Part shown: positions 1 through 64,000 of the stretch, piece after piece | Numbering within the stretch: the stretch's first letter is position 1 | Layout: every line of letters starts with the position of its first letter | Assembly (NCBI RefSeq): GCF_018977255.1 | Contig: NW_024704742.1 | Location: 51,028,001-51,092,000, forward strand | Direction of reading: 5' to 3' | DNA: 64,000 nt | DNA from: Callorhinchus milii | Taxonomy: Eukaryota | Translations under genes and position numbers: made by a program | The notes under the pieces: generated by a model | Seen by the model: the letters and a program-made list of their open reading frames with translations, nothing else | Told to the model about the DNA's origin: nothing | The model's database searches: none

Positions 1-1447
1 GTGGTGGCTTGTTTACTGCAGCTGAGTTTTTGTTGCTGGGCTCTTTTGCTTTGGCGTTTAGCTATGGAGCTTACAGTGGCTGAGGGCTCTTAAGTAAACT
101 AAATGTTGCCATTACAGTAATCCTTCATTATAATGTGGGCCATTAGCTTTTAATATAGCCTCATAAAACACCCACTGATTCCAAAGGTAAACCTTCTCAC
201 CATTCACAATAACAAAAGCATCATAATTTAGTTGTTAAAATCCATAAAGGACTTCAAACCTTTCACTTCCCAAGAAAACATGTTCCTCTTTCATCTGGCT
301 CAATCTTTAATTGAATTCCTCTTTGCTGTTTTTNCATTCACAAATGAAACTGCTCAATTTTTTTTTTGATTTGGCACAATTATTTTTGGGTTTATATTGT
401 GATTTTTTTTGAAAAGTGTGCATCTACGATTTTTTCTGACCGTTCCCTTGTACTTTAATATTCTATTGTAGTTGTCCTTGTACTTCCTACATTCACTGTC
501 CGATTGGCACTTTCATGATATTTCATGACCCATCTTCCAATAAAAACGCACATCTTTGAAAATTATTCATGATTATCTTATAATCGTCGCTTTCAACAAT
601 GTTTTTATATATATACATATACTATATTGATAATTTAGCAGACTTTGTGGAATCTTATATCCTTAAATATTTAATATAGATTTTGATCAGTCTCCTTGCT
701 GTGAGACATTCTTGTAGCGAAGTGTGGAAAATGGTCAGATAAAATTTCAAGTTGTAAACTAATAGTACATTATAAATTATTTCAAATTTTTTTTGAGAAG
801 TATCAGTTAAGTGTAGACTTTTTTAGCTGTAGAAGGAAGTAGAGATGCAAAATTTGATCTCCATGAAGGCAAAGTAACTGCTTTTTGAAAGGAACGATGG
901 GGAATACTTTGAACATTTGGAATCTCCACCCCCCCAGCTTTCCTTTTTTAAATATTAATTACATCAAGATTTGAATTATTTACCAGTATGTACAGTCCAT
1001 CTGGGTGTTCAGATTGTGTTCCATTAAAAAGTAAAATGTAAGTGGAATTATATTAAACCTATTGAATCAGGCTACCCTAAATAATTGGTAAATTTGACCA
1101 AGAAGGGTTGGCTGAATTCTCAAGGAATGAAAATCCTAGTATTGATTAAAATGTACTGATCCCATAAACCTGTTTTCACATTAACTCAGCAATAATAGCA
1201 AACACAGATTTCAGTATTCTTTTCACCTCACATTCATATTTGCATATCGGTCTTTTTTTTCCTTGACGAAATTTTGTGTGTGTTTACTTTGGTACATACA
1301 CGCTTGAAGTTGTAATGAGAGCTTAATGTGATTTGTAATTGTTTCAGCACTTGGGGTTCTACACAGTTCCTTTTGCATGGCCCATCTATCTTTTCCTTAA
1401 TTCACAAAAATTAAACGGTTTATAAAAATATGTTGTTTTGTCTACAG

Positions 1448-1525
1448 CTCAGAAAAAGCAACCATATTCTTGCAACACATTTCAGAATACCAAACTCTAT
1501 ATTCATAACCGAGCTGCCCAAAGAG
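1448..1525 (+). CDS. SLAIN2: SLAIN2 putative 78-nt cassette exon (xQKKQPYSCNTFQNTKLYIHNRAAQR)
   Basis: Acceptor ttttgtctacag, donor GAG|gtaat. 78 nt, phase 1-1, stop-free; the final G joins TA at 3931 to give Val in frame with the next exon. Upstream TGCATG at 1374-1379. Confidence 0.65.
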
Positions 1526-3930
1526 GTAATCTACAATTGATTGCACTCCTAAATATGGATACGAGTGAAATCCAATAAGCTGTCTTCAAGATGACTGGTA
1601 TTTTTATTTTGGAAATCATTCCTAGAAATGACAGTCCTTTATGCATCAAGCATATACTAGTCAGTAAGGTGGTAGTACATAATTTGTTCGTATGTATTAA
1701 TCTCTCATCAGTAAAAATCCAGTAGATCTACAATAATCCTATTTCATATAGTCTAATGTTGAATTTCCCAAAGACAGTATAGTTGTACACAAACTCGGCA
1801 GCCAATTTGAGCAAAGCAATATGCCACAATAGTGCTGGAGTGAATAATCTCCATTATTACATTGGAGTTTCATCTTAGACATCATGAGTTTGTCCCGACG
1901 GATGATTAAACCCATAAGCTTCTGACTTAAAGCCGAGAGTGCTCCTAACTGAGCCAAGCTGACACAGTTTCTAAGTAATAGTTCAATTAACCAAAGTCAA
2001 AATTTATTTGTTGGTTGATTTGTGGCCACTTAACTTGGCATCACTGAATTATTATCCATTTTTATCAATATCAACCACCTAGATACCACCCTTTTGGATG
2101 TCCCTTGCCCATTATTCCTGCTATCACCTTAAAGAAATGGCATTCCCACCCTTTTCCTTGATCATGAATATTTCTTTAACTCAGCGAACCTCATTTATTC
2201 TGGACCTCATTCTCTCCAAAAAGATGACTCTCTCTATGGTACATTTTATCTTTTTGTGAAGAATAGAGTTGCCTCTGGGCTGCAACTCTCATGGTGCTCA
2301 GTTAATGAATAATTGGGTATTCAACACAAAGGGAATGGAAGACTGAAGTTAGCCATTCTTGTTGTATTTCCTGGTCTGAATCATTTGGTATTCTATTCTT
2401 ATAAGATTGAAAGGGGTTTACTTTGCAACCTGTCAATCAGTGTTACAATATTCTGTCACGACGTGGCTATGGGCTTGTAGAACAATTAAGTTCCAGACCA
2501 TACAGTACAGTCGGGCTTTCTTCAGGATTTCACGAAGCTTTCCAGGCTACTCTGTATCACAGCATTGATTATCTACGCACAAACCTGTGTAGCTGAGGAA
2601 AATTTGCTGTCTTCATATGGTAGAGATGGATGAGCAATAGTGCAGTTGATCTGCTTGAGTTCTTCAGTTTCACTTCAAACCCCTGAATTCCTTCTGTAAG
2701 TGTTTCTTAGATGAACAATTTAAAAATGCAGAGCATTCTGGGGTAACTTGGCTTGTTAGAGTAGAAATAAGTAGCATAGTCTTGAGCCTTGAGTGTTGTA
2801 CTTATTTTTTTAAGATAGTCCTTTACAAACTTTTGGTGATGGTGACTTTATGGGCCAATGTTTTTGTACAAAACCAGTTTTGTAAAAGTTTGTTTTTACA
2901 AAATTACATATTCTAAAACAGTAAGTTGATAAAACAAGTTCCATATTTCTTTTGTATCCAGCAGTACCAAATTACAACTTGGCAGAGATTTCAGTGAGTG
3001 AGACGATCCACTTTGGCAAGTGAGGCAAGATTCTCCAGGAATGGGGGGGGAAAAAATACAAATACAGATTGGAGTACATGTTTCTTATCCTTATTCTATG
3101 AGGGGATATAATGTGGGTTTTCCATGGATTATTTTAGGAGAGAAAGATTTACCTTAGTTACAGGAATTATCTTGATAGTTTCACATATTCAGTAAAACTT
3201 GTCAAGCTAGAAAGTATCAATTGTAGACTGACATTTTTGACTCAACAATTGCTGCTCAGAAAGCTAAACTCTATACTCCCTGTTACAAAGATTTACAAAG
3301 AACGTACAGCACGGAAACAAGCCATTCGGCTCAACCAGTCTGTGGTGTTTATACTCTATGTGAGTCTCCACTCACTTCTGATATAGCATTCTGTTCTCAT
3401 CAGTGGGAATAATGGAAAATCATCACTTAGCATAATAATACCTTTTATTGTTTAAACAGCTCCCAGTGGAATGTTTTTAATGTAGCAGTACTTTTCCATG
3501 TTGCTTCAAAGGAATATTATTCTCTGCACCTTAGACCAATGGAATTAATTTCCTACAGCACGTGTGTTTTTTTTTTAACGTTTGCAATATGTAATGCTAG
3601 TACATTGGGTAATTTTATTTCATACTTTTAAGATATTTATTTCAGAAAATGTACTCCGTTTATTGAAACAAACGTGCATGTTTTCCAATACGTTTCTCAA
3701 AATAGCTATTTCTGCAGAATAGGAATGAAGCAACTTTAAGTATATGCTGCAATGATGGAATGCGTAATATACTTACATTGTATATTTGTGTATGTCTGCT
3801 GCTTAGGTTATCATTCTGAAGATGTGCTTTCTTGAATAGTATTACAGGAATGCTAATATTCAAGGTCTTGGTACAAAGTGTGTAAAGTAATCTGAAATGA
3901 AAAATTTGAAACTTTTTCTTTCTTTTGCAG

Positions 3931-4204
3931 TACCTTCTCCAAGTAAACTCAGACTGCCTACAGGGCCATCTCCACTAGCTCTCCGACAACCTCTAAAAGC
4001 TGTGGTAAACCCAGGGCCGGTCTCTACCAGTTCTGTTCCTGGACCTGCTTCTGTTCAGTCTGCCGGTTCTCCAAGTCATACGGCATCAGGTATCGCTAGC
4101 CCTAGTAAAGGTACAGCAGTGCGAAGTGGCTTGCCAAGACCTAGTGCCTCTTCTACTGGGGGAATACCAGTGCCTCGGAGTAAGCTTGCACAGCCTGTTA
4201 GAAG
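3931..4204 (+). CDS. SLAIN2: SLAIN2 penultimate coding exon (Ser/Pro-rich, SxIP-like motifs SGLP and GGIP)
   Basis: tcttttgcag acceptor, AG|gtaag donor; peptide [10 protein letters not shown]...RSGLPRPS...[16 protein letters not shown] resembles the SLAIN2 C-terminal region. Confidence 0.92.
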
Positions 4205-5450
4205 GTAAGAGGATATAGCAACAAAGACCTGGTCTTCAGGAAACCCATCTTACCAGTCTGCCGAATAGGGGAGAACGAATAGAATGCTAGTCAACTGCAA
4301 AAGGGAATGAGAGGGAACGTTTAGACACAATACAATGCTTTTTTAGTCTCTATTCATTATCTATTAGTTTTTTTTAAATAAATAAATTTTTTAACAGGGT
4401 TACAAATAGAAACTGCAACCTGCCCATATGTTTAGGATAAATCGAGGGAAGGGTGAAGTTTGCTCTTTAAGTGAAGGATGACATTGCATGGAAATAGAAT
4501 ACCTTTTCTCCACTTGTTAGTGTAAGCCTTGAGCACAGTTAAGTCGGCATATTTACAGCTAGGTCCAGTGCAAAGTTTAATAATAATAATCCTTGGGTTT
4601 AATATATTTCCTTATCAAGTCATTGCGATGTCTCAAAGAATGAAAATTGTAAAGTGGATTAGTTGTGTATTTTGCACTGATATTCCACAATAAGTCCTTT
4701 AAGTTTTTCAGAAGGGAAGCCGTACTGCATCCACTCATGCATCAGCATGAATGGTTCCACTTCTCACACCAGCCAACCCTATGAGTAAGATTGCCAACAT
4801 ACACAACGTTTTTCTAATGTGAATCATATCCATTAGATACAGGATTGCGACTGCTCAAATATATTCTTTTCATAATAGATTGTATAGTTGACAAATACAG
4901 GATGTATTTTATCCCATTTGTCTGATCTGAATTGAAACCTGGCTCTCAGGATGGAAAGGTATTTGCAGTGTTTCTCTGTTTATCACAAAATGTGTGCAGG
5001 ACAATTTACAGGCTTGTTAGTGTTACAAACGGTTAAATCAGTTTCATTCCATTTTCCAAACGAAGGAAGCCAGGACTTTTTTGTCAGAGAGGGCTCTGTG
5101 ATAGACTTATCTTTGTTGTTGAAATGAAACTCTTACTTCACGAAACTTATATTAACTGTTGAAGTGTTGACTGCTATGACTTATGTGAGTTCTATTATAG
5201 TATTATTGAAGAAGGGCTGCATGGGCAAGATACCCATGGAACACTGCTCATTTATTGTATTGCAACTCAAATGTGGTTTGTTTTAACTCAATAACATTCT
5301 TTGCCATTCTAAAGCACTGTACACTTTGTTTTATGCATTTTCACTTTATAATGGTTCATAGTAAAATTGAAATGCAGAAGAAATTGGCCATCCTGTCAAA
5401 TAGCAACCAAAAGTGAAGTGTAAACCTTTTCCTGTTCAATTGGTTCTCAG

Positions 5451-5517
5451 ATCATTGCCAGCTCCGAAGACTTACAGCAGCATTAGAGACGAAAGCTGGA
5501 AAGATGGCTGCTACTAA
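5451..5517 (+). CDS. SLAIN2: SLAIN2 last coding exon ([22 protein letters not shown])
   Basis: ttctcag acceptor, phase-2 continuation; WKDGCY* is the characteristic SLAIN C-terminus; TAA at 5515-5517. Confidence 0.95.
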
Positions 5518-8400
5518 ACTGATTACAGTGAACCAACCATCTGAGATTTGCGGCGCTACTGTTCCCCAAGCTAAAGAACTTACTTTGACTGTTTGGAAAA
5601 AAATTAGCAGGATTTGACAAATTCCATTTCTCTGTCATAAATCAGCACAAATTGGCAGAGATCGTGGAGAAGCACTTTATTGACATTACACATCAGATTT
5701 TTCATACTTGTACAATCAGTTTTTCCATATCCAAGTGCATTGTTTTATGGTAATAAGCAATTTAAGTCATTTAGTACAAAAAGACAGAAACCTAGACATA
5801 ACCCCAAAAAATGCCAAAGAGGGGGAAACAGACAATGGTGAGAGAATGGATAACTGATGTTGTAGCAGACTTTGGGAATTGACAACTCAAACTGTGAGAT
5901 TACTTATGGAAGCCTGTTTTGTACAATCAATTATTGTCGTGTTGATAAATTTTGTACTCCTGAAGTAGGACAAGGCACAATTCCAGTTGTAAAGGGGAAA
6001 ATGTAAAGGCATCGTAATCTACAATCCAAATGTAACCTGACAATGTACAGTAGAAAAACAGAAGCCCTCAATTGTTTTTGGCAGGAATGCTTTCATGAGC
6101 AATGTGTAAAGCAGATTACATACAACCGTGTATTTTGTTTGTGCGCAACTTTTCTAAAGTGAAAAGCAAATTGGTATTTTTTTTAAATTAAAGTCAATTT
6201 TTCATCATGGTATCAATGGTAGTAACCTATTATCCTAGTAATGACATTAGTACCAGATTTCACTAATTTATTGCAGTTTTACACACAATGTCAATTTGCA
6301 GCAGTATGTTGTTTTTCGAATGTATTTTAATGAAATGAATGAATTTCTGGTGAGCACTGGGATTGTGTCCTGTGATACACATTGAACATTTTTGACACGT
6401 TGTTTGCGAAATGTATGTTGTAACCTGAATGGTGCTCCGTGCATTCAAAATGCTGTAGGGAAGTGGCTTTAAGTTGGAAAATTGAATATATTGGAAGTCT
6501 TTTTGTAAATTAAACACTTTGTTTAACCATTTGCCCATACCAAGGGAGGAAAATTCATTGAAGTAAAAGGTTTGTTGGGGAAAATATTTCTGGTATCAGT
6601 TTATGCGAGTTTGAACATTTTTCTCTTTTTTTAATGCCAAAGGGCTTAGTGTTAAGCAAGTTTTATTCAGTAGCTCCATACCGTACAACACTGGCTCAGG
6701 AAAGAGTGGCTTTAATCTACAGCCAAGATTTCTGCATGCACCTCAAATAGGAGATTTAGCTTTTATATTGTATTTCTTTAATAGATAGTCAGTGAGGACT
6801 TAGTCCAGTTAAAGTTATAATCTGATCACACCACAGTGCTTACAACATAAAATAGGACATAGGTCTCTTAAGACTATGCACTCATATCCTCTTATACAAA
6901 TGCACTTGCCTAGAGCTGTTTGACAAATGCTACAGCCTGGTGGGTGTTATTCAATGATTATTGTTCAAGAATGTCACTACAGTTCATTTATAGTCATTTG
7001 AATGAAAGTTTACAATTAAGTGTATTTACATACTACTGCAGGGACTTGTATGTTCAAAGTTTGTCACTTTGTGAATGTGACCACAAGATAGAGGTTCATG
7101 CAGCTAGTCGGTGGTAGGGGAGGAGGCAGGAATGAGGCCACATTTCTTGGCTTTATTTTTGAAAAACTTTGATTTTACAGAAAATATTCCTCGCAAATTT
7201 TAAAAAAATTCCCATAATAGTGTTCAAATGTAACAACCAGCTATGTATTCAAACTTTACACCAGAAGTACCACTCTCCTGTTACTGATCAAAAATGATAA
7301 ATTTGAAACACTGAATCCCTCGGCCCTTAGTTTAATGGGTTGTGAAAAAAGTTCTAATAAAAATGAAGACAGTACTGCGAGTATTTATTTACTACCAAAC
7401 ATTATATTTAAATATGCACATGTAATGGTGATTGCTGCAGTTCTTGCGCTCTGACTGAATATTGGCCTAAACAGCAGGTTTGTTATACTTTTCAAGTGTT
7501 ACCTTTTCATATCTAAAAGAGTAGTCTTCATAATGAGTGATGTAATTTCTAATAAAAAATTTGGCTTTGTATCGCAATATTGGGAGATGTATGCTGTAAA
7601 CTAAACAGCCATTTTTTTAAAAAAAAGTTGGGTTTAGTCCTTTACATAGGGTATTGTACACTCAGAGAGCTTTGTCTTCAGAGACTTACTGTGGAAGTGC
7701 AAAAAATGAAATACAAGAAAAATTTCAAATGATACTTGGATTTGGGATTGAATATATTTGAATTAGGCCTCTTTCTCTCACCCCCACCCACCCACCACCA
7801 TCATGTGAAAACCTTGGATAATCTTACTTAAAATACGCAACAGTAACATTTTTGTCTTATTTCATGATTACACCATTAGATTTTGTTTTCTGAAAACCTA
7901 TTTTAACATGTGTACACACACTTTGTAAAGGCACTTATGCATTGCAGTACTGTGATTCAACAAAAAAAAAGCCTCACTTTAAGAATAAAATGATCAGTAA
8001 AATTAAAATCGTCTCCCCGCTGTGATTTTGTGAAACTGTCAGATAATCAACAATTTGACATAATTAAACATTAAACTCAATCATTATGGGCAAAATAAAC
8101 CTGATACACTATGGGAAGTGTGGAATTGTTACTTTTATATATTAAAATAGTGCCTAATTTAAATTACTTCATTTTTGAGGTGGTTACACTTTTGGTTGTT
8201 GAATGTACGTCAACTTTTTGTGCCAATTGCTTGGAGTAGACACGTAAATAAATGGTTGTCTTCAAGTCTAGCTTTGAATATTTAATTTTTTGCTCTGCCA
8301 TGTAACTTTTTTTGTAAATGTGTTCACGGACTTGTTTTAAAAAAAATTGCAAGAATTACCTCTTGTTTAAAAAATAAACAGTTCTTGACATTTTTGAAAC
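5518..8400 (+). other. SLAIN2: SLAIN2 long AU-rich 3' UTR
   Basis: AT-rich stretch after the stop with no recognisable repeats; AATAAA at 8373-8378 followed by a GT/T-rich tract; repeats resume at about 8520. Confidence 0.65.
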
Positions 8401-8979
8401 CAGTTTCCGCTTTGTTTTGTATATGAAACTGAATGTACATTTACATTTAAACAAAGCAAGATTTTAGACAGTTGGTTTAGAATTGTTCCTGTACATTTTC
8501 CAAAGCACAAACTCATCAAAAGGAAAACGATAACCAGTTAATAATCCATGCATTTAATTAATCCTTACCTTTGATAAAGCAGCTTCATGTCAAGAGGTCA
8601 TCTCAAAGTGCTTCATGGTATTTAATGTGAATACTGTCTCCTACTCTCACAAGTCCCCCGGTACACCAGCCACAAACCCTCAAGCTACAGGTAGATGCCA
8701 CTGAATGCATCTAGCACAAATTCAATCCAATCTAGCTGTATACCTGGACCGCTTCAAAACCTACTGCTCTGCCTTTGCCTCAACTAAATTGTCCTGCTCC
8801 AAGATCATCCTGAAGGCCAAAGATAACCCCAGGTTCCTCTTCACTACAAAAAACTACACCTCTGCCCACTTTCACGCACCTTGCCTATCCTCTCCTCCAA
8901 CTCCAAATGTGAGGTGATAATGGACATCCTTGAGTCCAAATTGAGGAATTTTTTTGGATCACCTTGGGGTATCACATAC

Positions 8980-9350
8980 ATGGAAACCCATCACCATGCT
9001 TAAGAGTATCCAAACCAAGCTGAGATTTCCATGCATCTCACCCACACTTGGAAATTTCAGAGATAGATTGTTGGAATGGAATGGTACGCACACTCTCCCT
9101 GGAGGGATGCTCACCTAATTCCGGGAAGTATTAGGCACAGGTTGGCAAGAGTCGAGGCTTTAGGACCCCAGACTGCGTTGGGGTACCGCAGGAATCTAAC
9201 CAGCTAAAACTGCATAGGATAATCCATATTGCTGTCCGGCAAGATTTCCCCCCTGCTTGTCCAGCTAGGATCACCCTATCCGTTAGGACTTTAGTTTCAG
9301 GGTTAACAGCAGCTGAGTGGGATGACTCGCTGCTCTCAGTGACTGGTTTG
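8980..9350 (+). repeat. Unclassified interspersed repeat family (other copies about 15035-15580 -, 26555-27215 -, 42070-42410 -, 43485-44330 +)
   Basis: Shared motifs ccaaaccaagctgagatttcc, aggttggcaagag, aatctaaccagctaaaac and ctgcttgtccagctagg. Confidence 0.8.
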
Positions 9351-9389
9351 TTCTTTTAGTACCTGCCGATGAGTTTACAGGGTATCCCC

Positions 9390-11150
9390 TCTGCTACCTC
9401 TGCCCTCGTTACCATCTCCACCTCCCGCTCCGGCCTCCACCAATCCCTCCTTCCACACTTTTGATCCCGTCTCCCCCTCCTTTCTCTCACCTCATATTCT
9501 CCCAATTGAAGCCCACCACCCGATTCCTTGACTCCATTCTTAACCCTCTTACCACCTAGCTCCATCTCCTTTCCCCCCTACTAACAGACATCATCAACCT
9601 CTTTCTATCCACTGGTATTATTGCAGCCCCTTAAAAACATCATTACCCCACCCTCAAAAAAACTTCCATCTCTGTTCTGTAACTGCCATCCCATCTCCAA
9701 TCTTTTCCTTCCAAGTTTCTGCTATGAGGCATTGCTACCTAGCTTTGCTCTTTCCTGCTACTGCCTGTTTGAACCCCTCCAATTGTGTTTCTGTGCTGCC
9801 CACAGGACAGAGACAGCCTTAGTCAAACATATAAATGACAATCTGTCCATCTGTGACCAGGGCTCTGTGTCTTAGCTCTTGATCTTGATCTCTCTGCCGC
9901 CTTCAACACTGTTCAACACTGACAGCATCAGCATCCAAGGCTGCACTCTCAACCTCTCAAAGCCGTCAGGAATCTCGGGGTTCTGTTCGACCCTGAGCTG
10001 TCCTTTCTCCCTCATATCCGCTCCACAACTGGCACCGCCTTCCACCACCTCCGGAATATCGCCAGACTACGGCACTACCTCACCCCTCACGCTGCTGAAA
10101 CTCTGGTCCACGCCTTTGTCACCTCAAGGCTGGACTATGGGAACTCTCTCCTCGCCGGCCTTCCCGGCACCTCCCTCCACAAGCTGCAGGTCATTCAGAA
10201 CTCTGCAGCTCGTGTACTGTCCCGCACCAGGCTTCGGGACCACATCACTCCCACCCTCGCTCGCCTCCACTGGCTCCCCATCCCCCAGAGGATCGAATTC
10301 AAGATCCTCATCCTCACCTACAAGGCCATTCTCGGCCTCGCTCCCTCCTACCTCTCCGACCTACTATCCCCCTACTTACCTGCCCGTACCCTCCATTCCT
10401 CTGGCTCCGGTCTGCTCCATCCCCCAGTGCCTTCGCCGCCTCCTCCCTTTCCTCCTTCAAGGCCGGTCTCAAGACCTTTCTCTTTGACCGTGCCTTCAGC
10501 TCCCCTCTCGACTCTCTACCCCCTCCTCGCTCCCTCCCTTCCCTCCCCTCACCCTGACCATTTCCCCCCTCCTCGCTCCCTCCCTTCCCTCCCCTCACCC
10601 TGACCATTTCCCCCCTGCTCGGGTCCTGACCCAACTGTACAGCACCTTGGGACGTCCTCCCGACGTGAAAGGCGCTCTATAAATGGAATCTTGTTGTTGT
10701 TGTTGACCACGCTATTTTTCTGCACCACCTTTCCTCTCAGCTCCACCTTCGTGGTTCTACCTTGTCTGGTTTCACTTTTACCTTTCCCACTGTTTCCATT
10801 TTGTATCCGGTTATGGCATCTCGTCCAGCCCTCGTATATGGTATTCCTCAGGATCCTCTCTTAAATCTTTACATCTGCAGGCATAGGATCAACTTCCACA
10901 TATATGCAGATGACACCCAACTCTTATCTGTTTGCCTCCACCCTCGACTCCAGAATCACTGCTGTCCTGATGGATTGCTTGCCAGACGTTGTTCTGGATG
11001 AGAGCTAACTTTCTCCAATTGAATGTCGACAAGATGGAGGCCCTCCTGCTCACCTCAGGCACTGACAGCCTCACTATTCATTGAGCAACTCTACACCTCA
11101 CCAAACCAGTGTAGAACCTTGGAGTCTTGTTCAACGCTAACAGTGCCCTT
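9390..11150 (+). mobile_element. L2-clade LINE fragments (degraded RT; a younger 3' end with (TTG)n tail to 10705 nested in an older copy)
   Basis: HRTETAL, YADDTQL and SRLDY/NSAAR-type peptides in broken frames; C-rich 3' UTR and tail. Confidence 0.85.
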
Positions 11151-11883
11151 TAGACCTCAAATCTGTGGTAGGTGGTCGGAAGCACGGTCGAAGAGGAAGG
11201 TTTTCATGTGGGACTTGAAAAAGGGGAGAGGGGGGACAAGATGGATGGATTGAGGAAGAAATCCCTTCATAATCCTGAACACTGCAATCAAAGCAGAGAT
11301 AAGGAGACGTCACCCATTTTAACCATTGTGAATTTTTTGCTCAGTTTTCTTGAATATTTGATTTAATTCAATTTGCCAGGATTTCTCTTTCTCCCCGCAA
11401 ATGTTTTTTGTAATTTATTCCACAGATTGCTAGGGGAAGTGAAAATCTATTGAAGGAATCCAGCTGAAAGACTGTTGAGAAGAGGTGGTGCTCTTTAATA
11501 ACCTGAAAAACAGATACTTGCATATGGTCTTTACCTGCAGCTGAAATGCAATTCTATAGCAAAGCATTTCTGTTCTTGTCCAGCAGGTGTCGTTATAGTC
11601 ACATGCTAAACATTATCACCAATGAATTAATTATATCACACATTGGAACTTTTTCCCCATTATATTTTATTGTGGCCATATTTGAATTGCCTTTTGTACA
11701 ATGTTGCTGAACAATGCTTACATGATGCTGATATTATTACATTCATAAGTAGCTTGCATGAATGAGGATGCCTTGCTTAATGAGTTCCTTGTACATTTGT
11801 AAACTGCTGGATCTAACATTGATCTTTAATAGGTACAGAAATTAGCATAATCAAAGCATCGAGATATGGCCGTGTTAGTCTTA

Positions 11884-12065
11884 TCAAGTGGCCTTCCACC
11901 CAGGCCATGTCTTTATTATTTTGTAAAGAGTGTCTCCAGGACAAGCAGTTTTCAAAAACTGCCTGTGGCCCTTCAGGGTGTAGCGGGGGGTTAGATTTTT
12001 TCTGGAAACAGCGTAGGCTATCAGACTCTTGCTAGCATTCAGTGCAAGGTTGTTTGGGGAAGTAT
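11884..12065 (-). CDS. PGRP-A (short amidase-type peptidoglycan recognition protein), last coding exon
   Basis: Minus-strand acceptor ttggttgcag; NTSPNNLALNASKSLIAYAVSRKNLTPRYTLKGHRQFLKTACPGDTLYKIIKTWPGWKAT* carries the PGRP GHR and TxCPG motifs. AATAAA on the minus strand at 11666-11671. Confidence 0.93.
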
Positions 12066-12107
12066 CTGCAACCAAACAGAGACAAGTTATTAGCAAACTG
12101 AATGATA

Positions 12108-12671
12108 TACAGCCTTCCCCACTTAGATCAACATGTCGGGGACCGCTTGACATCTGTAGGACATCGACATAAATTGAAAAATAATGTAGACGCATGCATT
12201 GTGTCTACAAGAAGCTTTAGATGTAGTCATGTTGGCGTTGACCATAATTCAAACAAGGTCTTTAGGTTATCTTACAAGATCTCCAGTACAAGTTTGTCAC
12301 TTTATGTGGCAACTTTTGTCTGGTGTGCAGTTAAAACATAAGGCGGGCTCCTCCAAATTGTAATCCCATGAAATTTCTGGAAGACAGATCTTCTACTTCT
12401 CAAAGTGAGACATGTCGGCAGACTTACCCTCACTGCAAGTTTTGTTACCTTTCTTAAAAATAGGAGCTAAGTGGTAATAATACAATGCATTTAGTACTGT
12501 TAGGGATTTGAAAAATTTGTCATCATAAGCGTGCTGAAATTTATGTTGATGTCGACAAACCTGGTAAGTTCAGTGTTTTCCTATGTAGGGAAAGGACCCG
12601 GACTTCAAATTTTTGTTGACATGAGCGGGATGTCGATATAAACGCGTTCAAGATAAATGGGTAGAACTATA
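12108..12671. mobile_element. Possible old Tigger/pogo-like non-autonomous DNA transposon
   Basis: Degenerate inverted termini tacagccttccccacttagatcaac / gttcaagataaatgggtagaactata. Confidence 0.35.
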
Positions 12672-13964
12672 CTGACTTTTAATTTCATGAGAAGTTCAGA
12701 TATTCAGGACATTCACTACAACAAACAAAAACAAAATGAGATTGTATAGCACCTTTCATGTCCCAAGGCACTGGATAATCAATGTTTCAGACCTGAGTTG
12801 GGGGTCGGGGAAGGTGGATGGCGGGGGGGGAAGGAGGGTGACCGAAGGCACGATCGAAGAGGAGGATCTTGAGATGGTTCTTGAAGGAGGCAAGGGAGGG
12901 GGCGAGGGGCAGGGACTGGATTTCCAGAGGGTGGGAGCAGAGTTGCAGAAAGCCTGCCTGCCACTACTGTACTTCCAGTACATGTTTTTATACATGTATT
13001 CTTGAAAGGATCCCGTTCTCAACCACCCATTCTAATAACCTGTTCGAATGGTTGATTACCCTCTGTGTAAAGAAATATTTCCTGGAGTCTGCCCTAAAAT
13101 TACGATTCACAACTCAGAATGTGGCCTGCTGCCGTGGCTTAAATTAATTGAAAATGCAACAGCAAAACAACACCTCTCAGATAGGGAAGTGTCTCAAATG
13201 GTTTCCTAGGGACAGAAGTGGAACCCCTGGTACGACAATAGAGAAGTGTTCGAAACCTCAGTCTAAGAGATAGTTTATTTAGAATGGTATTGAAAGGAGA
13301 GAGGAAGGGTATAAACAGAAAGATTTAGAGAGAGAGTTCCAGGGAGCGGGGATAAAGAAGCAGAAATCTTGGTCATCAGTGGTAGAGTGCAGTAGATGGG
13401 GAATGTGGTACAGAATATTGTTAACAGAGCGGAGGTGAGGTAGTCAAACCACACAAAATCACAAAGATGGTAGTGAGCAGAGGCATTTGAAGGTCAGAAA
13501 GAGGATCTTAAAGTCAATTGGAAAAAGGAACTAGTGGATCATATAATATAATCCTTGGTTCTGCTGTAGCACATTATTACCTACATTTGATATAATTCCT
13601 TGTCCTTGTATTTGATATTAGCACCTCAACGCATTATTGAGACGTTTCAAAGCGCTTCACAGAATATATTGTAAGGTGTAGTAACTGAATTTTGTGGACA
13701 AGATACTATCTTGATGAAAACAATAGCAAGGATGGGATGATGGGCTCATGGAGCTCAGTACAGCAAATGTTGAAATCTTCACAGTGTTCAGTGATTCCCT
13801 CAAAATGACCATCATTGCTTCACAATCTCCAACCACTTCTATACACAAGGATAAAGTTTAGCCATCCTCTCTAGAGCCTAGATTTCTGCCTTGCTAATCT
13901 CAAAGTCCCAGCCCTTACATTATGGTACAAACTGTATGATAATATGCAAAGAGAATTTACTCAC

Positions 13965-14083
13965 TCATAAAGTTCCCCATGAACGCTATTCCATAGCTAA
14001 TATGGTTGTAGTGAAAAGTGTGGGCTCCCATTTTGTCCCATCCACGACCTTCGTAAATGTTCCCATCTTCACCAATAAGGAAA
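13965..14083 (-). CDS. PGRP-A middle exon ([40 protein letters not shown])
   Basis: 119 nt, ttttattcag acceptor and A|gtgagt donor, phase 2 to 1; classic PGRP FLIGEDGxxYEGRGW..GAHT motif. Confidence 0.95.
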
Positions 14084-14290
14084 CTGAATAAAAGAGAAAG
14101 AGGAGGACAATAATGAGTTCAATGCTGACTATCTTCACTATCTTTGCACCTTTACAAAATAGGGAAAGAGAAATGGGAAAGGTCATTCCACCCATTGAAC
14201 CCACTGCTTTCACAGACCATCAAACTATTATTGCCTTCATTCCATCTACTTTATCCCCTGAGGGAAACATCTGCACAGATCCTCATTAAT

Positions 14291-14892
14291 CAACAACAAC
14301 AACAAAATTACATTTGTAAAGCGCCTTTCACATCGGGAGGACGTCCCAAGGTGCTAGACAGACAGAGTTATGGACCCGAGCTGGGGGTCAGGGTTGGGGA
14401 GGGTGGAGGGCAGGGGGGGAAAACGGGGAGATCAAAAGTACAGTTGAACAGTAGGGTCTTGAGAGAGATCTTGAAGGTGGCGAGGGAGGGGGCGAGGCGG
14501 AGGGACTGCAGGATGGAGTTCCGGAAGTGGGGGCAGAGTGGCAGAAGGCCCACCCGCCAATAGTGGGTCGAGTGAGGTGGGGACGCAAAGCAGGCTGGAG
14601 TTCGCTGAGCGGAGGGAACAAACGGGAAGATAGGGGTTAGGAGGTCGCAGAGGGAGGGAGGAGCAAGACTGTGGAGGGCTTTGAAGGTGAGAACCAGGAT
14701 CTTGAACTGTATCCTCTGTGTGATGGGAAGCCAGTGGATTTGGGCAAGGATGGGGGTGATGGGGTCACGGAGCCTGGTGCGGGAGAGGACACGGGCTGCA
14801 GAGTTCTGGATGATCTGCAGCCTATGGAGGGAGGAGTTGAGGAGGCCAACAAGCAATGAGTTTGCATAGTCCAGTCTCGATGTAATGAAAGC
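14291..14892 (-). mobile_element. L2 LINE 3' fragment in a PGRP-A intron
   Basis: AFITSRLDYANSLL...QNSAARVL...HWLPITQRIQFKIL peptide; (CAA)n tail. Confidence 0.9.
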
Positions 14893-15867
14893 ATACAAAA
14901 TAAATATTTGTGTGATCATAGGAACGAGTTTCCATTCAGGTTTCTTACGAAATCTGATTAAGAAGTGCGCATGGAGAGTAATTTTGTTTGTTTGTTCATT
15001 CTTTCCTTCGTTTGTTTGTTTATTCGTTCAAAGTGATCATCTTCCTTGGGCTGGAGTAACAGACCCCCTTGCGTGAAAGTGACATGCTTGGCAATGGAAT
15101 GTCAGAATTGAGACAACCCTCTGTAGCCGTTGCAGTAATCTGGTCCTGAGCCAGTCAGGATTGCAGTTCTGCAGCCCTGCTGATGACAGACCAGTCAATG
15201 TGGCTCAGAGGTATCAGTAAGACCTGGGCAGACAGACTTAAGGCATGGAATTTCTTAAGAAAATGCTGGGCCAGGGATTCTTCCCACTCAGCTCAGTTAA
15301 CCCTACAAGTCAAAGTCCTCATAGGTAGGATGGACCTAACTGGACAAGCAGCAGGAAAGCTTGCTAGTCAGTGATATCATGGCAACCAATGCTATTTTAG
15401 TTGGTTAGGCTCCAGCAGTACTACAACACACATTCTGACATCCCCAAGGTCTTGCCAACAAGGCCTAATACTCTCCAAAATTAGGTAAGCCATTGAATGA
15501 GAGAGTATTTATTCCAGTTCAGACACGGGAATTTCCATATGTAGATGGTATGCTGGAACTCTCACTCTGGCTTGGATATTCTTAAGCATTGTGATTGCTT
15601 TCATTAATTTCAGCGCAACAGAAAATTAGTACATTAAAATTTTCATAAGTCTGATCTGTATAAATCGTATAATCTCCCAGGCAGTACATCTTCCCAAGCC
15701 CTGTTCAAGAATTGTATTCTATGCAAGTTTGACATAACACACACTTTGCATAAGCCATATTAAATGTACGGTCCCAACCGATACAGCATATACCATGAAG
15801 AAAAACATTTAAACATTTTACAATGTTCATCCATAGTTGAAACAGAATTGCTTTCCCCGAGACTTAC

Positions 15868-16069
15868 CTATAGCCAATGTCACACCATTGGCGAAACTTC
15901 ATGTGATAATTCTGGATATTGCGGAGCTGCCGCTTGCAGTCCTCTGTTTTAAAGCAACGGTTGCCAGCAGTGTGGTGAATCACTATGTATGATAAAGGTG
16001 GATCTAGAGTATCAGTGCAATTAGAAGGAACATTGGTCCATTCGGAATGCTTGATTATCAGCGGGTCGC
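15868..16069 (-). CDS. PGRP-A first domain exon (xDPLIIKHSEW...IVIHHTAG...WCDIGY)
   Basis: 202 nt, cttcatag acceptor, AG|gtaagt donor; IHHT and WCDIGY motifs; same length as the PGRP-B paralogous exon. Confidence 0.93.
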
Positions 16070-16384
16070 CTATGAAGAGCACAAATCAAGGCAATGAACA
16101 AATCTCGTTTAAAAATAACACTTCTTACATTTATGAAAGTCTCCTAGCCTAAAATGAATCAAAATGACCGGAGAAGAGGCTTGTGTTATATAACTTAAAA
16201 TAAAGTCAATACCCATTCATTTTTAGTTCGATCTAAAAATGTAAAGATGATGTAATATTATTAGATTAAAATCAATTTTGTATAAATTTAACATTTGGCA
16301 GCATGTCAAATCAAAATGTAGTTCATCTTTTCTTTCTTTCTCAGGTGTCTGCACTTTTCCTGAAGGCTCTGCTCTATGCTGAGG

Positions 16385-16760
16385 TAATAATAAGAATCCT
16401 TGTATTTGATATAGCGCCTTATCATGTCTTTGAGATGTCTCAAAACGCTTCACAGAATATACTGCAAAGTGAATTGACTGTATATTTTGTGGGCAAAACA
16501 CGGCAGCCAATTGTACACAGCAGTGTCCCACAAACAGTTGTTGACCAAATTAGTATTTTTAAAAAAAATATGTTGAAGGAGTTATTACCCCAGAAAAATG
16601 ATCCGTCAAACGACTAACAACTGGGTTCCTACTTACTACTGGGTAAACAGAGGCGTGTGAATTAAGAAAACTTGCCCAACATTTCACCCTGCCCAGGAAT
16701 CGAGCCCAGGTTCTCTCGCTTGCGAGACGAATGCTCTAACCACTGAGCTACAGCACTCCA
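16385..16760 (-). mobile_element. tRNA-derived SINE, long subfamily
   Basis: Same head and tail plus an extra internal segment (agtaagtaggaaccc); flanked by a gtaataat direct repeat. Confidence 0.85.
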
Positions 16761-17708
16761 ATGTAATAATTCAGGTATTGCAATTGTCTCTAAGTCTATT
16801 GGTCTATAGAACATAGACCCATATTAGGGTTCAATTTCAATGACACCGATTTCCCTTTGATATCTTGACAAAAGTAGACATTGTTCATGTATCAGGCTAA
16901 AGAGTGAATGTAGGTCCTTGTGAAGTATCAGAATCTAACCTGTTCCTATGTCCTTGTTTGCTGGCCATGCATTCTCATTTTCAAGGTGGAACATATCAAC
17001 GAGGGTCAGAACCAGGCTGATATTCCCCTCACAATCCCAAGGATTTAGAGAAAAGTGCATTATCTCATCTTAGAGCAGAGACCAAATCTGGGTTTTCAGA
17101 AAAAAGGGCAGAAAACTGGGGAAAAAAATGAACAATAAAAGTATATTTTGTTGGTCTTGCTGAATGCAAATTGGTTATGTATGACGTGTGCCGACAAATA
17201 CAGACACTACACTTCACAGTAACATCTGGTGATGTGCTCTGCTGTGTCTCGAAGACATGATGAGGTGCTATATAATATGCAAGGATTATCATTAAGTTTC
17301 AGGGTCAGGAGAAGGAGTTTGAATGGAACGAGGGGTTGAACCTAGGCCCCGGGGTCGGTAAGTACCAGAACAAAAAGCTTGTGCCAATGTCCAGCCGCTG
17401 TGGGTTCAGTTCCTGTCAATTTTTTTGTTGCCTGCATGACGCAATAAGGTTTTCTTGAAACTGAACTTCTACTTTGCTGTTTTAAATTAATCATCACACA
17501 CCTTCACACTTACACAATTAGATACAGGCTTTCACGTTTAGATGTGATGGGTTATGAAGGTCTGTACACCCCTGTTACAAAGTTAACAAAGTAAAATATT
17601 TTTCATAACTTGCACCCAGCTTCTCTAACGTTCAGTACAAAGTTGATGAGGATGTCTTATCCTTTACAATAATAGTATTGAAGTAATAATAATAATAATA
17701 ATCTTACG

Positions 17709-18037
17709 TGGAGTCCTGTAGCTCAGTGGTTAGAGCACTCGCTTTGCAAGCGAGAGACCTGAGTTCAATTCCAGGCACAGGGCGAAACCTTGGGCAAGTT
17801 TCCTTACTCCATACGCCTAATAATAATCCCTCCAAAACCAAAAACAATAATAAATTGGTCATTTTCAATCTACGACTGTTTGTGGGACATTGCTGTGCGC
17901 AATTGGCTGCCGCGTTCGCCCACAAATATACAGTCAATTCACTTTACAGTTTGTTCTGTGAAGCGCTTTGGGACGTCCTCCCGACGTGAAAAGCGCTATA
18001 TCAAATGCAAGGATTATTATTATTATTATTATTATTA
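17709..18037 (+). mobile_element. tRNA-Ala-derived SINE, short subfamily, young copy
   Basis: A box TAGCTCAGTGG, ctcgc-tttgcaa-gcgag anticodon stem-loop, B box GTTCAATTCC, L2-like 3' tail and (TAT)n end. Confidence 0.9.
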
Positions 18038-19022
18038 CATTTGGTCTAACACCTTTCATGTCTGGAGGACATCCCAAAGTATTTCACAGGATGTACTGTA
18101 AAGTGCAGTGATTGTGTTAATTAAAGTATGTTTGAAAAATGATCACCTTGTATTTATGATTGTGCTTACTTTTTGATATATCAATGGTTTCTTTCAATAA
18201 TTGCCACAAATATAAGACTTGCAATATCACACTGCACCAGTAACCTGACTCTGGTGTACATACTGCATAGGAACATGGAACATAGCAATTGCTAGCCAAA
18301 GAGAGATCAAGTTCCATTTATTCCACCTTCTACATCCTGGTAGTCGCTATAATAATGGAGATGTTGATAGCAATTAATTCTGTATGGATTAGTCTACCAT
18401 CACATTGGAAAGCTTTGGAAACCTTATATCCAAAGTTACCTAGTTCTTCCAAGGATACTCCACTCATCATGTCTCAAATTACTCATATACTGTATCCCAG
18501 AATATTATTTTATGCATATGAGCTGCCTACCTTGTACTGCAAAGAGGATTCCAGAGAACACAAGGAGCACCTTCATTTTCTAAAGTAAATAGAGAGACAA
18601 TTCAATAGATAGCCCTAAAAACATAATTTTGTAAAAAGTCAATAGAATAAATTGAATATTGTACACATATTTACAATTATCACCTTTGTATGAAAGACCC
18701 AATAATCAACAAGAATGAATTTTGGGGTATTTCAAACTACTACAGAAATAACATGTTACATTATTTAATTTAATCCTTGCATTTAATGTTGTGCCTTATC
18801 GCGTTATCGAGACGTCTCTAAGTGTTTCACAGTGAACTGAACCTGAACTCAAACTTGTGCCAATATCCAGACACTGTGGGTTCAGTTCCTTTCTAGTCTG
18901 AATAATTCAGTTGCTCACTGGAAAAAACCTCACTGAACCATTAAGTGATGTTATTTGGAAAATCCATAACATCAGCCATGATACCTTGTAAATCAGATGT
19001 CCTTGTAGGACTGCATCCTATT

Positions 19023-19337
19023 ATAATAATAATCCTTGCATTTGATATAGCGCTTTTCATGTCTTCTAGACGTCTCAAAGCGCTTCACGGAATATGCTGT
19101 AAAGTGAATTGACCGTATATTTGTGGGCGAAACGCAGCAGCCAATTGCTCACAGCAGTGTCCCACAAGCAGTCGTGGATTGAAAATGACCAATTTATTAT
19201 TGTTTTGTTTTGGAGGGATTATTATTAGGCTCTGTGTGGAGTAAGGAAACTTGCCCAAGGTTTCGCCCTGCCTGGAATTGAACCCAGGTGTCTCGCTTGC
19301 AAAGCGAGTGCTCTAAACACTGAGCTACAGGACTCCA
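19023..19337 (-). mobile_element. tRNA-derived SINE, short subfamily
   Basis: Reverse complement of the 17709 element over its full length. Confidence 0.9.
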
Positions 19338-20433
19338 TAATAAGAATAAGAATTTTAGAATAAGAATATTCTTATTCTCGAGAAGCCACAGGTTTCTCTT
19401 TACAAATATTATACCTAGAGGCATTCTATAATTCTTCGGATGAGACCTTAAGATGAGGTCCTGTCTGCCTGTTCAGGTGGACATTAAAGATCCCATGCCA
19501 TTGTTCTGAAAGAAGTGTTTAAAATTAGATTTGGGAGATTTGGATGCAGGCAAATTTAAAAATAATAACACATCGCTTTAAAACAAGCATAACAAAAGTA
19601 AATATGAGTGCAATTATTTTTGTAGAAGGATGAAAGGCATGTGGTACAATTTGTTGCACATATTATTGAACAAGAAGATATAAAAAGTTTCAAAAAACAA
19701 GTTTCAGGAAATTAAAATCAGTCAGGTTTATCAGATACTGAGATTGATGGATTGAAGGAATCCTTGGGATATTAGATAGCAGGTGACTCAGATGGTCTAT
19801 CCTGCCTGAGACTGTTACTGTATGTAGTACATGCATTCTTTCCTGCAGTATTATTAGCTAGCTCAGCATATGCCAGCAGAGGGCATCACTATATTTCAAT
19901 ACCTCCTGGGCACATCTCTGCAAATATAGTAAAGCGACTTTAGTAACAAGCTAGGAAATTTGCAAACTCAAATCCATGAGCAACCTACTTTAGAAGAGCA
20001 TCTGAAGTTCCACCACATTTGCTATCCGGGGTAAACTGATAGCAGACACAGCAGATATTCTACTGAGGGGTTTATTTTCCATTTGTTAGGGAACTTGCCA
20101 AACTTGCGCTACAAATCGATCATTCTACAATACAACATTGGCATCCCTCACCTTTCACTTTTACCAACCCAGCCATTCCCTTCAGTTAGACAACCCTGAC
20201 CTACTCCATAGCCCCCACTCTATTTGCCCCAACCATCAGCAGGAGGACTTTCTGTCACTTTCTGTCTCTGGAGCTCCATTCCCAGGTCCCTCTGACTTGC
20301 TCCCTTCCTCCTTCTCTCTTTCAAGGTACACCTCAAAACATACCTTGTTATCTGTGATTTCAGTCATCTTTCCCCTCCTCATCCCCTTCATCCGTGATTT
20401 CAGTCATCTTTCCCCTCTTCATCCCCTTCATTG

Positions 20434-20758
20434 TGGAGTCCTGTAGCTCAGTGGTTAGAGCACTCGCTTTGCAAGTGAGAGACCTGAGTTCAATTCCAGG
20501 CAGGGCGAAACCTTGGGCAAGTTTCCTTACTCCACACGCCTAATAATAATCCCTCCAAAACCAAAAACAATAATAAATTGGTCATTTTCAATCTACGACT
20601 GTTTGTGGGACATTGCTGTGCGCAATTGGCTGCCGTGTTCGCCCACAAATATACAGTCAATTCACTTTACAGTGTGTTCTGTGAAGCGCTTTGGGACGTC
20701 CTCCCGACGTGAAAAGCGCTATATCAAATGCAAGGAGTATTATTATTATTATTATTAT
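20434..20758 (+). mobile_element. tRNA-derived SINE, short subfamily, young copy inserted in an old L2 3' end
   Basis: Near-identical to 17709-18037. Confidence 0.9.
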
Positions 20759-21082
20759 CTCCCACCCTCAGCTCCTGTACCCAGTCAGAATTATCAAGAT
20801 CTTTGGGACGTCCTCCATGCATGAAAGGCAATTTATACGTAAGTGTAAACTTCCCCATTCCCCCACCCACATAAATTATATTGTAACGTGACAACCAAAA
20901 ACCTTTTCAATAACACCTTTTCAATAAAAATACATGTAACATAATGCAACATCAAATAGATTCTAATAACTTCACTTAATATAACAACTCCTTGACATCA
21001 GTGTATCAAAAAATAAAACGGGACAGAGCTTTAATCATTGGCTCTAACCCCTATAAAATGAATTCAGTTTGATGCAGTGCTG

Positions 21083-21458
21083 CACCAGATCTAAAGGTAA
21101 ATTTCTGTTTTACATAGAGGGTTGTGATTATATCGCTGTCATTTTGTGCAATTAAAACAATAAGCTCTTACAAATACAAACAAAACACAAAATACTGCAG
21201 ATGCTGGAATCCAGGTGTTGCCTGACCTGCTGAATTTCCTACCCCTCTCTGTTTTTCTTTAAGCTCTTACAAATATGTTGGTTCAGTGTCAGGTCATACG
21301 GTGAGGAAGCAAGGTCTTCGTATGAGCCATCAGCTCTGATGACTCACAGGGAGTATTACATCATTCACCATCAGTTTAATGTAATATAATCAGCACACCC
21401 ATGAATGGAATTGAAACAAGACCAACAGGAATGATTCAACACATCTAGAAACATCAAT
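21083..21458. promoter_or_regulatory. Duplicated upstream block of PGRP-A (candidate enhancer/promoter)
   Basis: Nearly identical to 37107-37393 apart from an 83-bp insertion with its target-site duplication and an ~11-bp indel; contains TTGTGCAAT, GAGGAAG, TGACTCA and TTACATCA. Confidence 0.55.
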
Positions 21459-21944
21459 GATACTAATCCTTGCATTTGGTATAGCGCCTTATCACGTCGT
21501 TGAGACGTCTCAATACAATCCCAGGATTTTGGGAGCAGATTAACATACCGAATGGTGGGATGGGGAGGGGAAAATATCACTAAAAGTCCAGTCAAAGAGT
21601 TAGGTCTTGATGTGGCTGGAAAGAGGGGAAGGAGGGAGTGAGTGGGAGGCATTCTGAGAATGGAGCTCCAGAGAGTGGGGGCAAAATGAGGCAAATGGGT
21701 TGGCGGGGATATGAAACAAATTGAAGTTTGCTGAGCAAAGGGAATGGCTGGGTCGGGAGGTCGCAGAGGTAGGATGGGGAGGGGGGAGTGAAGGACATAG
21801 AGGAGTTTCTCACTGGGGAAAAAGGGAGCTTAATGTGAGGCCAGGCTCAGCACTCTGTGTTTCTCCTCGGTTCCCCCTCAGCACCCGAGGGAGACTCCAA
21901 TCATCCGTCCTGACAGTAAACCACAAAAAATTGCCCTCACTAAC

Positions 21945-22380
21945 CCTCTCTCTCATGCTCTCTCTCTCTCTCTCTCTCTCACTCTCTCTCACTCTCTCTC
22001 AATCACTCTCTCTATCCCCTCTCTCTCCCTCTCTCGCACCCACTCCCTCACACTCTCTCGCTCTCTCGCACACTCTTTCTCTCAATTACTCTCTATCACT
22101 CCCCCCCTCACACCCTCTCTCCCACTCACTGTCACTCTCTCCCAGTCACACACTCTCTCGCACACATGTTCTCTCCCTCTCTCTCCTCTCTCTCACTCCT
22201 CACTCACATACACACACTCTCTCTTTCTCCCCCCTCACACACTCTCTCTGCTCTCTCACTGTCTCTCTGCTCTCTCCCGCTTTCTCTCTCTGCTCCCTCC
22301 CTCCCAGTCTCTTTCTCTTTCTATCAGACACTCTTTCTTTCTCATCTCTGTCTCCCCCTCACTCAGGGTTGCTCACTGTC
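21945..22380. repeat. CT/CA-rich low-complexity tract
   Basis: Degenerate (CT)n/(CA)n. Confidence 0.9.
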
Positions 22381-22557
22381 TAGCAGCGGCAGAAGCCGTC
22401 AGTGAGGAGGACGGGGTGGGTGGGGAGACCCTCTTACCTTTCCCTCAGTTCGGGGAGAGACTTCTTGACAGACGGTAGGTAGCGCATTGAGACACTTTGC
22501 TGGGGTCTGTCAGGAAATCCCTCTGGAGCTGAGGAAAAGGCAAGCGTTTCTCCTCAC

Positions 22558-23320
22558 TTGCCCCCTCCTACCTCTCTGACACCCTACCAACCTGTCCGCT
22601 CCCTCCATTCGTCGGGCTCCGGTCTGCTCCATGTCTCCCGCCCGACCCGCCCTACCATTGTGGCTGAGCTTTCAGCCTCTCTACTTCCACACTCTGGAAC
22701 TCTATCCTACGGTCCCTTCGCCTCACTCCCTCCCTTGCGTCCTTCAAGGCCGATCTCAAGACCCTTCTCTTCGACCGTGCCTTTGGTCTCCCTCCCACCT
22801 CTCTGCCTTCCCTCACTCCTACCCCACCCCTTCCCCATGCTCAGGCCCCGACACCTGACTGTTCAGTGCTTTGGGATGTCCTCCCTACGTGAAAGGCGCT
22901 CTATAAATGCAATTTTGTTGTTGTTGTTTGAGGGTTCTCGACTTCAAGATCCTCACACTCGTGTTCAAATCCCTTCACTCTCTGGCACCTCCCTACCTCT
23001 CCAACCTCGTCACCCCCCAATCCACCACCTGTCGTCTCCCCTCGACTGGCACTGGCCTCCTGCTCGTCCCTCGCACCCTCCGCTCCACTATCGGAGGTTG
23101 TTTCAGCTACAACACCCCAAAACTCTGGAACACTTTCCCTCAATACCTCTGCCTTGCCCCCTCTCTCCCCTTTTTCAAGTCTCACCTGAAAACCTTCTTC
23201 TTCGACTGCGCTTAAGGCTCCTTCCTCCGCCCCTCCACCGGCTTGTTCTCAGGCTCCGCTACTATTAAGCAATTAGAAATGCTAGGCTGCGTGGAAGACA
23301 CTATATAAGTACAACTTGTT
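22558..23320 (+). mobile_element. Two tandem L2 3' fragments
   Basis: DFKILTLVFKSLHSLAPPYL peptide; L2 tail motif ggcgctctataaatgca and (TTG)n. Confidence 0.8.
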
Positions 23321-26300
23321 GCAAGGAGAGAGACAGTAGGCGATTTGGAAATGGCTTTCGGGCCGATTGAAATCATCCACCAAGCGGGATGCTAGAGAAC
23401 ACATTTTGGACAGTGTGTTCCTCTCTTATTGGCAGTAGCAGCTTCGAGCAGCTTTTGTTCCTCCAGCATTTCTTCAAGTATTTTTGTTTTCTCATATCGA
23501 CTTTGATTAATAATTTCAGGTCCTCAACCTGTTTGTATTTGGAGTAGATAACTCTGTAATCACCCTAGTTTCAAGCACAGCTCTGACCGTGGGCTTTCTT
23601 TGCAATGGAAATTTTCCTTATTCTCAACATTTCTGAATTTTTTTCTAATTCTCCCTCTTTGAAACCCTCAGATTTTAAACAATTGTCTCAAAAAGATTTA
23701 GGCTTGTCGTGTTATAAGTTTCTCAAATGATTTCCAACTAATCTTATTATATCTATTAGCCTTGTACACAATTCTCCCACAATATTGTGTTAACTCACCA
23801 ATTTTCAAACTATTTACAAGTAATTTAGAATTATTTGGCTATGCTCTGCCTTTGCCAACTCTGTTCAGAACAAACACCTTTAAAATTTACTAACTTTACT
23901 TGCTAGTTTACTGAATATTTTTGATTTTACAGACTAGTACGTACACTCAACACAAAATATTTAACGTTATTTATCACTTTGTTTAAATATTTTCTGTGTT
24001 ATTTCTCAGATATCAGCTGCTTCTTTTAGCAGCACAAGGATTTAACTGTATGTGGGTTTCAGAAGAACCTGCCTGGAGCAGTCAGCAAGCAAATCAGTCG
24101 TGGGACGAATTGTGATTAAACCTTAGTATTTTACTGTAATTTAAAACAATATTCTGTTAACCTCACCCTTCCCTTCTAATACAATTAATTGAAAAGTAAA
24201 ATGATTTTTCATCCGAATACATAAACTATTTCAGTTGGAACTTTGCCCAATGTTCTCCAGTTCAGAAATGACGCCAAATGAAGTTAAACAAATGAATGAA
24301 TATATGTGGATCTCAACATGTTTTAAAAGCATACTTCCTGCTGTGACCTGTGCATTCGTGACTAAAGCGATTAGGAATGCTGCCATTTTGCAAACAGTGT
24401 AAAGCAGCTTGTACATACAGCTCTGTGCTGACAGTCAGTGACCTGCTGCCTTTCAGACCTGTGATCTGAAGCTGCAGTACATCACAGTGCAGTACATTAC
24501 CTGAGATCTTGTCCCCTGTTGTGTAGATCACAGTGAAGTGTGGACTTGCTTTGGATGCCTTGTGGGTTTCTAGTCCTGATACTTCCCTCTTTTATCCTTT
24601 GTCAAAATAACACAACTCACTTCCTCAAATGGCGTAACCCAAAATAAGCCGCCAGTAATGCAATAGGATGTGTAAATGTACAGTGTGCACAGAAATCCAG
24701 TAGTTGACAGACAGCCAGGTTCTTGTTGCTAGGGGAAGAGGTGACTAACAGAAAAGTTCCTCTTTTTGCTTATTCTGCAATTTCTGCATTTCAGCTTTGT
24801 ACTGCACCCTTAAAATAGCCTTTCCTGCCCAGTTGATTGAGTGCATCTAGTTGTTCTCATCTACTTGTTGTGGACACTGCTGTGCGCAATTGGTTGCTGT
24901 GTTTCGCCCACAAAATATAGTCAATTCACTTTACAGTATAATCTGTGAAGTGCTTTGAGACATCTCGAAGATGTGATAAGGCGCAATATAGAGTGAAAGC
25001 ACCGCAATCCTGTCAGGAAAACCTGGAAGAGATATGTCAAGCCTGTCCTCATTGATGTGATCCAACATGTCACTGATGAATACATTGAATAAGGTGAGAA
25101 TGAGTCTACCATCACCCTTACATGGATCTTAGAGCTTGAAATCCATTCCATTGTTAAGTATTCCTGATAAAATCCAAGATTTACCCATGTATTCCCATGG
25201 CTTCCAGTTTCATCATGAGTTTCATCATGAGGCCTTGCGGAAATCGATAAAGGTCTTATGACGTTCCCTGATCTCATACAAAGTCTCATACAACCTGTTC
25301 CACACATTCCTAACAAGAACAGAATCCAGCCTGTTTCTTCCTAATCAAATCATTAGCCTCCAATGTGTGCGATATATGAGCAGTGACGATTCAAAGCACC
25401 ACCTTGAGAGCCATTGAAATCAGCGAGATCCCTCTGGAGTTCTATCTGGAAACACTGACAGAGTGCATACCTCAAAGAGTCCTGTTGACTAGCATTAGGA
25501 GGGCAGCTACCAGGCAAGTTGGCTGTTTCTGGGTTCAAAGGTCTAGAAGATCCTTTCTGTTCACTAATCCCACCCTCAGAACAGAGTTTTAGGAACTTAG
25601 CATTAATGCCAGCTGAACCCGTTGTCTTATTAATGATAAGGCATTGAGTCTATCTCCTCCCAACGGACTGGGTAATTAGAGCTTTTGAATTGCCTCACAT
25701 TTCTCACCAGCTCTTCCACCCTCCATGAATCTCTGCAATCGCCAGATCATTTCAATATATCCCAGCAATTATCAGAATATACGAACATAGAGTAGCGGAT
25801 GTATATTTAATACAACCAACTTGGCATATGGTGGTTGTATTAAATATACATTCGTTAAAAGATGATGCTAAAATATGATGAATTCCCAGAATATTGTTAA
25901 ATGTAAATAATAACAGCTACAAATTACATTTGTACAGTGCCTTTCACATTTGGAGGTCATCCCAAGGCGCTGGACAGTCAGGGATTTGGACCCAAGTAGG
26001 AGGTTGGGATGAGGAAGAGTAGAGGGCAGGGAGGTTAGGGGTAGGAGAGTGACTGAAGGCGCGGTCGAAGAGAAGGGTCTTGAAACGGGCCATTAAGGAG
26101 GCAAGGGAGGGATTAAGATGAAGGGACTGTGGAATGGAGTTCCAAAGGGTGGGGGCCGAGAGGCTGAAGCAAAAAATATAATTGGTTTAGGAAGATCCTT
26201 CAAATATCTCAGAGTTGATATCAATTTGATACCAATTTAATACCAAAACTGGTTATAAGCCACTGTACGCCATGTCTCCGATTCAGATTAAAAATTATTA

Positions 26301-27449
26301 ATCATTTAGATAATGTGTACAAGCAAATTATTTCTGTGGAGAGACTGTCACCAATTGGTTGAAATTATTTTACCCTGAAAGCGTTTAGCAGTTAAAACAA
26401 TAAGATTCCACGAGTGGATGATAACTCTGGATCAACAATAAATTGCATTTATATAGCATGTTTCACATCCGGAGGATAACTCAATGCAGGTTATTGTTGT
26501 GGTTGTTATTGTTGATAATGTTGATATCGAATGAGACTTAAGGCTGTTAATTGACTTAACCTCCGTGGGGTAGCAAATGGTGTCTCCTTGGAGCTGAACT
26601 GGCTCCAAGGTGACATGCCTGGCAATGGAATGTTGGAATTGAGCCAACCCTCTGTGGTGGTCTCAGTAGTCCAGTCCTGAGCCAGGCGGGTCCCCAGTAT
26701 TCGCATTTCGCCCACAAATGCACAGTCAATTCACTTTACAGTCCATTCTGTGAAGCGCTTTGAGACGTCTAGAAGACGTGAAAAGCGCTATATCAAATGC
26801 AAGGATGATGATTCCAGGGCACTACTGATGACAGGACAGCAGGTCTGGCTCATCATCACGACTTGGAAAGGCAGACGAGTCACTGGGGACAGGGAATGTT
26901 AACTCAGCAAACCAAAACCCTAACGGGTAGGGTGGTCCTAGCTGGACAAGCAGCAGGAGAGCTTGCCAGACAGCGATATCAATGGAAAGCTATGAGGTTT
27001 TAACTGGTTAGATTCCAGCAGTACCCTAATGCACACTCTGAGAGCCCCAAGCCTTGGCTCTTGCCAACCTGTGCCTAATACTTCCCAAAATTAGGTAAGC
27101 AGGATGCTTCCCTCCAAGGAGAGAGTGTGCATTCCATTCCAACAATCTATCGCTGGAGTTTTCATGTGTAGATGGGATGTATGGAAATCTCAGCTTGGTT
27201 TGGTTTCTGTATGTGTCAGACATCCGGTTGAAAAAAAAACCTTAATTGACTCATCACTCACTATGTCAAAACAGCATGAGGCAACCAAAAACAAAGCAAT
27301 CAGGAAGCCAAATCAGTTTGGCAATACATTAAGGGATATGTGAAGAAAGCGGGAAATTAGAATTGAAAGGATTGGTTGAGGTACAGATCAGCCATGATCT
27401 AATTAAATAGCCGAACCGGCTCGAAGGGCTGAACGGCTTCCTCTTGTTC

Positions 27450-29560
27450 CTATGTTCCCCTCCCTTATCCACTTCCTTACTCTTCCCAACTCCCCCCCAC
27501 CACCCTCCATGGTCAATTCTCCCCCAGAGCCTAAACCTCTCCCTCTGTCTCCGAAGCCGAAACGCCACCCGCTCACTCACTCGCATTTCTCTCCAAAATA
27601 TCTGCTCTCTCTTAAATAAATAAAGCCCTCATGATCCATAACCTCATCCTGGATGAGCACATTGACATACTTGGGCTCACAAAAACTTGGCTGTCCCCCT
27701 GTGCCCCTGATCGAAGCCTCCCCCCCCATTCCCCGGCTACACTTTTCACCACACCTATTGCCCAAGCCGATATGGCGGCGGGGTGGCCCTTATCTCCCAA
27801 AGCTCCCAAACTTCCCTCGCTCTATTCCCCTATTCCTCCGGCTCCTTCCCTTCTTTTGAACACTTGACCCTGTACCATTCTCCCTTTCCTTCAAAACCCT
27901 CCTCATTTATCGTCCTCCCAAACCACCTAGTTCCTTCATCCCTGGCACCTCCCTACCTCAGAGATCTGCTTACCCCACCATCTACTAGATGAAGCCCACC
28001 ACCTGCTGCCTTGACCCCGTCCCCACCCAGCTGCTGGTCTCCCAACTCCTCCTCCTCTCCCGGCAGCTGGCCGACAGTCAACTAGTCTCTCTCCTCAGGC
28101 TTTGTTCCTCCCCCCCTTAAAACCGCTGTCATCATTCTCCTCCTTAAAAGCCCACCATTGACACCCTCCAAACTCACAAATTACCAATCCATTTCCAACC
28201 TGCCTTTCCTTGCCAAAGGTCTGGAATGAGTTGTCGCTAACCAATTTGCTCCATTCCCTCCTCGAGCCTTTGCAATCTGGTCTTCTCCCTGGTCACAGCA
28301 CAGAGACAGCACTTATCAATGTCAGAAATGACATCCTCTCTCTTTGTGACCAGGGCTCCCTCTGTCTCCTCGTCCTCCTGGACCTCTCCGCCACGTTCGA
28401 CACAGTTGATCACACCATCCTCATCCACCGCCTCTCCTACTTCATCCACCTCAGTGAAACTGCACTAGCTTAGCTCGAGTCCTACCAAACAAAACCACCT
28501 CCACATTATCTCCTCAAACAGTTTCTCCTCCCGCCACCCCCCACCGGTCACCGATGGTGAACTCCAGGGTTCCATCCTTTGCCCTCTCCTCTTCCTTATC
28601 TACATGCTCCCTCTTGGAAATATCATCTGTAGACATGGGGTAAACTTCCACATGTATGTGGATGACACACAAATCTAATTCTCCTGCTCCAGCTGCAACT
28701 CCAGATCCGCTGATGTTGTGGACATCAGGGCCTGGATGGGTGAAAACTTCCTACAACTAAATGTTGACAAGATGGAATCCATACACATTGGCTCCCATCA
28801 ACGTCTTCCAACCTGTCATTCTGATCTCCTCAACCTTTCCGGCCTATCCCTCAGACTTACCGAACCAGTGTGCAAACTAGGTGTCAGGTTCAACCCACAT
28901 CTATCCTTCCTTCCCCACATTCGTTTTCTGTGTAGAGAACCGCCTTCCTCTACTTCAGCTACATTACCCATCTCCGACCGTACCTTACCCCAGATGCAGC
29001 CGAAACAAATTGATGCATTCGTCTCCTCCCGACTCGACTTCTCAAATGCCCGCTTTGCCGGTTTCCCCAGCTCCACCATGCACAAGATCCAGCTTATCCA
29101 AAACTCCACTGCCCGCAAACTCACCTGTACTAAACTCCGTAACCCCATCACACCAGTTCTAGCTAGGCTCCACAGGCTCCCTATCACTGAATGAATCAAT
29201 TTTAATATCCTCACATTTGTTTTCAAATCCCTTCATTCCCTGCTTCCAACCTGCTTACCCTCCAACCGACAACCTGCTGCCTCTGCTCAACTGGCTCCGG
29301 CCTTCTGCATGTCCCTCGTGACCTTCGTTCCACCACTGGTGGTTGCGCTTTCATCCACTATGCCCCGAAACTCTGAAACACTCTTCCTCTTTCCCTCCGC
29401 CTTGCCCCTTCCTTCCCCATCTTCAGGTCGTGCCTGAAGACTTTCCTCTTCAACCGTGAATACTATTGCCTGCCCCTCACCCCAGTTCGCCACTGTGCTC
29501 TGCCACTGTCAAGTGCTCTGGGACTCTACCCTGTGTGAGGGGTGCTATATAAATGCAATC
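27450..29560 (+). mobile_element. Degraded L2 LINE (endonuclease remnant, RT, 3' tail)
   Basis: IDILGLTKTWL, QSGLLPGHSTETAL, LLDLSATFDTVDH, AWMGENFLQLN and SRLDFSN peptides with frameshifts. Confidence 0.9.
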
Positions 29561-29860
29561 GGGCTGTAACCATCCTCTATGATAACTTCCTTCAGTTTGC
29601 CCTAAAATTGCCGTTCACAAGTTGTCGTTGTTGTTGTTGTTGCTGATGCCCTTCTAGTCACAAGCTAAACATTGCCAACAGAACATTCTGACATCACACT
29701 GTATTTGGAATTTAATTTTAATGCATTTTATTGTGACTACTTTTGAATGACATTAAATTGTCTTTGGTACAGTATCTTAAGCATGCAATGTTGACATTTA
29801 TATGGTGCTGATTCAATTACATATACAAATAGCTTGCATAAATTTCTGATATTAATAGGC

Positions 29861-30033
29861 CTACCATTTAGGCCATTCCTTTATTGTTTTGTAGAGAGAG
29901 TTTCCAGGACAAGTTGTTTCCCCCAAATCCCTATGGCCTTTCAGTGTGTAGTGGGATACCAGGTAATTTTTGGAAATGGCACACTTTATCAATTTTGTGG
30001 CAGCAATCACCGCAAGGTTGTTAGGAGAATCTT
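29861..30033 (-). CDS. PGRP-B last coding exon (KDSPNNLAVIAATKLIKCAISKNYLVSHYTLKGHRDLGETTCPGNSLYKTIKEWPKW*)
   Basis: ttggttgcag acceptor; GHR and TTCPG motifs; minus-strand AATAAA at 29727-29732. Confidence 0.93.
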
Positions 30034-30512
30034 CTGCAACCAAACAAAGACACTTTCTTATGAAACTGAATGATTCACTAAAAGGAGAAACAATACATTC
30101 ACAAAATATTGCAAGAGATCCAAATGAAGAGGCTTTTCCTTTCAGAATATCAACCCTTCTGTTGTCCCATTACAGCATCACAGGGTTTCTTGAATGAATG
30201 CAGTAACCGGGCTGTAAACATCCTTTGTGGTAACTTATTCCAGTGGCTACATACCTTTAGTGTGCCCTAAAATTGCCATTCACAAATATGAGCTTATGTG
30301 TGTTTGTGATTTTAAAGTCAATAGTAATTGTCCAATTACTGTAAACACAATTTTTGATGCATGGAGACATCCACAAACTGATGTTAATATAATATGACAC
30401 TGAAGGGATCAGCAAGCATTTCACTTTTAAGTAACCAGTATTATTATATAAAACATCCTCACATTATGATGGTGCAAATTGTACGATAATATGTACAAAG
30501 ATATTTACTCAC

Positions 30513-30631
30513 TCATAAAGTTCCCCATGAACGCTATTCCAAAGCTGAGATGATTGAATTGAGGAGTGTGGGCTCCCGATTTGTTCCATCCACGACCTTC
30601 ATAGATGTTCCCATCTTCTCCAATAAGGAAA
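30513..30631 (-). CDS. PGRP-B middle exon ([40 protein letters not shown])
   Basis: 119 nt with the same splice sites and phases as the PGRP-A exon at 13965-14083. Confidence 0.95.
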
Positions 30632-31589
30632 CTGAATAAAAGAGAGAGAGGAAGACAATAATGAGTTCAATGCTGACTACCTTCACTATCTTTGCACCTT
30701 TATGAAATAGGGAAAGAGAAATGAGAAAGATCATTCCAGCCATTGAGCCCACTGCTTTCACAGACCAGCCAAACTGTGCCATTGCCTTTATTCCATCTAC
30801 TTTATTTTCTGAGGAAACTGCAATGTTTTATGAGGAGACAATGGTGGATCTCAGGATCCTGAAGTCATTTAAGTAAAGGTTTGATGCTGTAATGGCAGGA
30901 TGGTACTGTGGGTATTCTGGAAGATGAGATCAAATGTGCTTAAGTTCCTACTCCATCTAAACCAATCTTATGTAATCAAAATCAAATATCTTGATTATGT
31001 TTATATAATCCATGCTGTAGGCCCTGCCCCAGCTCCCACCCTATTCTGTGACAGGGTAGGGTGGTAGGCTATGACATGGCCCTCCAATAGACCAAAGGCC
31101 TGTGCGACATCTGAGCATGTGTGCTCAACCTCTGCTGAGCACCTGCACTAGTCACAGTGCCCCCTGTGGCCACGGAATCTAAGCCTAACTGGTCATTCCG
31201 GATAACTATTTGCTGAGCTCTTTTTCCTTGGAGTGACAAGTTATCAAGTGTTTACTACACTTAAAGATTTGAATTAAAGCCCTCGCTCCTAACCTTCTTT
31301 TTCCCATGGAAACAAGTTCAACTCTATGAATCTCCACTCATAACTCCATTCAAACTCCAGGATTAATCCTTGTGAACAAACCAATAAATGAACAAATGCC
31401 CTGTTTAATGCAAATTGAATGTATTGCTGGATACAAAATGGCCACAATTTGTTCTAGAATGAGATGTTAAACCCAGCTCCTGTCTGCCTGTTCTTCAGAG
31501 GGGTATTAAAAGTTATCCTACTTGAGAGGGAAGGAAGTTTCCCTTCATGCGTTTCCCAACAATTCTACAAATTAATTGACCATTCATAT

Positions 31590-32205
31590 CATGGCCAGTG
31601 GAGGCTGGCAAGAACTGGTGTGATGGGGGTGCAGAGTTTTGTGTGGGTGAGTATCTGAGTGGTAGAGTGTTGGATTATTTGAATTTTGTGGATGGTGGAG
31701 CTGGGGAGACCAGTGAGGAGAGCATTGGAATATTTGCGTAGTGATGAAGGCATGGACAAGGTTTTCAGCTATGTTGGTTGTGAGGTACGGATGGAGGTGG
31801 GCAATGTAATTGGGGTGGACAAATGTGGTCCTGGTCAGGGAATGGATGTGGGGTAGAAAGGAAAGATGGGGATCAAAACTGACGCCTAAATTGCGCATGG
31901 GTTCGGAGAATCTGAGGGAGAGCCCAGGGAGGTTGAGGAGTTCAAACCCGCAGGAAAGAAGACATTGACGGAAGCCAAAGAGTGTGACTTCTATCTTGCC
32001 GACATCCAGCTTCAAGAAATTCATGCTCATCCAGGCCTTCATGTCCGCCATACAAGCTGACAGAACATCAGCGGACTGGGAGTCGCAGCTCGACGAGAAG
32101 TAGTTTGGGTATCATCCGCCTACATGTGGAAGTTGTCTGCGGATGATATCGCCGAGAGGGAGCATGTATATAAGGAAAAGAAGGGGGCCTAGGCTGGAGC
32201 CTTAA
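31590..32205 (-). mobile_element. L2 RT fragment in a PGRP-B intron
   Basis: KAWMSMNFLKLDVGK and RNLGVSFDPHLSF peptides. Confidence 0.85.
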
Positions 32206-33499
32206 GGTTTATATGTGGTGAAACCTGACTTGCAATGAGTCATGATTGATGATACCCAGACAATGGTTGAGGATGTGATTAGTTGACAAGACATTTCCAT
32301 TCTCTGGCATCAAAATGTGTAACTAGGAAACAAGCCTGTAGACCAAGCAGTGAGTATGATTCAATGTAAACAATGATATTTAAGAAAATGCACACATTAT
32401 TGTTCTTAAAGTGGAATCAAATTCAGTAAACTTGGCAAAGTTCACTAGGTTATTTGGGGGAAGAGCTGCAATGGATTCACATGATTGCATTTACAATGCA
32501 CAGATTTATCTCAACCTGTATTCAGCTTTGAAAATCACAGCTTCAATCAACTATTGTCAGCAGTATTGGACTTGCAGAAGAAGAGACCAGCGGGTCATTC
32601 TCTGTGATGGAAAGTGTCAACTGAGATCACCAATTTTAAATGATGACCACCCCGACCACGCCACCTCCCCACCCCCGCCCCCCGCGCCCCACACACACAT
32701 ACTCTTCCAACAAAATAATGTAACTTTCAAATATTGAAACACCTTTTTTTGCTATCACAAATATAATTTAAGGTATGGCTCAATGTATTTTTTCTTTAGA
32801 GGGAAGCTGTAAAGAGGCAAATGCCTCCAAGATTTTATTTTCCCTTTAATTATGACATGGAAATCAAACAAGCTATAATTTATCAAGGGTGCAAACTAAC
32901 TCCCTTTACAGTACATTGTGATATTGCCTTAAGCATTTTGAAACATTTTCCCAACATGAAAGCACAGATGTATTTAAATTGTATTGCATTGTAGCAAGCT
33001 TTCAGTAATAAATGAACTTGTCACCAGAAGCCTGATTCATATTTTCTGCTCTCATCACATTGGCTACGGGCAGTCAATAACTAACACACTATTTTGAAAT
33101 TGGGTGTGAGTTGTTGCTACTGAGGAATCAATGCCATGACTGACTCTTTAACAAAATTAAGGAATCATCCAGAGAACAGCCAAGATTTGAAAAGGAGAAC
33201 AAATCCAATGGCTACACAATGTTGCATTTACAGTGCACCAATTTATCCAACTTGGATTCAGCTTTGAATATCACAGTAATTGTCCCAAAGAATATGTACA
33301 ATATGTGCACAGTACAAAATACTATTCTTCTCACTACACAGAAAATTGCTATGTTGTCTGTAGTTCTTTACTTTATTTTGCACATAAAACAGAATGGGCC
33401 TGACAGCCAAAGACAAATAAAATTACAAGGTTAATTAAAAGTTTACTCACTACAATTTTATCTTTACCCAATCCCATACTTTTTAAGCAACATAGCTTC

Positions 33500-33832
33500 A
33501 TAATATTCTTGCATTTGATATAGCGCCTTATCATGTCTTCAAGACATCTCAAAGCTCTTCACAAGATATACTGTAAAGTGAATTGACTGTATATTTTGTG
33601 GGCGAAACGCAACAGCCAATTGTGCACAGCAGTGTCCTACAAACAGTCGTGGATTGAAGTGACCAACCTATTATTTGTTTTGAAGAAATTATTACAACCG
33701 GAAAAGCAATCCGCCAATCGACTAACAACTGGGTTCCTACTTACTACTAAGTAAATAGAGGCGTGTGAAGTAAGGAAACTTGCCCAACATTTCGCCCTGC
33801 CAGGAAACAAACCCAGGTCTCCTGCTTGCGAA
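33500..33832 (-). mobile_element. tRNA-derived SINE, long subfamily (5' truncated)
   Basis: Homologous to 16385-16760. Confidence 0.8.
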
Positions 33833-33839
33833 ATACAAG

Positions 33840-34420
33840 TGTATAGGGCTTCATATCAAAAGGGATAGAATATGTAATGTTCAATTTGTACAAAACCTTG
33901 GTTAGACACATTTGAACTATGTCCTGTATCCAGTTCTGTCTCCACACTATATGAAGGATAAAACAACAATAGAAAGAGTATAGTGTAGGTTCACTAGGAT
34001 GATACCAGGGTTGGCAGATTACTATCATCAGCATAGACTGGATAGGTTAGCCTTTCTTCATTAGAGAAGAGACGTTTAAGGGGGAAGCTGATCGAGGTGT
34101 TTAAAATTATAAAATGCTTTGATAAGATTCACATAAATAGACTGTTTCCGCTATAATCAGGAGACACAAGTATAAGATAGCAACTATGGAATCTAAAAGA
34201 ATATAGGAGGAACACACAGTGGATAGAGAGATTGTGGAACTGGTTACCTTAAGCGGCAGTTGAATCAGATATTATAGATGCATTCAAGAGGAAGCTAGAC
34301 CTTCAATGAGGGAGAGGTAAACAGAATGGATTGGGAGGGAATAAGGAGTGGGTGGAGACTCATGAGGATTATAGATACTAGCATGGACTGATTGGACCGA
34401 GTGGCTTATTTTTATGCTTT
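33840..34420 (+). mobile_element. CR1-clade LINE 3' fragment
   Basis: ttgtacaaaaccttggttagac, agagaagagacgtttaaggggg...gaggtgtttaaaat and a ttggaccgagtggc tail typical of CR1 ORF2 ends. Confidence 0.75.
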
Positions 34421-34539
34421 ACCTTTTTAAAGATACTGTGGCGTTAGGAGGTTAAAAGCTGTCTGTGTATACGGAATGCACACTATATTTAAGGAACCTA
34501 GGACATTAGATAAACGAGTGAATTTTGTGAGTCAGATCA

Positions 34540-34935
34540 GCCTAGTGTAGTTGGCTGCACTCTTGCTTCTGGTTAGAATATTGTGGACTCAAGCCCCACA
34601 TTGGATTTTGAGCTCATCATCTTGAATGACATCGCAGTGCTAGGGGAATGCAACATTGTCAGAGGTGTCATCCTTGAGAAGTTAAAAGGTTCTGTCTGCC
34701 TGTTCAGGTGGATGTTGAAGATCCCATGGCACTATTTGAAAAGAGAAGGGATTTTCTCCCGACGTCCTGGCCAACAATCCCCCAAATAAAATTGGTCACT
34801 CACTTCATGGCTGTTTATAGGACAATGCTGTATGCAAAATTGTGCGCTGGTTCTCCTCCAATCACATAGACATCACTCTACACTTTGAGACAGTTTGACA
34901 ATCTGATAAGGTGCATGTAAACGCAAGTGTTATTA
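34540..34935 (+). mobile_element. DeuSINE-like SINE (tRNA head, Deu-domain-like core)
   Basis: Core ctgtctgcctgttcaggtggatgttgaagatcccatggcactatttgaa...gtcctggccaaca; related pieces at about 19440, 31470, 38400-38760 (-) and 56820. Confidence 0.65.
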
Positions 34936-35144
34936 TTACATTATATAATTCTTAAAGGGATTTCTCAATTAGGAAATACTGCATTAAGAAATACCACAAA
35001 ACTGACCTCGTAGAGCGTCGCCCACTTTATTCATTCAATCATTTCAACACAAAATTAGGAGTCATAAAACACAAAGCATAAAACAGAAAAATCTTGCAAT
35101 GCTTATTCACAATTAAAACAAAGAAATTCCTTGTAGGAACCTAC

Positions 35145-35346
35145 TTGTAACAAATATCACACCAGTGGTGAACACTTATGTGATTTTTCTGGATAATTTG
35201 GAGCTCACGCTTGCACGTTGTCTTGTGGAAGCAACGTTTGCCAGAAGTGTGATGAATCACAATGAAGGGTTCTGGCTTCTCCAGGGCTATGTTGCATTGA
35301 GAAGGAATGTTTGTCCAATCAGAATGTTTTATAATCCGTGGGCAGC
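35145..35346 (-). CDS. PGRP-B first domain exon (GCPRIIKHSDW...IVIHHTSG...WCDICY)
   Basis: 202 nt, ctttatag acceptor, AA|gtaggt donor; PGRP motifs. Confidence 0.93.
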
Positions 35347-35804
35347 CTATAAAGAGCACAGATACCGACAAATGAACATTAAAGTCAAATTCAAAATCAA
35401 CACTTATGAAGGTCTCACAATCCAAAACACATCTAAATGACAGAAGGTGCTCTTGTTGTATGAATACAAATAAATATCTATTAATTATCAGGCTTTAATA
35501 TTAAATTGCAGAGGTCAGTAAATCATTTCAAATCATTGCAACACACCAATTTGCATTTACACAGCCAGTGGCAGAGCATGATGCCGAGCTGGGGGGGAGG
35601 TGACCGTAAGCACGTCGAAGAGGAAGGTCTTTAGGAGTGACCTGAAGATGGGGAAAGAGGGGGCAAGGAGGAGGGTTTGAGGGAGAGAGGTTCAGAGTTT
35701 GTATATAATATATATATAGTATATATAGTTTCAATACAGGTTCAATAGTTTGCAGGAAACTAGTTGTTTGGCTTTGGTGAGGTTCCTGCAAATGAGCTTC
35801 TTAC

Positions 35805-35850
35805 CTTGCACTGCCAAGAGGATTCCAGAAATCAGAAGGAGCAGCTTCAT
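35805..35850 (-). CDS. PGRP-B signal-peptide exon (MKLLLLISGILLAVQG); spliced protein about 179 aa
   Basis: ATG in aaaATGa context just after a tgtttcag acceptor (implies an upstream 5' UTR exon); hydrophobic 15-aa leader; G|gtaag phase-1 donor matches the next exon; 46+202+119+173=540 nt open frame. Confidence 0.88.
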
Positions 35851-35999
35851 TTTCTGAAACAAATACAGAAACAATTCAAAAGGGAGCCTTGAAAACGCAA
35901 TATTTTCTTTATAAAAAGGCAATAGAATTTTTTCTGGTCACATGCAGAAATCCATGACTATGCTTAAGAGTACCCAAACCAGACTGAGAGTTTCACAAA

Positions 36000-36113
36000 A
36001 CACAAAATACTGCAGATGTTGAAAATCTGAAACAAAAACAGAAGTCGCTGTGAACACTCAGCAGGTCAGGCAGCATCTATGGAGAAAGGAAAGTGAGTCA
36101 ATGTTTCAGGTCC
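36000..36113 (+). mobile_element. MER6-like short repeat (aaatactgcagatg...ctcagcaggtcaggcagcatc)
   Basis: Same family as the 83-bp insertion at 21177-21259; resembles, from memory, an abundant chondrichthyan repeat. Confidence 0.6.
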
Positions 36114-37106
36114 ACAAGTTTCACGTATGTCTGCTGCCTACATATTGACATTTCCTGTATCTGGAAAGTAATGTATCCTCTTTTCAAAAGTCTATCTCTT
36201 TGATCATTCTTACAGTCACCTTCCTCCTCCCTCACTCATTCTGCTTATGTCTTGCAGCATCTCTGTAAAGTGCACTGAGAATGTATATGACTTCATATTG
36301 TTGTTGTGTTGTTTGGTGGTGGTGTTGCTAAGATAGATGATCTCAGTTGGGGTGACACTAAGGGGCTCTCTATATACTGTCAGAGCCCAGGTTAGGGAGG
36401 GTTCCTGCCTCTGATCACTAACCACTAATCATACAGCAAACATATACGTAAAATAATACTTAATGCAATGCATTGAGAAGTTGATGCAGCATCACAGCCC
36501 ACTATGTGTTTAATTGCTATACCCTGAATTTGCAGTCAGCAGTTTCTGTATAGGAATCCCAACTATCCTGGGCATTAGAAACTCATTAGAAACTTTTCAT
36601 CTTTATGTCTTCATTTGCAGCTACATAGATTTTATTCACACAGACATTTAACATTTTATAATTTTTACATCTTCTTCCCTTTCCAGATCCTTCAACCTAT
36701 GGGTGAGTGACTTGCCAATGAAGGGTATCTCCACAGGCTCCTAGTTAGGCTGTTTTGTGCAATCAACTGTTTTGCAAAATCTCCTCTATCCCTTTGGCAG
36801 ATTCCTTAGTTTAGCATAATGACCCAGCTGAACTTGGTAACTTTGTAACATGAACACCTACTATGTAAATAGGAACGTCAAACTCAGTAAGGCTAGATCC
36901 AATCCAATTAATAGATCCATAGAAATATATGGCATAATAGGAGGCCATTCAGCTTATTTTTGTGTCAAATGGATCCCAATAACATTTTTATAACAACTCC
37001 TTAACCTTCTATAGAAATCAGATATCAATGAGAATGAAATGTGTAATCATTGTCTTTGATCGATTTAAAATGAGTCCATATGATGCAGTGTTACACATAT
37101 GTACAT

Positions 37107-37393
37107 CACCAGATCTAAAGGTAAATTTCTGTTTTACATAGAGGGTTGTGTTTACATCGCTGTCATTTTGTGCAATTAAAACAATAAGCTCTTACAAATA
37201 TGTTGGTTCAGTGTCAGGTGTACTGTGGTCATACGGTGAGGAAGCAAGGTCTTCGTATGAGCCATCAGCTCTAATGAGTCACAGGGAGTATTACATCATT
37301 CATCATCAGTTTAATGTAATATAATCAGCACACCCATGAATGGAATTGAAACAAGACCAACAGGATTGATTCAACACATCTAGAAACATCAAT
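37107..37393. promoter_or_regulatory. Duplicated upstream block of PGRP-B (candidate enhancer/promoter)
   Basis: Paralog of 21083-21458, about 1.3 kb upstream of the PGRP-B ATG; TGTTTAC, TTGTGCAAT, GAGGAAG, TGAGTCA. Confidence 0.55.
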
Positions 37394-38399
37394 CTCCATG
37401 TAAGCATGCAAATGTGGCTAACAGCAGCCTGAAACAAGTTTTCTTGTTTATCAGTGAATTAGAACACTGCATTTCTCATTTTGTTTTTCACCAGAGTGAA
37501 GAAAGTAAAAATTCAGTTTTAACACATTAAAGTAAAGAAATCAACCACCAAGGTGACTTTATCTAAAATAAACAAAAAATATGATTCAATAAGGAGAATG
37601 GTGGGGCAGTGGGTTAGACACTTTCAGCTTTGGGAGTAAACTTTGAATGCAGCCCAGATACCTAGGTTACATAGAATTACCTAGAAGTGACAACACCAAA
37701 ACATGTCATTTGACCTAACTAGTCCATGTCAGAATATATACACCACATAAGCCTTCACCACCTTAAATGAATCTCAGCCTCCTCCACAGAACAACAACTT
37801 GCATTCGTATAACACCCTTCTGAGGCGATCTGTCTGCAAAGCACACAACTTTCCAAATCGCTCTTTTCACTTCTATCTCATTCATGCAACAAGTTTCATC
37901 TTAAAGGCATTGATGAAAGTCTCCATTGCATGTCAGCTGTAAAAGGCTGATGTGAATCAATTTGGGATTTCTCAACCCATAAACCGAAAACCTTCTCCTA
38001 ATAGATTACTATACAGCCAGTGCACTCAGCCGTCATGGGATAATGGACTTTGGGGATGAAACAGAAAAAGGGCCTTGGGATGTGAAGTACGTAGGACATC
38101 CCTTGTATGCCAATTCACACGAATGCTCTAACAGCAGAGCATAGTGTTTGCAGGTCATGAGCTTTCCTGTCTGAGATGCAATTTACATCTGAAACACTTT
38201 TACTAGTGCAGTCCAGAATTCAATACCTCAATCTGCTGAACAACGGCACAGAAAGAAAAAATATTTACTCGCATCCTCCACATCCACAATTTTAACAACA
38301 GCATTTTCTCTGTGCATAATGATATTCCGTGTGAACTACAATAAACTCCGGGTATCTGGAATTCAAACCTACCCAGATTTTTTTTCACAAGCTTTAATG

Positions 38400-38762
38400 G
38401 AAGGCGTAATTATTGTGTATTTGCGGTAAAATGCACCAGCCAATTTATGCACATCATTGCCCCACAAACAGCAACAAAGTGAATGATCAATTTTATTTGG
38501 GGGATTGTTGGCCAGGACACCGGGAGAAACTGCATTTACTTTTCGAATAGGGCAATGGGATCTTCAACCACCTGATCAAGCAGATAGATGTTTAACCACA
38601 GACTTTTAGAGTTCAACACCTCATGCAAAGGACAGCACCTCCAACAACGCAGCACTTGCCCAGTACTGGCGTGCCAGGCAACACTGCCAGTTCAACGTCC
38701 TAATGTGGGACTTGAACTCACAACCTTCTGATTCAGTTGTAAGAATGCTCCCACCTGAGCCG
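38400..38762 (-). mobile_element. DeuSINE-like SINE upstream of SLC10A4
   Basis: Reverse-complement similarity to 34540-34935. Confidence 0.6.
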
Positions 38763-39283
38763 GTGTTTGTGTTTACGGTCAACTTCGACTTGTATTGTAT
38801 GCGGTTCGATTGAGGTTCAGTGTATCAGGATCAGAATTCATACATAATAATAATAATAATAATATTGTCCTTTCTACGATGTTATTCTTCCATTTTGTGC
38901 ATTTGACCATCTCACCTGCGAATGTCAGGTAATTAAGCCTAAGAAATACTAAATACAGTAACAATAGGGATGGCCAAGTGCAGCACTGCGGATGTATGTC
39001 AGTCGTTGCTGCTGGACTCACGTCCTCGCTTTAAGAAGATGTTGATCCGAGTTATTTGGGAGCACTTAGTGAAGTCGTGGCCTCTGAGTTCTCCAATGAG
39101 ATCCCACTGGGAGAAACCATCGATCGGTAGGTCAGTGGGAAAGTGGATGGAATGCATTTAAAGTCACTTTCCCTCTGGCAAACCCACCCACCAGCCTGGG
39201 TTCAGTGCAACACCAGAGGGCTTTGGAGATGAGTGCCGTGTCTCCAGTGGAATCAGCCACACACACACTGCAAGAGCAGAGAG

Positions 39284-39795
39284 ATGGAGAACTACACTTC
39301 ACAGGACAATATGACTTGGGGGCCCTCAGCTTTCCCAGATAGTTATAACGTGACAGATCTCTACAACAGCACCTCCGTGCAACTTACCAACCAGACAAGT
39401 GTGGAAACCTTCACTGTAAGGACTCAGGAAGCCTGGACTCTGAATGATGGTACCTCCACTCAGGTCCCTGCTGCAGACCTGCAAGTGCCTTTCTGGGACT
39501 CTGCCCTGAACCACGGTATCAATGTATTTGTAGGGGTGATCTTGTGCTTTACAATGCTGGGGCTGGGCTGCACGGTGGAGATCAACCACCTTGCAGATCA
39601 CATCAAGAGACCTATGGGAGTCCTGCTCGCTGCTATCTCGCAGTTTGTCATCATGCCTCTGATTGCCTTCCTCTTGGCTCTTATGTTCTCTCTGAACGAA
39701 GTGGCTGCTATCTCTGTGCTGCTCTGTGGCTGCTGCCCTGGAGGAAACCTCTCCAACATCATGTGTCTCCTGGTCAATGGCGAAATGAACCTCAG
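39284..39795 (+). CDS. SLC10A4: SLC10A4 (sodium/bile-acid symporter family) coding exon 1
   Basis: MENYTS... long N-terminus with several N-x-S/T sequons, then TM segments, MLGLGCTVE and CGCCPGGNLSN motifs of SLC10; AG|gtacc donor. Confidence 0.93.
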
Positions 39796-39957
39796 GTACC
39801 CACCCTTGTGCTATAGAAAACCTCACTGCACACTCCACCGCCTCGTCCCATCAGTCAACACCAATTCCGTATAGGTGTATAACTATGATCTTAAATAGAG
39901 ATTGATAGATCGATAGACAGACAAACAGACAGGATGAATGAATAAATGAATGAACCC

Positions 39958-40005
39958 TGTGTGTGTGTGTGTGTGTGTGTGTGCGAGAGAGAGAGAGAGA
40001 GAGAG
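39958..40005. repeat. Compound (TG)n(AG)n microsatellite in SLC10A4 intron 1
   Basis: Directly visible. Confidence 0.95.
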
Positions 40006-40651
40006 AAAAAAGGAGAGAAGAAGAAAAAAATTCTATAATAGTTGCGACTGGGAGTTAATATTTACTGGATAGAGAGGATATTTTATAGTAACATGTGCCA
40101 TCTGATCTCTTCCTTCTTAATCAGATACACTATTCTGAATGGAAAGTCTTCTCCACTGCATTGAAGTGTTTGCATCCTCACAATTTACTCTCTCCAAAAT
40201 CCGACAGACGGTGGTGTTTAATTTGGGCTTCTGATGACTTGCGTTTTTCTCGTGTTTTTTTTTTCTTCTTCTTCTTCTTCTCAGAAATGCATGGATGTCA
40301 TTTGATGGATGTTATTGCAAAAAAACAGTGGAGAAAAGTCATCGGAGGGGTGGTGTGTGTGTGTGTGTGTGTGTGGTTGGGGGGGGTTTGCGTGCAACCA
40401 AATAGACCTTTGAATACAACGCAACGTTTACCAGGTGAGGGACAGGACAGGCTGGTGAGGGTCCTGGTAACAGGTGGATGGAGGAAACGGGGTGCAACTC
40501 CAATGGTCTTTACTGCAGCTTCTTGTTGCATTTAAGAGGCAGAAGAAATGTATCTCGGGCTAACGTGTGAGTGGAGTGTGTCCGCTGCGACCCTTTCGTG
40601 TGTGGACTTGTGCCCAACGGCTGTGTAACCTGTTTTGACTGTTTTCCACAG

Positions 40652-40862
40652 TGTGATCATGACTGCCTCCTCCACGCTCCTGGCTCTGCTGCTGATGCCC
40701 GTGTGTCTGTGGCTGTACAGCAGAGCCTGGATCAACACCCCCGTGGTCGAGCTCTTGCCCTTCGGGGCAATATCGCTGACGCTGTGCAGCACCTTAGTGC
40801 CCATAGGTCTGGGAGTCTTCATCAGATGCAGGTACAGCAGGGCTGCAGATCTGCTGCTGAAG
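40652..40862 (+). CDS. SLC10A4: SLC10A4 coding exon 2
   Basis: ttttccacag acceptor, AAG|gtaat donor, 211 nt; SVIMTASSTLLALLLMPVCLWLYSRAWINTP...ADLLLK. Confidence 0.95.
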
Positions 40863-41053
40863 GTAATGGCACACATTGCACTCCAAATGCGCAAACTTTC
40901 GGGGCATCAGCGATGTGCAAACAACTCCCAATCCCACCCCCCAAACCCCCCCCCCCCCGGAAAATCACAGTGTCAAACTGGAGGTTTGCAAGAGGAGGGG
41001 GTGAGGGGTCAGAGGCTGACATACAGACTGGAGCATATGATATGATATGATAG

Positions 41054-41084
<31 letters not shown>

Positions 41085-44000
41085 GGGGGTTGCAGAGGCA
41101 GGCAGTGCAATGCAACAAGAAGAAGAAGAATAAAAATAATAATAATACGGTACAAAAGCACGTTAATTCCTACACTGGACGTTGGGATCCGTCTAAAATA
41201 GATTGTCGACCAGAAGTATTGGCGGATGCATCAGAAAATCTGCTCCGAGTACCCACTTAGCACAGCAAACGTGTGTTCTAAATATTTCCTAATAATTTGG
41301 CGGAGGGAGTGCAATGGGTGTCTCCCCAGCCTTTATTGTCCCAAGAGTTTGCATTGGGGTGAACTGCTCTTTTAGGCCAAAGAAGTGCACGGTTGCACTC
41401 GTTTAATAGAACATTTACTGCACCTGCAACACCAACGCAAACGCTCCCCGCACCGCACAGCACGTCCTGACACCCAACAAGGAACAGGGTCATGTGAAAC
41501 TGCATCATTGCCCAAATCAAAAAAAAAAAGACCATCCAACGCTTTAAAACGTTACCGGTTGCCTCAGTGCAGAGAACGAGCAATAGACCCATATCGACTC
41601 CTACAGAGCACAGGGTATATATAACAGGATCGGCAGACACTACAAACCCAGACAATAATATTCAGTGCAGGTGATTTAGGTTCGCATTTAGGAGCACGAT
41701 TAGCAATAACCTTACTAACATTTTTCCTGCCTGCAATAAGCCCAACTCCCAGATCACACCAAGTGTGACTTAATCGCTTTACTTCCACACCTTTTTTTAT
41801 AAAAAAAAGAAAGGAATACATGTCAGAACTCACGTGTCTGTGCAAATGTCCCACAGCTCAGAAATGATCGCAAATGAGGTTACAGGTAAATGTTCTGGTT
41901 GTTATATTGTAATACAAGTGTTGTAGTTCGTAGTGACCTATAGAGTAAGTCATAGGCGGTATCAGGAATTCAGGAAGAGGCGGGGAAACCACATTCCTGT
42001 AGGTATAGTAAGAGATGATTTTGTTCCAGTGTTGGTGGCTGAGCTCATCAGCAGTTCGTGGAAGGAGAGTACAGTCACTGGGAGCAGGGAGTCTGCCCTC
42101 CTCACTCATGTTAACCCAACTACACAAAGCCTAGGGGGTAGGGCTGGCAGTGACAGACAGTGCTATCAATGGCAAACTATGCAGTGTTAGCTGGTTAGAC
42201 TCCAGCAGTTATCCCAACCCACACTCTGGGGATCCCAAGCCTTGCCTCTTGCCAACCAGCGCTTCATAGTTTTCAGAATTAGGTGAGCAGGATGCATCCC
42301 TCCAGGGAGAGAGTGCGCATTCCCTCCCAACAATCTGTCTCTGGGATTTCCATGTGCACCTGGGATGCATTGGAAATCTCAGTTTGGTTTGGATACCTTT
42401 AAGCATGAGGTATGACATATTTTGTTTTCCACTATTCACTGGCACAAAATATATTTACTGATTAATAAGGGATCAGAAGTAGCATAACCAGTTTTTTTCT
42501 GATAGGAGAAACTATCACAGCACATTTTGAAAGCAGACTTCCTCATTTAATGATTAGAAAGGCTAGCCTTCCTGTAATACATTAATGAATAGATTAATAC
42601 ACTGTAATACATAAATGAAATAAAAATACTTCCATTTGATATAGCACCTGTCACTTCAAGGAAATTGTTGTTATCAGTGAGAACCATAGTGTACGTGTTC
42701 ACACAAAGGCAGGGGCCAAATTGCATTATATCATTTATTGAGCCAATGGGCGAAGCACAACTCACATGGTGTATGACACATTTTGTTTTCTACCCTCCAC
42801 TGGCTGTGTATTTGTAGATAAATGTGACAGTCAGTTTGCATGGAGTTATGAAATATATTACAATGACAATGTGCAGATACATTTTGTTTTGGATGACCAA
42901 AACAAAAATTGAGGTACTGAAAAGAGAACATGTACAACAGGTAAATTAACAGAAATTCAGGATAAGATGAACCTTTCACTTAAGAATAATATCTGGAAGT
43001 GCACATGGTTGATAATGAGCACTGAACAGGAAGAAAAGGAGATAGATTTTAAAAGAGTTTGTAAATTCTAAACTTATATATAAAAAAATTCACTTAATCC
43101 ATGACTGTTTGTGGGACACTGATGTGCGCAATTGGCTGCCACGTTTCACCCACAAAATATAGTCAATCCACTTTACAATATATTTTGTGAAGTCCTTTGA
43201 GATGTTTCAATTACATCATAAAGCGCTATATCAAATGCAAGGATTATTATTACAAACATTTTGAGGTGCTACCTTGGATGAAGGGTGCTCTATAAAAGCA
43301 AGTTGTTGTACAAAGCAGAATTATGAGGGAGGCAGAGATTTTGGGAGAGTTCCAGGGAGTGTAGGCACCATCAGGAAATTGGAGCTGGAGTAGGTGTCGG
43401 GAAGTAGTGAGTGGTAATATTGAGAAAGGATCTAAAGGTCAATTCGCATATGACCAATCTTTTTTTATTATCTGGGTGTATTGACACATGCTGAAATCTA
43501 TCATCAAACCAGACTGAGAGTTCGATATATGTATGGAAATTTCCCTTTGTGTGAAATGGAGTGCATGCTCTCTGCCTGAGGAGATGCACTCTACTTACCT
43601 AATTAGTGAGAGTAGGAACTGCAGGATTTCAAGTATCAAGGTTTGCAGACTCCACACAGTACAATGGGGGAACCTCTGGAGTTTAACCAGCTAAAACAAC
43701 AACAAATTACATTTGTATAGCGCCCTTCACATTAGGAGGACCTCCCAATGTGCTAGACAGTCAGGGATCTGTACCCGAGCTGGTGGTTGGGATCAGGAAG
43801 TGTGGAGGGCGTGAGATTAGGGGTAGGAAGGAGACCGAAGGCACCTCAAAGACACGGTCGAAGAGGAGGGTCTTGAGATGAGTCTTGAAGCAGCAAGGGA
43901 GGGGGCGAGAGGCGGAGGGACTGTGGGATGGAGTTCTAGGGGGTGGGTGGGCGGGGGAGGGCCAGAGAGGCTGAAGCTTGCCATTAAACATGGTAAAACT

Positions 44001-45009
44001 GTAAAGCTTGCGATTAAACAAGCAGCATCCAGCTTATTGTCCAGCTTAGGACCACATTACCCATGATGGTTTGGGCATGCAGGATTAAAGGGAGCTGAGT
44101 GAAAGAATCCTTACCCTCAGTGACTAATCTGTCCCTCAAAGACCTATTGACAAGCCAGCCTGCCTGGTCTGTCACCAACAGTGCCCTGGAATACTGTGGA
44201 CCAGTCAGGCCCAGGAATTAGATGACTGTACCAAGACCACCACAGAGGTTTCATTTCTGATGTTCCATTGCCAAGCATGCTATATAGGAGCCAGCTCAGC
44301 CCAAGGACATCCCGTTTACCCCCTCCTCAAGGAAGACCAGAATTTTGATGAAAGGTCACACTAAAACGTATAATGTTTTATTTTATATTTTAACAATGAC
44401 AGAGTTTTTTTTAGCAGAACCATAATGTACATGCTCACATAAAGGCAAGGATCAAATTGCATTATATCATTTATTGAGCCAATGGGAGAAGCACAACATA
44501 CATACATGATGTATGACGCATTTTGTTTTCTATTATTCACTGGCAAAAAATATATTTACTTATTAATAAGCAATCAGAAGTAGCATAACCAGTTTCTTCT
44601 GATAGGAGAAACTATCACAGCACATTTCGAAAGCAGACTTCCTCATTTAATGATTAGAAAGGCTAGCCTTCCTGTAATACATTAATGAATACATTAACAC
44701 ACTGTAATACATAAATGAAATAGAAATACTTCCATTTGATATAGCACCTGTAATGTCAAGGAAATTGTTGTTATCAAGTAGAACCATAGTGTTCACATAG
44801 AGGCAGGGGCCAAATTGCACTACGTAATTTATTGAGCCAATGGGCGAAGCACAACTCACATGGTGTATGACACATTTTGCTTTCTATTCTCCACTGGCTG
44901 TGTATTTGTAGCCAATGTGAGTCAGTTTGCATGGAGTCATGAAATATACTGCAATAACAATTTAAAATTATATAACTTTCATGTTTGGAGAATGTATCAA
45001 AGCACCTCA

Positions 45010-45680
45010 CACAGATGACTGACTGAGATCAAGCGGGGGCGGGGGGGAAGTGAGGGGGGAGAGTGACAGGGGGAGGGGTGCAGAAATTTGGGGATTTGGG
45101 GAACTGTGTGGGTGTGGGGGAAGGCGACTTAAAGCATGGTTGAAAAGATAAATCTTCAGGTAGGTTTTAATGGTCGAGAGGGAAGAGGCAAGAATGGAGG
45201 GACACCAGGATGGAGTTTCAGAGAGCAGCAGCAGAACAACTGAAATCTCACCCTTTGATGATGGGTGGATTGGAAGGTGTTTGTTGAGTGGAGGGATGGG
45301 CCTGCGTAGTAGGTCACAGAAGCAGTTTAGGGGTGAGCCCATGGAGACATTTGAATGTGTGGATGAGGATCTTGAATTTGATCTGCTGGGGGATGGGGAG
45401 CCAGTGCAGCTGAGTGAGGACAGGGCTTATAGGTTCAAAGAGCCTATAGGGGGAGAGGATTTGGACTGCAGAGTTGAGACTCTCAGCAGTGTCAACTCTG
45501 CAGCCCAATGGGACAGTTAATTACAGAGGCGGGTGATGTTTTGGAGTTTAGGGAAAACAAAATCAGTGAGAACCTGGATGTAAGACTTGAAAGGGCGAGG
45601 GGTGTCATACAAGTCGTTGAGGTGGTGTGAGCATCCATGCCAGTCAATGTGGTCAGTGCCTGAGGTGAGAAGAATGCCAT
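45010..45680 (-). mobile_element. L2 3' fragment in SLC10A4 intron 2
   Basis: PISPVLTQLHWLPIPQQIKFKIL peptide. Confidence 0.8.
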
Positions 45681-45846
45681 TATATTGGATTGTTGTTGGT
45701 CAGGACACCGGGACAAACTCCTTTTTCATTTTGAATTGTGTCACGATGAGATCTTTAACATTCAACTGAATATCTAAATTTACAACAAATCCAACTGAAC
45801 TTTTATGTAAATTTGAGAAATATTTATTAATATAATAAATCATCTG

Positions 45847-46014
45847 CAGTAAAACTTGCAGGTCTGATCTGTATAAATCGTATAATCAAGTCATACATCT
45901 GTCGAAGTCCTGTTCAAGAGTTTATATTGTATGCAAGTTTGACATGACTCATACTTTGCCCAAGTCATATTAAATGTATGGTCCCAACTGATACGACTTA
46001 TGTGAGGTTTACTG
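45847..46014 (+). mobile_element. About 165-bp MITE with CAGTAAA terminal inverted repeats (copies at about 15632-15795 + and 48251-48413 -)
   Basis: Ends cagtaaaact...aggtttactg; three diverged copies aligned by eye. Confidence 0.7.
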
Positions 46015-46065
46015 TACATGTATCGCAAAACTCAAATGATTTAAAGATCTTAAATCTCCCCTTAG

Positions 46066-46590
46066 GTATCTCTGTGGTCCTTGATGGTGACTCTCATAAT
46101 CCTCTTCATCCTCACTGGCTCCTTACTGGGACCTGACCTTCTGGCCACTATCCCAGCCTCTGTGTACCTGGTGGCTGTGCTGATGCCCTTGGCTGGATTT
46201 GCTGCGGGGTATGGTTTGGCCACCCTCTTCAAACTGCCTCCAAACTGCAAAAGGACAGTTTCATTAGAAACAGGTTGTCAGAACGTCCAGCTTTGCACCG
46301 CCATTCTCAAACTCGCCTTCCCTCCCCAGATTATTGGAGGCCTCTACATGTTCCCATTGCTCTATGCTCTGTTCCAAGCCACTGAAGCTGGCCTCTTTGT
46401 TTTGGGATACAAAATCTATAGGAGAGACGTGTTGTACAAACAGGAGCCGCTAAATGAGGATGATGACACAGACATTTCTTACAAGAAACTGAAGGAGGAA
46501 GAGGTTGTCGATACAGCCTATGGGGCAATGAGTGTGAATGAACCAAATGCTATCATGCTGCAACCCACTGCAAGTCACGCACCAGTCTGA
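46066..46590 (+). CDS. SLC10A4: SLC10A4 coding exon 3 (total about 415 aa)
   Basis: cccttag acceptor; VSLWSL...RTVSLETGCQNVQLCTAILKLAF...EDDDTDISYKKLKEEE tail resembling SLC10A4; TGA ends at 46590. Confidence 0.95.
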   Translation, partial: VSLWSLMVTLIILFILTGSLLGPDLLATIPASVYLVAVLMPLAGFAAGYGLATLFKLPPNCKRTVSLETGCQNVQLCTAILKLAFPPQIIGGLYMFPLLYALFQATEAGLFVLGYKIYRRDVLYKQEPLNEDDDTDISYKKLKEEEVVDTAYGAMSVNEPNAIMLQPTASHAPV

Positions 46591-46885
46591 AACCAAAGCT
46601 AGAGAGAGGCAACAGCTGCCCATCACTGACACCAATAAACTAATGTACTCATTCACTAATATCCTCCACATTTCAACGTGCTCTGCTTCCTGAATTTAAG
46701 TCCTTTCAATTTGTTGAAAGGAATTTAATAAGCTGTATATTGGGGATGGGTGTGAGTGAAAATGTCACCTAACTTTCAATGTGTTGGTCCACAGTATGAA
46801 TGATCCAAATGCTGAGGTAAACACCACCTGTATCTGTACCACTGCTTGTTAACCTGGAACCTGTCAGTGTTCAATTAATAAGTTC

Positions 46886-46936
46886 AATAAAAAGGGACTT
46901 AACGTTCAGTATCTCTACACACAGATTGTCAATAAA
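46886..46936 (+). terminator. SLC10A4: SLC10A4 polyadenylation signals (AATAAA x2)
   Basis: AATAAA at 46886-46891 and 46931-46936, about 300-340 nt after the stop. Confidence 0.6.
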
Positions 46937-47099
46937 AAGGAATTGAGCAGTAAAACAAAGGTCAAGGGTGGTTTCAAAGGAAATCCCCAGAGGGTCCAAC
47001 ATATTCAATGCTTTTAACTTTCTCATTTTGAATTTGAATTCCCTCTGTCACTTTCAATGCTTTTAAATTGGTTCCAGAGGCATTTCTGAGTGTCAGATC

Positions 47100-47288
47100 G
47101 ATGTTAATTGATACTAGAACTGTTATAATTAACTATTATAATGGACAATGCTAACAAGCTGTGGTGGGAGCTTGTTGTTATGCTAATAGATTTAATGCCT
47201 TTCAATCACTGGGGGTGGAAGCAAGCCCAGCCCTTTCTGGGTAGCTATTTAAATAGAGTCACACGGCTGGGAGGGTCAGCCTGAGACC
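47100..47288 (+). promoter_or_regulatory. ZAR1: ZAR1 proximal promoter (TATA-like box, TAATTG element)
   Basis: TATTTAAAT at 47246-47254 about 40 nt before a strong Kozak accATGg; TAATTG at 47105-47110. Confidence 0.5.
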
Positions 47289-48035
47289 ATGGCTACGTTG
47301 GGAGAGGAAGGGCTGGATTATATCTACCCTCACTACACATACCCCTACATCACCCTCAATCCCAAGGCTTCCTCCTGGAGGCAGAGGGGATACCTGGGCG
47401 GCTGTGCGGACCCGGGCGAGTATTTTGACAATTACCAGCGAGCTCAGCTCAAGGCGATCCTGTCTCAGGTCAACCCCAACTTGACTCCCAGGGTCAGGAA
47501 AGCCAACACTAAGGATGTGGGGGTCCAGGTGAACCCGAAAGCTGATGCCTGTGTGCAGTGCTCCCTGGGGCCCAGGACACTCATGATGTTGATGCTGAGA
47601 AGGAAAGGTGGGCTCAAGCGGCGGCCCCTGAGCCAGGGTCAGCCCCAGGGCCAGGGTCAGCCCCAGGGCCAGGGTCAGCCCCAGGGCCAGGGTCAGGGCA
47701 GTGCGGCCAGCATGCCACAGAACGTGCGCTTCCGCAGGACCATGGCCATCTACTCCCCCATCCTATCCCCCAACCTGAACCCCTTCCTCTCCCGGGAGGA
47801 CAGAGCCGCGAAAGATGCCAACTGGTTGGGGAAAGACGAGGTGGCGATTCCCGGGAAGGAGGTGGGGAGAGATGTACAGGAGGAGGAGGAGGAGCTGGAG
47901 AGGAAGGAGGTGAAGCCCGGTGGGGAGGCTGGCAATGCGGGGAGCCAGGCAGCTGGAGGAGCAGGTCACAGTGAGGATGTCGCCTCCCGTCAAGCCAGCA
48001 ACATAAGCAAGAGTGACAGACGCTTACGGTTCCAG
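47289..48035 (+). CDS. ZAR1: ZAR1 (zygote arrest 1) exon 1
   Basis: Conserved ZAR motifs QRAQLKAILSQVNPNLTPR and DVGVQVNP..DA.VQCSLGPRTL; ends RLRFQ|gtaag; position between SLC10A4 and FRYL favours ZAR1 over ZAR1L. Confidence 0.92.
47634..47696 (+). repeat. ZAR1: 18-bp coding tandem repeat x3.5 in ZAR1 (QGQPQG)
   Basis: cagggtcagccccagggc repeated perfectly. Confidence 0.95.
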
Positions 48036-48597
48036 GTAAGGTGAGGAGGTGCTGTGACTGTGCTGCACATGGGGTGGGGGCAAGAGCTGACAGTGAAGCA
48101 ATTGCTCAGACTCTAGTCCATCTCTGGCAGTGAGCACAGGCTTGTTTATTGGCCGCCACCACACACACACATACACACACACCAACACATCCTCTTAACC
48201 TGATAGAGCTCAACCCAACCTCCCATTATACTGGAGCTACAACAGAGTAATAGTAAACCTGAAGTCCTATCAGTTGGGCCCATGCATTCTTATGCAAAGT
48301 ATGAGTTGTGTCAAACTTGCAGAGAATGTAAATTCTTGAATTGGACTTGGGCAGATGTATGACTTAAACAATTATAGGATTCATACAGATCAGACTTGTG
48401 TGAGTTTTTACTGACTAAGTTGATTAAAGCATCTGTGGCACTTTAGCAACCAATGAAATCCAAGTGGTATTTTTAATAGAATACAAATCTGGTGCCAGAT
48501 ATTGTGGATCTGAATTTTTTTTTTACAAGTGGATTGATATTGCCAAATCACACTTGGTCATTGGATTCCAGTAACTTTCTTTAACTCTGTATTTCAG

Positions 48598-48690
48598 TTC
48601 CTAGAGCAGAAGTATGGTTACTTTCACTGCAAAGATTGCAATGCTCGCTGGGAGAGTGCTTATGTGTGGTGTGTACAAGGCACCAACAAG
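48598..48690 (+). CDS. ZAR1: ZAR1 exon 2 (FLEQKYGYFHCKDCNARWESAYVWCVQGTNK)
   Basis: 93 nt, canonical splice sites, start of the ZAR 3CxxC zinc-binding domain. Confidence 0.96.
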
Positions 48691-48763
48691 GTAAGCTTGA
48701 CAGTTCAACTTCATTGGTGTCTCTCTTAAGGATAGAGAACCCAGCCCCTGTTTGTTTCAACAG

Positions 48764-48838
48764 GTTTACTTCAAACAGTTCTGCAGAACCTGTGAGAAAT
48801 CCTATAACCCATACCGTGTGGAGGACATTACCTGTCAA
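48764..48838 (+). CDS. ZAR1: ZAR1 exon 3 (VYFKQFCRTCEKSYNPYRVEDITCQ)
   Basis: 75 nt, canonical splice sites, after a 73-nt intron. Confidence 0.96.
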
Positions 48839-48938
48839 GTAAGTTGCAGAGGTATCAAAGCTCGCTGTTAAAGGAGAAAGTTGCCACTAAAGGGGCACTA
48901 ACATCCGTAAAGTGAACCTTGTTTCTCTCCCTACTCAG

Positions 48939-49082
48939 ACCTGCAAAGAAACTCGATGCACTTGTCCTATCAAAATGCGCCACGTTGACCCAAAGAGACC
49001 ACATCGCCAGGATCTTTGTGGGAGATGCAGAGGCAAACGGCTCTCTTGTGATAGCACTTTCAGCTTCAAATACATCATTTAA
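48939..49082 (+). CDS. ZAR1: ZAR1 exon 4 (TCKETRCTCP...DLCGRCRGKRLSCDSTFSFKYII*); total about 352 aa
   Basis: ctactcag acceptor; characteristic ZAR C-terminus FSFKYII*; AATAAA at 49180-49185. Confidence 0.96.
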   Translation, partial: TCKETRCTCPIKMRHVDPKRPHRQDLCGRCRGKRLSCDSTFSFKYII

Positions 49083-49549
49083 TTTTGAATGTGAGCATTA
49101 GACAAGAGTTATGATTGTAATGTTGGAATCTACTTTATTTTTTGTTTTCGTTACCACTTGAAATTGTGGCAAAAAGCTGAATAAAATGTTACAAAAGCAT
49201 AACCTCTTGCTGCCAATACCTTGCACTTATTCTATGAGGACACTTCTTTCAAAGATAATTGTATAAAAATGGATCTGATACTGCAGAGTCATATTTAGTT
49301 CACATGCCAGCCAGTCGATCCATGCATGCCAACATATTTGATTCAGAAAATCTTTAGCATCAGAGCTGAATGCTTAATCCCAGCCCATCCCCTGGGATGG
49401 ATGAAGTACTCCATGTACATTAAGACATTAGGAATTACAGTCAAGGAATCTAGCAAAATTCCCATTTTCAAGAAGATTACTAACCCATATCTGACAACTA
49501 TACACCTGTTACCTTAACTTCAGTATGGAAATGGAAGCTTACCATTAAT

Positions 49550-50940
49550 ATCTAACAAATGACAGCCAGGGTGCATTTGGAAAGGTTAAGTATGGTCTGA
49601 CTAACCTTATATTTGTTTAAAAAGAAGATAATAGCCAAATTAAGTGTGGGGTGGAGGGAGAGGAAGGCATTAGCATGGTGCCTCAGGGATCTATATTGGG
49701 ATTATTTCTATAGCTTGTGTGTGTATATTGATGCCTTGGAATCACAGACTCAATCTATGCTAGTTAAATTTGCAGATGATACCAGGTTCGGGGAACCTGA
49801 ATTATAAGGAGGTTGCAAAGGTCTTAACAAAATGAATGTTATAGGTTATGTACATGGCCTAATGAAGTTGAATAAAGAAAAATGCAAGGCTCTACATATA
49901 GGAGGTAATTTTTTTATTAAAAAAGGAAGTAAGATAGGTAAACCTATGTTCTCCATAGAGATAGAGCTTGCCACGAGGGAATCTGAAAGTGATTTAGTGG
50001 TGTAAGTTGACTCATTGCTCACTACCACCACCAACTTGTATTTATATAAGTGCCCTTCGCACTGGGTTGTGTCCTGAAGCACTTGACGGTGGTGAATTCT
50101 GATGCCGAGCTAGAGAGAGAGAGAGGGAATGAGATGACTGTAAGCACAATCAAAAAGGAAGGTCTTCAGGTGAGGTAGGGAGGGAGAGAGATCCAGAGCT
50201 TTGGGCTGTAGGCATAGACATCGATGATGGAGAGGATGAGGGATGAATAGGTGGCTGGAGGCAGTGGAGTGAGGGCAAGCAAATTGGATAGGTAGGGAGG
50301 TGTGAGAACATGAAGGGATTTGAAAAGGAGTAAGAGGATCTTGAAATTGATCCGTTCAGTATTTGGGAATCAGTAGAACCTGGTAAAAACTGATGTGATG
50401 GGGGTACAGAGTTTTGTGTGGGTTGTCAAAATGGAGAGGCAGCAATAAACAAGGCAAACCGTATGGGCTATATTGCTAAATCAGTTGAGATCAGATCCCA
50501 ATATTCAAGCTGACCCCATAGTTGTATTCAGGCTATATAGTGCTCGGTCATGCCATTCCTAGAATTCTGCATACAATTTTGTTCAAAATGACATAAGCAA
50601 ACTGCCCAGGGCCTAAAGACTGCAAAGTAGAAAAATGGGGATGATCCCCAGTGTTAGAGGAAAGAGCAATGATTAGACAAGTTGGGACTCTTCAGTCTTG
50701 AGAGAAGATGTTTCTGAGGGAACTTTATATAGGTGTATAAAATTTTAAATGAGATTGAAAAAAGTAAACTCAGAATGACACTTTTGACTGGTACAGGCTA
50801 TCAGCAATGGTGGTTGATGCCCAGGACACTGGATACATTTTTTAAAAAAAATGCTGTGATGGGAGGGCGTTAGGATGGTATTCTAGAAGGATGAGATCAG
50901 ATGGGCCGAAGGGCCTGCTTCATCTGAACTAATCTTGTGC
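49550..50940 (+). mobile_element. CR1 LINE fragment interrupted by an L2 fragment (about 50020-50425)
   Basis: KFADDT RT motif near 49770; 3' tail gatgggccgaagggcct. Confidence 0.75.
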
Positions 50941-53711
50941 TGTTTTTGGGAGTGTCAACATTACTGAAAATGTCAAGTGCAATATTGTTTGGAACATGGT
51001 GTTCTGTCACCTGGTTTATAGCTGCAGATTGGCACATTTGGGGTTACAATAGTGTAATTGATATAATTTGTCGTGTTAATAATTGTATCACTGTTCTACA
51101 TTATGCCAATGATGAAGTTTGCATAAATGAAAGAATAAATGTCCAAATTTAAAAGACTTCAGCTTCTTCAACCCCTTCGGCCATATTCAGAGGCGCGTGA
51201 CTAGGTTTGGGTTGAGAGTCCACACCCAAGGTAAATATTGCCTTGTAAAATCTACAGGCTCTATTAAAGGCTCAAACACACTCCTTGCTAATTTCCCTAG
51301 TTACACCATGCACAAGCTCTAGATCTTCAGAATTAAAAATTCTGCCTCGCACATCCTCATTTGTACCAAAACTCTGAATGCCCATTGCTCCAGTCCTTGC
51401 CAAGCCACCATCTTCCTGTTTCTTGATTTCAACAACTTCCGCTCACCCATAAACTCCTTCTTACTGAAGCACCTCCCTACCTCTGTGAACCTTTTACTGA
51501 CTCTTGCACCATCCACTCAGCAAACTCTGACTTGGGCTGTATTCCCTGATTTTCTGAAAACTGGGTTGTGGATGAGCCTTCAGCAACTAAGCCCCATCCT
51601 TTGGAATTTCCTCCCTGTTCCCCTTCTCCCCCTCTTTAACTGTCTTTAAATCCTGCTAAAATACCTGCCCATTAAACTGTACCTGTGGTCAGTTCTTCCC
51701 CTTCTCCTTTGCTCAGTGTCTGATACCTATCCTGTGAAATACTCTGAGATGTTATCAAATGTATTGGGCACTATTTAAGAGCACGTTATTGTTTTTGTGA
51801 TGAACTAATTGTTTTTATCTAACTTCAACTGTACTAAGATGTTGGTTTTGATTTGCACAACATTTTCCAAATTGATCACTACTTATCAATTGCCTTATTT
51901 CAAGAACCATGACCATTGGTTGGGCAGTGCTTAATTATAGCAAAACTTTCTATAAAGTAATTTTAAAATAAAGCTCTTGTTCAAGTTGTTCTTAACTAGC
52001 GTATCTAGTTTGTTGGACTTCAAAATCACTCTAGGGATTTTACTTGCTTTTATTCTTATGATGGAACAACTATTATAATTAAGGTAGTTTAAACAATTAG
52101 TTGAAACAGTTAGTTAAACTTGCCAGTTTAAACTTTATTTAAAGATTATTTGAGTTTAAACAGCATTAGAGAATGGATGTGGCATGCTGGATGTGGCCAT
52201 TTAAACAGATTCCTTTCATCAAAACACTAATCCTCTTTCAAAATTATGCAGGTGAACAAAAGATGGTGAAAACATTTCTAGGAGGAAAGGTGCCAATAAG
52301 CCAAATCACACAATCTCGCCTGTTGACATGAACACTCAGTGTTCAGCCTTATCAAAGTTTAGCAATCACTTGATCCGGCTGTACACCCTTTCTGTAGCCA
52401 AGTACTTAAATGCTTTGGGGGAGGGGCAGAATTAAGAGTTTTTGTCTCGGACTATTAATAAACTAAAGCCATTTTCTCACTCTGTTTTCAGTTTGCCATT
52501 GAGCCCATCTTCACGAAAAACAGGCAAAATGTTTTTAAATGTTTCTAAGATGTGAGTTTCGATCGGAATCATCTTTTACAAATGAACAAGCAAGTTCTAT
52601 GCATGAAAGGCAAATTTCAACAGGTCCAATACAGTTAGGAAATTTGTATGAATTTCAACATGTATTGAATACGTCATGTTAAGCTTCATGCATTTCAACC
52701 TCCAGAAATGAATCAGTATTGCAATTGTGTTTTGTCAGCCAAGTATTGCAAAAACTCATTACCATGCTTAACAGTCACTTCTGAGTTCCATATGTGTATG
52801 CTTTCCATTTGTCTGGTATGGAGTGCGCACTTTTGCCACTGAGTAAACCTTGATGGTCCTGGATAATACTCTCAATCCCTCTGCCTTGCCCCCTCCTTCT
52901 CCATCTTCTGAAGACCTTCCTCTTCGATTGTGCTTACGGTCATCTTCCTCCTGGCTCGATGTTGTGTTCCACCTCTGTCAAATGCTCTGGGACGCTACCC
53001 TGCATGAGAAGCGCTATATAAATGCAAGTTGGTGTTATTGATATTTTCAGTGCAGGTTGGCAAGCGTCTTATTACATCTTCGTGCTGTCTCAAAGTGCTT
53101 CAAAGAATCCATCTTCTATTATACTAATGAAACAATGTCTGTCTGCGCTTCAAGAAGGATCTCATTAACCGATTGACCTAGAGACGCGATTTATACCTCA
53201 TCGGAAAGGTCTTGCATCTGGGAGTGATATAGACATATTGGTGTTTGAGTATCTCCTATTGTTCATGAGTTATTTTCAATTTTGCGTTTTTTATTGCAGT
53301 TACACCTGGTGGCCGCTGAATCAAAGTTGCGTTGTGGCATCATGCATCACAGAGCACCTACATATGTATGCATGCACTGCAGTTATACTTGGTGGCTGTG
53401 CTGGCTGATCGTGATGCTGTGGCATCATGTGTCACAGAACATGCACATAGCCAAGTGGCAGGAACAAAATAAAGAACACAGACAAAGCTAAGTTACGGCA
53501 ACAACAAAATTACATTTTTAAAGCGCTGAGTCCTCCCAAAAGGAGTCCTCCTACAGGAGACGAGTATAGATAAAGATGAAATGTCTGTCTGTGTGTCGAT
53601 CTACATTCCATATTGGATCCTTTGGTTGAAAGCGAAGCTGCAACAGGTACAGCTAGTACACTGTAGATTTTGCTTGGGAAGCCAGTGTGTGTGTTGGGAT
53701 AGTGTGCAGCC

Positions 53712-53829
53712 TTGGTGTCTGGTTTAATTATTTATCTGGTTCGATTGTCAGTTTTCTTTCCTTACGTTTGGTGTCTGGTTTAATTATTTATCTGGTTCGA
53801 TTGTCAGTTTTCTTTCCTTACGTTTGGTG
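53712..53829. repeat. Perfect 56-bp tandem duplication
   Basis: ttggtgtctggtttaattatttatctggttcgattgtcagttttctttccttacgt x2. Confidence 0.95.
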
Positions 53830-53896
53830 CATGACAAAGACTGCTTTTCTTCACCTCTGCCACATTTCTGACCTCTGCCCCTACTTCACATCAAAT

Positions 53897-54237
53897 GTGG
53901 AGTCCTGTAGCTAAGTGGTTAGAGAACTTGCCACACAGGCAAAAGGATCTGGGTTCAATTCCTTGGTGGGGTGAAACCTTGGGCAACTTTTCTTACTCCA
54001 GACATCTCTTTTTATCTGGCAGTATGTAGGAACCCAGAGATTGTTAGTCGATTGGCAAATTGCTTTTCTGGGGGTAATAATCCCTTCAAAAAAAATAATA
54101 ATTTGGTCACTCAATCCACTGCCTTGTGCAATTGGCTGCTATATTTCACGCACAAAATATACAATCAATTTACATTATCTTCTGTGATGTGCTTTGAGAT
54201 ATCTTAAAGAGGTAATAAGATGCTATAATCAAATGCA
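53897..54237 (+). mobile_element. tRNA-derived SINE, long subfamily, inserted in an L2 fragment
   Basis: tggagtcctgtagctaagtggttagag head; L2 RT sequence on both sides. Confidence 0.8.
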
Positions 54238-57099
54238 TATTAAATAAAGCCAAAACCATTATTCACTTATCACCTCCCGCCTTGATTTCTTAAATGCACT
54301 TGTCGCTGGTCTGCTTACAAGATCCATCTAATCCAAAACCGTGCCAAACGCATCTTCATCCACACTAAACTCTGCATGCTGATCACTATATCCTTGCCAG
54401 GTCCATTGACTTCCTCTCAATGGATTGACTTCAAGGTCCTTATCCTCACATATAAACCCCTCTGTGCCCTAGCACCTCCCACTCTCCCTGATCTGCTCAC
54501 CCCTCCACTCATAACACTGGCCTGCTAGCATCCCCTCCATGCCACCATTGGTGGCTGAGCTTTCAGTCACTTTGTCCCTCACCTCTGGAACTCGCTGTCT
54601 CTATTCCTCGGCCTCGCCCCTACCCATTTGGCTTTAAATCCCACCTTAAGTTTGTGTCTTCGATTCTGCATATGGTCACCCCCCCACCCCTACCATGCTG
54701 GGTATCCAAGCCCACCATTATCTATGTTGATTATAGGGTTACTAGGTGTTAGAATTGCATGGAAAGTATCAGTATTGAAAGAATAGTAAGGAAAACAGTC
54801 GATCGTGCAAGCTGGGAGCAGAGCACGGCACCATCAGCAAAATGCTAAGTCACCTTGAGCTAAGTGCAAAAGTATGTTTGCTTCATTTGCTGGCTTTACA
54901 GTTAGTCACAGTAAATCAGTTTCATAGGTACACCCATATCCTTGTTAATGATTTAATAGGTAAAATGTCAACAAGTTACATTTTACAATAAAAAAAATTT
55001 GCATTTGATATGTGCCTTTCACATCAGGAGGACATCTCAAAGTGCTTCATAGGATTTACTGTAACCCCCAATGTGGACCTTGAACGCACAACCTTCTGAC
55101 TCAGAAGCAAGAGCCAGGCTACATATTATTTTATTTGTTTAATACTTACAATGTTTACATAGCTAGGAGTGAATGAAATCATTTGAAAAGGCATTCCATT
55201 GTGTGTCAACCATCTCTGTTAAGTTGTTTTGTCAGCTTTTGAAATATTTTTGTCCTGATAAGAAAGCTGGTGTCTGCCTCTCAACAGAAACAATCACTTA
55301 AAGAAATAGGGTTTGAAATTGACAACAAGAGAAGTAACTAACAAGTCCATTTGTGCAAATTACAGGATTTATCAATAAAATATTAAATCTAAACTGAGAC
55401 AGTGGAAGCAGACAATGTTGCTTGTTTCAAGAACAAATTAGATAGATTTCCACTAGAAAATAATATCTCGGGATACAACAACAAAATTAAATTTTATAGC
55501 GCCTTTCATGTTGGGAGGATGTCCCTACATGTTGGACAGACAGAGTTATGGACCTGAGCTGAGGGTGGGAGAGGGCAGGCGGGGAAGCAGGGAGATCGAA
55601 AGCATGGTCAAAGAGAAGGGTCTTGAGGTGGGTCTTGAAGGTGGCAAGGGAGGAGGTGAGACGGAGCGACTGCAGGATGGAGTTCCTCCCCACCTCCATC
55701 TTCAAGGTAGATGTAGCCAAGGGTCAAAGTAAGATAACTACATTTAAGTTTCAGATTCATTTTCTATACCCCTTCCATAAAGCTAGATATGAGCAGATAA
55801 AATTCACAGTATCAGAAAGTATAAAATGTATAAGAGAAACACCACTGGATAGATTTCTAGCCGTTGATGTTATAGCCCGGCTGGATGTGTCAGCACTCTT
55901 ATCTGGGACTGAAAGCACAGTCATAGAGGTATATTTTGAGATGGGGAGACGGGAAATGAGTCAGAGGGATGGAGTGCCAGATAGAGTTATATCTTACTCT
56001 AACTGATGTCACTTTAGAGCAGCCAAACTGTCTGGGAATTACATCCAATATGGGTGGAAAACCTGAGCTGATTGTGGAGCGAACGGGTTCCTTCTGCAAG
56101 GCTGCAAGATCAGAGAGCACTTTCAATACGAGGACATGTCCTAAAATGCTGAGATTAGTTAACTCAGCTTGGACTGGACAAGAGCTTAAAACCTTCCATG
56201 TCGCGCAGCTCAGCACTGTTGGAATCATCTTTGCACTTTTCACTCTATGGAGGAAATCAGAGGAATAACTATCAATAACTTGCATGTATAATAATGATGC
56301 TTACGTTTGAAAGAGCGACTTCACATCAGGAGGACATCATGTTGAGAGGACAAAGCGATTCACAGCATATACTGTAAAGTCCAGTGATTGGGTAATTCGT
56401 AGCAAACAAATAACAATTTGCCTGACCACTATGAAAAGAGAAGCCATACAACTTCCATATGGTCTTGTCCCTGTTATTTAAAGCAACTTGCATTCATAGC
56501 ACCCATCATGTAGTGTAACATAAGTAATAATAATCCTTACAGTTGATACTATAATCATAATAATCCTTGCATTTGGTATAGTCTTATCCTTTTGGATTTA
56601 CTGTGAAATGGAGTGACTGTGCACTGTATTTGTAGGCAAATGTGGCAGTACAATTGCACACAAACAGCCATAATATAATAATAATCCTTGCATTTGATAT
56701 AGCATTTTTCACATCTGCTAGATGTTTCAAAGAATATACTGTAAAGTGAATTGACTGTGTATTTTTGAGCGAAATCAGCCATGGAGTGAGTGACCGATTT
56801 GGTTTGGGAAATTGTTGGCTAGGCCATCGGGATAATAAGTGCCACCTGAACAGGCAGCAGGGATCTTGGTTTAACATCTCATCCTTCACTCAAGACCTTC
56901 CTCTTTAACATTGCTGTCATCAAATTTCCCCTCCCACCCCCCACTCGGTTCCACCCCCCAGCTCAGGTGCTCAGGCCATTCTGTTAAGCTATTTGGGACA
57001 AGTTCCAGATGTGAAAGGGGTAACATAAAACTGTTTGATAAACCTAATTATAATTTTTGAGGGGGATAATAAAAATGGTTGATGAGGGACATGCAATAG

Positions 57100-57580
57100 A
57101 TGTATTGTAGATATTGATAGGATGCCTGAATGGCAGACAAATGGAGGACGGAGTTCAATGAAAGAAAGTGCGAGGTAGTTCATTTCAGGAGAAAAAAAAT
57201 AGGAAGAGCCTATAACTTAAAGGGCAAATTTTAAAGGGGTAGAATAAAGGGATCCAGGAGTAGATTCACAGTCACTAAAAGCAGTGCCGCAAGTGGATAA
57301 GGCCATTAAAAAGCTTGCGGAACCTTGGGATTTATAGATGGAAAACTAGAGCATCGAATGCGGTAATGTTAATTCTGTACAAAATGATTACCAGTCCACA
57401 GTTCGAATACTGTGTGCAGTTTTGGGCTCCTCATTACAGGAAAAGATGTTAAGGCGCTGGATGTTGTTGAGAGGAGACTCACCAGATGTTGCCTGGAATG
57501 ACACCATGCAGTTATAGAGAACGGCTTGATAGACTGGGGCCTTTTTCTTTGACCCTCTAAAGGTTGAGAGGGGATATGAT
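57100..57580 (+). mobile_element. CR1 LINE fragment
   Basis: tggcagacaaatgg...gttcaatg and gaatactgtgtgcagttttgg motifs. Confidence 0.75.
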
Positions 57581-58170
57581 CACATTGTGTCACATTGTCC
57601 ACCTCCGACCGTACCTTACCTTCAACACAGCCGAAACCCTCATCCACGCCTTGTGCCTCGACTATACCAATGCCCTCCTCACCAGTCTTCTCAGCTCCAC
57701 AACCCACAAACTACAACTGATTCAGAACTCTGCCGTTCGTATTCTCACCCACGCTAAACCACGTACCCCCATCACACCAGTTCTCGCCAGACTCCCTGTT
57801 GTAGAACAGTTCAATTTCAAGATCCTCTCACTCGTCTACAAATCCCTTCACTTCCTGGCACCTCTCTACCTTTCTCATCTCCTTTCTCCCACTCCACAAT
57901 TTGCTGCCTCTGCTCAGCTGGCTCTTGCCTCCTGTTTGACCATCGTCCCCTCCACTTCACCATCGGTGACTGCGCTTTAAGCGATATGAGATACTACCCT
58001 GCGTGGAGGGTGCTATATAAATGCAAATTGTTGTTGTTTCAGCCACTACACCCTGAAGCTTTGGAGATATCTCCCTCAATCCCTCCACCTTGCTCCCTTC
58101 TTCCCCTTTTATATCACAACTGAAAACCTTCCTCTTCGACTTATGGTCTCCTCCCTCCCCTCGGCTTAGT
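57580..58170 (+). mobile_element. L2 3' fragment abutting a CR1 fragment
   Basis: AETLIHALCLDYTNALL...QNSAVRIL peptide. Confidence 0.8.
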
Positions 58171-58799
58171 GACAGACTGTAATCTGTTTAAAGACAACTC
58201 ATTTGAAATGGTAGTGTGAAATGGGACACATCTACAACCCACTTTCATTAAGCCCAGTTATTCCTTATATTAGTACTGGATCTTAAAAGGGAGACATGTA
58301 TTATCAGTGTCAGTCAAGAAAATTGTATGGAAGCTCCTGAAGTATATGCTGATGTGATAATCAGCACCTCAGATACTAACAACTTTTTCTTTGGGATTAC
58401 AAAAAAACAGTAAAAGGAATCCTTGCTTGCTGTTGCAAAATTCATTTTATGGCAGCACAAAATTGTACTTTTGCTATTAATATTCAACAGGTCTATTCAT
58501 GAGATCCAAGTGTACAATTTCCCAGAACAGTGGAACTGTACCAAAGATCCTGATGAGTCATTCACCCAAGTATTGCTAGCGCTTTGGTTCTGCCAACTCG
58601 CCTGATAGCTGCCCTCTAGACCTGGTCCACAGAATTCTCTCTAAGGCATGCAATCTGTCAGTGATACAGAGTGTAATTGTGGTTTCTCCCTCAGTCAGAC
58701 AAGAACTACTGAGGAATCTCACTGATTTCAGTGGCTTTTAAAGTGGTGCTTCAGATAATCACTGCACGTGTATCGGATGCACTGGAAATTTGTGGTTTT

Positions 58800-59010
58800 A
58801 AAAGGAGCAGGCTGGCTTCCGTTCTCATCAGGAATGGGCCAGGTTGTGGCCTGCATGAGATTACAGAATGTCATAAGGCTCAGGGGAAACCCAAGTTGCG
58901 TTCATCGATTTCCAAAAGGTCTTTGACCCAGTGCCTCATGAAACCTTCATGATCAAACTGGAAGCTATGGGAATAGTTAAATTTTATCTGGAATGTATAT
59001 TCCAGCTCCA
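58800..59010 (+). mobile_element. RTE-like LINE RT fragment (second copy at about 25000-25335, minus strand)
   Basis: EQAGFR, FIDFQKVFD.VPHE and KLEAMGI peptides in broken frames. Confidence 0.6.
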
Positions 59011-59854
59011 AGATCCATGTGAGAGTTGTTAGTACCTTTGAACAGTTCGACGACTGATTAGGACTCACCAAACCTTACACTCAGTAGAGCCATTCCCTCC
59101 TGTCCTTAACAGCCATCAATAAACGTTCAGAGATTCACAACATTAGGATTTTGACTATGTTTTTTAAATGGATGTCTCGAGTCAGCTAGTGTGTCACAGC
59201 CGCAGCAATTCAGAGGTATTGGATGAGTTCTATTTTTTCTTCACTGCCATTTTGGCATCCAAGTGTTGGGCAGTCTTGTTGGTATAGATTAAAAATTAAA
59301 ACTGACAGCAAAGGGATAGGGGAGGTGGGGTCCAATCAGATCCAATAATATCCTTACCAGCACAGTGGATTCAGTCCTGAAGTCAGTCTCCAGCTGGTGA
59401 CAACTTCAGTCACTCCCTCAGGAGCTGAGGATGCCTAAGATGATGCTTCAAGTAGCAACAGGTCCTGAGGCAGTGACGATGAAGAAGCCTGGATTTTTTG
59501 AATGGATAGAATCTGGCTGATCCAATAGTTTCTGGCTACGATTTGGAGCCAGACAAGGGTAACTTCATGCACTGAAGCCAATAAGAATAATTGCTGAGGC
59601 AGAGAGCCTCGGCTAGAATTCTATTTGTATTGAAGCCATTGCTATAGGTGTCAGCTATTGTATAGATCCAGCTGGAAATGTGTAAAGATGATACGGGATG
59701 ACATTGAGTGAAGTGCTTAAAGACGGTATAGGATAACATGGTATCATTGTACCCCTCTCCCCTTGGCTTATTGTCATACTCCACCACTGTGAAGCGCTAC
59801 AGGACTCTTTCCTACGCGAAGGGCGCAAGTTGTTGTTAAAGAATTTACAATGTA

Positions 59855-60208
59855 TAATAATCCTTGTATTTGATGCAGTGCATTATTACATCTTCGAGAC
59901 GTATCAAAGCACTTCACAGAATATACTGTAAGGTGAATTGACTGTATATTATTTTGTGGGCGAAACACGGCAGCCAATTGCACACAGCAGTGTCCAACAA
60001 ACAGTTGTGTATTGAAGTGACCAATTTATTATTTTTTTTTAAGGAATTATTACCCCCGGAAAAGCGATCCGCCAATCAACTAACAGCCGGGTTCCTACTT
60101 ACTGCTAGGTAAACAGAGGCTTGTAGAGTAAGGAAACTTGTCCAACATTTCGCCGTGCAGGGAATCGAACCCAGGTCTCTCGCTTGTGAGACGAGTGCTT
60201 TAACCACT
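59855..60208 (-). mobile_element. tRNA-derived SINE, long subfamily
   Basis: Homologous to 16385-16760. Confidence 0.85.
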
Positions 60209-60899
60209 TCAGTGATGTGGGAGACAACGGTTGGTTCTGATGGAACGCTGACATTTTAAATTTAATGGCAGGATCTCAGTCAACACAATAACTCACCCAA
60301 CAAACTGAAAGCATTAAAAATTATAATGAGGCATTGTAAATATACGTGAAGAAAGAGCAAATGGACACTGTTGTTACTGAAGATCTTTTTTTTAAAATGC
60401 TTTTACAGGTAGGGAAAACCAAACGGAAACTTTTAGGGCAATATGCCCATATAGTGCCCGGGGGGAGGGAAGTTGCTGTCCCTCAACAACATTTTAAAGT
60501 GACATTCGGATCTAACATGCAGCAATTTCTAATAGGATTCCTCAATAAGGAAATATCATGTGGGAACTCCACTCTGATGTAATCTATTTACCAGAAGCAG
60601 TCCCCACCCGGTTTCCTCGTTAAGGAATCCTGTTAGAAATACATGCATATTAGATCCCAATGTGCTTCCAATTTTTTTTGTCTCTTCCCAAATTTTCATG
60701 TACCGAAACCCAGCGGATGCTTGGAATGAGGAAGATAATAATAATATTTATTATAATAATTATTATTATTATTATTGAGACTTCCTATTTACTATTATTA
60801 CCATTTGCTAGTACTAATATTAATCCTTGCATTTGATATAGGTCCATATATACTCAAAATGTCTGTTTTACTAATAATAATTATTATTATTATGAGGAA

Positions 60900-62932
60900 G
60901 AAGTACTCTTTCAGAGTAATTTGCTTTACCATGCATCTTATATGAAGGACGAGTGTTTGTATCAAATTTGGTGCGAAAAAAGTGAAAGAAAACCTGTTCC
61001 ATTTTCGCAACATTAAGATTGTTCATCTTGATGGGCATAAAATAACACACCAAAATATATAAACTGAGAAAACCTCAGTGATTAAGCATATCCTTTAAAT
61101 ATTTAAAAACATCCAGAACTGCCAACAAAATAATTTATCATTGTTGAAGAATGATTACAGTGATTTGTTAATTTGCTATGACTGGTTACAGAGCTTTAAA
61201 TTATATTAACTACTGTTTGCAGTCTGATAGCGTGCACAGTGCCTTAAACTCATACAATTCATCACAATTATTTCTGGTCTACAGTTCACTTTCTCAAAAG
61301 GCAAATGCTAATAATTCAACAGTACATTCTATGCTCTATGGTACAGAGCCCAATAAAAATCACAGTGGATAGGATAGATGCATATAATAAGCAGGGTCAT
61401 TCCCAGCAAACAGAGGCAGGTACATCACCAATGGGTGGTTTTACATTCATTTCTTTCCCCACAGAAAGCAACCTGCTGTGAACAAAGTTCACAAAGTATT
61501 CTAAATCTGAAGGGTATCAATATATTAGTCCTTTTGAGTGTAACACATATTATGTGTTCAGTCTTTGACTTTCTTTCCCAATAATGAATGGTCCTGAAGT
61601 TGAACTTCTGTGGAAGAATACATGTGGAGCAGACAAAATAGCATCTGTTCTCAGAGTTGTTGTGAATTCATAGACTGCATAGACAGCAGATAAAGACTCA
61701 TTACCAGTACATTTTTGTGTTTTTTTTGCATTACTTTTATACACCTATTCTCATATAACAGTGCATTGCACAAATGTACAAGAAAAAACAATACTGATTT
61801 TACACTATACAGGTCTAAAATATTTACAGAGTAAAATAAGTTATTTTTCTGACTTCTAATGAAAGCTGCTGGGACACAGCAGTTTATCCTTTTGCAACTC
61901 AGTTTTAAGTCCCTACAGGCATGTATTTTTGGTTAGATACCACTGGTATTTATAACATAACTACTGATCAGAGAAAAGCAAATGATCTCTGAACAGTAAA
62001 CAAAAAAACAGATGCGTGATTAGTTTTACAGTTAAACTCAGTTTAAATTATACCTGTCAAATATCCTAAATCTGCATAAGATATACTACAGCATACCATG
62101 GATCACATTAGTTCTAATAAAAAATAAATTTATTCTGAAAAAAAATCAGGCATGCTTTCAGAGACTTTATAAATCATAAACATTTTTAGAATAACTGCAA
62201 GCCTGCAATTTTGTATACATCAAATTTTCAATCCTTACATATAATCTTTACCACATGGAAAGTGACCATAGTTGGTATACTTGTCCATGTAGGAGATTTG
62301 CTGTTTAGTTTATGATTAGATATTTGTCCACACATTCTACGAAAGCAAAAAGTTCAAATATTTAATGGCTTTATTTACTCTTATATTATTTATATATTAT
62401 ATATAATATTTATAGATAGACCAGGAAGCCTTGCAGGTCAATCAGCCAAAAGCCATTTCCCAGATGATTTTAGCATCATTCCACCTGCTAATGTTATTAC
62501 TGTACATCAATACAAGGAAGTCTTCCAGCTAGCTTGTCTTCAGAAAATGAAGAATACATGTCCCCGTCCTTTCATGCTGTTTTCTTGCAGAATTAATTGC
62601 GTATGTGTAATAATTGCAATATAAGCATGACGATGGCTGTAGTCAATCTTGTACACCTGGCACGTGGAGCAACTTGCCTCAAACAGCTGTTGATTAGTTC
62701 TGTACAGCAACCACTCACTCCGGAATTTTAATACAATGCTGAAATAATAGGCTGTTTATGTTTAACATCTGGCTTCTTCTTCACGTGCCTCGGTGTATTC
62801 ATATAAATAGATGCAGTCTGCAGAATGCTTGAAAAGCAAATAGGAGCCAATATGACAGTCGGGGTTAATAGTGAACAGAACTCTGACTAACACTGAAATG
62901 GATGAATATTCTGGAGAGGCCATTGTTGTACT
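60900..62932 (-). other. FRYL: FRYL 3' UTR (end uncertain)
   Basis: AT-rich stretch after the stop with no recognisable repeats; minus-strand AATAAA at 62129-62134; Pumilio-type TGTAAATA near 61820. Confidence 0.5.
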
Positions 62933-63229
<297 letters not shown>

Positions 63230-63439
63230 TTATAATCATTTGAATGGCTAACCATACTCCATATATAGCAGTGAAACTCGTGTTTAAATTCAATGTTTAA
63301 TTACATTCCTCCCCCTCCCGCTCCCAACAGCAAGATTAATTGTGGGATTCTGCTCTTTTCCTTCCCATGTCAGTCACTGGGGTGATATTTTACCAATTGG
63401 AAAACATAGATTTACAAGGATATACCAGAGATAAGTGAG

Positions 63440-63830
63440 ATTGAACAGGTCGGTCCTTTCTCTCTAGACTGAAGTCAGTTGAGAGGGATGTGATAAGAGG
63501 TTATAATAAAGGTTATGAAAGGATTCAATAAAGTGAATGTTGATAGACTGTTTCCACTTGTTGATGAATCCAAAAAGCGGGGGCATAAATCTAAAATTGT
63601 GAGTAGTTGACCTAATAATGAATTTAGGAGGAATGGAGAGGATGGTGAAAATGTGGAACTCTTTTCCACGAGTCGTGGTTGAAAAAAAAATCAATGTATT
63701 GAAGAGAAAACTTGTTGCTTACATAAGGGATACAGGGATATGAGCCAGTGGAACAGGAAGAGTGGGGATTGTGTATAGACACTGACACTACACAGGCCGA
63801 ATGGATTGTTTCCATGTCATATCAATCTAT
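63440..63830 (+). mobile_element. CR1 3' fragment in the last FRYL intron
   Basis: gagagggatgtgataagaggttat...caggccgaatgg tail. Confidence 0.65.
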
Positions 63831-64000
63831 ATTTGTTAGGTAAGGGTAACAAAGGATAATAATAATAATCCTTGCATTTGATATAGCGCTTTTCACGTCT
63901 TCTAGACGTCTCAAAGAGCTTCACAGAATAGACTGTAAAGTGAATTGACCATATATTTGTGGGGATATGGGGCAAAGGCAGGCGACTGGAGTTAAGGAAC

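Follow-up and report, generated by a model that had tools for sequence, protein, structure and literature searches.

The window (the whole stretch of 64,000 nucleotides from Callorhinchus milii that was analysed) carries on its minus strand two intact tandem peptidoglycan recognition protein (PGRP) genes, A and B, flanked by genes of four other families (Table 1). Each PGRP gene has four coding exons, of which the internal two measure 202 and 119 nt; the exon phases match between the genes and all six introns are GT-AG, bearing out the equal internal exon sizes and phases that a sequence-only reading of this DNA had reported. Gene A encodes a protein of 182 aa and gene B one of 179 aa, each with one domain, the latter in agreement with the length of about 179 aa and the signal peptide that had been proposed for it.

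Table 1. Features of the window (positions count from its first letter)
Feature	Position	Strand	Basis or remark
SLAIN-family exon, upstream (SLAIN2 by position)	3891..4205	+	Pfam SLAIN, E 3.4e-18
Gene A last exon with 3' UTR, GHR and catalytic CPG	11654..12065	-	coding 12065-11884, 182 nt incl. stop
Gene A exon 3 (119 nt)	13965..14083	-	Pfam Amidase_2 30.9 bits vs cut-off 26; spliced in contigs
Tract around gene A exon 3	13913..14266	-	87.5% identical over 361 nt to gene B 30457-30817 (blastn)
Gene A exon 2 (202 nt), first part of PGRP domain, with HHT and DIGY	15868..16069	-	spliced to exon 3 in contigs
Gene A signal-peptide exon	18531..18579	-	coding from 18576, 18576-18531 (46 nt)
Gene A non-coding first exon (5' UTR)	20344..20459	-	one contig, first 116 letters of X5 record 22
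Gene B last exon with 3' UTR	29703..30033	-	coding 30033-29861, 173 nt incl. stop
Gene B exon 3 (119 nt)	30513..30631	-	Pfam Amidase_2 28.9 bits vs cut-off 26
Gene B exon 2 (202 nt), unusual DICY replacing DIGY	35145..35346	-	100% identity to P0001
Gene B signal-peptide exon (46 nt)	35805..35850	-	coding part; N-terminus identical to UniProt model P0001
SLC10-family gene, downstream (SLC10A4 by position)	39233..46590	+	Pfam SBF
ZAR1-like gene, long first open frame and 3CxxC zinc-ribbon exon	47253..48726	+	Zn_ribbon_3CxxC at 48538-48726
Furry-family last exon (FRYL by position)	62936..63229	-	Pfam Fry_C, E 3.6e-43

In both genes a 46-nt coding part of a separate exon encodes a hydrophobic N-terminus (MKVLLVFSGILFAVQ in gene A and MKLLLLISGILLAVQ in gene B), followed by a G whose codon is split by the intron. 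The signal peptide had earlier been ascribed to gene B only, yet the N-terminus of gene A is also of the signal type, its first 16 residues being identical (16/16) to the N-terminus of the Heterodontus protein P0005 (tblastn); a signal peptide of ~16 residues is predicted for both. The signal-peptide exon of gene A has the acceptor ...tttag/AAA and the donor GTAGGC, and the upstream 5' UTR exon ends at the border AAG/GTATGT (slashes mark exon borders). At their other ends, gene A stops with TGA at 11884-11886 and gene B with TAG at 29861-29863, each with a 3' UTR beyond.

The flanking families lie in the order and on the strands expected of the SLAIN2-SLC10A4 block, as judged by Pfam, so that this part of the earlier claim stood at the level of gene families; the specific paralogue names SLAIN2, SLC10A4, ZAR1 and FRYL rest on the human gene order. 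The SLC10-family gene comprises open frames at 39233-39874, 40629-41045 and 46066-46590, with Pfam SBF matches on the first two (E 2e-20 and 7.4e-09); the third had no Pfam match, and SBF is present in 38% of the members of its Atlas look-alike cluster. The zinc ribbon of the ZAR1-like gene scored 22 bits, just under the cut-off of 23, and its first open frame matched neither Pfam nor Atlas. The Fry_C match covered profile positions 604-696 of 696.

Transcripts of the two genes

Spliced contigs for the pair were found in public runs from two studies, which disposes of the possibility, raised with the sequence-only reading, that no spliced transcripts exist. The runs are presumed to be RNA, and run X1 also holds unspliced contigs. 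Exons 2, 3 and 4 of gene A are joined in a single contig in two of the four runs (X4 record 16 and X5 record 22). The latter record continues from the 5' UTR exon into the coding exons, and its 50 unplaced letters fit the 49 nt of the signal-peptide exon and 1 nt from the exon that follows. For gene B, the joint between exons 3 and 4 (30033 to 30513; CT..AC, i.e., GT..AG on the minus strand) was recovered in 4/4 runs. X2 record 15 extends 232 letters past its placed stretch and X5 record 25 extends 272, as expected for exons 2 and 1. In addition, an X1 contig has at 30631 an unplaced end that matches, in reverse complement, the last 30 nt of gene B exon 2, including a Cys codon discussed below.

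The 3' ends are likewise marked. Three gene A contigs stop at 11654-11659, with an AATAAA at 11671-11666, and X2 record 15 and X5 record 25 stop at 29703 and 29710 in gene B, with an AATAAA at 29732-29727; the polyadenylation signals lie 12-30 nt ahead of the contig ends. One X1 contig at gene B extends to 29529. Both genes are expressed.

UniProt already holds two models for these genes, one lacking the signal-peptide exon and the other, P0001, fusing exons 1 and 2 of gene B to exons 3 and 4 of gene A, as if an older assembly or gene builder had seen a single gene. We accordingly considered whether faulty assembly had created the second copy, or whether one of the two is a pseudogene, and dismissed this reading as having almost no chance of being correct: the frames are intact, the copies differ considerably (62% identity in protein, 74.5% in coding DNA), and separate spliced contigs represent each gene in runs from both studies. 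Moreover, in a whole-genome search each of the six domain exons (2-4 in either gene) came up as a match of its own.

Domain, catalytic residues and selection

Five of the six domain exons matched Pfam Amidase_2 (PF01510) at E <= 0.1, with the exon 3 translations of both genes exceeding the curated cut-off unaided, and together the exon translations cover profile positions 4-32, 42-83 and 72-131. The UniProt models P0001 and P0003 have a precomputed PF01510 assignment, and P0003, the gene A model, matched 33 PDB sequences, the best solved match being human PGLYRP1 (PDB 1yck; E 2.4e-51, query residues 43-205). The Pfam and PDB matches confirm the single PGRP domain per gene noted earlier.

The catalytic site was inspected in a MAFFT alignment of A and B with seven other sequences, including T7 gp3.5 (from NC_001604). 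Opposite H17, Y46, H122, K128 and C130 of T7 lysozyme, a numbering that matched only with the initiator Met dropped, A and B alike carry H, Y, H, T and C. The same residues are found in Bombina PGLYRP2, and the corresponding ones in Talpa PGLYRP1 are S, Y, H, T and S; the Thr at the K128 position is shared with the other animal PGRPs aligned. A and B therefore carry the zinc ligands and the catalytic Tyr by which amidase-type PGRPs are recognized, and amidase activity is predicted for both. Between the copies, dN/dS was 0.42 overall and 0.26-0.67 by exon, indicating that both are under purifying selection.

Each copy also has peculiarities of its own. Gene A lacks two Cys kept in all seven other animal sequences aligned. 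In gene B, a Cys directly precedes the catalytic Tyr, at a position occupied by Gly in all eight other aligned sequences, T7 lysozyme included, and this substitution could impair catalysis. The Cys in B would fit a split of roles, in which A stays an amidase and B has turned into a binder with weak or no catalysis, or else into a bactericidal protein linked by disulfides like the mammalian PGLYRPs, which form disulfide-linked dimers. In keeping with this, the unusual Cys codon is present in a transcript contig as well, mature B has an odd number of Cys (7, versus 5 in mature A), the end branch is longer for B than for A (0.39 versus 0.27), and in run X1 the word depth of the spliced contig of B is far above that of A, although depth does not rank the genes. 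However, B retains H, Y, H, T and C in full, and dN/dS is below 1 in every exon; we therefore regard a split of roles as improbable, and treat both copies as putative amidases.

Clade membership and duplication history

To place the pair, as the sequence-only reading had proposed, we built careful IQ-TREE trees with vertebrate and invertebrate PGRPs, using 55 of 362 domain rows, with no teleost sequence among the 55. A and B grouped with five elasmobranch short PGRPs (100/97), and these with a bichir protein (94/95); removing the exon 1 and exon 3 columns left both groupings in place (98/89 and 99/94). The pair thus belongs to a short-PGRP clade common to sharks, rays and bichir, and the earlier suggestion of lineage specificity did not hold for the kind of gene, given these close relatives in five elasmobranchs and the bichir. 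Innate-immune genes of this kind were already known in sharks, in bony fishes and in amphibians.

Also suggested was that the pair may not be orthologous to known PGLYRPs. With respect to PGLYRP2, what stood is that neither A nor B is its closest relative in this genome: a third PGRP locus, on contig C29, groups with Bombina PGLYRP2 (100/99), and both A and B lack the N-terminal extension of the long type. With respect to pglyrp5, the pointer is the NCBI name 'peptidoglycan recognition protein 5' of three elasmobranch relatives, two of them in the tree (Rhincodon and Pristis) and the third, a 109-aa fragment from Chiloscyllium, outside it; the name without '-like' presumably marks a computed orthology to the zebrafish gene. 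The Heterodontus and Cetorhinus proteins are named 'PGLYRP1-like' and that of Polypterus 'PGRP-SC2-like'. As for PGLYRP1/3/4, the mammalian proteins of this set form a clade of their own (96/91), as do amphibian and turtle proteins (91/86), and the fish short clade is separate from both. Orthology at this level depends on the deep split of short and intermediate vertebrate PGRPs from PGLYRP2 and the invertebrates, which had a support of 18/94, and a tree uniting the fish short clade with PGLYRP2 was not rejected (p-AU 0.53). A passage in Montano et al. 2011 (PMC3071341) derives fish PGRPs from the long (PGRP-L) lineage.

The separation of these clades, together with the location of the PGLYRP2 relative elsewhere in the genome, could be taken to mean that the pair represents an ancient PGRP lineage of the SLAIN2-SLC10A4 interval, not orthologous to PGLYRP1-4 or to pglyrp2/5/6 of teleosts, that was lost or moved in bony vertebrates. 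No teleost was among the vertebrates identified in the matches listed (most rows of one list carried no species name), and we found no publication placing a PGRP beside SLC10A4, ZAR1 or SLAIN2. Among the genes named in passages of two papers (PMC10976558; PMC6786245), both chicken GGA4 66-67 Mb and the salmon interval include SLAIN2, SLC10A4 and FRYL, and no PGLYRP. Yet the branching of the vertebrate short PGRPs roughly follows the species tree, from cartilaginous fishes with bichir through coelacanth, lungfish, and amphibians with turtles to mammals, and a single ancestral gene would give the same order. With three relatives named pglyrp5 and the deep branches weak, as the values above show, we consider a separate ancient lineage unlikely, and keep to the pair as members of the short-PGRP clade.

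The tandem duplication is old, given the 62% protein identity of the copies and their mostly unalignable introns. In the best trees it falls in the chimaera lineage, after that lineage had parted from sharks and rays, with A and B together at 100/92 (99/92 once the columns of exons 1 and 3 are removed). In AU tests, neither A with the elasmobranchs without B (p 0.148) nor B without A (p 0.45) was rejected, so this timing is tentative. The copies are not equally diverged throughout: dS was 0.27 for exon 3, as against 1.18 for exon 2 and 0.63 for exon 4, and the tract around exon 3 is likely a gene-conversion tract. A duplication in the chimaera lineage, as in the best trees, would have been followed by partial homogenization near exon 3 and probably around exon 1 as well.

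Proposed function and comparison with known PGRPs

Taken together, A and B are very probably two tandem expressed genes for small, secreted, catalytic-type single-domain PGRPs of the short-PGRP clade. The analysis establishes their gene structure, splicing, domain, catalytic residues and clade; secretion, enzyme activity and an immune role we infer. The signal peptide would be removed to yield the mature protein, whose PGRP groove would bind the muramyl-peptide part of bacterial peptidoglycan. There, a zinc held by two His and one Cys, together with the catalytic Tyr, would allow hydrolysis of the bond between N-acetylmuramic acid and L-alanine. Such cleavage may be lethal or damaging to bacteria and may render immunostimulatory wall fragments harmless, as experiments have shown for zebrafish PGLYRP5 and salamander PGRP-S1.

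The closest counterparts are the short PGRPs of elasmobranchs and bichir (Rhincodon, Pristis, Heterodontus, Cetorhinus and Polypterus), which, like A and B, have 167-196 aa, one PGRP domain, the full H/Y/H/C and the same N-terminal sequence of the signal type, and which are 51-60% identical to P0001. In the tree, each of the five elasmobranch species is represented by a single sequence and the chimaera by its two copies; the relatives differ from the pair in the two conserved Cys that copy A lacks and in the Gly that copy B replaces by Cys. Mammalian PGLYRP1 is of similar size, has a signal peptide and, in 1yck, matches over the whole domain; however, Ser occupies two of the three zinc positions in Talpa and the Cys position in the human 1yck chain, whereas A and B keep H/H/C. 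PGLYRP2 shares the catalytic residues, but the Bombina protein has 510 aa with its domain at 324-510, and the chimaera PGLYRP2 relative lacks the intron that in A and B separates exon 3 from exon 4.

The amphibian short PGRPs (salamander AdPGRP-S1 and Xenopus PGLYRP1; 182-184 aa) resemble the pair in size and in H, Y, H and C, although they fall in the separate clade with turtle proteins and are 43-46% identical to P0001. According to one report (PMC5725095), salamander PGRP-S1 has 184 aa with H49, Y84, H159 and C167, binds and degrades peptidoglycan with Zn and inhibits bacteria, and other PGRPs become inactive when their Cys is mutated to Ser. Another report describes mammalian PGLYRP1 as not an amidase and zebrafish PGRP5 as both an amidase and bactericidal, requiring His, Tyr, His and Cys (PMC11785313). 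Zebrafish PGLYRP5, a short PGRP with these four residues that we liken to A and B by its description rather than its sequence, is by analogy the best functional model for both.

Gene models and transcripts of the tandem pair

The window, 51,028,001-51,092,000 of contig C1 in the assembly, comes from the elephant shark, Callorhinchus milii. Starting from minus-strand stop-to-stop frames, which gave two sets of three PGRP-like pieces, we read the exon borders of genes A and B, two tandem short PGRP genes encoding products of 182 and 179 aa, respectively. All six introns carry GT-AG borders, and their phases are equal in both genes. Five of the six domain exons matched Pfam Amidase_2 at E <= 0.1, and the exon-3 pieces of A and B each exceeded the curated Amidase_2 cut-off on their own; the fold of both products is fixed by the sequence match to solved PGRPs. 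A sequence-only reading of this stretch had been right about the exon sizes, the phases, and the 179-aa length and signal peptide of B, but had not reported a signal-peptide exon for A. This exon was recovered by tblastn with a shark relative, and the first 16 residues are those of the Heterodontus protein. The original observation was confirmed. Beyond it, the analysis added the signal-peptide exon of A, an upstream 5' UTR exon, the 3' ends, transcript evidence, the catalytic residues and an apparent conversion tract.

Coordinates of the PGRP exons, the flanking genes and the second PGRP locus
Feature	Position	Strand	Evidence or remark
SLAIN exon	3891-4205	+	Pfam family-level match
Gene A exon 4 (coding)	12065-11884, 182 nt incl. 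stop	-	border reading
Gene A exon 3	14083-13965, 119 nt	-	border reading
Gene A exon 2	16069-15868, 202 nt	-	border reading
Gene A exon 1 (coding)	18576-18531, 46 nt	-	signal-peptide exon
Gene B exon 4 (coding)	30033-29861, 173 nt incl. stop	-	border reading
Gene B exon 3	30631-30513, 119 nt	-	border reading
Gene B exon 2	35346-35145, 202 nt	-	border reading
Gene B exon 1 (coding)	35850-35805, 46 nt	-	border reading
SBF/SLC10 frames	39233-39874, 40629-41045	+	Pfam family-level match
Long open frame (ZAR1-like)	47253-48044	+	precedes zinc-ribbon exon; no Pfam or ESM Atlas match
3CxxC zinc-ribbon exon	48538-48726	+	Pfam, 22 bits (cut-off 23)
Fry_C last exon	62936-63229	-	Pfam, E 3.6e-43
PGLYRP2-type last exon	C29:1008960-1009277 (locus L005, 916-1821)	-	P0001 six-frame and Pfam searches

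Eight small sequencing runs from two studies bear the same organism label and contain 12-29% of the words sampled from 11500-16100; these runs were labelled RNA by guess only, none being on record as RNA. Transcripts were sought in four of them (X1, X2, X4 and X5), whose contigs were placed on 11300-31299. For gene A, among the matches listed, X4 record 16 (840 nt) and X5 record 22 (898 nt), each a contig of its run, join 11654/11659-12065, 13965-14083 and 15868-16068. X5 record 22 has an extra 116-nt upstream piece at 20344-20459, marking a 5' UTR exon, and the 50 letters of this contig outside the matches listed agree in length with the signal-peptide exon and one further base. For gene B, the joint 30033->30513 (CT..AC, i.e., GT..AG on the minus strand) was present in all four runs, and X2 record 15 and X5 record 25 link exon 3 to the last exon and 3' UTR, extending 232 and 272 letters, respectively, past the 11300-31299 stretch. 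The final 30 nt of exon B2 recur, reverse-complemented, as a loose end of X1 at 30631. In both genes an AATAAA signal shortly precedes the contig ends; unspliced contigs spanning the two genes also occur in X1. We conclude that A and B are each transcribed and that their splicing follows the models, in material of two studies, with spliced transcripts (in contigs of runs guessed to be RNA) crossing the predicted joints.

Both genes are already in UniProt, but mis-modelled. The translation of one window exon is 100% identical to A0A4W3IFJ9_CALMI; this 182-aa entry (A0A4W3IFJ9, our P0001) joins exons B1 and B2 to exons A3 and A4, and is thus a fusion of both genes. No B2-to-A3 joint was among the matches listed on 11300-31299, a stretch that ends short of exon B2. 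The 207-aa A0A4W3IYB8 (P0003) equals gene A with another first exon (17060-16938) and without a signal peptide. X5 record 22, the sole contig reaching upstream of exon A2 among the matches listed, uses exon 18531-18579 and not 17060-16938. A T>G change at 11920, probably an allele, occurs in contigs from three of four runs; it turns Lys170 of gene A into Asn, as in the UniProt models, and so accounts for the one Lys/Asn mismatch of the window with them. For a cartilaginous fish used as a reference, corrected models of these two innate-immune genes are of practical value, as the public ones fuse the genes or miss the signal-peptide exon.

The introns and spacer are filled with copies of a SINE-like repeat in both orientations (16396-16725, 17743-18115, 19026-19303, 20468-20743 and 33500-33832), for which contig depth was very high in four runs, up to about 10^5. 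Between the genes lies a long pyrimidine-rich low-complexity stretch (21700-23300, GC skew -0.38), whose open frames read SLSLSL and PSPS. Four mutually similar open frames of 170-226 aa (9876-10603, 14368-15027, 28162-29194 and 31584-32111) have the appearance of pieces of a single retroposon family, and one of the four sits inside the gene A intron between exons 2 and 3.

Genomic neighbourhood and PGRP repertoire

Pfam matches gave the order SLAIN (+), gene A (-), gene B (-), SLC10 (+), 3CxxC (+) and Fry_C (-) along the window, with gene A and the SLAIN gene tail-to-tail and gene B and the SLC10 gene head-to-head. At family level, these flanks agree with the human gene order SLAIN2-SLC10A4-ZAR1-FRYL given in the sequence-only reading. 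In the ESM Atlas the ZAR1-like frame had no usable match, and the SLC10 C-terminal frame matched only 'hypothetical protein' clusters bearing no gene names.

Our literature searches found no paper putting a PGRP next to SLC10A4, ZAR1, SLAIN2 or FRYL, and nothing relevant on PGLYRP in Callorhinchus or on shark PGRP and amidase. The accessible portions of carp, snakehead, salamander and zebrafish papers and of PMC3071341 held no synteny or chromosome statements for PGRPs. Gene lists of the chicken and salmon intervals, as excerpted from PMC10976558 and PMC6786245 and comprising named genes only, include no PGLYRP.

A six-frame search of the whole 991.5-Mb assembly with P0001, and likewise a Pfam profile search, both yielded only the window's exons and one further locus, on another contig (C29). 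Bombina has a 510-aa 'N-acetylmuramoyl-L-alanine amidase' (PGLYRP2) whose C-terminal domain shares 52.5% identity with the C29 frame over 99 residues, and the two paired at 100/99 in the tree described below. Like A and B, the C29 locus has an intron of equal phase before F-x-x-G; unlike them, it reads through the site of the last A/B intron, which is of phase 1 and follows GNFM. Its last exon directly follows a long (TG)n tract, its open frame continues ~190 aa beyond the domain, and no earlier domain exon was found there. The A/B pair is distinct from the genome's PGLYRP2 gene.

Relatives and duplication history

Relatives were collected by two protein searches (17 matches among 38 candidates; 609 matches at E <= 1e-10 among 2322 candidates, the best 120 of the 609 being listed) and from a representative library (best 150 of 28,425 matches). 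Ten representatives were identified, namely Talpa PGLYRP1, Bombina PGLYRP2, two mammalian PGLYRP3, five from amphibians or turtles and one from a tick; no teleost PGRP was identified among the matches listed. When 145 representatives (P0126-P0270, within the best 150 of 28,425) were ranked by likeness to vertebrate versus invertebrate anchors, no vertebrates emerged beyond those identified.

The 272 proteins gave 417 domain hits, of which 362 rows covered at least 140 of 182 profile positions. In a FastTree phylogeny of these 362 rows, A and B fell beside the sharks in a 69-row vertebrate group. We then analyzed 55 rows with IQ-TREE: A, B, the C29 piece, five elasmobranchs, bichir, coelacanth, lungfish, Bombina PGLYRP2, nine mammalian domain rows, 14 amphibian and 12 turtle rows, and eight invertebrate outgroups. 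Left out were P0001 (fused), P0003 (equal to A), a 109-aa Chiloscyllium fragment and other, mostly invertebrate or multi-domain, rows. Support (bootstrap/SH-aLRT) was 100/92 for A with B, 96/91 for mammalian PGLYRP1/3/4 and 91/86 for amphibians with turtles. A and B grouped with the five elasmobranchs at 100/97, and these with bichir at 94/95, so that this kind of gene is not lineage-specific and has relatives in sharks, rays and bichir. The one hint on a relation to teleost pglyrp2/5/6 comes from NCBI, where the relatives from Rhincodon, Pristis and Chiloscyllium carry the name 'peptidoglycan recognition protein 5'. The interpretation of the sequence-only reading thus finds partial support: there is a real pair, of amidase type and separate from the genome's PGLYRP2 gene, but the kind of gene is a known one, common to these fishes.

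A and B share 62% protein identity (111/179) and 74.5% of coding DNA, unevenly distributed according to blastn between the gene regions and dS by NG86. Identity is 87.5% over 361 nt (dS 0.27) for exon 3 together with some 240 nt of adjoining intron (13913-14266 versus 30457-30817), and exon 1 is 79.6% identical over 142 nt (dS 0.19). Exon 4 reached 72.4% over 225 nt (dS 0.63), exon 2 gave no blastn match (dS 1.18), and the remaining introns could be aligned only at SINE-like repeats. Such a pattern is expected if the genes duplicated long ago and gene conversion later acted around exon 3, and perhaps also around exon 1. The dN/dS ratio (0.42 overall, 0.26-0.67 by exon) indicates that A and B are both under purifying selection.

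With the possibly converted exon 1 and exon 3 columns removed, support was 99/92 for A with B, 98/89 for the chondrichthyan clade and 99/94 with bichir. In AU tests, grouping A with elasmobranchs without B gave p 0.148, and grouping B with them without A gave p 0.45. The AU tests temper these supports: the clade of cartilaginous-fish and bichir short PGRPs is solid, while the timing of the duplication, placed specifically in the chimaera lineage, is a best estimate and not proven. This clade may join either PGLYRP1/3/4 or PGLYRP2: the split between PGLYRP2 and all short and intermediate vertebrate PGRPs was supported at 18/94, and joining the fish short clade to the PGLYRP2 pair gave p 0.53, with a likelihood slightly above that of the free tree.

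Montano et al. 2011 (PMC3071341) reported that fish genomes showed no descendant of the short-type ancestor, and derived fish PGRPs from the long type; the present data neither confirm nor overturn this view. Conceivably, the SLAIN2-SLC10A4 interval was the ancestral jawed-vertebrate home of a catalytic short PGRP, the chondrichthyan and bichir genes surviving from a lineage lost or moved in tetrapods and PGLYRP1/3/4 being a different paralogue. We consider this scenario improbable; if true, it would call for a revision of the 2011 model, which has the short-type ancestor leave no surviving descendant in fishes.

Catalytic residues and predicted function

We aligned A and B with T7 lysozyme (sequence from NC_001604) at T7 positions H17, Y46, H122, K128 and C130, residue numbers that fit the sequence only if the initiator Met is left uncounted. 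Both proteins read H, Y, H, T, C, as do the short PGRPs of Heterodontus, Polypterus, Xenopus and Terrapene and Bombina PGLYRP2, whereas mammalian PGLYRP1 (Talpa) reads S, Y, H, T, S. The catalytic and zinc residues are kept in both genes, in line with the amidase type given in the sequence-only reading.

Elsewhere, gene A lacks Cys17 (GCP -> GDP) and Cys140 (LIxC -> LIAY), both of which are present in all seven other animal sequences aligned and which pair with each other in the PGLYRP1 structure. Gene B encodes Cys at codon 81 (35152-35154, minus strand), where Gly precedes the catalytic Tyr in all eight others aligned, T7 lysozyme included; this codon also occurs in the transcript contig, and mature B has seven Cys, Cys81 among them.

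The available portions of PMC11785313 and PMC5725095 describe the His, Tyr, His and Cys residues as zinc-binding and required for amidase activity. They also report that human PGLYRP2 and Drosophila PGRP-SC1b become inactive when the Cys is mutated to Ser or Ala. From these published roles and the observed H/Y/H/C set, we read A and B as putative zinc amidases that would be secreted and would cut the MurNAc-L-Ala bond.

PMC5725095, in the part available, dates the split of catalytic and non-catalytic vertebrate PGRPs after the origin of tetrapods, a view that A and B fit. The presence in cartilaginous fishes of short PGRPs with amidase residues, along with a separate PGLYRP2-type locus, bears on the date of this division. 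Among characterized proteins, zebrafish PGRP5 and salamander PGRP-S1 are described in the same portions of PMC11785313 and PMC5725095 as short amidases with the full residue set and antibacterial activity, and it is the short length and the H/Y/H/C set that A and B have in common with both.
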